From Octopus sinensis (lineage: Eukaryota): a stretch of DNA of 64,000 nt. The stretch's first letter is position 1. Each line of letters starts with the position of its first letter. Location: positions 63,686,464 through 63,750,463 of the forward strand of contig NC_043011.1 in the NCBI RefSeq assembly GCF_006345805.1, written 5' to 3'. The translations under genes and the position numbers were made by a program. Under the pieces are notes generated by a model. The model saw only the letters and a program-made list of their open reading frames with translations, was not told where the DNA came from and searched no databases. Below are positions 1 to 64,000 of the stretch, one piece after another.

Positions 1-41
<41 letters not shown>

Positions 42-42
<1 letters not shown>

Positions 43-860
43 TTATGTTTGACGTTTGCTTTACATTTGTACAAGTCGGCTCAAAGTATCACACAGAGAC
101 CTCAAGAGACAACAATTTGGAAGTTCATGTTGGTGTTATGCCTAAGGTGCCATATATTTGGTTTTGTACATAGTGTTGTTCTACAGAATGTTTGAGAACC
201 TATAAAAAAATTATGTGTTTGTTTTAAAACTTGAGATTTCATAAAGATTATTTTGCGTAGGATATCGGCAGTTCTCATGAGTACTATCTTTTGAATTTCT
301 GCCATTTTGGGGTTTCCCGGTATCTTAACTAGGTAGCAATCAGCCCCTTTTGCTATCATACCCAGGGCACCTATGACAACAGGTATTATTTTAGTCTTCA
401 TGTTCCACATTTTGCTGATTTCTATTTCAAGATCTTTATATTTGCTCAGTTTTTGGTATGTCTTGACAGATACGTTTATATCGATTGGGACATTCAAATC
501 AATGAGGAGGCATATTCTTTGTTTGAAGGCTTTCAATATGATGTCTGGCCTATTTGCATCTATCTTTCTGTCAGTTTGAATGGTGAAGTTCCAGAGGAGT
601 GAGATGTGGGCATTTTCAAGCACTGGAGGCATTATTCGCTCTCTTCGCGTATTTGCCATAGAGAGGTTTTTCTTGCCATTTATCTGTCAGAATATCCGAG
701 GCAGCAGTTTAAGCACGGGTTTTCATGTACTTGGCTTTTTCTACGCTTGTTTCTCGTATGTCTAATTCCGGAATTTTTTGTATTCGGAATTCACTGAGAT
801 ATTCCTTTGCCTGTTTTGTTACTGAGTATGATGCTTTCTTGTTTTCATGTTTTTATGTTG
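42..860 (-). mobile_element. 3' fragment of R4/Dong-like RLE non-LTR retrotransposon (family A), internally deleted, with (TAA)n tail at 1-41
   Basis: ORF 102-659 contains the RLE motif KIDANRPDIILK...CLLIDLNVP...KLSKYKDL. Nucleotide sequence matches 30590-31700, including the 3' UTR. Confidence 0.9.
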
Positions 861-883
861 TTTTTGTCTTCTTGTTGTTGTTG

Positions 884-1170
<287 letters not shown>

Positions 1171-1203
1171 TTATTATTATTATTATATTTATTATTATTA
1201 TTA

Positions 1204-1280
<77 letters not shown>

Positions 1281-1758
1281 GTTATTATTATTATTCAGTA
1301 GTTTTATTTTTATTATTATTTATCCTGTCCGAAAAAGTGGTGGAAGTCGTGGTAGTAGTATTCTGGTTAGTGTTAATGGGACTGGTTGTGGTCTAAATTA
1401 GGAGGTTGATATTGGGGTTATGTACATATTGGGTGCTCCTGTATTCACACTTTCCATTTGTAATGACAAAACATTAACCCCTAACGGTATTCAACTACCA
1501 TGGAGAAGAATCAGTTCTACCATTTTTACTGTGACCAGCTACATACATTTATATTTTTATTTTATTATTTCCATTCTTTTCCAAAATAACACCTTATATT
1601 AAACTCTAATATTTTCCTCTATTTGACCATATTACACCCTCTTTAATGAAGGGATATGCCTAACGTCCCAGAAACACCTCTAAGACTAACCTTCTCATTA
1701 TAAATGTCCTGAAAATTTTCTACACTGCCGGGGTTTTGTTGTCTCCTTATATTTAACA

Positions 1759-1832
<74 letters not shown>

Positions 1833-3209
1833 TGTATGTATATATGTATGTATGTATATGTATATAAATTAGAGAAGAACCACCATGTAGCAATTAAAAT
1901 AATTAAATCATAACAAATAGTAAAAATTTAAATATACGATAAAAAATTTACCTAGAACTAAATAAAGTAAAAAATAATAAATAAATGGTATATGATTAGT
2001 AAGTAGACTACACGTGTTTCGTGGCTATATTTTCAAAATGGTAACAGTAATATCAATTCAATTAAAATATTACTACCTCGTGGTTCTTTACTTTATATAC
2101 ATATATTATATATTGTAAAATGATTATTTAGTATTACTAAATTGATTTTTTCCTGTAAGTTTGGAATCATATTCCCTAAAATTATATGTATATACTTTAT
2201 GTTATTAATACACATTAGTATTAATATTGCAGTGGATCAACATACAAATTATTAGGAAGGAAGGTATTAAGGATAAATATTTCGATATTCAGTATGCTTT
2301 ATGCTTTTTTATCAGTACAACTGCACACATTTTCATGAAGCTTTTAAAAAGAAAACCCATCAAAATCACAAAACAACTTGGGCGCCAGCGATTCTCAGTC
2401 GGCAATTTTCTTCTGTTTTTTTTTTTTAATAGTGTTATTTATATAATAAATTCTCTATTGAAATAGTCAATAAAAAATAAGATATATTAATAAACGTGCA
2501 CTCTAAATGTAAATGTATTTTATCTATATTCAAAACAAGAAATATTCAAGCACAACTATTATGCCAAAAAAGAATTGTTACGCATGCTCTCAAACCAGCC
2601 AATTTGAGTCTCAAAACTAATTCTGATATTTATATACGTTACCTAATTCACATTCAAACGCAGAGAACACGCATTATTTATCACAAATGCGGCGAACATT
2701 TTGAGAACGATATGAGGAGATAATATTTGCCCCGTCTTAATATTAAAGTGATTTCATGTAATCTGGACATCAGCCGATTATGTGTGCATCGCTAACCTTC
2801 CATTATTTTGAAGCAGTATCAAAAGTGAATGTGTTTGTATGGTTGTTTGTATGTTATAGTCTTTAGAATGTACACACGTGTTTCCAAGATATTTCTATCA
2901 TAATAACTACCACATGGAGGGTAGGTTGCATTTCAATGTGTTTAAAAGACATCCAATAAAACAGCAATAAAATAATGCAGGTTTGAATATACTATTTCAG
3001 GAATAAAAAGCTACAAATTAAAATTGGACTTAACGTATCAGAAATATTACTCAAATCGGGTATGAAATGTGTGAACTAAGAGAGACAAGGATATACCACA
3101 ACGAGGGCAGTATTTCAGCTAGTTGCGTTTATAAATGAAATGTTTAATTTACATTGTTAAGAAGAACACACGTATCACTGAAACGATGTTCACCGACAAA
3201 ATATCTTAC

Positions 3210-3315
3210 TTGATTTGCAGAAATCAAAATTTATGCAAATGACTGTCTGTGTGCCGACCATCGCATGTCTAACGCAGGACTCACACAACACTGGAACACA
3301 TTTACGGAAACAAAG
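3210..3315 (-). pseudogene. Possible exon-3 homologue of a fifth family member (LCFRKCVPVLCESCVRH...DFCKS)
   Basis: ttag acceptor, GTAAGA donor, open frame with RKC-x7-C. Start phase (0) does not match the family (2). Confidence 0.3.
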
Positions 3316-3836
3316 CTAATCAAACAAGAACAAAATGTGTATTATAAGGAAGTATTTATTTCTTTAGTTCTCGTGCCGCAAAAACTTACACCTTAGGGAA
3401 AGTTTTGCTTCAAGGATAGTGACCTGAAATAAAAAGGGGAAATATTATTTTTGGCGCTTGTATTAATTGAGTTTCTTGTTACTTTTCGAGACTATATTTC
3501 GTAAACGAGAGACGCTACGCTGGCGATCTTCCAGATGTTTACAAATACGTAGTTATTAACAAGTGAAACTAATTAATACGTAGGTAATCGTTTTTTTTTT
3601 ATTTTCGTATATTTTCATTTGTCATATTTTTAAACTTTGGTGTTTGGTGATTTTTTTCTTGAGAACACATTCGTCGTGGTAAATGGCGAGTTTGACGTCT
3701 ATATCTAGCATGCAGGCTGTCCACTATTAGCGGTCATTCCTCTAAATTTTGTATGTATAAAATTTTTAATCTTCGGTTTTTTTAAAAATATGCTAGGCCA
3801 CTGGTTTTAATTGATTAATATCAATTTCTACCCTTA

Positions 3837-3921
<85 letters not shown>

Positions 3922-5450
3922 CAAACTTACGTGGTGCTCAATTAAATTATATATCTGTGTGTGTGAGTGCGTGTACATGTATGTATTTATGCATGCATAT
4001 GTGGGTACAGGACGTCACCAACTGCGCAAACAACATAAAATACGAAGCACACCATTTAATTACGTAAACATCGAGAGAAAATGAGAGAAAACTAGGAAAC
4101 AGTAAACACAGTGAAAAGACCTTTCATCAGATTTCGGCAATCTAGCTACTCCTCATTTCGAGCATTCAACGAAAATATGAGTCTTCAAAGACAGTTGCTC
4201 CCATAAGTTTTATAATAAAGCTTAGGATTTATGGAGGGTGAAAGTTGGGAAGAAAACAGGAGAGTGGAGACATACGAGGAAACCGAACAAAAACAACTAT
4301 GGAGGGTCGGTAGACCAGAACGAGAAGAAAATAGTGAAGTATTTCCCGTGAAAAAGGAACAGATAGAAGAGAGAGAAAGCGTCCAGTCTTTTGAACGTCC
4401 GTGCAAGAAAAGAAAAATATTCACGTGAGCTAAAATAAAGATGGACTATGGTTATGTGTGAGCAACGAGAGAGAGAGAGAGAGTGACAGAGAGTGAAAGA
4501 AAGAGAAAGAGCGGGCAGGAGAGATAAAAACATAGAGAAAATGTTGAAAGAGGGAGGGCAAGAAAAAGGGAATTAGAGACGGATAGAAGAAAAGAGTCGG
4601 TGAATGTTGAAAATGAGGAGTAGATAGACAGCCGACAGCTGATGAGGGGTCCATTCTGTTTGATTACTTGTCCTGCCAGGAAACAACTTTCTGGACAGGA
4701 AGTACCTTTCCTACCTTCAACATGGACGATAAGGTTCTTAAGATGCCATGAACCTGTAAATGTTCACTAATTTACTAGTTATGAGTAGCAAAACACGGAA
4801 ACAGGTTGACCATGTAATTTTTTTCTCCCGAAATATACAAGCTTCTCGTTCATTTTCATTCTTTTTATAATAGTCGGTAGGAGTCACCAAGCGGAGGAAA
4901 AGACATTTCGACGAAGCTTTTCTATACTACATATATGTCTTGGCAAAAGCAAAGTCATGCGTGCACAAACAAGCGCACAAACAAGCGCACGCTTGCACTC
5001 ACACAGAGACACACATTCGAGTTTCAACATAATTTCGCCGATCGAATTACCACAAAATGCATTGGCCCGTTGAAACACAAGTATATGCCACTGACCCTGA
5101 CAATGTAATGTCAAAATGCGAAGTTCTTCACCACACAGCCACGTGTACGCCTTCTCTGAAGAATAGCCCTCTGACTTTGATTTACCGACACTACATTCAA
5201 ATATAATTATTTATATAGGAACACACAACATGGAATTAAATATTTCATGTATTCCGTTCAATTACGTGATTTTGTATATTCGACGTAATTTTGAAGGAAC
5301 GAGATATATTAAACAAGATTGAGGCACGGATATGTATCATGATATTGGTATTTGGATTGTGTTACACTGAAATGAAGTAATTTTGAAAAGACCGCAGCGG
5401 TCACAGAGGAGACAACAGAGATGATGTGTCAGAAATTGTATTTGTGACAT

Positions 5451-5635
5451 GGCGGCGAGCTGGCAGAATCGTTAGCACGCCGGGCGAAATACTTAGCGGT
5501 ATTTCGTCTGTCGATACATTGTGAGTTCAAATTCTGCCGAGGTCGAATTTGCTTTTCATTCTTTCAGGGTCGATAAATTAAGTACCAGTTACGCACTAGC
5601 ATCGATATAATCGACTTAATCCGTTTGTCTGTCCT
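5451..5635 (+). mobile_element. Octopus tRNA-derived SINE (ggcgagctggcagaatcgttag...gagttcaaattc type)
   Basis: A-box- and B-box-like motifs. The same family recurs at 45460-45610 and 59712-59950. Confidence 0.8.
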
Positions 5636-5805
5636 CTCTACTTTTAGAAAACAAATTATATTTGTGACGTAAATAGTGTCTTCAGATCACCTTTTCATGG
5701 CAAGCAGATTTAATACAATTATGAAAAAAAAAAAACAACTAAATAACAGGAAGTAAATTAATTTAACTCTGGTTACAGCAAACGCCAGTTTGAATTATTA
5801 TTCCA

Positions 5806-5903
5806 TTACACACCTGCGAGGACAACGAGTTTCATTAAGATCAGGAGTGAGCTTTTAACAAATGCCTTGTTACTTGAGGAGGAAGGACCCATCTTCGGAC
5901 CAA
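5806..5903 (-). CDS. Gene g4 terminal exon: (V)GPKMGPSSSSNKAFVKSSLLILMKLVVLAGV*, GPI-signal-like
   Basis: Acceptor ttctatatattgcag, phase 1 (matches the exon-3 donor), small-residue run followed by a hydrophobic C-terminus, TAA stop. Confidence 0.75.
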
Positions 5904-5965
5904 CTGCAATATATAGAATTGATGCTCAGTTAAATTTTACGTTGGACTAGTATGTTACAAGAGTC

Positions 5966-6925
5966 ACAGAAAGTCTAGAATTATGAGTGTGTTCAGAGTT
6001 TATTGGTGACATATTCCATACAGCATTCTATTTCGTCGGCATCAAAATCTGACACAGAAAGCCAAGAATCATTAGTGCGGCCAGGGTTTATTGGTGCTAT
6101 ATTCCATAGAACATTCTATTTCGTCGGCATCAAAATCTGACACAGAAAGCCAAGAATCATTAGTGCGGCCAGGGTTTATTGGTGCTATATTCCATAGAAC
6201 ATTCTATTTCGTCGGCATCAAAATCTGACACAGAAAGCCAAGAATCATTAGTGCGGCCAGGGTTTATTGGTGCTATATTCCATACAACATTCTATTTCGT
6301 CGGCATCAAAATCTGACACAGAAAGCCAAGAATCATTAGTGCGGCCAGGGTTTATTGGTGCTATATTCCATAGAACATTCTATTTCGTCGGCATCAAAAT
6401 CTGACACAGAAAGCCAAGAATCATTAGTGCGGCCAGGGTTTATTGGTGCTATATTCCATACAACATTCTATTTCGTCGGCATCAAAATCTGACACAGAAA
6501 GCCAAGAATCATTAGTGCGGCCAGGGTTTATTGGTGCTATATTCCATACAACATTCTATTTCGTCGGCATCAAAATCTGACACAGAAAGCCAAGAATCAT
6601 TAGTGCGGCCAGGGTTTATTGGTGCTATATTCCATAGAACATTCTATTTCGTCGGCATCAAAATCTGACACAGAAAGCCAAGAATCATTAGTGCGGCCAG
6701 GGTTTATTGGTGCTATATTCCATAGAACATTCTATTTCGTCGGCATCAAAATCTGACACAGAAAGCCAAGAATCATTAGTGCGGCCAGGGTTTATTGGTG
6801 CTATATTCCATAGAACATTCTATTTCGTAGGCATCGAATTCTGTCACAGCAAGCCTAGAATTATGAGTGTGTCCATAGTTTATTGGTGATATATTCCATA
6901 AAGCATTTTATTTTGTCGGCATCGA
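5966..6925. repeat. 88-bp tandem minisatellite, about 11 units
   Basis: attctatttcgt recurs at 6025, 6113, 6201 ... 6817 with exact 88-bp period. Edge units are diverged. Confidence 0.97.
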
Positions 6926-7419
6926 AATCTTTCTTACGCATTAAAAGAAAGAATTCCAATAAGTTTTTTAGCTTTCATTACTTCGGGATATTCCGACACA
7001 CACAAGCAGGATAGATCAGATTATTTACTGTCATATTTGCGAGCGGCATGAGCGCATTTATATCCGTAGAGGAAAAAAACATGATAACAGTTGAACAAAG
7101 AAAGAAGAAATCACCTTTCTGATAACCGTTTAGAACATATATCTGTGCATCCGTAGCATCAGCAGGGACCCCATTGTGTAAACGATTCCCCATTGAGTGT
7201 ATATTTTCCGTTTCTTGTGTCGGAAGATATCTTGTGTCATTTATGTGAAGAGAAAGTCGCTCAGAAGTAATCCTTGCTAAGTTAGACTCTTGCAAGGAAA
7301 TAATATCGGTTAAAGTGGCAGCCAAATTTGGGAGTGATCTGGTGTTAATTAGCGTAAAGGGCGTTTGGCGCTTTATCATTCTCTGACGAATGAAAATGTT
7401 AAAAATTTAAAGATATAAA

Positions 7420-8340
7420 TATTGCTTGTCACTAAAGGAAAATACTTAATAGAGATCTATTCATCAATTCTGCTTATGTTCAGTGTATTCTAAGTTGTGA
7501 ATATATAATGTTTCGCTAGAGATGGTTATGGAGAAATGAAATTAATGCGATATCTAATTAACGTTGATTGATTTCGTGAGATGTAGCAAAATATAAGCTA
7601 TGAATGAATAATGGGAATAAGTTGCGGAAGATATTGAATTCTTGGTCAGGCCACACCTGACAGACTTCCTATTAAGGAAAGAGAGAGTGAGAGAGAGAAT
7701 TGGAGGTAGAGACAGATAGAGAGATAGAGAGAGAGGAAGAGGTCTTTTCGAAATTTTGGGAGATATTATTGGGTCTTTTTAATAACTTAGAGATATGAGA
7801 AACAAGAAGAAGGGGTTGATAATTTTACCGTGATGATGATATTCTTTAACGCAGAACATACTCTTGTTACGATGGCACATCATTCTGTCAAGAAAATAAA
7901 TGTATCGGCTGCAGCTGGAGAAGCAGGGACGTTTGAGCATTATAGGAAGGACGAAGTCAACTGCTGCAGATCGGTTAATGGTGTCGAAGATGTTACGCTT
8001 CTTCGTTAAAGCAGCCGGCTTTTAGAATGTGGCTGAAGTTCACAATAATGTTATAGGCCTTGTTTTATCCAAGTCTATTTGGATACTTTGTATGTATGGG
8101 ACGGTGGATTGCTGTTGTGTGTGGTGGAATGTGGATTTAAATGCTTGGAAGAATAATGCCACTCGCATTCCTAGCATTTTATGATGGATGATGTGCAAAG
8201 CAGATAAATTTTAGGTGCCGTAAAACAGTTAGTGTATTGAGCAGATTGTTGGTAAGTGCTATTTGGCTGTTTGGCCTAAGGATTTTCTGTACAAATGTAA
8301 GGATATAAACTAAGGTTATGAACTAACATCGCTTTGTGTG
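7420..8340 (-). mobile_element. Highly degenerate retroelement fragment, possibly Penelope-like RT
   Basis: 7440-7830 aligns by eye with 20850-21420. Only broken RT-like peptides are visible. Confidence 0.35.
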
Positions 8341-8779
8341 TTTAGGGAGAGATACGATTCTAATATTGATATACGCACTGGTTCAAATTCACTCCTTTAT
8401 TATTGGATAATTGGATAGATATCAAAATATCCAATCGATTGTTTTAACGAACTAAATCTAAATTCACTGAATACGATGCAAATAGCAATTAAAGAACTTT
8501 GGCAAAAAACTAACAAAGGAAACGCCTTGCAGTTTACTCAAATTAAACAATCGATTAGTTGGATTGATATTTAACCAACAGACTAATAATAAGGCAATGG
8601 AAGTGAACCAAAACGTTAGTCAATAATATTGGTATTGTCTCCCTAGACATCACAAAATTTAGTCCAACACATGAATCCATATTACGAATCTTGCAAACCG
8701 GATACAAGAAAGAAGTAAGGGTGTTTGTTTCAACTGATATATCTTCTAATAATATTGGGAAAGCTTGGAAGCATCTCAC

Positions 8780-8868
8780 CATTGCAATTCTTTACATAGT
8801 AGTTGTGGTAGATATTTCTGCACTGCAAGAACATGCTGAGGAAACATTTTTCTAGTATGAGCAAGCGA
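8780..8868 (-). CDS. Gene g4 exon 3: RLLILEKCFLSMFLQCRNIYHNYYVKNCN
   Basis: Acceptor ttttcttttcttttttgcattttcag, donor GTGAGA, 89 nt, phase 2->1. Paralogous to 26672-26760, 46512-46591 and 61922-62010. Confidence 0.85.
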
Positions 8869-9543
8869 CTGAAAATGCAAAAAAGAAAAGAAAATACTGT
8901 GAAAAAGAATGAACTTAGTTTGCGGTATTTTGGAATATTTTATGTAGGGAAATTAAGTCAAAGGTATAATATTAAATTGCATTGCATTATTGACGTCGAT
9001 AATATTGGAATGCTAATAATTTGAAGCCAGAAGCATAAAATGTCGTAGGGCATGAGAGTTCTTATTTGAAGGCACAGGAATTGACATAAGAAATTATTTT
9101 CAGCCGTACACAAAAAAACCTTGTGGCTGCTCGCATTTGCAATTTGAAGACGTATAGTTAAAAGAAAATTGCATTCGTTGAAGCATGCTTGCGTGTTTGA
9201 ATGGTTGAGAAAGGTTTGTTAAAACAATAACGGCTGGATTCTTAAGTCTGTTAAAGTTTTACTTTAGATTCTGTAATTAGCTATAAACAGAGAGGAAAAA
9301 AGAATTTGATCGATCATCGCGCCATAATATCCAAGATTTATATGCTCCTTCCGTGTTCTGTTACTTATGTATTCGGATTTCACATTATCAGAAAAATATA
9401 AAGAATGCCAAATATAAATATGATAAACCAAATATTTCCGGTTAATTTCAAAAGATAAACAAACAATTTCAATGAAAATGTGAGGAAATGATTAAGCGAA
9501 AAATAGATGATAACAGCGGTAATAGCTAGAAATATATTCATAC

Positions 9544-9643
9544 TTGCAATATTTAGCATCAGGCCTACGTACAGGATACATATGCCAGGCATCCTTGCAA
9601 TACTCTTTACCGATTACATCACAAGATTTCGTCGAGGAAACAC
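9544..9643 (-). CDS. Gene g4 exon 2: VSSTKSCDVIGKEYCKDAWHMYPVRRPDAKYC
   Basis: Acceptor aaatttgtag, donor GTATGA, 100 nt, phase 1->2. Paralogous to 38264-38363 and 48936-49035. Confidence 0.85.
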
Positions 9644-9877
9644 CTACAAATTTGGCATTTTATATAAAAACGACATGATATAGTTTAGCGTAATATAAAT
9701 CATTCCTGATATGTTAAAGGCACTAAAAGCCAGCTACCAGTGGCAGACTATTTTAGATACGTTTATTATAATACACCAATGAATTTGTAAGACTACTGCA
9801 CACAATTTTCTGGACATGCCACTTACAAAGTATCTCTACCCTCTCTCATTTTCTCTGTCTGTATGTCTCTCGCTATG

Positions 9878-9908
<31 letters not shown>

Positions 9909-10548
9909 ATACACGCGCGCACACACACACACACACAAACACACATCTATATACATATGTGTGTGTGTGTTTGTGTGCAGGCGCGTGTGTATCATTGTAT
10001 ATATTCATATACATACTTACATACATACATATATCATTATATATATATATATATAACCATGGACACATTAAGCTGTTTCCAAACAATCTTAATTGATTAA
10101 TGATTACATTATATCATTATAAAATCCTGATTACTTTAAATGCGAACGCGAACCACAATATTTGGAGCATTTAAAAACCTTTAATATGTGTAAAAACGTT
10201 TAAAGATCCACTGCAAGCCCATAGTTAGGGATTCCTTCGAGTTTTCCAAATCAAAAAAGTGGTCTTGTAGCAGAGAACAGCACGATGTGAAAATGAGGGT
10301 AGATTTATTGGATTAAAAGTCGTTAGTCTTCATGGTAATGGTAGGGACGGACGGCCAAGCCATTTATCTCCACGGTTAAGAAAGACATAATTCTTTTCCT
10401 CTTATGGTACCATTCAATTAGATATATATATATTTTAAAATGGTGAATAGGGTTCAGCACGTATCTATACATTTATCTATTGAACATCCTTTCCATGTGA
10501 GCTTTATTACTAAAAGAATATTTGATGGAGATATAAGACCAAAACGTT

Positions 10549-10714
10549 AGGCGCAGGAGTGACTGCGTGGTAAGTAGCTTGCTTACCAACCACATGGTTC
10601 CGGGTTTATTCCCACTGCATGGCACCTTGGGCAAGTGTCTTCTACTATAGCTTCGGGCCGACCAAAGCCTTGTGAGTGGATTTGGTAGACAGAAACTGAA
10701 AGAAGCACGTCGTA

Positions 10715-10755
<41 letters not shown>

Positions 10756-10962
10756 GTGTGTACGTGTTTGTGTGTCTGTGTTTGTGCCCCCAACATCGCT
10801 TGACAACCGATGGTGGTGTGTTTACGTCCCCGTAATCTAGCGGTTCGGCGAAGGACTCCGATAGAATAAGTAGTAGACTTCTAAAGAAGAAGTCGTCAAG
10901 TCGATTTGCTTGACTAAAAGGTGGTGCTCCAGCATGGCCGCAGTCAAATGACTGAAACAAAT
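10549..10962 (+). mobile_element. Full-length octopus tRNA-derived SINE with internal (TA)/(TG) tract
   Basis: tRNA-like head, body gggcaagtgtcttctactatag...ccgaccaaagccttgtgagtgg, tail ccagcatggccgcagtc. Same family at 24350-24540 and 60865-61380. Confidence 0.85.
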
Positions 10963-11726
10963 AATATATACAAGTCCTATAATTAATTAATTAAGAGATA
11001 TACAAGTCCCATAATTAATTAAAATATAAAAGATGAGTAAAAAACTAAAAATCAAAGGGAGTAACGATGGTACCAACAATTAGTAGGAATAACGATGACA
11101 TTCAATGGGTTAACAAATAAATATACAAGTTTACGGTCAACAGATTATAATGAAACCGTAATGTGAAAGCAAAGGGATAATAGTAACGAAATTAAAAGTG
11201 GAAAAAGGGGTTTATAATATCTGTTGCAGAGAGAATGCCATTTGTGGTTACGTGGGAAATTAGATTCTGCTATTTTAAAAATGTTTTAGTGAATGATTTT
11301 AGATCCGCCGCCGCTTTTATTAGGAAAGTTTGTGGAGGTGTAATTCATAGTGACTGTTGGAGGAGAGTTCGAAGGTTCAGTATTAGTATTCGTAGATCGA
11401 GTGTTATGTGTGTGGGTGCTATGTGGGCGAGATTCTCTGATCCTAGTAGGACGGTTTGGATTTCCAATATTTGTGCGCGTTTGTCTAGAGCTAAGTTTCG
11501 AGCGTCGATATGCTAGCGTACTTGATCTGGATGTTTGCAACATCAGGACTTTAACCCATGTGGATCTACGCAGGATTGCACTTTAGGACTTATGAACTTA
11601 TTTCTACAACATCAGTAAGTTGAATTGAACATTTATACTTCTTTTTTTCTTCTCTCTCTTCATCTCCTTATTCCTTTACTCCTGTCATCATTTCATTAAT
11701 CTATACCCTCCTCATTTTCCCTATTT

Positions 11727-11782
11727 GTCTCCGATGACGGAATATCCCATAATCTGGGATATCTCAGAAACAGCTGTAAGAC
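11727..11782 (+). ncRNA. Type I hammerhead-ribozyme-like motif in a Penelope-type terminal repeat (U4->C)
   Basis: GTCT-CCGATGA-long stem II (atatccca/tgggatat)-GAAAC-AGCT-GTA-AGAC. Confidence 0.6.
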
Positions 11783-11872
11783 TTTCAATTTCTTCCAATA
11801 ATAATAATAATAATAATAATATATATGTCTTGCCATGTTTGCCTTTCCTTAATGTTGTTGTCTTCATTAACA

Positions 11873-11970
<98 letters not shown>

Positions 11971-12341
11971 GCGCCTTATAAATGAATCATACATGATTGA
12001 GCACATCAGATGAATAGCTTCGACGGAGATAAGAACAGATTAGCAGAGGAAGAATGACTTTACCAGTATGTGTGAATTGATTAACACATAACTGTTTTAA
12101 ATAATTTACGCCTATTTTTGATTGAATTCCATCCAACACTGATATATATTCAAAGGCAGACTTATTAATGTGTGCCTATTCAGATATGTATGTATGCATA
12201 TGTGATAGAAATAGGGAAAGTAGAGAGAAGAACGTCTAAAGGAGAGAAGCAATTTTTATAGAGACATAGAAATAAAATACAGATTAATATTGAATATGAA
12301 TTTTGATGATGGTGAAAAAACTTTATCTCATAGATATTTAC

Positions 12342-12381
12342 CTGTAATGAGTGCGGCCATAACTATGTGACTTATCATCAT
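12342..12381 (-). CDS. Gene g4 first coding exon (signal peptide): MMISHIVMAALIT(G)
   Basis: ATG, hydrophobic run, donor CAG|GTAAAT, phase 1. Parallels MKTILLVSVLIT(G) of g3. Confidence 0.7.
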
Positions 12382-14747
12382 GGCTAATCGTGATTCTCTG
12401 AAAGCCTTGGCCGGTACGTTTGCTAAGATACAAGCATACTTTATGTTAATGGATCTGAAGACACAGATGTTGTCGATATAATCTGTGGCATTAGAGTGAT
12501 ATTCTAAATTATTTGTATTTTAACGACTCATTTTAAATATTGTGTTCTGTTTTAAATGTATGTTGCTACGATGTAACCAACATATTTTCCCCATTTTGTG
12601 AGAGAGTGGAAATAATGCCAATATCTTCGTTCTGTCTATATGGCTATTAAATTCATCGGTACGTACGCACACACGCAAGCACAACGCGGTTCTTTCCTTG
12701 GCGTATACACTAGCGCACGTAATTTCCTATGATAAGCATGATCTGCTTGAGTATATGTGATTCTGTTTGTAAGGAATCTGTTCGTCAAATCATTTTAATG
12801 AAAGTTTAAGAAGTAACATTACTAATCACATATAAGAGAGAAACAATTTTAATATCTATCCCATAGTCACGATACCCATACTAGAAACAAAAGTATGTGG
12901 ACATCATCAAGTTTCTCTTAAAAATATATGTCGAAGAAGCCATTGCAGAATAAGTTGAAATTACTTCCGGAGAAATTAAAATTAGAATTTAAATAATTTA
13001 TATTTCAAAAAAAAAAAGATAATCAAAATCTTCTCTTGATGGAAAAATTAATTCAAAAGAAATGCTGGACTGAATTATGGACAACTTACGTAGAATAAGA
13101 GCATCACTATGGCAATATAACCCTGTTTCGGACATTCATAGTTAAATTATAGCTGCCAATGTTTAATTCAGATATCAATTTAAGACTAAGCATTTATTTC
13201 GAAAAATTCCTGATGGGAAAACGTGTGTTGAAAGAAGGTACATTCTATTAGGGAATAGATATATTTTGGCCAATCAACCACACGCGCTATATGACTGTTA
13301 TTTAATTCCTTTTTATTATTATTATTATTTTGGTGTTCTTTGTCCGAAATCTTGCGTCTGTCATCCTCTGTTCTCTTCATTGACAATCCATATGCGTGTC
13401 TTCCTGTTCTGTTCAATCCATTCTGACTTGAAGGTAGACAGATAATAAAAAGCTGACCAACTCATTATCTTTCCACTCTGAAAACGATCCCGAATCTATT
13501 CAATGTTTATTTGAGTCAATTATTGGCTGCATTTTCTGGTGAACTGCATTTGATAACCCTATGAAGGACCTCGAAAACTCAGAAACAGCTGTCGGACATG
13601 TAATATCATATCTTCAAACTTTTACTTTTCAGCGAGTGTTTATTCTGTGCCAGTTTGCTGTGATGAATTTAAAATATCTATATATTCATTAATACTTGAA
13701 TAGTCATCGTGTGGAAATTTTCAAACGTTGCTTTCTCATCATTTACATGACTATAATTTGTGTACATCATGCCCAAGTAGTTTTATTTGTTCATTTGCAT
13801 CCCTATTTCCGTATTTACAAACACACGCACACCTACACACACACAAAAATAATTGCAGACATTAGAGCCAACAAGAATGAGAACGGTTGGACCTTTATTT
13901 TTTGAACACTACAATTGTTTCTACCCAACGTGATTCTCCGAAAATACAGATATTTGATTATGCAGCTGTTCGTTTGCATAATGAGGTACAGTTGCTCTTC
14001 CTCGAGTGATACTGATGTGTTTTCTTCGTCAGTTTAAAATCTTTGGTTTCAAGGCAATCCCATCCGTCAATCATGGCTGGAATTTTGTAGTAGTTGGTAG
14101 ATTCATCTTGTCTGCTACCTTGGTGAGTTTGTTGGACTGCTACCAAGGGTAGTGGATGGGTTTTTTGGTACCAGCTAACGGCTGACATATTCTTCGTGGT
14201 TGACTACACATGCGACTGTTATTAGCCGACTTTCAGTATGCAATGGACGGGCACATACACACACAAACTCACACACACACAAACACACACAGATTCACAC
14301 ATACCCTCTCTCTCAAACACGTACACCTATGTATGTATCGCTATATACACACAGCGATACGCTCTTTTATATATATATTTACATATACATACATACATTC
14401 GCGTACACATGCATATATACATGTATTTAGGCACCCGTATATACATGCATAAACATACGTATAGAGATATGTATACACATACAGATACGTCGTTCAATAT
14501 ATCTAGTTATTCACATATGTACACAACCTCTCGAAAATATGGGAATATATGTATGTCCGCATGCATACATAAGCAAAAACACATCTTATATGCCCATAAA
14601 CGCAGCTAAGCACGTGCCCATATATACACTTGTATCCGCTTATATATGCATACACACACACACACACACATATATATGCATATATCTATCTCATATATAT
14701 ACATATATCTATATCCATATATATACATATATATAAAACATATATAT

Positions 14748-14797
<50 letters not shown>

Positions 14798-14858
14798 CAT
14801 ATATATATATATATATATTCGGACCCTCACTCATCACTCCCATATATGTAAACATGTA

Positions 14859-14897
<39 letters not shown>

Positions 14898-16342
14898 GTA
14901 TATATATGTGTGTGTATATATATACGTGTGTGCGTATATACAGCCACATCACCTCCATTATTCAGTTGACACCCAGCCCAAACTACTCCGCTGACCACTT
15001 TTCAGCACCCACACCACACACCATCATGTATACTCCCGAATCCACACAAGCACATAACATCTGAACACAGGTTATATATATACATACACACACAGCACGC
15101 ATTGACACACACAACATACATAGACAACGATACATTTCGCTCACATACATCATATATATATATGTAAACTATTTGACGAAGTACCTGGAAATTTCAGAAC
15201 GGTGTATGTCCCCACGCATGACATTTGTACGGACTAGACTTTGTGAAAATCCAAGGGAAAGATCCGATTGAAAAGTTACAACCCGACCAAACGTTCTCGC
15301 TTTGGAGTAAAGATTTATAAAGTCAGCTGGCGGAGCTTCTGAATACACGTGTAATTACAAATTCTGCACTCGCCAAGACAGATTGAAGGAATTACAACCG
15401 TGTTTCGTGGTCTGCTACCACAACAGCTCCTTTATAGGATCCAGTTAGCTCAAGGCATCATCAGGAAGAAAACACGCCTGGTTTTGGTCGCTACTCCTCT
15501 ACCGTTTTGACGTGGCGGGGCCCCACCTTTCGGAGGTATCTTCAGCTCTGGTGTTGGGTGCATGTCTTCTTTCTTCCGTTCCCTGGCCTCTTCGATGCAT
15601 CGTCAGCGAGTGTCAGCCGGTCACTGACTGACTTGTCAAATTTTTCCCTTTAAATACCTGCCGCTAGTCTCCAGCAGGCAGCTTCAGCAAGTTGTCACGT
15701 GATACTGCCTAGTCTTAGCCCGCGCATTCTCTAAACGACCGTCACCTGTCAGTCAGCGAAGCTGATTCAATGTCAGCTTGTCTCACCTAGTGATGTTATT
15801 TCCCGCCGACCAACAGGTGTCGTGTTCTCGCCGAATGAAGACTTGATTCACAATAGCTACAATATTTATACGGACATTTTCTTGTATAGAATTGACATGT
15901 GTGTTTTGAACATACATTTGATTTGGCAGATACTTGGCGGTGTGAAAGATGTATTGACATTGAGGGATCTATTGCACTGTGAAATAATACAAGCATCTGC
16001 CAAAGTAGAGAAAACGCGGACGTCCCCACACTGGACTCTCTTCTAACCGCTTGTGTGTGTTGGAGCATGTGTATGTGTGATTGAGCATGTATATATATAG
16101 GTGTCTATATATGTAGATCTATACAGAACGATGTATACATATATCTAAGTACATCACCTGAACGACAGGTGAATTCTTGAATGTCAGCCAAGGACAGCAT
16201 CCAGTGTTAACGGCAAAGAAAAGTAATTTAGCAGTTACTTGATAGAAAGGATGCGCTTCAAGCCGAGAATCTGTTTACGGAAACAAATCTAGAAGTTACA
16301 AATAACTGCCACTGTACACCTTGTTGTTGACTTGCTGAGCCT

Positions 16343-16466
<124 letters not shown>

Positions 16467-16661
16467 CCTTAAAAAATATACCACGACGTCTACACATTTC
16501 TCACCTTGAACTTTCAACCTTGAACTTCTCCCCTTATTTCGCTCTCACGTCTCATGTTTGATCTTTGACCTCTGGCCGAAATCAGATCGCCATGTTGATT
16601 CGTTAGCTACTGCACGCATTTTTTTTCTCTCCTTCTTTCTGTGTTTTTCTCTCTCTGTGTA

Positions 16662-16699
16662 TCTTTCTGTTGAAGAGCGTAGGCTCGAAACGTTAAAGA
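16662..16699 (+). ncRNA. Minimal hammerhead-like motif in pLTR1
   Basis: TCTTT-CTGTTGA-A-GAGC-gtag-GCTC-GAAAC-GTT-AAAGA. Confidence 0.55.
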
Positions 16700-17135
16700 C
16701 CTGTTTTATTTATATTTCCTGAGCGCCATACTAATACAATTGTTCGTTTGTTTTCCACCTATTTTCATAAAGCTTCCCGTTATATATTATGCGCTCACGT
16801 GGTCTCACTTTCATCCTATATTCTACCAATACCACTATCAACACTTACCTCTACCTTGGATTTTCTTTACCTCTTGGATACTTACCATTGGCTGCACCTC
16901 TCTTTCGCGGATCAAAGTGACTTTGCATTGATGTGAAATCCTTAAAAAATATACCACGACGTCTACACATTTCTCACCTTGAACTTTCAACCTTGAACTT
17001 CTCCCCTTATTTCGCTCTCGCGTCTCATGTTTGATCTTTGACCTCTGGCCGAAATCAGATCGCCATGTTGATTCGTTAGCTACTGCACGCATTTTTTTTT
17101 CTCTCCTTCTTTCTGTGTTTTTCTCTCTCTGTGTA

Positions 17136-17173
17136 TCTTTCTGTTGAAGAGCGTAGGCTCGAAACGTTAAAGA
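17136..17173 (+). ncRNA. Minimal hammerhead-like motif in pLTR2
   Basis: Identical to 16662-16699. Confidence 0.55.
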
Positions 17174-17272
17174 CTTGTTTTATTTATATTTCCTGAGCGC
17201 CATACTAATACAATTGTTCGTTTGTTTTCCACCTGCCTTCGTCTTTTGTTTATTTTCATAAAGCTTCCCGTT

Positions 17273-17315
<43 letters not shown>

Positions 17316-18719
17316 GATCTTCCCCTCTCTGCGGCTGAACGCTCCGTCCTTGGTAGGGGTCTGCGTTTCATCCCCCTCACTCCATCCTGTAAGGAATTCC
17401 AGACGCGAGTTGATGTCCACAGCTTTGTGCGCCGTGTCCGGTTGGGTGCGCATTCAAATATTCTCTAATTTCACTGGTCCCACTCCTGAACTATATGGTC
17501 GTTACATTGACGACATTATCGGTGCCACCTCACTCTCCCGTGAACATCTAGATTCCTTCCTCTCTTTCGTCCAATCTTTCCATCCAGCTCTCCACTTCAC
17601 TTCCACTATCTCCAACACCTCTGTCTCCTTCCTCGACATTTCGGTTAGCATTCTTCACTCCACTCTTACCACCTCCATTCACTACAAACACACAGACTCA
17701 CACTCATACCTCAACTTTTCTTCTCCTCCCACCCAGAACACACCAAGCTTTCCATCCCCTATTCCCAATTCCTCCGTCTACGTAGGCTCTGTAGTGACGA
17801 CCATGACTTTGAGACTCAGTCTCAACGTATGGCTCACCACTTCACCCTACGTGGATACCCCTCACCCACTATCCACACCGCCCTTGCCAGAGCACGGTCC
17901 GTGGACCGGTTATCTGCTCTCTCCCCGAACCCGCCCTGTAGTCTCCCGCCTCCCTTTTCCCCTCACTTACCACCCACGACCCTACGTCTCCAACGCACCA
18001 TTCTTCGAGCTTTCCGTCATCTCCAGTCCGACCCGTCCACGTCACACCACCTCCCCTAACCGACCCTCCCCCTTTCAAACGAGCACACAACCTTCGAGAC
18101 CTTTTGGTCCATAGCTCCTTCCCTGACACTACCTCCCAACCCGGCTCGTTCCCCTGCTCCCGCCCACGTCGCCGCACTTGCCCTTACCTCTCCAACACCA
18201 CCCGCCGCACTAGCACCCACCATCGACCCTATCCCATCATCCACTCCTTCACCTGCACCTCCAGCAATGTTATCTATTGCGTATCTTGCTCTCTCTGCAA
18301 TTCCTTGTACAACGGACAAACGGGACGCCGCTTGGCTGACCGGTTCGCGGAACACCTTCGTGACATCCACCTTGCGAACGACACACCGGTTTCACGCCAT
18401 TTCCGCTCCACCGGTCACTCCTTGCAACATCTATCTGTGTTCGGTTTGTCCTTACACAGAGGCCATCCGGATTCCCGTTTGCGGCGTGAACAGGAATTAA
18501 TCTTCTCTCTTCGCTCTTATAAGCCATTTGGTCCCCCATCCTTCCTCCCCCATCCTCCTCCCCTTCCTTCTCCCCCTCCTCCCATCTTCCTCCCTCTCCC
18601 CCCCTCTTCTTCCCCTCCCCTTCTTTCCCCCCTCTTCTTCCCCTCCCCCCTCTTCCTCACTACACCACCCGACTTTACACATCACATCATATATGATGTG
18701 CCATACTAATACATACACC

Positions 18720-19130
18720 AACTAATACATACTAATACGCACTAATACATACTAATACATACTAATACATACACCAACTAATACATACTAATACGCACTA
18801 ATACATACTAATACATACTAATACATACACCAACCCTATACATACACACGTCCAGACCCCTCATACGCACTTATACTCTCTCATACACACACACACACAC
18901 ACTTATACATACTAATACGTACAAATACATACTAATACATACTAATACATACACCAACCCCATACATACGCACGTCCAGACCTATCCTACGCACTAATAC
19001 TCTCTCATACGCACACACACACACCCTTATACATACTAATACATACCAGTACATACACCAACCCTATACATACACACGTCCAGACCCCTTCTACGCACTA
19101 ATAGCTGGTCATTCAACCCTATTATCAACC
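18720..19130. repeat. Compound minisatellite (actaatacat 10-mers, 56-bp and ~120-bp higher-order units) inside the Penelope element
   Basis: Direct inspection. Confidence 0.85.
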
Positions 19131-19272
19131 CTATTATCTCCCCTTATTTCGCTCTCGCGTCTCATGTTTGATCTTTGACCTCTGGCCGAAATCAGATCGC
19201 CATGTTGATTCGTTAGTTACTGCACGCAATTTTTTTCTCTCCTTCTTTCTGTGTTTTTTTTCTCTCTGTGTA

Positions 19273-19310
19273 TCTTTCTGTTGAAGAGCGTAGGCTCGAA
19301 ACGTTAAAGA
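19273..19310 (+). ncRNA. Minimal hammerhead-like motif in pLTR3
   Basis: Identical to 16662-16699. Confidence 0.55.
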
Positions 19311-19406
19311 CTTCTTTTATTTATATTTCCTGAGCGCCATACTAATACAATTGTTCGTTTGTTTTCCACCTGCCTTCGTCTTTTGTTATTTTCATAAAGC
19401 TTCCCG

Positions 19407-19446
<40 letters not shown>

Positions 19447-19646
19447 GATCTTCCCCTCTCTGCGGCTGAACGCTCCGTCCTTGGTAGGGGTCTGCGTTTC
19501 ATCCCCTCACTCCATCCTGTAAGGAATTCCAGACGCGAGTTGATGTCCACAGCTTTGTGCGCCGTGTCCGGTTGGGTGCGCATCAAATATTGTTTGTTTG
19601 TTTTCCACCTGCCTTCGTCTTTTGTCTATTTTCATAAAGCTTCCCG

Positions 19647-19728
<82 letters not shown>

Positions 19729-19877
19729 TGCAGTGTTTAATAAAATGAAGTAGCATGAAACAATTGTACTACACTACCATTGATATCCTTGTTGCTTATT
19801 TTGATTATAATCACCCCATTTGATTCAGGTGCCTTTAACGTAAGTACTATATTCATCTGAATCTAAATTTTGCTGAA

Positions 19878-20026
<149 letters not shown>

Positions 20027-20357
20027 AATCATTATAACGCTATAGAAATGTTATGGAGAAATGTTAATCCTCAATATCTATTTTCTCTACTTTTATAATT
20101 ACATAAGTCATAATCAAATGTGTGAAGGGCTTCAGAATCAAAGAAAATATAAAATGTATGTGGATGTGTGTTGCATATCATTTTGGGGCGTTGCTTTCGT
20201 GATGTTAAGATTTCACTTTCAATTCTTATGCATTGTGCTTTTGATGAAAAGCTTTATTTCACATCGCTCATGTTCACTAAGTTAGCAAATATGAGGAATC
20301 GCGCAGCAGTTCGGCGTCCCGTCGAAAGTGTTATATTTACGGCACAGAATTAAAAAA

Positions 20358-21570
20358 GCAGGCCTTATGAATCGATGCATTGATTGGGACATTTAATCAT
20401 GCTCTGCTACCTAATGCCTCACTTCAGGTGTTGATTATATAATATTTCAGATATTAAGAGATAGACGGGTACATTTCAAAAACATTAAATCATAACTTTG
20501 CGACTTCCTGTCCATTCTCTATTTTATTATAATACTAAGAAACCAGTGTCTTTAAATGTGCGACTGTTTTATTCATAATAGTAAATATCTTATAGGAACA
20601 GCGAGAAAAGCGATTCATATATGTCAGCAAACGAAATTATTTATGCATCCGCACAGAATTGAAGCATTTAGAATTAACTATTTCCTCAGGAAAGTTTGTA
20701 CATTGATTTCTAAAACTAGTTATTCGGTCATGAGTTGATTAGATATTTGGCGTTTGGCATTTGGTCCTGTATGGTGTTCTGGCAACAGAAAACGTTAGAA
20801 TTTTCCTAAACGCTAAAGACATAACTATTGCATGGCCCTAGAGGAAAATGCCTTCTTGAGATCTGTGCATCAAGTCTATTTATGTTCAATGTGTTCAAAG
20901 TTGTGAATAGATAATGCTTCGCCAGAGAAGATTATGAAGTAATGAAATTAAAGCGACATCTAATTAATAGTGCTGGATTTTGTAAGATGTAGCAAATTAT
21001 AATTTCTAAATGGACAACAGGGAAAGTTTGATGGAGGAAATGGCATCGTTGGGCTGGCCATAGCAGGAAGAGAGGAAGGCAGAAAAATATCTATCAAGTC
21101 CTGTGGGTATAATGTGTTCTCATTCGAGATTTTCTTTGGTCAAAATAAAAGATGTTTGGAGACTAATATGAGAAGGTATCACATGCAAGTAAGTCTCGGT
21201 TGACTATTTAATTCTGCCAAAAGCCACAATGTTACCTTCATCAAATATTTAAGCATGAGACCATTCGAGAAGGTTATTAAGGAGAGACAAAAAGAGAGAG
21301 TAGCAGTAAGAGAGGAAGAGCAAGGTATCTTCAAAGTTTTGGAAGACATCATTGGGCTATTTCTATGTACGTAAGGATATGAGGAACGAGCAAAATACGG
21401 TGATAATTTTAACTAACGGTGTCAATGTTTCATGGGTAATATAAAAATACCAGGCACTATGAATCAATGCATTGATTGGGACATTTAATCAAGCTTTGCT
21501 ACCTAATGTTTCGTTTCAGGAAATGGTTATATAATATTACAGATAACAAGAGATATACGGGTACTTAGAA
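20358..21570. mobile_element. Old element bounded by ~120-bp diverged direct repeats (20358-20480, 21451-21570)
   Basis: Shared tatgaatc.atgcattgattgggacatttaatca... The interior is related to 7440-7830. Confidence 0.5.
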
Positions 21571-22944
21571 AAGTATACTATACATGTAGTTACATGAATT
21601 CTGGTGAACAATAAGGGAGAATGCTTCCCTTTAGTCGGCATTATGCAATTTCGTATAAGCGAGGGATGTTATTAAATATTCTGTTGTCTGGTATAATATA
21701 AAGGAGAAAGCTGCTTCAGAGCTGGAAAAAGGTAACATATACAAAACAATTAGATTATAAGAATCCCTACTGCCTACATGTGTTTCTAAAATTCATTTTT
21801 AACATATGTATATCGTTATAAACATTTATTATTTATTAACATATTTATATCGTTTGTTATCTGTGTACTCTTAGTTTATCAATGCAATTTTTTGTACTAG
21901 CATTTCAGTAAAAGAATAAGTCGATGAAAAAAATGTGAACACATTAAGATTTTCAAGAGGACATATTTATTCAGTAAAACCCAGAAATGTTATGATGCAG
22001 AAAGAAATGGCTAGCGGGATATGCAAACCATTTTGGAACACATTTACAGAAAAACATTCCAAGACAGCAAACGACAAATGTTGCATTGTTAGGAAATATA
22101 TTTTTTTTATTTCTATATTGTTTCTGATTAAGTATCACAGAAACACAAAGTTTTAAAAATACTGCTTGCTTAAAGGATGTTGACCTGTAACAAAGAGACA
22201 GAATATTAAGTTTTGTATTTGTATTCAATGATTTTGTTGTTACTTTGAGATACTATGTTTGTTTCTACACTCCACTGTTATTGTTTGGTTATGCATTGGC
22301 AGTAAAGTCGGTAATGTCACATTTATACAGTTACATCACAATGGTTAGTACAGCGAAGGAAGTATTCCCATTTTGTGCATTACCGGTCTGTATATAATGT
22401 ATTAATGTCTTGCGTGGTCGTTACCGTAGTTTTACTGTTACAGATAGTTATCTCGTGAATTCACAAAGTTGATATTTGACATTGGGGAGGGAGAAAATGA
22501 AATTTAGTAAAATGCGTTATCAACACCATTTACTCAAGAATATTGATTAATAATGTTGTTTCATCTACACAGGAATGATACAACTCAATGATGGCTTCGT
22601 AAAACATGAGAAGGAATTAAGAGAATCGTTTTCTCCGATGCTTTAATGGCAGTGAAAATATACTACACGGTAGTACAGACATGATAAGATAATAATATGA
22701 TTTGTATGTGGGCTTGTATCATAGATGTAGTTATGAAGCTATTGTATTATATTGACTGGATGCCATTGTACCCAAGCATTACCGTAGACTGCATACTTCA
22801 GTGTGTATTAAATAGATGCGGAATGATAATTGCAAGCATTGGGAATTGTATTCTGAACATCCGGATTTATTATGAAAATGCAATTCCGATGCACCCCAAA
22901 TAATTATTATCCAGCTATATCATTAATTTATTTATTTAAGCACC

Positions 22945-23243
22945 CTTTTCAAGCCAAGCCTAGCCACGCTCATGGGTCCGGTTTCTCAGTTTCTGTGGTG
23001 TATGTGTTCCCCCCAGCGGGACGGGACGCCGGTCCATCGCATCGTTACTCAAGAAACAAGAAGAAAGAGTGAGAGAAAGTTGGGGCGAAAGAGGAAAACA
23101 GGGGTCGCCACCCCACCCCCTGTCGGACCCTCTTGGAGCTTTTGGTGTTTTTGCTCAATAAACACACACAACGACCGGTCTGGGAATCGAAACCGTGATC
23201 CTCCGAACGCGAGTCCGCTGCCCTAACCACTCGGCCATTGCAA
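22945..23243 (-). mobile_element. tRNA-derived SINE
   Basis: Head tggccgagtggttagggcagcggactcg...ggtttcgattccc, SINE-like body. Confidence 0.75.
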
Positions 23244-23523
23244 CTCCACTATATCATTGATATTTTAAAAACATTCTCATATAACATGTTACATTACACA
23301 GAAACTTATATCGTACAAGATCTTTTTTTGAGAGTTGTATGATAGCGTTAATCAACAAGTGATACGTCGACAGTAATAATTGACCCGCTGAACAAGTTCT
23401 CAATGAAGATTATTGACAAATTATCAATATCTAAATGAATAAAACAAAAGAAGTAATACTTATACAAAGCTACCAAATGATTATAAACATTCTTACATGA
23501 ATATCGGTTGAATTTCTATTCCA

Positions 23524-23618
23524 TCAGGACAACGAGCTCATAAGTACCAATAATATGCTAATTCTGCTAATATTGTCTGAGCGATCTGCGTTGGATGCAG
23601 ATGTGGGATGAGTCACAT
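23524..23618 (-). CDS. Gene g3 terminal exon: (N)VTHPTSASNADRSDNISRISILLVLMSSLS*, GPI-signal-like
   Basis: Acceptor tatgtttcag, phase 1, S/A/N run then hydrophobic tail, TGA stop. Resembles the 60258-60367 and 5806-5903 tails. Confidence 0.75.
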
Positions 23619-24012
23619 CTGAAACATACCAAACTTTCTTTGTTGAATAGAAAAAAATACATAACACATGAAACAGAATGACACGAATAAGCAAGTAAAA
23701 ATATGAGAAATGTTCCAACTAATTCTCTTAATATAATTTCTAATCCTTTATTTTCAACGTATACATTTGCAAAAGGAATATCAATAGTAATCGTTTCTGT
23801 TCCACCGACTTAATTTCATGATGTGTAATTGGGTAAATTGTAGAATCATGAATGCAAATTTAAATATTCCTAGTAAGTCTTCGTTTTATACATCTATTAA
23901 TCTATGCGCGCACACACAAACATATATGTATATGTATATATATATATACACATACAAACACACACATATATATGTATGCATATAAGTTAGTGTATATATA
24001 TATACATATGTA

Positions 24013-24063
<51 letters not shown>

Positions 24064-24064
24064 G

Positions 24065-24103
<39 letters not shown>

Positions 24104-24349
24104 GTATGTATATATATATATATATGCATCATTAACTATCTAAATAGTCATACATATGTTTTCATATACCTATCTATCACATATATACGTGTGTGTGCAT
24201 CACATATATACGTGTCTATCTATCTATATAAATGTTGATACATACATATAAATAAACACACACGCTCGCGCACGTACACACACACATACGCACGCACACA
24301 CACACATACACACACATACACACACACATACACACACATATATATATGT

Positions 24350-24540
24350 ACAAGGGCGCAGGAATATGTGTGTCTGTGTTTGTCCCTCCAACATCGCTTG
24401 ACAACCGATGCTGCTGCGTTTACGTCCCCGTAAGCTAGTGGTTCGGCCACAGAGACCGATAGAATAAGAACTACATTTACAAAGAAGTCCTGTGGTCGAT
24501 TTGCTAGACTAAAGGCGGTCTCCAGCAGGGTCGCAAGCCA
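24350..24540 (+). mobile_element. 3' half of octopus SINE
   Basis: Matches 10770-10950. Confidence 0.75.
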
Positions 24541-24544
24541 CTAC

Positions 24545-24718
24545 ACACAGTTTTTCTCTCCTTGTTTCTCTCTTTGTTTTTCTGTGTCCCTTTCTGTAGA
24601 AGAGCGTAGTCTAGAAACGTAAAATACTTTTTCTATTCCTGAGCGTTATACTAATACATCTGTTTGTTTTGTACACCACCTGTCTTTGTCTTTTGTTTTT
24701 TTCGTAAACTCTCCGTAT
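24545..24718 (+). mobile_element. Solo Penelope pLTR relative with degenerate hammerhead
   Basis: ctgtagaagagcgtagtctagaaacgtaaaa...ttcctgagcg.tatactaatac, related to the 16.5-19.4 kb pLTRs. Confidence 0.7.
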
Positions 24719-24885
24719 AGATATAAATTTATATGATTAAGGATAAGACCTTATTTAAATATCGATCTTATCATGTGGCCAGCATGGGAATAAAAACCTG
24801 CAACGGTAACAATTATTATTAAAATTATAATTTATAGTATCTAAGATATACCACCACGCTACCAGAACTTGACTCTAAAACCACA

Positions 24886-25425
24886 TTAAAATTCATTAAA
24901 AGTTTCTTTTTTGACGTGTCCTGGTGTAATGTTGAAGAGAGCGGGTCCAATTGAGGTGAAATAGTTGTGCCGTATTGTCGTTATGTGGTGCGATTTAGAT
25001 TTTTGTTGTGGACGGATGGCACGTGGACCAAGCCTTGGATGTATTTTGAAGGTGATGCCAACATCATTCGGACAGTGCTGATGGAATATTTTCCACATCA
25101 TACAGATAATGTAGCGTTTACGGCGTCGTTGGAGTGAATACAGTTTCAGCTTCTCTAGTCTACCCCAGTGGTCAAGGTCTTACATGCCATCTAACTTTTT
25201 TGTGATTGACCTTTGGGGAGCTTCAATTCTCATAATATTTTGTTTTGTGTAGGGAGACCACTGTGGACAGCAGTATTCAAGGTGGGGTCGGACAAAAGTG
25301 GAGAAGAGAAGGATAATAGTGTGGGAATCTCTCGACTGGAAGGTTCTGAGAATCCATGAACACATTCTGAGGGCCATGTCAACTTTGCTGCTTATATGTG
25401 TAGCCCAGCTTATGTTGTTGTCCAC
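24886..25425 (-). mobile_element. CR1/Jockey-group LINE RT C-terminal fragment
   Basis: ISWATHISSKV...WILRTF...LFSTFVRPHLEYCCPQWSP...IEAPQRSITK, then RLEKLKLYSLQRRR. Confidence 0.85.
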
Positions 25426-25430
25426 TGTTA

Positions 25431-25478
<48 letters not shown>

Positions 25479-25925
25479 CACCTACATACATACACTAAAT
25501 ATATAGCGCGTGTGTTTTTATTGGCTAAACTGACAAAATGACCATTCCTAAATACAAAGATATACGTCCTGGTTTTGTTTTGTTGTTTATTTTTTTATTT
25601 TTACCGTTATTGTTTTTACGTTTTTGTATTCTTATTGGTGTCACGTATTCTGTATTTTTGTTCGTGTGTGTACTTCGTTCGTTTTCCGTCCTCGTGTTGT
25701 ATACATTCGAAGCTTTCTTCCAGGGGATCTAATGCGCTTGGCTTAGATTTCCCTTGGCGGGCTGGCCATATCGGAGCAATCTCAAGATTAATCAGCCGAA
25801 ATTGCTAAGATGATCTGGTTCTTGACTGATGACTGAGGGCTTCGAATGTCCCGTCCTGTGGTTCTTGTGTCGTCTCTGTGGTGTTTCATGTTCTTGTCCA
25901 TGTCTGTAATTATTTTTACTGTTTA

Positions 25926-25979
<54 letters not shown>

Positions 25980-25982
<3 letters not shown>

Positions 25983-26560
25983 TGGTTATTTACTGTCAAC
26001 TTAACGAGACAGTAAGTGAATTACACCACCACTGTTTAGCCCTAGGAAGCATCGACGCTTCTTGTCGGCCTTGACAAATTTCCTGCGTCCTTATATATTT
26101 ATTCCCTTACTGTTACGTTACGTTGACAGTAAACAACCACTCTATCGCCCCACCATCGTACATATCTCTATGAGATATTTAGAAATTTAATATTTCTGAT
26201 TTGGTGATCAGTGAATAAACTTCACTGAACATGTATATATATATTTACGAGGTCTAGACAGATATATTCAGCTAGCAGGCCTCTGCTACTCTAGACTGAT
26301 GATGGGCAAAGACCCTGAAACATGCATGTCTCTAGATGCAGGCCTAGCTGTTGGGGGTATTTGTCTCCCCTTCGTAAATATATAAGGCCAACGGAAATGT
26401 GTCGAGGCCGACAGGAATCGTCCATGCTTCCTAGAGCTAAACAGCGGTGGCGTAATTCCCTTACAGGACTGTCACGTTTAGTAGACAGTTTACAACCACT
26501 CTATCGCTCCACCACCGTACCTATCTCTATGAGATATTTAGAAATTTAATATTTCTGATA
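25980..26560. mobile_element. Non-autonomous Penelope/retrozyme-like unit with inverted and direct repeats around a hammerhead
   Basis: 26020-26100 inverted with 26366-26460. 26102-26200 direct with 26457-26560. (TA)n on both sides. Confidence 0.7.
26290..26336 (+). ncRNA. Type I hammerhead ribozyme motif
   Basis: TCTAGA-CTGATGA-T-GGG-caaaga-CCC-T-GAAAC-ATGCAT-GTC-TCTAGA. 6-bp stem I, GUC site at 26328-26330, U-U at the base of stem II. Confidence 0.7.
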
Positions 26561-26616
<56 letters not shown>

Positions 26617-26671
26617 GACATATGTATATATAGAAAATGAATAAAATATGTAACTTAAATATATAACTTAC

Positions 26672-26760
26672 TTTTGCAATTTTTTTTATAGGCCTCTCGA
26701 AAATAGACGCGACACTGCAGGAAATTGTTCGTAAAACAATTTTGATATAGAATGATGCGC
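26672..26760 (-). CDS. Gene g3 exon 3: RIILYQNCFTNNFLQCRVYFREAYKKNCK
   Basis: Acceptor ccaattttgtag, donor GTAAGT, 89 nt, phase 2->1. Shares CF...FLQCR...Y.KNC with g4. Confidence 0.87.
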
Positions 26761-26865
26761 CTACAAAATTGGAATATAATGTTATATGAAATTACTATTT
26801 CTAAATCTTATAACGAGAGATATTCAGCAACAGTACTTTGTAGTAAAGGTTGTTTGCCAACTTAA

Positions 26866-27030
26866 CAGGGCGGTCCGGGTTTAGGAGGAACGTTGCTGTA
26901 ATTTAGCCCCAGGAAACACCTCCTCCAGCTGTTTATGCGACACGATTTGTCGGGGTGTTAGAATCCCTTGTTCGAAAATATAAAGAAACAGATCGTGTCG
27001 TACAGCCATCTGGAGAGGATTGCCATGTTA
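26866..27030. mobile_element. Partial foldback MITE, same family as 63428-63608
   Basis: gggtttagga..aa.gttgctgtaatttagcc shared, plus an internal inverted segment. Confidence 0.6.
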
Positions 27031-27529
27031 CGTTGGTAAACAATCATTACAACATAATGCTATATGTAGTTTAGAGAAAAATAAATAATTAATTTGAAAT
27101 TCTTTCTAATTACATATGTACCAGGGTTTTCCGGACATATGTACTCTTTAAAAAATTGTATTCGCTGAAAAGACACACTTATGATAATTATGTAACGTTA
27201 CTTACAACACTTATGTTGTAGGTGTAAATTAATTGGCCCATAATTAGCGTTTTAAGTCAAATTTTTCTTCAAAGCCTACTCAGTTTGAAGGCAACAATAT
27301 TTCGGAATGAGCTGAGAGAACGAACTTTTGGATTGGTTTCCGCTTTAAAATTTAACTAGCTACAATCTAGTTATACAAATGTAAACCAAATAACATATTT
27401 CTTTCAAAACAGCTGCCAAAGAAATTTTTTCTAAATGTCTCCTCTCTGTACGAAATGGTGTATCCACAATTGAAATTCTATTAATATAACCCGACCACAA
27501 AGTCTCAATAATTTCTTGTTTGTACTAAG

Positions 27530-27664
<135 letters not shown>

Positions 27665-27666
27665 CA

Positions 27667-30600
27667 CCTGCTAATATATACATGCAATTGAATTCAGAAA
27701 TTAAAAAAATATATACACACTATACATATACATACAAACATATACATACAAACTATCAACAACAAAAATACAGAAGAATACAGATCTGCTAGCCTTAAGA
27801 AGCTGCGCTACGAGCAATACTTACGTGTAGAGAACCCTAAACTGACAGATCCATCTCCTAATGTAAGAGTGGAAGCTCGTCATGCTTCAATGTCAACAAA
27901 GCAAACTACAAACCGCATTGATCGTTGCGCGGATTACAAAAGAACACGTAACCGAAAATTGAACCAAATTCTGATTGAAAAATCAGCTACTGGATCAAAT
28001 CTTCCCAACACACAGGAGCTGGGCTTACCCCACAACCGGAATATTCCTACAGATGGTCATCCATACTCGTCACCAAATAATCAAAAGAAAAAGAAGGAAA
28101 AATGGTCTAGGGAAGATAATAAAGAAGTTCTTGCGGCCTTCTACCATGCCATATATTCCCCCACAGATAAATCGAACACTATACAAACCTACATAATCTG
28201 GAGACAGAAACACCCTGAAGTAAGACCCTACATAGACAGTAACAAACTTGCTAACGTCAGAAGAAACATTATAAAAAAAAAATTACTGACTGAAGTAGAG
28301 ATTGATCAAATTAGACAAGCAATATCGGATAGAATGAACGAAGCTGCAGCTAAAGAAGATAATACAGAGGAAATAATTATAGACCAGCCCAGGGCTGATA
28401 TAAACGAAGTGAGGATTGAAAGAGTTAGTATAAGTGATAGGCAAAGTGAAATACGCTAAGACAGATGAGCATCAAATAGATGAAGAAAGTCACACAAATA
28501 TTGACCCAACAGAACTACATGAGCTAAAAAAATCAAATCATGATTGAATGGCTGAAAATTAAAGAAACCAGCATGGATGAGCGTGATACACTTCCTAAAA
28601 TCTGCAACTCTAAACAAAACATGAAAATATTTGGTAATCCGGCTTGCACTAAAGGATATAATTTCAGTTAATGATGTTGATATCACAAGTCTCAACCACC
28701 TATACTATGCATCCGCGAAAATCTCAACGATCCTATGTGGTGTAAAGATTAGAAAACGGCAACATTCCCACAAAAAGCCTTCTTGGCAAGAGCGTTTGCA
28801 ACAACAATTTAAAATATTTAGATCTGACATTGAATATTTGAAAAACCTAGACTACCAAACCTACAAAAACCCAAAAATTAATGACAAAATATAATATGAA
28901 AACTATACTTGATTTGATGCCACCATAGAAACCATCAAACAAAAGGTATCTGCCAAACCTGCCCGCATAGCGAGGTATGAAAAGCGTGTTAGATTTTTCA
29001 AGTACAACAACATGTTCAAAAATAACCCCAATAATTTTTACAGGAAGATAGGAAAAACAGCAGTTACTGAAAGGTCTGTACCATCAAAAAAAGAAGTACA
29101 GGGATTTTGGAATAAAATTTGCGCAGAAGAAAAAACACACAACGAAAAGGCTCCCTGGATTGACAGAATATCTACAGAACTGGACTCCTTAGAAGAGCAA
29201 AAGTGGGAGGGTGTCAAGGTAGAAGATATAAGATCTGCTCTCAGAAGGTTAAGCAAATGGAAGTCTCCAGGAAAGGACAAAATTACTAACTTCTGGCTGA
29301 ATGCCTTCCCAGAGAGCCATGAACTGCTAACATAACTATATAATGATGTTTTGCAACACCCTAGTAGGAAGCCTCCTTGGCAAGTTAATGGGTTAGCATT
29401 CCTGCTTCCAAAAAGTGAAGAAACAAATGAACCAAAAAACTATAGACCCATAACCTGCTTAACAACAATGTATAAAACGCTAACATCTGTCCTGAAGGAA
29501 TATACTTATAGTTTTTTTAAGAGACAGCAGCATATTCCCTAATGAACAGAAAGAATGTAAACGTGGATCCTACGGTTGTAAAGATCAACTACTCATCAAT
29601 AAGATGATCTTAGAAGATTGTCAAAAACGACACAAAATCTTATCAATAGCCTGGATAGACTATAAAAAGGCTTTTGATAGCCTGCCACATAGCTGGATTA
29701 AGAAATGCCTGGGAATGTATAAGATAGCACCTACTCTGCGAAACATTTTGTCTGTAAGTATGAGATCATGGAGAACCACACTAACTTTGAACAGTGACAA
29801 TAAATCTCTAAATGCTGGTGATGTAAAAAATTCATGTGGCATTTTCCAGGGTGACTCAATGTCACCACTCCTCTTTTGTTTAGCCTTAATACCTCTCTCA
29901 AACTGCTCAATGACGCGCAGTAGGGGTATAAAATGTTTGATAAAAATATAAATCATCTCATTTACATGGAAGATTTAAAGCTCTTTGCAAAAAATGACAA
30001 ACAACTCAAGGGCTTACAAGCGATAGTCAAACAATTCAGTGACGACATCAGAATGCAATTCGGCCTCGATAAATGTGCAAAAGCTACCTTTATCAAAGGA
30101 AGAATGACAGAAACATCTAACGTTAACCTTGACCAGCAGAATGTCATAAAAAAACTAGACCCAGCGGAGAGCTACAACTACCTGGGGGTAATTGAAGGGG
30201 ATGGAATAAGGCATTCAGAGATGAAAAAAAAGGATCAGGAGAGAATGTTATTACAGCGTTAGAGCAATACTCAAGACAGAGCTGAATGCAAGAAACAGGA
30301 TCGAAGAGATCAATGCATTAGCCATACCAGTCGTGACTTACAGTTTCAATATCGTTAACTGGTCAATTACTGAAATATGTAATCTTGACAGAAAAATACG
30401 AAAACTGTTGACAATGCATAGAATGCACCACCCTCAGGCACATATAGAACGACTTTACCTGTCAAGAAAAGAGGGAGGCCGTGGACTTTTACAAATGGCA
30501 ATAACAATGAAGATTGCTACAATTGGCCTAGACACCTACCTGAAAAACTCTGAGGACTGGATGTTAAAACTTGTCTCAAAACATGAAAACAAGAAAGCAT

Positions 30601-31698
30601 CATACTCAGTAACAAAATAGGCAAAGGAATATCTAAGTGAATTCCGAATACAACAAATTTCGGAATTAGAGATATACATACAAGAAGCAAGCACAGAAAA
30701 AGCTAAGCGCATGAAAACCCGTGCCAAAACTGCGGCCTTAGATATTCTGAATGATAAATGGCAAGAAAAACCTCTCTATGGCAAATACCCAAAGAGAGCG
30801 AATAATGCAGATATTGACAAAGCCCAGACCCATCAATGGCTAATGGCCTCTGGCTTAAAATCTGAAACAGAGGGGTTTATCATAGCAGCTCAAGATCAAT
30901 GCCTACCAACAAGAAACTACCGGGCCAACATATTAAAAATCAGCAGCAGTCCAACGTGTTGTGTATGCCAGCAACAAAATGAAACCATTGAGCATGTGGT
31001 CTCCAAGTGCAGTCCTCTAGCGGCTACAGAGTATCTTAACAGACACGATAGAGCTGCACAATATATTCACTGGTTCATCTGAAAAAACCTGGATTTGCCC
31101 ATGAAAAAAAATTGGTGGGAACACCAACCACCCCCAGTGCTTGAAAATGACCACATTCAAACTGACAGAAAGATAGATGCAAATAGGCCAGGCATCATAT
31201 TGAAAGACTTCAAACAAAGAATATGCCTCCTCATTGATATGAGTGTCCCAATCGATATAAACGTATCTGTCAAGACCTACCAAAAACTGAGCAAATATAA
31301 AGATCTTGAAATAGAAATCAGCAAAATGTGGAACCTGAAGACTAAAACAATACCTGTTGTCATAGGTGCCCTGGGAATGATAGCAAAAGGGGCTGATAGC
31401 TACCTAACTCAGATAACAGGAAACCCCAAAATGGCAGAAATTCAAAAGATAGTGCTCATGGGAACTGCTCATATCCTACGCAAAATACTTTCTATGTAAT
31501 CTCAAGTTTTAAAACAAACATAAATTTCGGTTTACAAAAAAATAAAATTTTTAGACATTCATTAGTACAACCCCCCACCCAAATATATAGCACACTAGGC
31601 ATAACAACAACATGAACTTCCAACCCTGTTGTCTCTTGAGGTGTCTGGGTGAGACTTGGAGCCAACTTGTACAAATATAAAGCAAAAGTCAAACATAG

Positions 31699-31700
<2 letters not shown>
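27667..31700 (+). mobile_element. Near full-length degenerate R4/Dong-like RLE retrotransposon (family A)
   Basis: N-terminal KWSREDNKEV..., RT KSPGKD / NYRPITCL / WIDYKKAFDS / GIFQGDSMSPLLF / YMEDLKL, CxxC...H...C knuckle, RLE DANRP...IDMSVP, 3' UTR, (TAA)n tail. Multiple stops and frameshifts. Confidence 0.93.
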
Positions 31701-31751
<51 letters not shown>

Positions 31752-31798
31752 TGATAATAATAATAATAATAATAATAATGATAAAAATGATAATAATA

Positions 31799-31884
<86 letters not shown>

Positions 31885-31914
31885 GAAATAATAGTAATAA
31901 TAACAGAAAGAAAA

Positions 31915-34900
31915 TTGTAAGCGGAACAAATGGACCCGAGAAGAGTATAAAGAAGTAATATACGCTTATTACTATGCATTAGGTAGGCCATCTGAAGAGA
32001 GACACACCGCAAACTCTTACAGTATGTGGAGAACACGGAATCAAGACAGTAGACCCTATTTGGACGAGAACAAATTAGCAAATGTGAGGAGGGATATCCT
32101 TAGAAATAACAGACTCACAGACAGTGAAATAAGCGCGATCAAGCACGCAACCGAAATGACATAAATATAAGACACAAAGGAAATGAAGAATCAGATGAAC
32201 AGTATAGCCCGCCACGAGGCTTAATTGAAAGACTGCCATCTGACCAAAGTACGCAAAGGCCTGAAGATACAAGAAATTCTATTGTACCTGTTAAAGATAG
32301 CCAGGAAAACGATAAAACAACAGTAACTGAAGATCTCACATTTGCTGAAGAACACAGAGAGTCTATGGCAGAAATCAGGCAGAAATCCTGAATACGCTTG
32401 AAGTTGTAAGACATACAAGTATGAATGATAGAGAACCACTTCATAAACTCTCAAATACAAACCAAGATAAAAAACAAATCCAAATTGGCAACTATGTAAC
32501 AAATGAAATAATACGAGAATTAAAACCTGATTTTACTGAGTTAAATGAAATTATTTACGCTTCTGCTAGGGCAATTGAAACCAGCTGTATGACCCCGAAA
32601 AAACAAAGAAAACCAAACCTGGGAAGAAATTAAACCTGGAGATGTAAAATTGAAAAAGAGATTGAATTTATGAGAGGGGAAATATCAATATTAAATGAAC
32701 TAATATGTGGAAATGATGTAAGATCCAGAACAGGAAGAAAGATGAAGAGAAAATTTGGATCCTCACCAAGAGAAGAACCCATATCAATAAAAGAAACGCT
32801 GAAACAAAAAGTCCAAGCAAAAGCCCAAAGAATACGAAGATTTGAGAAGAGAAACACGTTTTACAAGCAAAATAAACTGTTCACATACAATGCCAAAAAT
32901 TTCTATAGAGAAATAGGGAAGGCGAAAGTAACCGTTAAAGACCCCCCTCCCATGGAAGAAATTCAAAACTTTTGGAAAAGGATTTGGAGTGACAAGAAGA
33001 CGTACCACATAAATGCAGACTGGATTATACAAACTGAAGGATCCTACCAAAATTTACAACAACAAGCATGGGAAGACATCACAATAGCAGACCTAAGAAA
33101 GGCACTCACGAAGGCCAATAATTGGAAATCCCCCGGTAAAGATTGGGTGCCGAATCTCTGGCTCGCAAACGGTAAGCTAGTTCAGCTGCTTACTGGAATT
33201 ATGAGAGACCCAAAGAAAACACCTGAATGGTTAGCAAGTGGTATTACTTACCTACTTCCAAAGAATAACGAAACCAACCTTCCAAAAAACTATCGGCCTA
33301 TAACCTGTCTATCCACCACGTATAAAATCCTAACATCTATCCTGGCGGAGAAAACATATGCATTCATGGAGAAGAACGATATTTTCCCTATTGAACAAAA
33401 AGGGTGCAGCCGAGGCTCTTACGGATGCAAAGATCAACTGCTAATTAATCTTATGACCCTTGAGAACTGTCACAACAAGCGCAGAAATCTCAGCTCCGCA
33501 TGGATTGACTATAAAAAGGCCTTCGACAGTATACCGCATCCATGGATCTTGAGATCGCTGGACATCTTCAAAATTTCCCCTGTGATTTCAAACTTCCTGA
33601 AGCACAATATGTCGTTGTGGAATACGAATCTCCAATTATACCACTCTAATGGATTACGTGCCTCAGAAAATATAAACATCAACTGTGGAATTTTTCAAGG
33701 TAACTCACTTTCACCTTTATTATTCTGCATAGCCCTAATACCCCTTACAAGTGAATTTAACAGAACAGGGTATGGGTATATATAATTGCCAATAAAAAAA
33801 GTAAGCCATCTATTTTATATGGATGACTTAAAACACTATGGTAAAGACAATAATGGACTTGAAGGCCTATTGCGCACCGTGAAAGCATTCAGCGATGACA
33901 TCGGGATGGAGTTTGGACTTGAGAAGTGTGCCACGGCCACTTTCCAGAAACGGAAAGTGAAGACCACAAATTCAGTCGTGTTAGATGTTGACACAGTCAT
34001 AAGAGAGCTTGAGCAAGAACAAACATACAAATATTTAGGGATAAATGAAGGCTCTGGTATTCAGCATGCAAACATGAAAGAGAAAATCAGGAAGGAATGT
34101 TATAGGAGAGTTCGTGCAGTCCTGAACTCTGAACTAAATGCACGTAACAATGTGTTAGCTATAAATTCCTTAGCAGTTCCAGTTGTGTTGAACTGGAATA
34201 TGAGTGAAGTAAAGAATATAGAAAGGAAAATACGCAAGCTGCTGAGTTGTGACAGGATGCACCACCCAAAGGCAGACGTAGATCGCCTTTACCTTCCCAG
34301 AGCCCAAGGTGGTCGAGGCCTGATCCAAATTGAACTAGCTTACAAAACAACCACAATTGGAGTGGCTAAATATCTCGAAATAACGAATGACTGGATGCAA
34401 AAGCTCGTGGAAAATCACGAGAGACGAAAGAAGCTTCATTCTATCATAACGGAAATCAAAAAATTGCTATTGATCTCGTGCAGGATACCCAAACTGAACA
34501 ACCCGAGGGAAGCACGGCAACTATTGTTGCAAAGAAGGTAAAAATAATGGCAATGAAAAAAGCGCTCGAGCAATTGGCTGATTGGTGGGATGAGAAACCT
34601 CTGCACGGCAAATATGTGGCCCGCAGCAAACAAGCTGATGTTGACCAGAAGGAAACCCATCAGTGGCTACGGAGCTCAGGGCTAAAAGGAGAGAGCGAAG
34701 GTTTCATCCTGGCTGCTCAAGATCAAAGCCTATTAACCCGGAACTACCAGGCCAATGTGATGAAAAATGGAGCAGACCCAATATGGCGATTCTGCAACGA
34801 CATGATCGAAACAGTGGACCACCTAATCTCTGGATGAAAAGTCTTAGCACCAGTGGAGTATAAATTAAGACATGACAGAGTTGGCCAATATCTACACTGG

Positions 34901-35540
34901 CTAATAAGTCGGCATTACAATATCAAAACTGCCGACATGTGGTATAATCACCAACCTGAGGCTGTTTCTGAAGGAGAAAATGTAACCATTCTGTGGGACT
35001 TTCCAGTACATACAGACCGAACCATCAAAGGCCAATAAACCAGATATTGTTGTGAAAGACCAAAACAATAAAGTTTGCTTATTGATCGACATGAGCATCC
35101 CCTGTGATCATAATATCTCGGCGAAAGAGTTTGACAAGCTCAGAAAATATAAAGACCTACTCATTGAAATTGAGAAAATGTGGCATCTCAAGGCGGTTAC
35201 AATACCAGTGATCTTAGGAGCACTAGGAATGATCAAAAAGGGAACCAAGAATTATATGAGAATGATCCCTGGCTTACCATCCCTGCAAGAAGTGCAAAAG
35301 ATTGTCTTAACTGGTACATCACACGTATTGAGAAGAGCATTGTCGTTGTGAGGACTGTTGCTGCTCATGTATTTTAATTTAACTTTAAAAAAATAAATAA
35401 AGGTTTTTTTTTAAATGAACGAACTATTGAGTTTGGTTTAATGGCCTACCAATGTATACTATTAGTTTCTTTGCCCTTGGAGTCGGGAAGACACTCGGCA
35501 AGAAATGGAAGCAAATTTGAAAGAAGAAGAAAAAAAGGAT
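31915..35540 (+). mobile_element. Second near full-length R4/Dong-like RLE retrotransposon (family B)
   Basis: KWTREEYKEV..., ORFs 32670-33785 and 33786-34541 with RT motifs (YMDDLK), RLE KPDIVVKD...IDMSIP, (TAA)n tail. Confidence 0.93.
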
Positions 35541-35541
35541 A

Positions 35542-35593
<52 letters not shown>

Positions 35594-35599
35594 TTAATA

Positions 35600-37210
35600 A
35601 ACGAAGGAGATGGTATACATCATGTAACTATGAAGGAAAAATCAAGGAAGTATTATAACACGAGAGTGAGTGCCATACTAAAACCTGAACTGAGTTCCAA
35701 AAAGTCACATCGAAGCCTTCAATGCCTTGGCAGTACCAGGTTTAACATCATTAAGAGAAGTCTTACAGGTCTCCAACGCATGGAGAAGAAAACTGCTAAC
35801 ATCCATGAATATGCATCAGAAGCAGACGTTTATCGGATGTATCTACCTAGAAACAACTGAGTAGCGAAATTATTGTGGTAGAACTGTGCTTATAAATCGT
35901 CCACAATAGCAATGGACGAATACTTATCTACTTCAAAGTTCTGGAAGCTGCTGTTTGTGTGCAAACACAAAAGCAGCAAAGAAAAAAAAAACACCTTTTG
36001 ATGTCAAGGGAGCTAGGTATTTTTCAAGAGATCTCAGCATTAACACTAAATTAGAAGAACCTGAAACCATTTCAACACAACAAGCAATGGGGATCAAAAC
36101 TACTGCAAAACCGAACAAGCAGAAACGAATTGACGAGCGATGGAGCCAGAAGCCACTGCATGGGCAACATATACTTCGACGCCACCCAAAGCAGGAGTAG
36201 AAAGATTACCTGTAAACAAAGGAAGGCAAAAGATTGTTAATATCAGTAGAAAACTGCGTGGATGTAGGTAGAGTAGATATTGACATCTTTGTAGATAATA
36301 GTAACGAAAGATTATTAGAAGCTGTTAGGCTCACAGCAAGCTAGGGAAGCCAAAACAAAACAAAAAAAATGATTTTAAAAACCAGAAAAATGTGCGGTTA
36401 TAATCTGACTGACAGGAGCAGGAGTTTTATGGTAAGATAATTTCAGAAAATAGTCGTTGTGGATGGTTATGGTTGCAGATAGGAAAGCTGAATTTGGAGA
36501 CAGAATGTTTGTTAGTAGCTGCATAATATGAAGCATTAAGAACAAATTTGAAAAATGCTTAGACAAAAACAAGAAGATTATCAATGTAGGTTATGCAAAT
36601 ATGAAGTGAAAAGCGTTAATCACATAGTAAGTAAATGTAGCATGCTGGCACAACAAGAATACAATAAAATCATGACAATATATGGAGAATAATCCAACGG
36701 GAGCTATGTAGAAAACTAGGATTTGAACATACTGATGAATGATATGAATATTAACCTCGTAAGGTACTAGAAAGTAAGAAATATAGGTTGTTATCGATCT
36801 TCAATATTCAGAGTGATAGAGCAATAGAAGCTAGAAGGCCTGATTTGCTAGTAGTAGCTAAAGGGAATCGAACGTGCCAGATGATTGACTTCACAGTCTC
36901 AAATGATGAAATATGTGTATGAGAAGTATAGGAAAATAGCAAAGTGTCAGGACCTAGCTATTTCAATAAAGAGACTATGAAATATACAAGTAGAATGTAT
37001 CCTAGATGTTATATGGGCATTGTGAACTATCCCTAAATATGCCAACAAATGGATAGAGGAAGTAGGCATAATACCCAGTTTAGTACAGGTTCAGAAAACA
37101 GTGTTATTAGGGATAGCTAAGATATTTAGCATGGTTTTTGGCATCGGAACCTTCTTTTTGAAGACGGATATTAGGATCATTTTCTTTTCCAAATGTCTAA
37201 TCCGTGGAGT
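35600..37210 (+). mobile_element. Third, older 5'-truncated RLE retrotransposon (family C)
   Basis: EGDGIHHVTMKEK, KPLHGQ, IEARRPDLLVV...IDFTV and VQKTVLLG remnants, followed by (TAA/TGA)n. Confidence 0.8.
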
Positions 37211-37273
37211 GTATATGAAAATAATAATGATAATAATAATGATGATGATGCTAATAATAAAAATAAAGATAAA

Positions 37274-37335
<62 letters not shown>

Positions 37336-37421
37336 TGATGATGATGATGATGCTAATAATAATAATAATAATAATAATAATATTAATAATAATAATGATG
37401 ATGATGATGATGATAATAATA

Positions 37422-37762
37422 AACTAAAACAATACCCTGGGAATTATAGCGAAAGGGGCTGATTGCTACCTAACTCAGATACCAGGAAACCACAAAATGG
37501 CAGAAATTCAAAGCATAGTGTTCATGGGAACTGCTCATATCCTACGCAAAATAATTTGTATGTAATCACAAGTTTTAAAACAAACATAATTTTTGTTTAT
37601 TTTTTTTTTGACATTCACTAGTACAACACTATGTACAAAACCAAATATATGGCACCCTAGGCATAACACCAGCATGAACTTCCAACTTGTTGTCTCTTGA
37701 GGTCTCTGGGTGAGACTTGGAGCCAACTTGTACAAATGTAAAGCAAAAGTAAAAAATAGAAT
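37422..37762 (+). mobile_element. Short 3' fragment of family A RLE element
   Basis: Matches 31340-31700, followed by (TAA)n. Confidence 0.88.
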
Positions 37763-37775
37763 AATGTTAATAATG

Positions 37776-37825
<50 letters not shown>

Positions 37826-37866
37826 TATTATTATTGTTATTATTATTATTATTATTAATATCATTA

Positions 37867-37966
<100 letters not shown>

Positions 37967-38263
37967 CATTATTATTATTATCATGATTATTGGCCAAGTC
38001 GTAAACTTGCAAAGTCTACTAGTATGTTTCAATCGAAACAGATCAGCTGCTCGACATGGTGCACCACCTGTGCTTTATAGTTGATGTTGCCTGCTTCATT
38101 AGAGTACGAATGTTTTATAAAAAATATTGCGAGCAATGACGAACAATCCATGATAGATTTAAGACAAATAAACGAAGCTAAATTGAAAAAGAAACGCACG
38201 AATGTATATGAAAATCGAATGAATATTGTAATAGCTGTAATAGTCTCAAAATTGTATTTATAC

Positions 38264-38363
38264 CTGCAGTATTCCACGTCTTTCTTACGTATAGGAAACG
38301 TTCTTAAGGCAGTCCTGCAAAATTTTACGGCCGTGTTTTCGCAAAACTTTAGTGTGGAGGCCC
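38264..38363 (-). CDS. Gene g3 exon 2: ASTLKFCENTAVKFCRTALRTFPIRKKDVEYC
   Basis: Acceptor tactcatttgcag, donor CAG|GTATAA, 100 nt, phase 1->2. Confidence 0.87.
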
Positions 38364-38727
38364 CTGCAAATGAGTAACACTTCATACTGTCAAATGAGAG
38401 ACGTAATATACTTAGAACCCTGAAAGGGTTTTAAACATTCTATGATATTTTTCAAGGTTTAAAAATACTCTAAATTTTCGCTAGAAATCGACAACTGTGA
38501 TAACAGGTAGCAGGATATTGGTAGCTATATATATTTTATATATTGTGAATGACAAACGATGGCTGCTGTGGAATAACGGAAATAAGTGCCTAGAAGTACG
38601 GCAAGACGTTACGAGGATAGAAATAGAAATGAGGGTCAAAATCTCAATAGAATATAATATACTTAGAAAGGTCCTAGGAAAATATAAACTCTATTGTTAA
38701 ACACATGCTTTTCATAAAGCTACATAC

Positions 38728-38764
38728 CAGTAATTAGAACAGAGACCAAAAGAATCGTTTTCAT
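38728..38764 (-). CDS. Gene g3 first coding exon (signal peptide): MKTILLVSVLIT(G)
   Basis: ATG-K-hydrophobic run, donor G|GTATGT, phase 1. Confidence 0.82.
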
Positions 38765-39029
38765 GTTGAATACGCCTGTATATTTGAAGGGTTTGTCATG
38801 CGATTCTATTGAAATAGAGGCGAGAGTATACAACTAAGTAACAGGTTTTTGCAATTTGCAAATGATGTATGACGTGTGCTATATGATGACATATGGCTTT
38901 TGTATATTATAAGAATCACATAAAAAATAAATTCTCCACGTCTCTTGATTTGTATGTAAATGAAATGTTTATTGTGTATAAAATCTACATTCGCAAGGAG
39001 GTGTGTGTATTAGTACATTTCCCATACAT

Positions 39030-39122
<93 letters not shown>

Positions 39123-39208
39123 CATACATATATATGTGTGTGTGTACTTATGTATATATATATATGTTTGTGTCTGTGTGTATGTGTATGTGTGTGTTTA
39201 CTTATGTA

Positions 39209-39273
<65 letters not shown>

Positions 39274-39389
39274 ATATATATATATGTATAAATAAAGAAG
39301 GAAACTTCATAGGACGATCCGGACATCCGACTGCGCTGTGAACAGGAATCTTCTGTTTCATCCATTGCACCACATAGGTTTAACTCACC

Positions 39390-39580
39390 CCACTCTACAT
39401 CGCAGCAGCTGTCTTGCCAATGCGTATATTGAGCTCAGCGTTGAGGGATAGGTTGTAGGAGACGGTAGAGCCCAGATAGGTAAACTTCTCCACCTCTTGT
39501 ACTCTGTGGTCTCCAATATGTATGTTTCGGATGTCCGATGTAGCCTGACACATGATGTTGGACAGCTGGAACGGCAACTA
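39390..39580 (-). mobile_element. RTE-clade LINE RT fragment
   Basis: VQEVEKFTYLGSTVSYNLSLNAELNIRIGKTAAAM. Confidence 0.8.
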
Positions 39581-40160
39581 CGAAATGGTGGTCAGCAGGA
39601 GCATGACGGTCTTTGATTGGGTTTCTACTAGGGTTGCGTCGTGCCGCGTCATATCACTGAAAAGTGACTTAGGCTCAATTCGGACGGGTATATGTGAAGT
39701 CGCAGACTGTGGCCGAACCACGACCGGGGAGGACTGCTGCTGGAAGATCATCTGCGTGGCAATAGGATTCAGCACATTGCCATGTCTTCGCAAATCACAG
39801 AAGAGGTTGTCGGGGTATTCTACGATTTCACCAGCCCCAATTGTGAACTTACGATTTCCCTGATTATGATCCAATATATCAATATGGCTTTTATCAGCTT
39901 ATCTACAATAGGAAGTTCGAGTTTTTGGCCGAGGCCAAGGGGTTATACAAGGGTCTCATCAGGGACTGAGTGATGAAGGAATGATCCAGGTTCCGAAGCC
40001 GTCTTGTGACTCTATTCGAAGCAGAGTGTGGTTATTTTGTTTGTGGATGTTATGTCTCCCAGCTATAATCTACCTGGTAGTTGTATTTCATTTGCTTTAA
40101 ATATATAAATTTTTTGTTGTGATTATCCATTTTAACTCTGTCAAAGTTAATCCGACCACC

Positions 40161-40263
<103 letters not shown>

Positions 40264-40947
40264 TATGTACGTATATATATGTGTGTGTGTGTGTGTGTAT
40301 AAATATACACATATATATATATATGTATATATTTACACATATATATACACATATATATATATATATAGGTATGTGTGTGTGTGTATGTATATACAGTAAT
40401 CCCACACCATATCGCAGTTCCCCTATCGTGGAGTTGGTGGTAGAAAGTAATACCCGAGATAGTCGGGGGATTACTGCATGCAAATACACATAGTAAAGAA
40501 AGGAAAATGCACACAGTATATAGAGATTTGATACACCTTAACTAAAATAAGTATTCTGGTTCTAGACAGATAGTGCTTTCGCTAATCAGGACATTCAAAT
40601 TATTCTATGTTCTCGTATGAAAGATTGTGGTTATAAATCGTTTTATCATTCGAGACTATTTCATTCGAATCTATTTATTTTTATATCGGAAACAAATTAT
40701 AATAACTTAATCGAATGATTAGTGAAACCGTTCATCTTGCATTTTATATGTAAGTTTTTGGCGTTACAGCTCACTAGGTAAGTATAATAATTTTCTTCCT
40801 CTCGCTTTTCTTGAACGTACACGCACACACAACAACACGCACGCATATACACACAGACACAAACAAATGAACCCACACATACGTCCCATACACACGGCAC
40901 ACAATTATACATACACGCACACAATTATACATTCATGTATTCTTAAA

Positions 40948-41264
40948 GACTCCGCCAGTTACGACGACGAGGGTCCCAGCTGATACGATCAACGGAACAG
41001 CTTGCTCGTGAAATTAACGTGCAAATGGCTGAGCATTCCACAGACACGTGTACCCTTAACGTAGTTCTCGGGGATAATCAGCGTGACACAGAGAGTGACA
41101 AGGCTGACCCTTTGAAATACAAGTACAACTCATTTTTGCCAGCTGAGTGGACTGGAGCAACGTGAAATAAAGTGTCTTGCTCAAGGACACAACGCGTCGC
41201 CGGGAATCGAACTCACAACCTTACGATCATGAGCCGAATGCCCTAACCACTAAGCCACGCGCCC
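40948..41264 (-). mobile_element. Full-length, well-preserved tRNA-derived SINE
   Basis: gggcgcgtggcttagtggttaggg...gagttcgattccc head, then gtgtccttgagcaagacactt core. Confidence 0.88.
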
Positions 41265-41739
41265 TCACAACATACATGTATACACACATACGCACGTACA
41301 AGCACACACGCACACACTAAGTAAAAGCAGTTATTCGCCACACACCCAAACTCTACGCATACACACACATACATACACACACACATACTACAAACAAATC
41401 ACACACACGATACATATACATACAGGCACACACACACATACTTCAAACTAGCAGTACCTACTACTGACCTGGGGTAAATACAAAAATAGCCACGCCCAAT
41501 TCCTTGTTCCTTCACCTTAAACAATACTAAGCCCTATAACACGCAAAGATTAACAGCCACAACCACACACACATACACAGACACGCACACACACACGTGC
41601 TATCATTGCACACCAACACACATACACACACACGCAGACCTTCGCGCACGCACACATCCATACTTACACAGACATACCTCTTCTTGCACTCTCCTGTCTT
41701 TGAAAGAACTTTTCTTCACCCATTTCCTTCCGGTCATTC

Positions 41740-41947
41740 AAAATGTGACCGCGCTTGTACCGTTGGCGATTTTTTTCCTCTGTCTTCCCTTCTCTGGATC
41801 TTTCCTTTTCCTATGTTTCCGACGAAGAGCTCCGCTCGAAACGTTGCACCCTCCTTCTTTCCTTCTTTCCTGAGCGTTTAATAATACTATATTTGTTCCA
41901 CGCCCTCGCGTTGGTGTGTTTTTTGTGCTTTCTTGTTTGGATTAACT
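41740..41947 (+). mobile_element. Penelope-type terminal repeat (family B) with hammerhead motif at 41815-41849
   Basis: GTTT-CCGACGA-A-GAGC-tcc-GCTC-GAAAC-GTT. Copies at 42138-42355 and 56535-56732. Confidence 0.7.
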
Positions 41948-41979
41948 ATAAATATATATATATATATATATACACACAG

Positions 41980-42096
<117 letters not shown>

Positions 42097-42137
42097 TATA
42101 TCTATATATAAATATATATATATATATATACTTATAT

Positions 42138-42355
42138 ATTCAAAATGTGACCGTGTGTATACCGTTGGCGATGTTTTCCTCCGTCTTCCCTTCTTTGGAT
42201 CTTTCATTTTCCTATGTTTCTGACGAAGAGCTCCGCTCGTAACGTTAAATCCTCCTTCTTTTTGTCCTTTCCTGAGCCTCCAATAACACTATACTTGTTC
42301 CACGTACTCGCTTTGTTGTGTTTTCTCTTTGTGTTTTCATGTTTGGATTAACTTT
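42138..42355 (+). mobile_element. Second family-B terminal repeat with hammerhead motif at 42216-42250
   Basis: CTGACGA-A-GAGC-tcc-GCTC-GTAAC-GTT-AAA, followed by a TA tract. Confidence 0.7.
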
Positions 42356-42366
42356 ATATTTATATA

Positions 42367-43105
42367 CAGGGTGGGGAAGCAAAATTTACTATCAACGTTA
42401 AGTTGTTTTTTTCTCTGCAGGCACTAAGTCAATTGTTTTGAGACCTAGCATATATTGATGTCGTGATCATACCTAACAATATTATCGTTACCTTTTCAGA
42501 AACTTTTGCCCATATGAGTAATCAGGAAAGCAAATGCCAAAGAGTGTGTGAATTGCTGAATGCACTCGTCACACCAAAGGAAATTTCAAGAATAGTTGTA
42601 GTGTCCATAAAGACTGTTTATAATGTAAATAACAGAATGACTATGAGCAAAACTATTATGACGAGGCCTGGAAGTGGAGGAATCACCAAACACACACCAA
42701 AACTTTTATTAAAGCTCCCAAATCCAAAATCCTATAGGATCCAACCAAATCCACGAGTAAAATTGCAATTGAACTTGAGATAGTCAACAAGACCATAAGA
42801 AATGCAGTAAAATATGATTTGAGGTTAAAATCGTACACAAGAACACCAAAACACTTGTTGACAACAGCTATGATGGAAAAGAGATTGGAAAGGTGCAAGA
42901 AAATTATTACATGTTTCAAGAAAAAGTCCTCCATTGTAACGATCTTTTTAGATGAGAAGATCTTCAGTTCAATGCTGTTCTGAACCGCAGAAATGGCAGA
43001 TTTATTGCAAAATCAACAGCTGAGGTTAAAGGGACATTCAAAACAAAACATCCTGCTCAAGTTATAGCTTTTGGTGTTGTGGCTTCTGATAGAAAGAAAG
43101 TGCGT
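42367..43105 (+). mobile_element. 5' part of a Tc1/mariner (maT-like) transposon
   Basis: TA-CAGGGTG end, HTH MSNQESKCQRVCELLNA..PKEIS....SIKTVYNV, later IFLDEKIF and KHPAQVIAFGVVASD. Frameshifted and truncated. Confidence 0.85.
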
Positions 43106-43450
43106 ATATAATTCTACAAATAAAGATGTAGAATTAAATTTTAAGAACATTAGGTTGTGAAGTCCAGCCACTAACTGACCAGCACATCTTAACCCTTTGA
43201 AACATCTTCCCAACCCGCCACGCTGAAATCTTTTGGCGTTCTTAATTTCTTAGCATCAAATTTGTTTGAATTACGTTTCCGTTGAACTCACATCGAATGA
43301 CTAAGACCACTGCACATAACAATTAATTTCTTAGCAAAAATAATCAGAAGTGGATATTTATATAAATATTAATATTGCGGTTTGCAATAAAGTGTTAAGT
43401 CGCTAGAAATAAGCGTTAAAACTATCATTTAGGCCACTATACACACACAT

Positions 43451-43581
<131 letters not shown>

Positions 43582-44542
43582 CATATATATATATATAAAA
43601 TGATCTTTGTACATGTGATATATTGTTGTTTTCCCTCCAGATCTACGTGAATTATTTTTGAGTAAGCACTATCAGGGAGATTCTTCTTAAAGTAACAGAA
43701 ATGGCTAATGAAACTTTTTGACTGCTATTTCTAAAAATTTCAGTATGTGGCAAAGTAAATTATTTTACTGAGCCCTTAATTATATAAAGTAATATTTTGA
43801 ATACGCCTTGAATGGTCCTTTTACATACTGAACACTACTTGGTGAAATTAATTAATAACTAATTGATTTCACCCTTAATTATTGATAATACATATATATA
43901 TATATATATCATTCAAATATAAAAAACAATCACCACTCATTGTAAGATTAATGTTAAATTTATTTATTTCTCTATGCATAAAAATATAATTCATAACTAC
44001 AGTTTCGCGAACGTACACTGCTTGGCGACTGAACTTTAAAACAAAAGATAGAGAAAAATGAGTAAGTGAGAGCAAAGATAATGTTTATTGAGGCACATTT
44101 TTTAAAGAGAGTTCGATCAATTAAAATGCTTGAACTGTTTACTGAAAGGTTGTCTATCTTAGTCTAGTAAATACGTCACGTGCTACGAATGGATTGTTTA
44201 TCAATATTTTGTATTTTTCTTTTCACTTTCTTATAGTTCTTTTCATTCCCAAAGCAAATATAAACTAAATTTGAAAATGTGAGAAGAGGGTTAACGTTTC
44301 AATTTCTAAAATTCATATGCAGTTCATAAACTCACGACTAAAGGGAACAATCAGTATAAATCCTAGCTGCACCAACACTTGAATATATATATATATATAT
44401 ACCGGAGTAAACACATACATGTGACACAAGGTGGAAAAAAGAGTACTCAAATACCAGTGGTAGAGTACTATGCTTTATTTAAAGCAGCAGAAAATTCAAC
44501 AAGACATGTTTTGTTGAATTTCCTGCTGCTTTAAATAAGGTA

Positions 44543-44662
<120 letters not shown>

Positions 44663-45459
44663 CATACACACACACACATATACACACTTGCACACACACA
44701 TATAAATACATATACATACATACATTCAAGCATGGTCACTTATAATTAAGTGTATATGGTTATGCAGTACTTAAACCACCATAAATGAAACTTTGATTGT
44801 TAATATTATAAAAATACTTTTGTATTATTAGTATCACACAATGATATTGAGAAATGATACAGCATACTTCTAAAATGATATTTAATGTTTTCTTCGGTGA
44901 TATAAGATATCACATTCCTGATACCGATGGCTGCATACCGATGGCTTATAAGCAGTTTCACTGAGACTAATAATTTAGTAGTTTCAGCGTTTCACTTTTG
45001 ATATTCTTGTTATAACACAAGAATAATAGCGTTGTTTATTTCATCATTGCATATATGAACTTATATCTGCAACACACATGGTAATTTAATATTAAAAAGA
45101 ACACACTGAATGTCAAATCTATATTGAATATATGATATCTGCAATGTGTTGTTTCATTGAAATTTACACCGTCTGAGCTTCCTAAGTAACGCAATATTAA
45201 TGTAATATATTGACATAATATTAACATTATATAGAAAGGTCATAATGCAGAATCGTAGTACACCGGGCAATATACTTAACATTTCGTTCGTCTTTATGTA
45301 CGGAATTCACATTCCACCGGAGTGAACTTTACAATTCATCCCATTCGGGGCCGGTAAAATAAGTAATACTTGAAAATTAGGCGTTGGATGATCGACTTTC
45401 CCTTCCGCACGAAATTGCTGGCTCTGCGTCAAAATTTGAATCTGGTATTAAATATTAAG

Positions 45460-45610
45460 ACGGCCAGCTGATAGAATCGATACATCGTCGCACAAAATGT
45501 TCAGTTGCATTTATTCTGTGTGCATACCTTGTGAGTTCAAATTCCACCGAGGTTGACCTTTTGCTTTTGCTCCCTTTCCAGAGCAATAGAATATGTACCA
45601 GTTGAGATCT
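45460..45610 (+). mobile_element. Degenerate octopus SINE
   Basis: gagttcaaattccaccgaggttgacc resembles 5451-5635. Confidence 0.6.
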
Positions 45611-45857
45611 GATACCGATGGAGTCGTGTAGGTAACGCTCGCAAAATTTCGACCCCATAGTGGAAAGGTTTACATCTAGAGTTCTGTATCGTTACCTTGT
45701 AGTATAATTGATATCCAATGTTAATATATTTTTTGCTAGAATTCTATTGCTTATATATAATACCACGCGTATTCTTCATAAAAATGAAATAGCATATAGT
45801 GAATGGGAATAAACGTGTTTTACACATTTAATATCCATTATGTCATTAAAACTGTTC

Positions 45858-45994
45858 TTACATCAAAATAGATTTCTCTTCCCTTTCAAACATCGGTATA
45901 ACAATCAACAGAAGGAATGCGTATGAATTAGCAATGTTGGGCGAAGGAACACCACCATCTGTCTTTACAAGTTCATCAATTTGTGCAGGTGTAT
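45858..45994 (-). CDS. Gene g2 terminal exon: TPAQIDELVKTDGGVPSPNIANSYAFLLLIVIPMFEREEKSILM*
   Basis: Acceptor ttatatttcag, phase 1 is the only open frame, hydrophobic segment, TAA stop. Confidence 0.6.
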
Positions 45995-46168
45995 CTGAAA
46001 TATAACAAAGAGGTGTTTAATTAACAGTGGGTTGAGAGTATTATATGTTAATTTGAAATCATCTATTGGGCTCATTGAAGCTGGACTAACATAATTTAAT
46101 TACATCTATATAATTATATTTAAAGTAAGCTGATGCCATTTCTCCTTACGTATCACTAGACGTATTAC

Positions 46169-46249
46169 CAATGAAGAACAATCTGTTTCTATCAGACTTG
46201 GTGAAGTCGACATTAGTATATTTACAGGTTATGTTTATTATGGACTTAT
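46169..46249 (-). CDS. Possible optional g2 exon: KSIINITCKYTNVDFTKSDRNRLFFI
   Basis: cttcag acceptor, weak G|GTAATA donor, phase 1->1. Would give g2 an even (8) Cys count. Confidence 0.3.
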
Positions 46250-46511
46250 CTGAAGTATTGGATGAATACAGACTTAAGAAGCATACAGATCTAAATATAT
46301 CGCACAAGATCATTCCATCGTCATACAAATGTACTTTTTATAACTATGGCTTAACTTTTGTTCCATACACTGTATCAAGCGCTAATCTAAATTTTATTGA
46401 AATCCAGTGCTAATTTATACCATTGAATTAACAAAAGCATTTATCGTTGCAAAAGTATTTCGTTGAAACAGCGTTTCAGTAAACGAAAAGAACAGTGAAA
46501 ATATAACATAC

Positions 46512-46591
46512 AATTGCAGACAATGGTCCTGAGAATTGTTGCACATGGTTCGAATATTGGCTGCAAACATTTCCTATATACAAGCACACGT
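46512..46591 (-). CDS. Gene g2 exon 3: RVLVYRKCLQPIFEPCATILRTIVCN
   Basis: Acceptor atatttatttttcag, donor GTATGT, 80 nt, phase 2->1, same R1/C8/C16 register as the paralogues. Confidence 0.8.
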
Positions 46592-48935
46592 CTGAAAAAT
46601 AAATATGTTAACTTAAATATTTATTTCTTCAAACAATAAATTAGTATCTGTAATTTTGGGTTTAAAGCGTACTGGATTTGAAGAAATAAGTAATGTTTTA
46701 ATATCCATTGTACAATTTACATCTAGTTATATAATCAGCTAAATTTGGGCCTTAATTTGATTGCCATAAGTGGGTAGGCGCATTAAACCTCCCCATTCGA
46801 TGTAAATGTAACGGTGAAATAAAATTATATAGCCCACTTTCTTATTTGGAATACTGCTAAATAATAACTTATGAGGTTTCGGTTTACCTTTATGATACAC
46901 TGGTACAAGGCAATAGGCTGCAAAAGTTTTAGAGCGTCGTCCAAAATGTTTTAAGCTATTCCGCCAACTTCTTTAACCGCTCTGTTCAAATATCTTACAT
47001 TTCGAATTCTCTTTCTTTCTTCTGTTTTCGGTAAACCAATAAAATACGAGGATAGTTGGAATATTAAATTATATCATGATAAAAATAACCTGATTCGGAT
47101 TGTGCTACGACATTTGTACCTTTCATCACTCGCTATTTACTTACTTGGATTATTCGTTTTCCATAGTCCTTATATTTCTTTGGTTATTCTTCAATTTGTC
47201 AGGACTTCCCTTATGGTACTCTGTTTCCATCAGACTATCCTTTGTCTGAATTACCTATCCATTGAACTCACATCTAATGACTAGACCACTGCACATAACA
47301 ATTGATCAACTAATTGTATTATATAATTTATTATATTTACAACAAGTTTGTGAAAATCCGTTGTATTATTGCCATCGTTTTACACTCATAGATTTAATAC
47401 TGTTTCGTTTATCAAACCCTCGCAGATGCTTTTCATCTCCACGCAAGACCTACTCGATGGTAGCTTAAAAAAATGTATCATAAACACTGATTTTATTGTG
47501 TTTTTTTTCTAATGTTGTTTCCTATTTATCATTATCATCTAGTGTTGTTCCACTAGGATCGTTGATATTCCATCCACACCCCCATCCCTACCCCCAAAAT
47601 ATCCCTGCTTCATGCTTCAGATTTTTCTACATTCACCGGGAATATCTCTGGTCATGATTTCCCCAACCCATACAGTATGGCCCGCAACAACGAACTAACC
47701 GGAGAACTGAGAAGACACAGATCCATAACAGCACGAGGTTGTGTGGATGATTCGTAGGTTATTTATCAATAGCAAATTTCCTGCATTAATTTGCATGACA
47801 GATTCCGAGTGCAGAACAAAAACCGACGATGTTAGTTACATTAAACATGCCAGAATCTAACACATCTCAGATACATCTGCATAATACTCTATAGAATATT
47901 AATACAATAGTTTAAACTGTTCAAAATATAGGAAACATTTCTTCTAGATAAATCTTCCATGTAAAACAAACTTTTAGAATATCGTACGTATATTCAGTTC
48001 CAGAAAATCAACATTAAATGCGGACCCAAAAATCAAAAGCAACACTACAAAAACATTGTAAAGCGTAATTCGTTGCAAGGCATACATATTCACCATAGTT
48101 TACTATAGTTGTCTCTGGTTAGAAGTGAAGGCTCTAAGTATTGTGGATAAAAGTAAAAGTGATAACGAACAGCAGGCAGAATATACACAAATAGTCGACC
48201 TTAATAACCCTTCTACTTAAACTAACGTAGAGAAGAAAAGTAAAATGTGAGAATTTTATTAAAGAATAATAAGAAAATTAGACAGGGGGAAACGAGTTTC
48301 TAATTTTTCGTATCAAATTGTGTCAGTGTGGAACAGAATTGTGAGCAAAAGTGACGTTTATGTGTTAAATGTAAAAAACCGAGATATTGGGCAATAATGC
48401 AATACCTACTTGAAAACTTCTATATGAATATGCTTTGGTGAAATTCGGAATGTCCAGGCAACATTAAACTTACGAGAATAACATAGGGAATATACCTGAC
48501 AGGAGTAACAATCAAACGTCAGTAGATTAATAACACCTTGGTTACGAAACTTAACATGCACCTGAAGTGGGTCCGTGAGTACAAATGCGGATGTAGTTCG
48601 AATGGGAATATCTCGCACTTTTTAATACCCTGACATATATCTGTGTATAATATATCATTCATACATACGGTAATTGTCCAACCTTACGGTTAGTAACGTT
48701 ATTGGTTGAAGAACGACAATGTTTACCTTGCCGTATGCATCCCTTGTGTAACCAATATTCATATGTTTAATTCGAAATATTTCAATCTTCTCCATAACAA
48801 GAAACAATTTATCAACTATAATCAAATAACTATTCCTAGATTATTACCAATGGAAATAAGCAGTATTAATGAACCTACGTAAAATCTAAATATTGGATTT
48901 GATAAAAACATAAGTCATAAGTAGGTCATGCTTAC

Positions 48936-49035
48936 TTGCAGTAATTCACATCTGGGTCGCATATAGGTTGTCTAAGCACGGCACTTGGACACGTCTTCGC
49001 AGCAAGTCTGGCGCAAAAGTCTGACGTTGAAAGAG
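48936..49035 (-). CDS. Gene g2 exon 2: LSTSDFCARLAAKTCPSAVLRQPICDPDVNYC
   Basis: Acceptor aaattgtag, donor AA|GTAAGC, 100 nt, phase 1->2, 8 of 32 residues invariant with g3 and g4. Confidence 0.85.
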
Positions 49036-51439
49036 CTACAATTTATAGGTTATTCAGTGTTATTACAATCTTGAAGGTGTGTGTCAAAACATAATGCATA
49101 ACAGCATCTCTGAATTTACGTTTATAGGTTTTTGATTTTGTACGCTTGTTCCCAGTAAAACTGGGTGGCAGATTATTTTCATACGCTTTATAATTACATC
49201 ATGTCATTCGATTTGTATGATGAATAAATGGAAAGATATTTTTGTTTACACTCAGAAACAAAGTAATTTACATTTTTCACTATTTTGATTCACTAAAATT
49301 CATGTTTTATGCATATATGAATTAATTTATGAAATATTATACGGTTCCTTATGATAGATAGGATTGAATATTTTTGCCAAATGTGTTTTGGTTTTGTTAT
49401 ATTTCCGTATGGCTATTTTCTTGGCATATAGGTACAAGCAATATTTAGTTGAGAATAGAAGAAATATACATACATGTGCATACATCAATATCTTGTCAGG
49501 TTTATGGGTAACCATACAAATAGGTTGTTGGCTCCATAAACTCAAAGAGTAAATATATAAGACTGAGAGGAAATTCTTTTCTCAGAACACATTTATGGAT
49601 TAAGTACCTACCTATTACATAATCCAAATGCACTTTTTATCCAAATACTTTTTACTGGTTCTTAAACCACATCAGTGCATTATCACCCTTTAGGTTACTA
49701 AGCGATCGCAGGCATTCCGAATCTGAGGGGAAGCTGTGGAGTGAGGAGTTTGATTCATTGCCACTCGCTCTCTTCTTCAGTCCTATTGTGCAGGGGTCTT
49801 CTATCACTGCTCCGTGCCGACCAAAACTTGTGTAAGCGAAAGCGGAAATATCCACGTCGTGTACATACAAACACACACACACATACACACACACACACAC
49901 ATACACACACACACATATATATATATATATATCATACATGAAAACATATACAGATATATGTTTTTTTTGGCTATATTTGTCTCATCCATCGTTTCACAGC
50001 TGGTGTTGTTTCCTTTACTGCTTTGTAAGTTTGCTGTTCACGTAAAAGTGACCAGGAAGACAATACTAGGCTGACAACAGAGCTCAGTTATGAGGCATTT
50101 TGTTGTCTAAGCTTTGAAAGAAGCCAATGATCTAACAAGGCCGCACTCCAGTGAGTGAGACGTGTAAGAGATAAAATATAATGAGATATGAAAATGTTGA
50201 TGTTGTTCATCCTTCAATGACTGAGAGACCCTCATAAGTAACTATCTTCTTCAGAAATCGAATTATGTTCAGTTGTTTGCTGCAAATAAAATGGAATGTC
50301 GTTCGACAATTGCATGATCGTAGTAATGATAATATAATTGAACTAATTAACTTCATCACAAGCGAAAACCGAGATCTTTAACACCCTTAGAAACAGACAC
50401 ATGTATGTATACACATATCTATATACATTACTATATTGGTGTTATATATGTATGCGTGTATGTTCGTGAAATAAAGTATAATTACATGCCGGGAATATTT
50501 ATGTTTTTAATTATTTTGTTACTGCCAGAAGCGTATTTCGTTTATCAATATTATCAGAAAAGTATAAACACGTTTCAGATAATTGTTAAATATAGATTTA
50601 ATAGTAGGAAAAATTGGTAGGGCGTTAGGCAGACATAGGAGCGTGCGTGTTCGTTTGTTTATTTGTGTCTAACTTCATGAAAAAACAGTTTTGTTTCTTT
50701 TTAATTTATAAGCTGTGTATTAACTAGCTTTCCCCAACATAATTCGTTAATAATTTTCTAAACTTGAAAAAATAGATTGCTTGTAACACATAGTTAAGAA
50801 TGTAAAACAAAAGCAGATAAATATTAATTAGTGGCTTAGTAATTGTGCTTTTGTAAATTAAAGTTAAAAATCTATTTTGAATCTGATCACTCTTTTAATG
50901 CTTCGATCCCATCAAAGCCAAGAGCTTTTAAGAAAATATCTCAACATGCAAGAACGAAAATAGATTTATCAACTCCAATATTGCAAATTCAGCCAACGAG
51001 ATATAGCTGCAATATCTAACATAGTATACAAATTGCTTTATCAAGAAGCCGCTATATTGCAGAATACACAAAACCAAGCAAAAACAGACATTGATAAAAA
51101 CTTAAACAGCTACCACACAAACCTTGAAAATTGCTTGTAGAAGACCGAAGATTATTAAAATAGATAAATGGTTCCACAAATAACAGATTTTATACTAAAA
51201 CGAGTTCATAAGAGAAATTATCAGACCTTTTTAACTTTTGGAGAACTGCAGTAACTAAAGGCAATAAGCAGCCCGTATAGAACATGTAACATTGGCTTCA
51301 TTTCAAATTCTAACAGTGATTCATTTAAAACGCATTTCAAGGAATATTGTATACAGCTTCAACACCCAAGATTAAGAAATTATTGATAAATTGAATTGAG
51401 ATAAATAATATTTCCAAGAAATTACAACAAAAATATAAA

Positions 51440-51691
51440 TTATTTACAATATTTAGATTTTGACGGATATTTGTCCTCATTTTGTTGTTAACACAACGTT
51501 TCGGCTGATATAATTTCCAGCCTTCATCAGGTGTCTTAGAGAAATTTCGAACCTGGGTTCTACTACTTAATGTACTTTTCGACGTTATAATAATAATAAT
51601 AATCATTATTATTACTAATATCACTGCCTGGAATCGAACTCGGGATCTTAGGGTTAGTAGCCCGCGCTCTCAACTACTACGCCACATGCCC
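51440..51691 (-). mobile_element. tRNA-headed SINE-like element carrying a hammerhead ribozyme
   Basis: Head tggcgtagtag...gagttcgattcc (51691-51623), short TAA/TTA tract, then the hammerhead. Confidence 0.75.
51490..51535 (-). ncRNA. Minimal type I hammerhead ribozyme, intact core
   Basis: GACAC-CTGATGA-A-GGCTG-gaaattatat-CAGCC-GAAAC-GTT-GTGTT. Confidence 0.8.
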
Positions 51692-52107
51692 GTACATAAT
51701 TCCTCATCTCTTAACTATAGAATAGATATAGCAATGTTTAATAATGAAATCATTGAAGCTAACAGGTATACTTTCTCATAAACGAAAACTACCTATATAT
51801 TGCAATAACACTATACACTAATACAATTAATATTGTTAAATTAAAATCTCAATTAGAGAACTCAGTTTCTCTTCGTAAGTTTCTCTTCGTAAATTCTCAT
51901 CGCAAAGTGATTAAAAAATGTGTGAAATTTCGAAAACTACGAAGACAATACTTCATTTTATATAATCATGGCTGTTAACGGCACTTCGTAATCTACTTTA
52001 ATTCATAACTGCGTTGATATTGCCGCCCTCAAACAGAGCTAGCTTTCAATTACACCGAATCACGTTTTCTCACAGAAGAAATACAATAAGTTTCATATGT
52101 ACACGAA

Positions 52108-52548
52108 TTTAATATAATCAAATGAGTAATAACATGCGATGGATAATTGTCAGCTCATTACAGCTGTCTCTTACGCTTATTTTAAATAGAAGAGTGAGAA
52201 TATTATTTCATTGCAAAATTCGTAATCATAATATGATACGTTATTTTACAAAGAAAAACATATCCCAAGAATACAGCAGGGACGTGGCTGAAGTCTGTGT
52301 ACGCGACCGGAATATCCTATGAAATGGGTGAATGCCGATATCATATTTGGCCTCGACACACTTCAGTCACAACCCTGCTGTATTCTTGGGTTATGCTTTT
52401 GTTTATAAAATTAGGTTTCATCTTATGATTACGGTCTTTTGTAATAAAATAATGTTCTCATTCTCCTATTAAAAAGATGCGTAAGAAACAACTGTAAAGA
52501 TCTGACGATTATCCATCGTTTGTTATTATTCGTTTGATTATAATAAAA
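52108..52548. mobile_element. Foldback element / MITE with ~190-bp imperfect inverted arms
   Basis: For example cccaagaatacagcaggg vs ccctgctgtattcttggg, and gatggataat.gtcag vs ctgac.attatccatc. Confidence 0.8.
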
Positions 52549-52922
52549 CTGGGTATTTACGAATGTCGGACACCTCAGAGTCTACCACCAACGCATTATT
52601 CAAAATAAATTGTGATTTGGACCAGTCCCTTAGGCGCTAAATACTCATAGAGTATGATACTAACCAATCATAAACCAGAAAAAAAAAGTTTATCCAAACC
52701 AAGTATTTTTTTTGAGTGAATGAATTTTATTATATCACTTCATTATGCTTTAATTGTCTGCACCAATTACTCTTATGCAATTCCCAATATGGCAAAATGA
52801 TAGGCAAATGCTGATCCTTCATTCAAGGAAGTGTGCTGCAAAACACAGTTGTGACATTCAAATTATAACCTCATCGCCTGCCACCTTCGCCTGTTCTAGG
52901 ACGTCAGTGTTGCTAACAATAA

Positions 52923-53030
52923 ATATTGGGCACAAAAGATTACAACATATATATACATTCTCAAAGAAATGTTAAATATAGTTTCCAGAAGGGAATGTAT
53001 ATATATGTTGTAATCTTTTGTGCCCAATAT
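52923..53030. repeat. Perfect 38-bp inverted repeat with 32-nt spacer
   Basis: 52923-52960 is the exact reverse complement of 52993-53030. Confidence 0.95.
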
Positions 53031-53256
53031 GTTAATGAACTTGTTAAACTTTTTTTTATGTTCTTAACATATTCTTGTTACCAAAGAATGTATTTATGTA
53101 TTGTAGCATTTTGTGACAACCAATAATTAACATAACCAAACTTTTACATGTTATTTTTGACAAACTTTTTCTAAAAAGTGAAACAGGGAATGTAAATAAA
53201 ACTCTTTTAAAATTGCATTTTCAAACCTTCTTTCATATATATATACATATACATAC

Positions 53257-53354
<98 letters not shown>

Positions 53355-53528
53355 TTCGAAGGAGAACGTTATTAATTATTTTACTAATTTGAAGCATGAC
53401 GCAGGTTTTTTTTTGTTCTGTGCGTCTTTTCTGTAAAGGAAAGCGCATTTTATGTTGGTGACATACAAAACGAGGATTGTTTAGTCGGTGTCTTAAAAAA
53501 CGCGGTGTGTGAAGATGGCGCACGTAAA

Positions 53529-53911
53529 TCTCTCTATATATAAGGCTGAAGTTGTCTGTGGTTGGCAGGTTTGGCAGCCTTCAACTAACACTATCTCCTC
53601 CGAGACCCTGCGGCGCAAGTTGACCAACATTGAGAATATGATAGACGAAGGCTTGTTGTTCCTTTCGTAGGAGAAAAAATTCAACTCGGACCATGTTAAC
53701 ATCAAAATTTATTTACATCAAAAAGGTGCTTTTTTTACATGGAAATCCGTATTTTTTACTGCTGTGTCCCCATTTTTCGGTGTATTTCAACCAGAAAAAT
53801 GTTCACTTAAAGAGAATAACAAACTACATAATCCAAAAGTTTTACTTTTCCAATTCTAAAGGGTCGAAACAAACCCGAGCAATGCCGGGCGATACTGCTC
53901 ATAAACACTAG
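53529..53911 (+). mobile_element. Non-autonomous Helitron/HINE-like element
   Basis: 5' TC(tc)tatatataag, 3' hairpin CCCG-agcaatgc-CGGG shortly before a ctca/ctag end. Confidence 0.55.
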
Positions 53912-54234
53912 AAAAATGGTCAGTGTGAAGATGACCACGAAAACATTCAATGTGAAGTTAGCAACGTAAACGTACAGTCAGTGCGATGTTAGCGCATTTT
54001 GTGACAGATTGGGAAGGAAAAGTTTTCTCTAACAGCAGTCATGGAAATATTAAAATACCAAAGTGAAATAACTGACTGAGTTTAAGGAAGAACAGAAAGC
54101 GCTGCACTCACGCCTTCCCGCATATCTGGACACATTAATGTGAATAGTGGAGTTCCAGAAAATGTTAGAGCAGACTTACAGCAGTACAGTTGACACCTGT
54201 ACTGCTGTAATTCTTCTCTAACATCAAAATGATG

Positions 54235-55520
54235 ATGTTACATGGTGTAAGCAACATGTAGATTTACAGTTGAAAATGTTGAATGAAAGAATGGAAGCCG
54301 TGGAACAGTTTTGTGCTGCTGAGCCTCAGGCCGATGTGCAGAGAGTGTGCGGAAATGGTGGACGAAATTAATTGAAGTTTAAAAATACCCAAACCTTCAG
54401 AGGTGCTCTTTCAGAAGTGGATGTTCCTGCTTATAGTCAAAAGGTAGTTTGGTATATGGTCGGAATCATATGGTTCCAGTATTTAGACCCCGATGCAGTG
54501 AAGTCGAAACTGAGGTAAAGTTCCCATTAATAATTCTGATATGGTTGAAAGCAAAGTGTCCTGGGACTCCTACCGTGTCCAGTTTGCGATGGTGGCTGGC
54601 CTGAATGGACGGGACGATAGCAAAGAGTAGTTCAGCTTTATACTAGTTTAAATGGGGGTGTTAAGGCAGTTATCAGCGGAGGACAGACGCCGTTATTCTT
54701 CAGAAGCTGAGGTGTTACGGAGAAGATATCGCAATTTGTACCAGAGTGAAATGTACTGGGCAGGATTTGGGAGCCGTGTAAGGGCTAGATGGGGCGAGTC
54801 GCTACAACACCTTGCCCAGGATCTAGAGAGCGTGGCACATAAGGCAACAGCTGTCCTCTTCGATTTTCTTCTGCGAGAGCAGGTTATCGACGTTCTAGAC
54901 ACTGCAGAAATCTACGTTCAAGTATAACTGGCACAACACAATATTATACAAGAAGCACTGGCTAGAGCTCTAGAATTTGGGTTGTATGTAAGATCTAGCA
55001 AACGAAGTTTCCAGGTGGGCTACAATTCCAAATTAAAAGCAAGGACCATACAAGTACATGAAGCAGGAAGATGTAGCGAAAGCTGTTGGTGCTGTGAGAA
55101 GTCAGGGCATAAAAGCGAAGGATGTGATTGATTCGTCCTCAGATTAAACGTTTGTGAGAACCGTGGTATTATGGCATCGAGACCTACCGGTGTCATCACA
55201 AAAGGTTGTGTGTTGATACCGGACACTATACTGAACTGAGGGCACCGGTTGGTGTTTCGATTGAAGATGCAGGACGAAATATAGTGCTTCCTGTGGTAGT
55301 GGTCGGGGAACACTGTCCCTTGGTCTTGGACTAGTTACTCCTTGGTTTTTTCAGCTGGAACTCTGCTCAATGAAGCCTTGTGTGTAAGGAAGATCGGTTT
55401 CTGTTAAGGTGGTAAATCGGACCACTACTAATGGTGAGAGGAGACCGTTACATACGCCAGTGATCTCACCGATACCGAAAATACTGTTCCAGTGTAGTGT
55501 GAGTAGCTCATTTGATGAGC
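54235..55520 (+). mobile_element. Degenerate Gypsy LTR retrotransposon gag region
   Basis: GESLQHLAQDLE...LLREQVIDVLD...VQV, LQEALARALEF, zinc knuckle CWCCEKSGHKSEGC. Confidence 0.75.
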
Positions 55521-55707
55521 TTCTGGAAATTCGTATCTCGAAAGTCTCATTATTTCGGACCCTCTTGATTCAAGGTTACCACTGTGTGTGTGTGTGCGTG
55601 CGCACACGTGTGTTTGTGTTTGTATGTGTACAGAGGTAGATAGATAGATAGATAGATAGATGGATAGATAGATAGATAGAAAGATAGGTAGATAGATATA
55701 CGTACAC

Positions 55708-55751
<44 letters not shown>

Positions 55752-56484
55752 TACCGAAACTGCGAAAAGTGTCAATGGAGAATGAGGGAGCAACTGAAAT
55801 TATTCAATTCACAATACCTGGAACAATGATTGATGAGTGGGAAACGTTTGACACAGACCAATAGATCGATATGCAGCCTGTGATGGTTGACGAAGAAGGT
55901 CGCCTCAGTGATTAAGCGATGGAAACCATTAAGATTCTATACATGTGAGTAAATACGAGAAAAAGAAATACTAAAGGACGTACAGAAGTTCGTTAAAGAC
56001 TTCCTGCCAAGTTTCGATATGCTAATGTACTCCAAAGATGGTCGCCTGCGAACTCACGTTCCTTACCTACTCATCAAAAATCGAGATCAACTTCTGTATG
56101 AAATTATGATTCAAAGCTAAGGAATCTCTGAAGAATTTACGTATCGCGCAAAACATGGAATGAATGTATCTGTATTTACACTGTTACTTGTTCCACTCAT
56201 TAGACAACGGCCGTCCTGTGGCACTGTGTTGAGACTGTTTGTCTGATTAATCGACTTTAATACCTGCTAATCATTCTGTCGGTATATTTTTCTCGAACCG
56301 CTAATTCACAGATTCACAGGCCAAACACATCAACACCGAATTTCAAGCAGCGTTTGGAGTCAAACAAATAGACTCATACACAAGTATATATTAATATACA
56401 TATGCTTACATGCATACATACATACACACACACACATATATATATGTATGTATGTATATATGTATATATATATATATATAAATA

Positions 56485-56534
<50 letters not shown>

Positions 56535-56536
<2 letters not shown>

Positions 56537-56730
56537 ACCTCGTGTGTACCGTTGGCGATTTTTTTCCTCTGTTTTCCCTTCTCTGGATCTTTCCTTCTCC
56601 CATGTTTCCAACGAAGAGATCCGTTCGAAACGTTAAACCCTCCTTCTTTCCTTCTTTCATGAGCGTCCAATAATACTATATTTGTTCCACGTCCTCGCGT
56701 TGTTGTGTATTTTTGTGCTTTCTTGTTTGG

Positions 56731-56732
<2 letters not shown>
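56535..56732 (+). mobile_element. Third family-B terminal repeat with degenerate hammerhead at 56604-56638
   Basis: GTTT-CCAACGA-A-GAGA-tcc-GTTC-GAAAC-GTT-AAAC, flanked by (TA)n. Confidence 0.7.
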
Positions 56733-56790
<58 letters not shown>

Positions 56791-59711
56791 TTGATTCTTT
56801 GAACATTTACTTGAGAATACTAGCAGCGATAAGTTTAGTTGTTCTCGGATCGATTTACCGTTCATTTTCTAATAACACGTTTGCAGAAACTTCCCTCATT
56901 TCCTTGTAGCAATGATGGCTGTTTCAGATGCTTGTTTTGCAGTTATAATGTGAGATAGATAGTGATAAAATGCATATCCATGTAACTATATTATATTCTC
57001 GCTGGAGTCTAACGTTGCAATATATTACGTATTATATGATGTACATATATAATATGTACATTATCTGTGTATGTCGATATACTTTACTTACAGGTAACAT
57101 CCAGCTTTCTCTGCGATGTTGGAGGACTTTTAATAAACAGATTTATCTTAAGGGAAACACATTATTCTGCTGTACTGATGTCAATACTATATCAGTGAGA
57201 ATTGTTCATATGGAGACATAAGGCTTTAGAGAACGCCGAAATGTTGCTGCAAGAGCATCGAAATATGTACCATGAGAGTTGCTGATACGGCTGATGTATG
57301 TAATAACATACGAGGCATTTTTTGTATCTGACAATCGAACATGAAATATTTTCTTTGAAAAACACACAGTAGTGTTCTATCTCTCTTATTTTTTTTTGTT
57401 TTGTTTTTGTTTTTGAAGTTGGTTTATCGATTTGTATCAATACATTACACCTTTCGAAAGAGGAACAATGGCAAGAAATACGGAACTCAATTGATTATAT
57501 AAAAAGACAGCCGATTGCTGTCTCCCATTCAATTGTTAACAATGAAATTCGTAAACGTAGCAAGATTTATGTCCAAATGGAATTAGACGGAAACGAACTT
57601 TATCATGTTTGCGTAATACTAACCCTATGTATAATGGAAATATTGAGGCCCGAAAGTCAACCGAAAAGGAGAGGATAAGGACAGAAGAACGAGTCAATAC
57701 ACAAAATAATTCGCAACAAAATCCTGCAGCCTTAACGGAAAGGCATTCAGCAACACACATCAAAGAAACCATTAATTTAAACAACGATCAGGATCGATGG
57801 GATATTTGTCGTAGCACGGAAAAACATTTTAATTACTTCTATCGCCTGCTACGGAACATCTGAATCTAGCTCATATAAGAAAACAGGTTGTCGAAGTAAG
57901 TTCATATATCTGCGTGTTTATTTGCGAGAATGTGTGTGTGTGTGTGTGTGCGTGCGGCTCTCAATATCGGTGTTTAATAATTGATTGTTGCATTCGACCA
58001 TCCAATATATTGGTAAAAACCTTTCCTTACTACTGTATTTATCGGTTTTCGTTGTTCAGTGCAAACTATATTACAGAATAAGATTTTGATGAGGAATTGA
58101 AGGAAACATTTTTTTTGCATATTACCTTAAATATTAGTCCTATTCTCTTTAATCCGTCTAATTCGTTTCTAGTTAGGTGTCAGATGATTTACATCATGGG
58201 AAATGTGTACAGGAATAGGTCAAATGAGTTATGTCAGACGGCTAAACTTGTAAACGTAGCCGTAATCTCATTCACTCTTTAATATACAGCTTTGTGGCCA
58301 TTACACTGTGTAACATTTTTTTTTAAAGCAATTTGTTTTTGGCCCCTGTTTTTTGTTTCTTAATTGCTTCTATCTGGAAATCAAAGGAAATGACTACTAT
58401 TCCCTTCAAACTGTACTTATGTTACTTGGGCATCAATTTGCTGATACAGAAATATCGTTAAAGCAAATATACTGCTCAACACTATAGATTTGCCTGTCCG
58501 TCGCTGGACCTTAATCACATGTGCAGATCCGTTTATGACTGACAATATGTGGCTCTTTGATTCTGAGCAGGAGTAGTGTTGAAGCGTCTAGCCATGTATT
58601 GAGAGGGATACTTTGGAGTTTAGTAAATGTAAGAAACACGGGATTTGAAGGAAATATAAAATATTTTCATTATTTTTAGAAGTAAGCAAAAGGGAAATAA
58701 GAATTGCTTCCAAAGAACAAAAAAAAAACATGTTGCATAGTGTTAACTATACGGGAAACAAAGAAACAAATGTGAAATCTTGCAATCAAACTACATGCAT
58801 GATGATATTACTTTGAATGACATGAGCAGGAAAATACACAATATTTTCCAATATTATGGCTATAATTTGTTATTATTACCTGGCCCTTTAAACCGCCTTT
58901 AACCAGAAGCTTTCATATATTTCACATCATGATGAAGTTTCTAAATTTCATTTAAATTTCTTGTGTTGTCGGTTTCTTTTGATTATTGAAATGCAACAGT
59001 GCTGACGCCATTATGAAAGTCGAACAAACGGATCCTAGTAACAATTATTTTTTAAAATTCTGGTATTTATTCATTGACAACTTTAGCCGAACTATTCGTT
59101 ACATGTACGAAAGCAAACCAAAACTAGTTGCGAAGTTGCAAAGAATACAAACTCAAGAATACTCAACTACACACACACACAAGCACACATGCACACACGC
59201 ACACATGCACACAAGCACACACACACACAAGCACACATGCGCACACGCACATCTATATGTATAGCTTTCTGCTAATATATGTTACCCAAATTACTCGGCA
59301 ACTGGTGTCGGTTTCTTTTCATCCACATAACATAGCATTTCCATGAAAGAGGACGATAGCATAAATACCACAGAATAATTAATTGGATCGACATGTTGGA
59401 CCAAATCCCTGAAGACGGTGGCGTCGCATGGCGAATTTCTACAAACTGGAACAAATAAAAGATTTAAAAGAAACGCAAATATAGCCTCATAGATTTTTAT
59501 TTCAGTATGTTTTCCGAAAGTATGTCTCATTGTTTGAAATGTGATCTACAAAAGAAATAGAAACATCCATGTGTTAAAAATATGTATTGGGGGACATTTG
59601 ATGTTAAATTTTTAAAATTCTATTTACCGAAGAGTTGTGTGTATTGACATGACAACGGCAATATTATTTTCTACTCTGGACACCATGGCGAAACATTGGG
59701 GGAGGGGCCAG

Positions 59712-59950
59712 GCGATTAGATCGACCCCAGTACGCAACCTGTACTTAATTTATTGACCCTGAAATGATGGAAGGGAGAGTCGACCTCGGCGGAATTTGAA
59801 CTCAGAACGTAACAATTCCGCCAAGGTCGACTTATCTTTTTATCCTTTCGAGGTCGATAAATGAAGTACCAACTGCGTGGAGGGGGTCGATCTAATCGAC
59901 TAGCTCCCTCCCCAAAATATCGAATCTTGTGCCTAGAATAGAAATGACTA
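59712..59950. mobile_element. Two octopus SINE fragments in inverted orientation
   Basis: 59712-59812 (minus) and 59813-59950 (plus) both match the 5520-5620 segment. Confidence 0.75.
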
Positions 59951-60257
59951 TTTACGTATGCTCAGCGTAGGCACGTCCGCACGTAGGCACCAAACAATAG
60001 CAACAACAGGGTTACGTTGTTATTCTGTTATCATGTAGATATTTCAGTCCTGTTACAGTGATATGCATATGATATTATGTAGATATCAATGTAGTATTGT
60101 GCAGATATTAACACTACTATAAGAGTGATGTAGAAATGTTCGAATAATATTCCTTACCTTATTGAGATCTTCACGCCTGTCTCATCGAGACCAATGAAGA
60201 ATGTAAGTACTTTTAGCGTCATAAATATTCTCTCAAGTCCAATGTGTTTCTCTTCTG

Positions 60258-60367
60258 TTACACCAACAACGATATAATGAGTATCAGTAATACATTCTGC
60301 GAAATGGCATTACTGGATGCAACATGTATTTCTATTTCTCTCTTATGTTCAACGGACGTATGTACGC
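60258..60367 (-). CDS. Gene g1 terminal exon: (C)VHTSVEHKREIEIHVASSNAISQNVLLILIISLLV*, GPI-signal-like
   Basis: Acceptor tttattttcactattccag, phase 1, ASSNA followed by a hydrophobic C-terminus, TAA stop. Confidence 0.75.
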
Positions 60368-60864
60368 CTGGAATAGTGAAAATAAATGTATAACTGGCTT
60401 TCGATCATATATTACTTTGATGTGTACAGTTTCATTTACTAAACTGCCTCAGATAAACTTTCATTGAAATTGTATATTCCACTACTTTCCATTTATAATA
60501 TGAGCATCTACGTAGTTTATTTTTCTTTTTACATCAACTAAAATGACTTCTATTAAATCGTATTTAGTTATCAATCAACAATTATGGACTTTCGTTTATA
60601 TAAACTTAGAATATAGAAAACCATAGGAGGGCGGAAAACGATCTTCATTACCCAATCGGATATTTAAATTAGATTATATTAATTACTGATTCTCGCTGAG
60701 GAAGAAGGACAGAATTTTTAGAGACGATGCTTATTATATCGACGTGAGCCATTCGATGGTCCTTTATTTTATTGTCTCCGAAAACATAAAAAAAAATCAA
60801 AGCACTGAACAGTTGGAGTTTTGGAATTTAAATTCAAAAAGTGAAAAAAAAGAATTAACGAACA

Positions 60865-61380
60865 TAGGGGCAGGCATGGCTGTGTGGTAAGAAGTTTGCT
60901 TCCCAACCGCACAGCCAGGGTTCTTTCCCACTGCGTGGCACCTTTGTCTATTGTGTTCTACTACAGCCTCGGACCGACTAAGCCTTGTGAGTGGATTTGG
61001 TAGACAGAACATAAAAGAAGCCGGTCATAAATCCATGTACGCATTTGTGTGTGTGTGTGTGTGTGTGTTGTCTGTGTGTATGTGTTGTCTGTGTGTGTGT
61101 GCGTGTTGTCTGTGTGTGTGTGTTGTCTGTGTGTGTGTGTGTTGTATGTGTGTGTGTGTGTGTTGTCTCTGTGTGCGTGTAGTGTTTGTCTCTCTGATAT
61201 CCACTTGACAATCGGTATTGTTTACGTAACTATGACCTTGTCTTTTGGCAAAATACACCGATGAAGAAAGCACCAGGCTCTGAAAAAAGTACTAGCTCTT
61301 GGGGCGATTCTCTGGACTAAAATTCATTAAGGTGCAGCTCCAGCATTGCTACAGTCTAATGTCAGAAACAATTAGAAGTT
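60865..61380 (+). mobile_element. Octopus SINE with expanded internal (GT)-rich tract
   Basis: Homologous to 10549-10962. Confidence 0.8.
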
Positions 61381-61921
61381 AAAAACAAATTACCAATTAT
61401 TTTGCTAACCAGTCACTTTTGATTTTTAAAAAAATTATTGACGGTTTTTATATTTGCTAAAAGTACATTGTCGAGTTCATTTTCGTGTCTAGTTTTCAAG
61501 ATTCATTATTCGAATTCGTATGTGGAAACCAATTTTGTTGCGCCTAGGGAGGGTCATTATTACAATATTCTTAACTCACACATTAAGTTCCTTTTTAAAA
61601 TTTATAATCAATGTAATTTATATTTCTCTTTAAATCAATTAGATTGACTTGTACGAAATCGTTATTAGTCACCACCCAACGGTACGGACATCGGTTTGTA
61701 CAAAAATAGGATATAAAGAACCATAAAACAGCGGTTGGAGGAGATTTTGTAGGCGCGTTTATTAACAATATTAGCATAATGACTTTCCCTATACACAACA
61801 AAAAATGTTATGCTGATTTGAATAAAACATGAACAGTTAACAATTATATTTATCATGGAAAATACGGTTTTTTTAAAACCTGCTTCTAGAACAGAGACTC
61901 AAATAATTAAAAATATCTTAC

Positions 61922-62010
61922 AACGGCACGCTCTCATATAGAGATTTTTGAAACGAATACTGCATTCATCGGATAATTTTTCGAAACATTTGTAGTTTGC
62001 AAGCGTCCGT
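61922..62010 (-). CDS. Gene g1 exon 3: RTLANYKCFEKLSDECSIRFKNLYMRACR
   Basis: Acceptor cactttattcttatccag, donor GTAAGA, 89 nt, phase 2->1, R1/C8/C16/Y24/C28 conserved. Confidence 0.83.
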
Positions 62011-63427
62011 CTGGATAAGAATAAAGTGAATGCATTATGGAAAATATCTTTCTAAAAAACAGCATTTTTTCATTATTTATAATTTTTATATTTCGAAGTC
62101 ATATCATTTCGGCGTCTAGGTGGGTTTCCTAATTATGGCTTTCGTAAATATCTAACACGAAGATCGCAATAATTTTAAAGAATGACTTAGTTAAGCGAAA
62201 CTAAACGGAATCATTATTATATTAGAAATTTTTAAAAATTGCTTTTTTACATTTTACCAACATTTTAGTTCTCAGATTATTTTGTCAAGTATATTGGATT
62301 TGTGTGCGTGTGTGTGTATTTGTGTGTGTATGTGTGTGCGCGGCGCGTGTCCGTGCGTGCGTGCATGTGTGTGTGTTCATATATGTATACGCGCGTGTGT
62401 GTACCACTTGTTGACAACTGGTCTTGTTTAGGCCCTCAGTAAATTTGTCGTTCGCAAAAGAACCGATGAATTGGCACAAGGCTTATTAGAATGACATTGT
62501 AATGTATTTGGGAAAGGTCAACTTTGTTTGGTTTTCATATAAAACAGGTAGAATATTTTCCCCGTGCATGGCCGATCTAAATACTAAAGGTTTAAGTAAA
62601 ATGTATGACAGAATTATTTGGACACTGGGTAAATTAATGCGACACGTGTATCGTTGGGTGGTCGACTTTAGGATTTGTTAGATCACGATAATTTATAAGC
62701 CAAGATCAAGCAAATTTCTTTAATGAAAAGATGGCAATATGAACATCAGCAAGATTAATATCGATGTAATAAATAATTGTTAACACAATACGATTTATTG
62801 AACAATTGAAATTGTATATCCACTAAAAATTGATTTTTTTTTTCTAAATTTAGAAACTAGTCAAGATATTTTGAAGTCAGGCATTATTTCAGTACATCGG
62901 TTACCAGTATTAAATTTGCGCATTAGAGTATGGTCCAGAGAAGGTAAAAACAGATATGGAATCGGTAGAATATGACCTCATCTTGCAAAGATGCGGAACA
63001 AACAATTTCTGTTTATTTGGCTTTTGTGACTTTAATAACTGCTAACCACTGAATTCTTGTCGATGCAGTATTGTTATTAATTAGACTACCTGTAACCCAT
63101 TGGGTCACTAACGGTTCAAGTTATAAAACACTGAAGTTGACCATAAAATTACATTGAAATAAAAGTAAATTTTATGATGATTCAGTTAAATATTTCAATT
63201 CGTTAATGTTATTACAGATCTAACTTATAAGTTCATATTTAAGGCTTTATTGATCATTTACAGCATATAATAGAAACAGAACTTGAACTCCAGTAATTGC
63301 ATTTATTTATGCCATATGTGCACACTTCTACAAAAATGCAAATGGAGTTGTTATATAGCGTGAACATGAAAGTAATGGCAACAATTTTCACAGTAAAGAT
63401 TATTTGCCAATATAACATTGCTCTCCT

Positions 63428-63608
63428 GGTTTAGGATGAATGTTGCTGTAATTTAGCCTCAGGAGACATCGTCTCCAATTGGCTATACGACAATATCTGT
63501 GTCCTTAGATTTTCGAACATGGGATTCTAGCACCCCCAATCTCGCACGTATAGCAAGCTGGAAACGATGACTTCTAGGGTTAAATTACAGCAACATTAGT
63601 CCTAAACC
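63428..63608. mobile_element. Foldback MITE with long imperfect TIRs
   Basis: ggtttagga..aatgttgctgtaattta.cc vs gggttaaattacagcaacattagtcctaaacc. The inverted match continues inward. Confidence 0.8.
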
Positions 63609-64000
63609 CGTACTGCCATGTTATGTTGGCAAATAATCTTTACCCCAATGTACTGTTGCTTAATATCTCTCGTTGTGTGATTTACAAATAGTAATTTTCT
63701 AATTTCCACAGTATTATATATTCGGTTTTCAGAGTTGTGTTACTTTCGGAGTATATTTCAATTATGGGCTATTTATGAAAGTACCCACCAACACACTTTC
63801 ACCTCCACCACCACCTACACCCCCACCAAATCCACCACCACACCAGCACCAAGAAATCGTGTACCTCAAGAATCCGTGGTCCGATTTACGCCAAACTTGT
63901 TTTATTCCGTTTCAGGAGAGGTACATTACTTTCACAGTATTTTCCAATCATGCACCGTTTTGGCTGTAGTGAATGACGGAGAAGCGTGCAAGCGCAGAAT

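Follow-up and report, generated by a model that had tools for sequence, protein, structure and literature searches.

The tandem genes and their exons

The window, meaning the whole analysed stretch of 64,000 nucleotides from Octopus sinensis, contains a tandem row of tiny, paralogous four-exon genes, all lying on one strand. A sequence-only reading had described this row as a hidden cluster of at least four paralogues, and its two full gene models, g4 (108 amino acids) and g3 (106 amino acids), were re-derived letter for letter, each with four minus-strand exons, AG/GT at all junctions, GT...AG introns throughout and a stop codon at the end of the last exon. Exon 1 encodes the signal peptide, exons 2 and 3 the two halves of a six-cysteine domain, and exon 4 a short Ser/Thr/Asn-rich linker followed by a hydrophobic C-terminus. 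The exons located within the window are as follows.

12342..12381, minus strand: g4 exon 1, 40 nt; ATG and signal peptide MMISHIVMAALIT(G); GT donor, phase-1 end
9544..9643, minus strand: g4 exon 2, 100 nt; encodes the N-terminal half of the domain with Cys1-Cys3 (VSSTKSCDVIGKEYCKDAWHMYPVRRPDAKYC); AG/GT sites; exact scaffold-pattern match at C15:63696005, also matched by the profile
8780..8868, minus strand: g4 exon 3, 89 nt; encodes the C-terminal half of the domain with Cys4-Cys6 (RLLILEKCFLSMFLQCRNIYHNYYVKNC); model and profile match
5806..5903, minus strand: g4 exon 4, 98 nt with the stop included; Ser-rich linker, then a hydrophobic C-terminus in GPI-signal layout
38728..38764, minus strand: g3 exon 1, 37 nt; ATG and signal peptide MKTILLVSVLIT(G)
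38264..38363, minus strand: g3 exon 2, 100 nt; Cys1-Cys3; profile match and scaffold-pattern match at C15:63724725
26672..26760, minus strand: g3 exon 3, 89 nt; Cys4-Cys6; model and profile match
23524..23618, minus strand: g3 exon 4, 95 nt including the stop; linker and hydrophobic C-terminus
48936..49035, minus strand: g2 exon 2, 100 nt; Cys1-Cys3 and an additional Cys (PICDPD); scaffold-pattern match
46512..46591, minus strand: g2 exon 3, 80 nt, shorter by three codons; Cys4-Cys6 spaced C-x7-C-x8-C
61922..62010, minus strand: g1 exon 3, 89 nt; Cys4-Cys6 (RTLANYKCFEKLSDECSIRFKNLYMRAC); profile match
60258..60367, minus strand: g1 exon 4, 110 nt including the stop; linker and hydrophobic C-terminus ending in ASSNAISQNVLLILIISLLV

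Exon 1 of LOC128249788, the O. bimaculoides orthologue of g4, is likewise 40 nt long, and g4 exon 3 shares 96.6% nucleotide identity with its O. bimaculoides counterpart, compared with 75-79% in the flanking intron. The ATG of g3 is present in its orthologue LOC128249786, for which RefSeq starts at a further in-frame ATG upstream, and a portion of the O. vulgaris model CAI9735834.1 matches g3 exon 3 with 100% identity. The intron between exons 2 and 3 of g3 spans 11.5 kb and is full of retroelement debris. The genes had been called hidden, which holds insofar as no protein identical or nearly identical to g3 or g4 occurs in a collection of 5.8 billion proteins that includes other O. sinensis RefSeq proteins, but does not hold for O. 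bimaculoides, where orthologues are annotated in RefSeq.

Both g1 and g2 had been taken as partial. In fact, g1 is an intact gene of 111 amino acids (exons of 37, 100, 89 and 110 nt) whose exon 2 lies at 64218-64119 in window-extended coordinates, 119-218 nt past the right end of the window, and whose exon 1 lies at 68885-68849, about 4.85 kb past it. At the protein level, exon 3 of g1 and the corresponding stretch of O. bimaculoides LOC106870880 are 90% identical by tblastn. For g2, the description stands, as searches for its exons 1 and 4 found neither. Exon 3 of this copy was detected at E about 0.02 by a profile built without it, and its AG/GT sites and reading frame are intact. An O. bimaculoides orthologue of g2 was not found, and the 2.2-kb segment carrying its exon 2 is missing there; g2 is probably a decaying two-exon core and not a live gene.

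The three exon-2 copies in the window are each exactly 100 nt long, with S2, C7, C15, A18, P23, D28, Y31 and C32 unchanged in all three, exon 3 measures 89 nt in three of four copies, and the intron phases are 1-2-1 in every copy, all as originally reported. Exons 2 and 3 together form a single module of 63 codons with phase 1 at both ends, so that modules can be spliced serially. For a genome-wide search, a pattern was used that consisted only of the invariant exon-2 scaffold and its splice sites, with the reversed pattern as control. With one mismatch allowed, 73 matches were found compared with three for the control, and exact matching gave 44 compared with none, which places the exon pattern of the window far beyond chance.

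In total, the Octopus family comprises about 67 domain modules by the one-mismatch search, located in two chromosomal clusters, and the row in the window extends past both of its edges. The figure of at least four paralogues was correct in identifying tandem, same-strand copies, but was a large underestimate and included the probably dead g2. Sister genes on another chromosome (the chromosome-6 cluster) carry two to nine modules in series and have no tail. Multi-domain members include LOC128248155 with nine domains and LOC128249887 with three, the latter annotated with six splice isoforms, an indication that it is transcribed. Six cysteines are unchanged across 34 highly diverged domains. Every relative traced belongs to an Octopus species, in line with the lineage restriction proposed earlier, and the proteins constitute a real, fast-evolving and undescribed family of Octopus surface proteins.

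Orthologues and selection

Four genes have one-to-one orthologues in O. bimaculoides, with identical exon lengths and gene order kept; RefSeq lists these (LOC128249786, LOC128249788, LOC128249789 and LOC106870880) as separate genes, all named "uncharacterized". Between the two species, dN/dS ranges from 0.46 to 1.07 per gene (g1 0.46, g4 0.92, g5 1.07) and reaches 0.73 when the four pairs are pooled, and amino-acid change is thus close to the neutral rate, bearing out the fast evolution between cysteines that had been read from the paralogues. With values near 1, g4 and g5 would also be compatible with weak functional constraint.

Conservation of reading frames, cysteines, splice sites and exon lengths far exceeds neutral expectation. 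No indels occurred in 969 coding nucleotides, compared with 70 in 3,293 nucleotides of flanking intron (P about 1e-9). Measured against a neutral model, the lack of premature stops (P = 0.002) and the retention of 18 of 18 cysteines (P = 2e-4) and of 18 of 18 splice dinucleotides (P = 0.0017) all pointed to selection on the scaffold; selection on cysteines and reading frame was a check that the sequence-only reading had suggested. Both the simulated neutral evolution and the difference in indels between coding and intron sequence are incompatible with drift in g3, g4 and g5.

Predicted fold and nearest known families

The earlier characterisation as small secreted, GPI-anchor-like proteins with six cysteines agrees with the predicted layout of signal peptide, six-cysteine domain and hydrophobic tail, and members of the C15 type agree with one another in signal peptide and C-terminal layout. 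In g4, the hydrophobic run reaches the extreme C-terminus and is accompanied by four small-residue omega candidates; the g4 tail includes a Lys, and some tails of the family are only 12-15 residues long. Judged by this layout, the proteins are probably GPI-anchored. AlphaFold2 predicted helices at residues 18-28, 30-35, 45-55 and 61-75, with a pLDDT of about 90 over residues 20-75. The module is confidently predicted as a compact fold with three main helices bundled together, in which the six invariant cysteines would form three disulfides.

No Pfam family claims the proteins of the window, and g3 and g4 gave no RGM_N match in the Pfam scan. Among the members scanned, RGM_N was the only recurring family (about 12 of 31, always in the same register), with scores of only about 10-17 bits per domain. 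P0010, which has two dissimilar domains, exceeded the curated cut-off (29.1 bits, E = 1.2e-6), and so did P0006 with the best Pfam score, which is inflated by near-identical internal repeats; the same repeats also give spurious NPR2 and cofilin matches. In the reciprocal direction, the family profile matched only RGMB chains among all PDB sequences (E = 0.026). The hhalign score of the family against RGM_N was 20.5, compared with 8.9 +/- 2.1 (maximum 14.9) for 100 shuffles, and the two subfamilies aligned independently in a common register; individually, RGMB scored 22.2, RGMA 14.0 and octopus RGM 12.6. As the sole recurrent and reciprocal match, RGM_N appears to be the nearest known relative, at borderline significance, and the two domains may be homologous.

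[quoted passage not shown] Like the octopus family, RGM proteins (RGMA/B/C, hemojuvelin, DRAGON; RGM_N PF06535; structures 4UHZ, 4UI0, 6Z3H) combine a signal peptide, a six-cysteine helical domain and a GPI-type C-terminus, and both share a C-x8-C-x7-C core preceded by D-x2-[YF]-C-x-x-L. The RGM N-terminal domain consists of three helices with three disulfides, and membrane tethering is needed for its full effect (PMC7354924). However, the aligned core covers just 24-32 residues and consists mostly of the C-x8-C-x7-C spacing. Outside the core, the family has C-x7-C-x16 where RGM has C-x4-C-x22, and the last cysteine is preceded by x11 instead of x21. The family lacks the RGM_C/partial von Willebrand D domain and the GDPH autocleavage site, and the BMP/GDF-contacting motif R-G-[DN]-x-L...H is unconserved in its alignment. 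An intron divides the family module and is absent from the octopus RGM N-domain, and the O. sinensis genome has one conserved RGM gene as opposed to about 67 fast-evolving copies. Foldseek with the full-length model returned neither an RGM structure nor any match at E < 1.

Other known systems resemble the family in more general terms. GDNF-family receptor alpha and GAS1 are GPI-anchored, all-helical, cysteine-rich and extracellular, and their domains bind cystine-knot growth factors, but with ten cysteines per about 85 residues instead of six per about 58. The GDNF/GAS1 name given by UniRef to the member A0A0L8GPX5 is unsupported, as PF02351 matched no member at E <= 10; the family profile scored at noise level against the GAS1-like domains of the genome (12.8, probability 1.3%). 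The Ly6/uPAR proteins (CD59, Lynx1) are the same genomic kind of family, being small, GPI-anchored, disulfide-rich, tandem-expanded and fast-evolving, whereas their fold is a beta-rich three-finger one with 8-10 cysteines; no UPAR_LY6 match was found among the members scanned. Plasmodium 6-Cys (s48/45) proteins share only the cysteine count and, in some members, GPI anchoring. Their fold, a beta-sandwich of about 120 residues, has no sequence or predicted-fold resemblance and is unrelated, and "6-Cys" is used here descriptively only.

Possible function and alternative explanations

The leading explanation, considered reasonably probable, is that the units are separate and live genes with four exons each, members of an Octopus-restricted family encoding RGM_N-like, GPI-tethered binding modules. 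The protein would enter the secretory pathway and lose its signal peptide, and the C-terminal signal would be swapped for a GPI anchor, leaving a helical knob of roughly 65-70 residues exposed on the cell surface; the tail-less sister proteins with two to nine modules would be secreted. Because RGM_N is the only recurrent and reciprocal match, the anchored proteins are proposed, by analogy, to bind secreted partners in the manner of co-receptors or ligand traps, and the partner need not be a BMP. Selection would fix the scaffold while exposed residues diversify, so that each paralogue could have its own specificity.

A true orphan family whose resemblance to RGM_N is convergent, with secreted or anchored proteins acting otherwise, is a less likely but serious alternative. 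Small three-helix bundles with three disulfides could all have such cysteine spacing, and octopus RGM itself scores at noise against the family profile; the low scores per domain, the repeat-inflated P0006 result, the Foldseek outcome, the missing contact residues and the differing intron position point the same way. Fast evolution in tandem arrays is typically seen in families with a chemosensory, immune or reproductive function. The roles to be considered are transport of pheromones or small hydrophobic ligands, for which insect odorant-binding proteins and plant GPI-anchored lipid-transfer proteins are precedents, or immune or reproductive recognition. Convergence would, however, have to account for the recurrence of RGM_N in constant register, the reciprocal match to RGMB, the result for P0010 and the separate alignment of both subfamilies, and the order of signal peptide, N-terminal helical six-cysteine domain and GPI-type tail would be a further independent coincidence.

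The gene models themselves could be read in two other ways. It seems improbable that the units belong as modules to a single long multi-domain gene with internal signal and tail exons skipped, as would be permitted by the phase-1 modules, the single strand and the existence of multi-domain members, since, g2 apart, each unit starts with an ATG/signal exon and ends with a stop/tail exon of its own. These terminal exons keep length and frame in O. bimaculoides, and their selection (no stops, no indels) would be unneeded if they were skipped. That the frames are non-functional relics or chance splice-like assemblies in AT-rich DNA is very improbable. The dN/dS values of g4 and g5 and the relic-like g2 would suit this explanation, and most exons are conserved no better than adjoining introns. 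Against it stand the rejection of drift, the low dN/dS of g1, the scaffold matches in the genome, the unchanged cysteines and the confident fold prediction, and for g1, g3 and g4 it is already contradicted.

Gene models in the window

Translation of the minus-strand exons of g4 and g3, two of the four-exon paralogues in the window, exactly reproduced the proteins of 108 aa and 106 aa that had been read from the sequence alone, with AG before and GT after every exon and a stop closing the last one. Intron phases were 1-2-1, as described. The exon copies were recovered by tblastn and exon-level profiles, and the eight residues reported as invariant were common to all three exon-2 copies. The sequence-only reading had taken both g1 and g2 as partial. 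This holds for g2, of which a two-exon core is present, but not for g1, which runs past the window edge and became a complete 111-aa gene once 10-kb genomic extensions were added; only its exons 3 and 4 lie inside the window.

Exon copies and g1 exons (window coordinates, extended past the edge where marked)
9643-9544, minus strand, exon-2 copy, 100 nt
38363-38264, minus strand, exon-2 copy, 100 nt
49035-48936, minus strand, exon-2 copy, 100 nt
8868-8780, minus strand, exon-3 copy, 89 nt
26760-26672, minus strand, exon-3 copy, 89 nt
46591-46512, minus strand, fourth exon-3 copy (g2), 80 nt, weaker match with the frame kept, left out of profile building
68885-68849, minus strand, g1 exon 1, extended coordinates, outside the window
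64218-64119, minus strand, g1 exon 2, extended coordinates, outside the window
62010-61922, minus strand, g1 exon 3 and exon-3 copy, 89 nt, inside the window
60367-60258, minus strand, g1 exon 4, inside the window

As a working definition, a family member contains a 100-nt and an 89-nt exon with phase 1 at both ends of the pair, encoding C-x7-C-x2-A-x4-P-x4-D-x3-C / x8-C-x7-C-x11-C. This pattern is complete in g3 and g4, complete in g1 save for Ser replacing Ala, and present in exon 2 of g2, the third exon of which is 80 nt long. For g2, a scan for hydrophobic ATG exons that took splice sites into account gave no convincing signal exon and an acceptor/tail scan no convincing tail exon, nor was there convincing DNA or peptide similarity to exons 1 and 4 of the paralogues. 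Its domain, which stands alone on a long branch of the domain tree, has seven cysteines and a third helix of reduced length. A 2.2-kb segment with g2 exon 2 (window 49846-47626 vs 21503-21517 of the O. bimaculoides DNA L023) is missing in O. bimaculoides in an otherwise alignable interval, with both flanks at ~81%, which reflects either a deletion in O. bimaculoides or an insertion in O. sinensis. This exon has diverged too far from those of the paralogues for a recent copy, and g2 is regarded as a decaying or lineage-restricted copy.

Retrocopies were considered as proof of splicing and rejected, as the one-piece matches were exon-2 copies with spurious extensions. A search with Rfam revealed no RNA genes in the window.

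Family size, orthologues and selection

A 104-nt exon-2 pattern (AG, spacing, Cys-x7-Cys-x2-Ala-x4-Pro-x4-Asp-x3-Cys, two more bases, GT) was searched in the 2.72-Gb O. sinensis genome, with the reversed pattern as control. Exact matches numbered 44 vs 0 in the control, and 73 vs 3 when one mismatch was allowed, which is more than chance would give. About 67 matches are credible, in two places plus unplaced scaffolds. The tandem cluster proposed earlier is present, but "at least four" paralogues was far too low a number.

Location of the credible exon-2 matches
C15 (contig carrying the window), 63.11-64.95 Mb: cluster 1, ~36 matches, contains the window
C6, 28.01-28.74 Mb: cluster 2, ~25 matches
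Unplaced scaffolds: ~7 matches

Outside the window, seven near-identical exon-2 copies (GIALTEFCTDTAKSYCREANDKYP...) lie 7-22 kb apart at G000:C15:63110974-63176498 (plus strand) and indicate recent local tandem amplification inside an older family. The C6 cluster, also outside the window, spans 28010347-28055528 (plus strand) and 28637031-28742816 (minus strand) with ~25 modules, among which exon 2 occurs in two intermingled types, one with the canonical acceptor and the other with an acceptor ~9 nt further in (ATnTnTTGCAG). This cluster is probably the counterpart of O. bimaculoides LOC128248155 (9-domain, secreted) and O. sinensis LOC118763774. Exons 2 and 3 together measure 189 nt and have phase 1 at either end, so that modules can be concatenated in frame, and C6-type members carry 2-9 modules in series without a tail.

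In O. bimaculoides, gene order is unchanged and introns are several-fold shorter. Exon lengths, taken for this species from models rebuilt on its DNA, are the same in both octopuses. The domain tree pairs the genes 1:1, and the paralogue branches far exceed the orthologue distances; thus, the duplications long preceded the split of O. sinensis and O. bimaculoides.

Orthologues in O. bimaculoides RefSeq, with shared exon lengths (nt) and tree support
g4: LOC128249788 (108 aa, 70% identical); 40/100/89/98; support 100/99
g3: LOC128249786; 37/100/89/95; support 90/80
g1: LOC106870880; 37/100/89/110; support 100/99
g5 (next gene downstream, outside the window): LOC128249789; 37/100/89/95; support 100/99

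For the four orthologue pairs pooled, dS was 0.220, dN 0.161 and omega 0.73, which bears out the fast evolution suggested before; per gene, omega was 0.46 (g1), 0.64 (g3), 0.92 (g4) and 1.07 (g5). Flanking introns of the two species differ by p = 0.163, so amino-acid change proceeds near the neutral rate. Insertions and deletions amounted to 70 events in 3,293 aligned intron nt vs 0 in 969 coding nt (three pairs), where ~20.6 would be expected (P about 1e-9). When neutral substitution was simulated at the observed divergence, all three frames stayed open in 0.2% of trials and all 18 cysteines survived in 0.02%. All 18 splice dinucleotides are kept (neutral P = 0.0017). The scaffold of the modules is held by selection and is not drifting. 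A lack of purifying selection on the cysteines and frame had been named as evidence against the genes; what was found is the opposite.

In RefSeq, family members have as many as six splice isoforms. Isoforms of the NCBI pipeline derive from transcript alignments, and these entries are thus the only indirect support for transcription. The O. bimaculoides locus LOC128249887 (proteins P0007 and P0039-P0043) has three modules, a GPI-type tail and six annotated isoforms, among which the first (signal) exon and the splice sites within modules vary, so that splicing adds to the diversity given by gene number.

Searched exhaustively with an HMM, 1.84 billion representatives yielded 33 relatives, all unnamed, and those that could be traced were from Octopus, in line with the proposed lineage specificity. 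Among 5.8 billion clustered proteins, none was identical or nearly identical to g3 or g4, and an exact look-up in transcript-derived collections retrieved neither. The expectation that annotation would miss these genes was correct in that g3 and g4 are apparently absent from public protein sets, but RefSeq has their orthologues as uncharacterized loci. For O. vulgaris, the model of this region, CAI9735834.1 (P0001), is a chimera covering window 26672-26760 and about 45900-46000, which joins a doubtful first exon between g2 and g3, g3 exon 3, and exon 2 of a family gene ~50 kb downstream. Together with the missing g3 and g4, this means that the genomes concerned should have their annotation revisited with an exon-pair profile. 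Several other O. vulgaris models (P0006 and P0008) resemble fusions of adjacent family genes. Searches by gene identifiers and descriptive terms found no description of the family in the searchable literature; the genes are real and, judged by that literature, undescribed, but as RefSeq already has parts of the family as uncharacterized loci, the sequences are not entirely new.

Predicted protein and likeness to the RGM N-domain

In an alignment of 34 domains, six cysteines are invariant and Pro, Asp and Arg near-invariant at ~27% background identity, which agrees with the six-Cys domain of otherwise divergent sequence postulated earlier. AlphaFold2 with a 21-sequence alignment gave pLDDT about 90 for residues 20-75 (a 9-row alignment reached only 56), with helices at 18-28, 30-35, 45-55 and 61-75, counted as three main helices (18-35 kinked, 45-55, 61-75); the linker that follows is disordered and leads to a helix at the end of the chain. 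C15-type members, g1, g3 and g4 included, have a hydrophobic N-terminal signal and end 27-35 residues past the last domain Cys. By a purely rule-based check, the hydrophobic stretch of this tail runs exactly to the C-terminus, and small residues that could serve as omega sites lie 17-32 positions before it. This layout is that of a predicted GPI-attachment signal. Just 3' of the stops (window 5806-5790 and 23524-23508, minus strand), the first 20 nt of the g4 and g3 3' UTRs are alike (tggaataataattcaaactg vs tggaatagaaattcaaccga), whereas the coding parts are only ~32% identical at the protein level; conservation of a 3' regulatory element may be the reason.

The name "GDNF/GAS1 domain-containing" that UniRef gives one member was rejected, as it had no support from Pfam or from comparing profiles with the GAS1-like gene of the same genome: PF02351 had no match at E <= 10, the named member included, and hhalign against the octopus GAS1-like domains gave a probability of 1.3%. 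The GDNF/GAS1 domain has ten cysteines, the family domain six. Ly6/uPAR proteins have a beta-structured three-finger fold with 8-10 cysteines, in contrast to the all-helical six-cysteine model, and UPAR_LY6 had no match in any Pfam scan of the family.

A link to repulsive guidance molecules (RGM) came from the Pfam N-terminal domain RGM_N (PF06535, curated cut-off 24.2 bits). g3 and g4 had no RGM_N match, and no Pfam family reached threshold for them. Sub-threshold matches occurred in 5 of 21 single-domain relatives (E = 0.026-0.7), in a single register with profile positions about 20-47 on D-x2-YC-x-RL-x5-C-x7-C. The multi-domain relative P0010 scored above the cut-off (29.1 bits, E = 1.2e-6) and two others just under it (P0011, 22.2 bits; P0021, 22.0 bits); the repeat-inflated 37.9 bits of P0006 were discounted because near-identical repeats also yield spurious matches. 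Reciprocally, the domain-only family profile retrieved RGMB chains alone from 177,635 distinct PDB sequences (E = 0.026-0.14). Comparison by hhalign scored 20.5-22 against RGM, compared with 8.9 +/- 2.1 (maximum 14.9) for 100 column shuffles, and placed both subfamilies in the same register. RGMs are GPI-anchored and have an N-terminal bundle of three alpha-helices with three disulfides; the family model has three main helices, and its six invariant cysteines may form three disulfides.

Against homology, the matched core is just 24-32 residues and the match is uneven across RGMs, with the octopus RGM at noise level. Foldseek with the full-length AlphaFold2 model, its signal and tail helices untrimmed, found nothing in the PDB at E < 1 and no RGM structure, a weak negative. 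The main rival explanation is an orphan family with a cysteine spacing convergent with RGM_N and a different binding role. RGM contacts its ligands by Arg100, Gly101, Leu103 and His106 (PMC7354924); the family lacks this BMP/GDF-contacting alpha2-alpha3 linker (Arg-Gly-[Asp/Asn]-x-Leu) and the alpha3 His, and shows after Cys5 RNIYH (g4), RVYFR (g3), SIRFK (g1) and TLYFS (g5), with the consensus x-x-Y-F. Also absent is the C-terminal RGM_C or partial vWD domain, which in RGM has a GDPH autocleavage site and binds neogenin; Pfam scans of the family proteins showed no RGM_C match. The true RGM of the O. sinensis genome, with GDPH, lies at C2:164.24 Mb and is without the intron that splits the family module. 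The family is not filed as RGM itself, and homology of its module with RGM_N is considered somewhat probable.

The analysis shows how the genes are built, how large the family is, its synteny, the selection acting on it and the fold predicted for it, and beyond these we infer a chain leading to a cell-surface knob. Secretion would be followed by signal cleavage, three disulfides would form in the module, and GPI attachment would place a helical knob of ~65-70 residues on the outer leaflet. The RGM N-domain is essential for BMP/GDF binding and most effective if membrane-anchored (PMC7354924). By analogy, we propose that the knob is a tethered module that binds secreted ligands by surfaces specific to each paralogue; the tail-less multi-module proteins would be soluble counterparts. 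It seems rather unlikely that Octopus took the ligand-capturing N-module of the single-copy morphogen co-receptor RGM, stripped the rest and amplified it to ~67 diversifying GPI-anchored or secreted modules. If it did, these would be lineage-specific co-receptors or traps tuning BMP/TGF-beta-type or other cystine-knot signalling, or alternatively a cell-surface recognition code, with octopus-specific tissues such as suckers, skin and the enlarged nervous system as candidate sites.

Cephalopod novelties have mostly been tied to expanded known families such as protocadherins, zinc fingers and chemotactile receptors, and many "cephalopod-specific" genes are still blank. The present family is large (~67 modules), with clear selection on the scaffold, rapid change of the surface and a predicted cell-surface location, and has no name in Pfam or the searchable literature. 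Small Cys-rich surface proteins that are lineage-specific and tandemly expanded are a familiar kind of family; the new part would be an amplified, diversifying RGM-N-only version. Confirmation of the RGM N-domain link would make binding of secreted cystine-knot ligands a testable hypothesis and provide a rare case in which a module of a morphogen co-receptor was multiplied to yield a repertoire that diversifies. The results are solid and may be of use in cephalopod biology, although the tie to a known fold is borderline.

Repeats around the genes

A transposable-element origin of the exons was rejected, because copies occur only in two clusters with conserved synteny and because the true retroelements of the window sit within introns and on the other strand. 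Two decayed non-LTR retroelements (27692-31499 and 32634-34837, plus strand), which match Pfam RVT_1 and zf-RVT and have stops in their frames, fill the 11.5-kb intron 2 of g3. The same intron is about 0.5 kb long in O. bimaculoides; thus, inserted retroelements account for much of the extra intron length in O. sinensis. The minus strand carries a related 3' fragment at 102-686. Intron 3 of g4 contains an 88-bp unit in 11 tandem copies with 96% matches (5965-6930), and this array stops 62 nt upstream of the last g4 exon. Between g3 and g4, long Pro/Ser-rich open frames with a GIY-YIG-like motif (17209-18709, plus strand; Pfam GIY-YIG at E = 0.11 only) lie in a 16-20 kb block of strongly negative GC skew (-0.39), and these frames may be the remnant of a Penelope-like retroelement.
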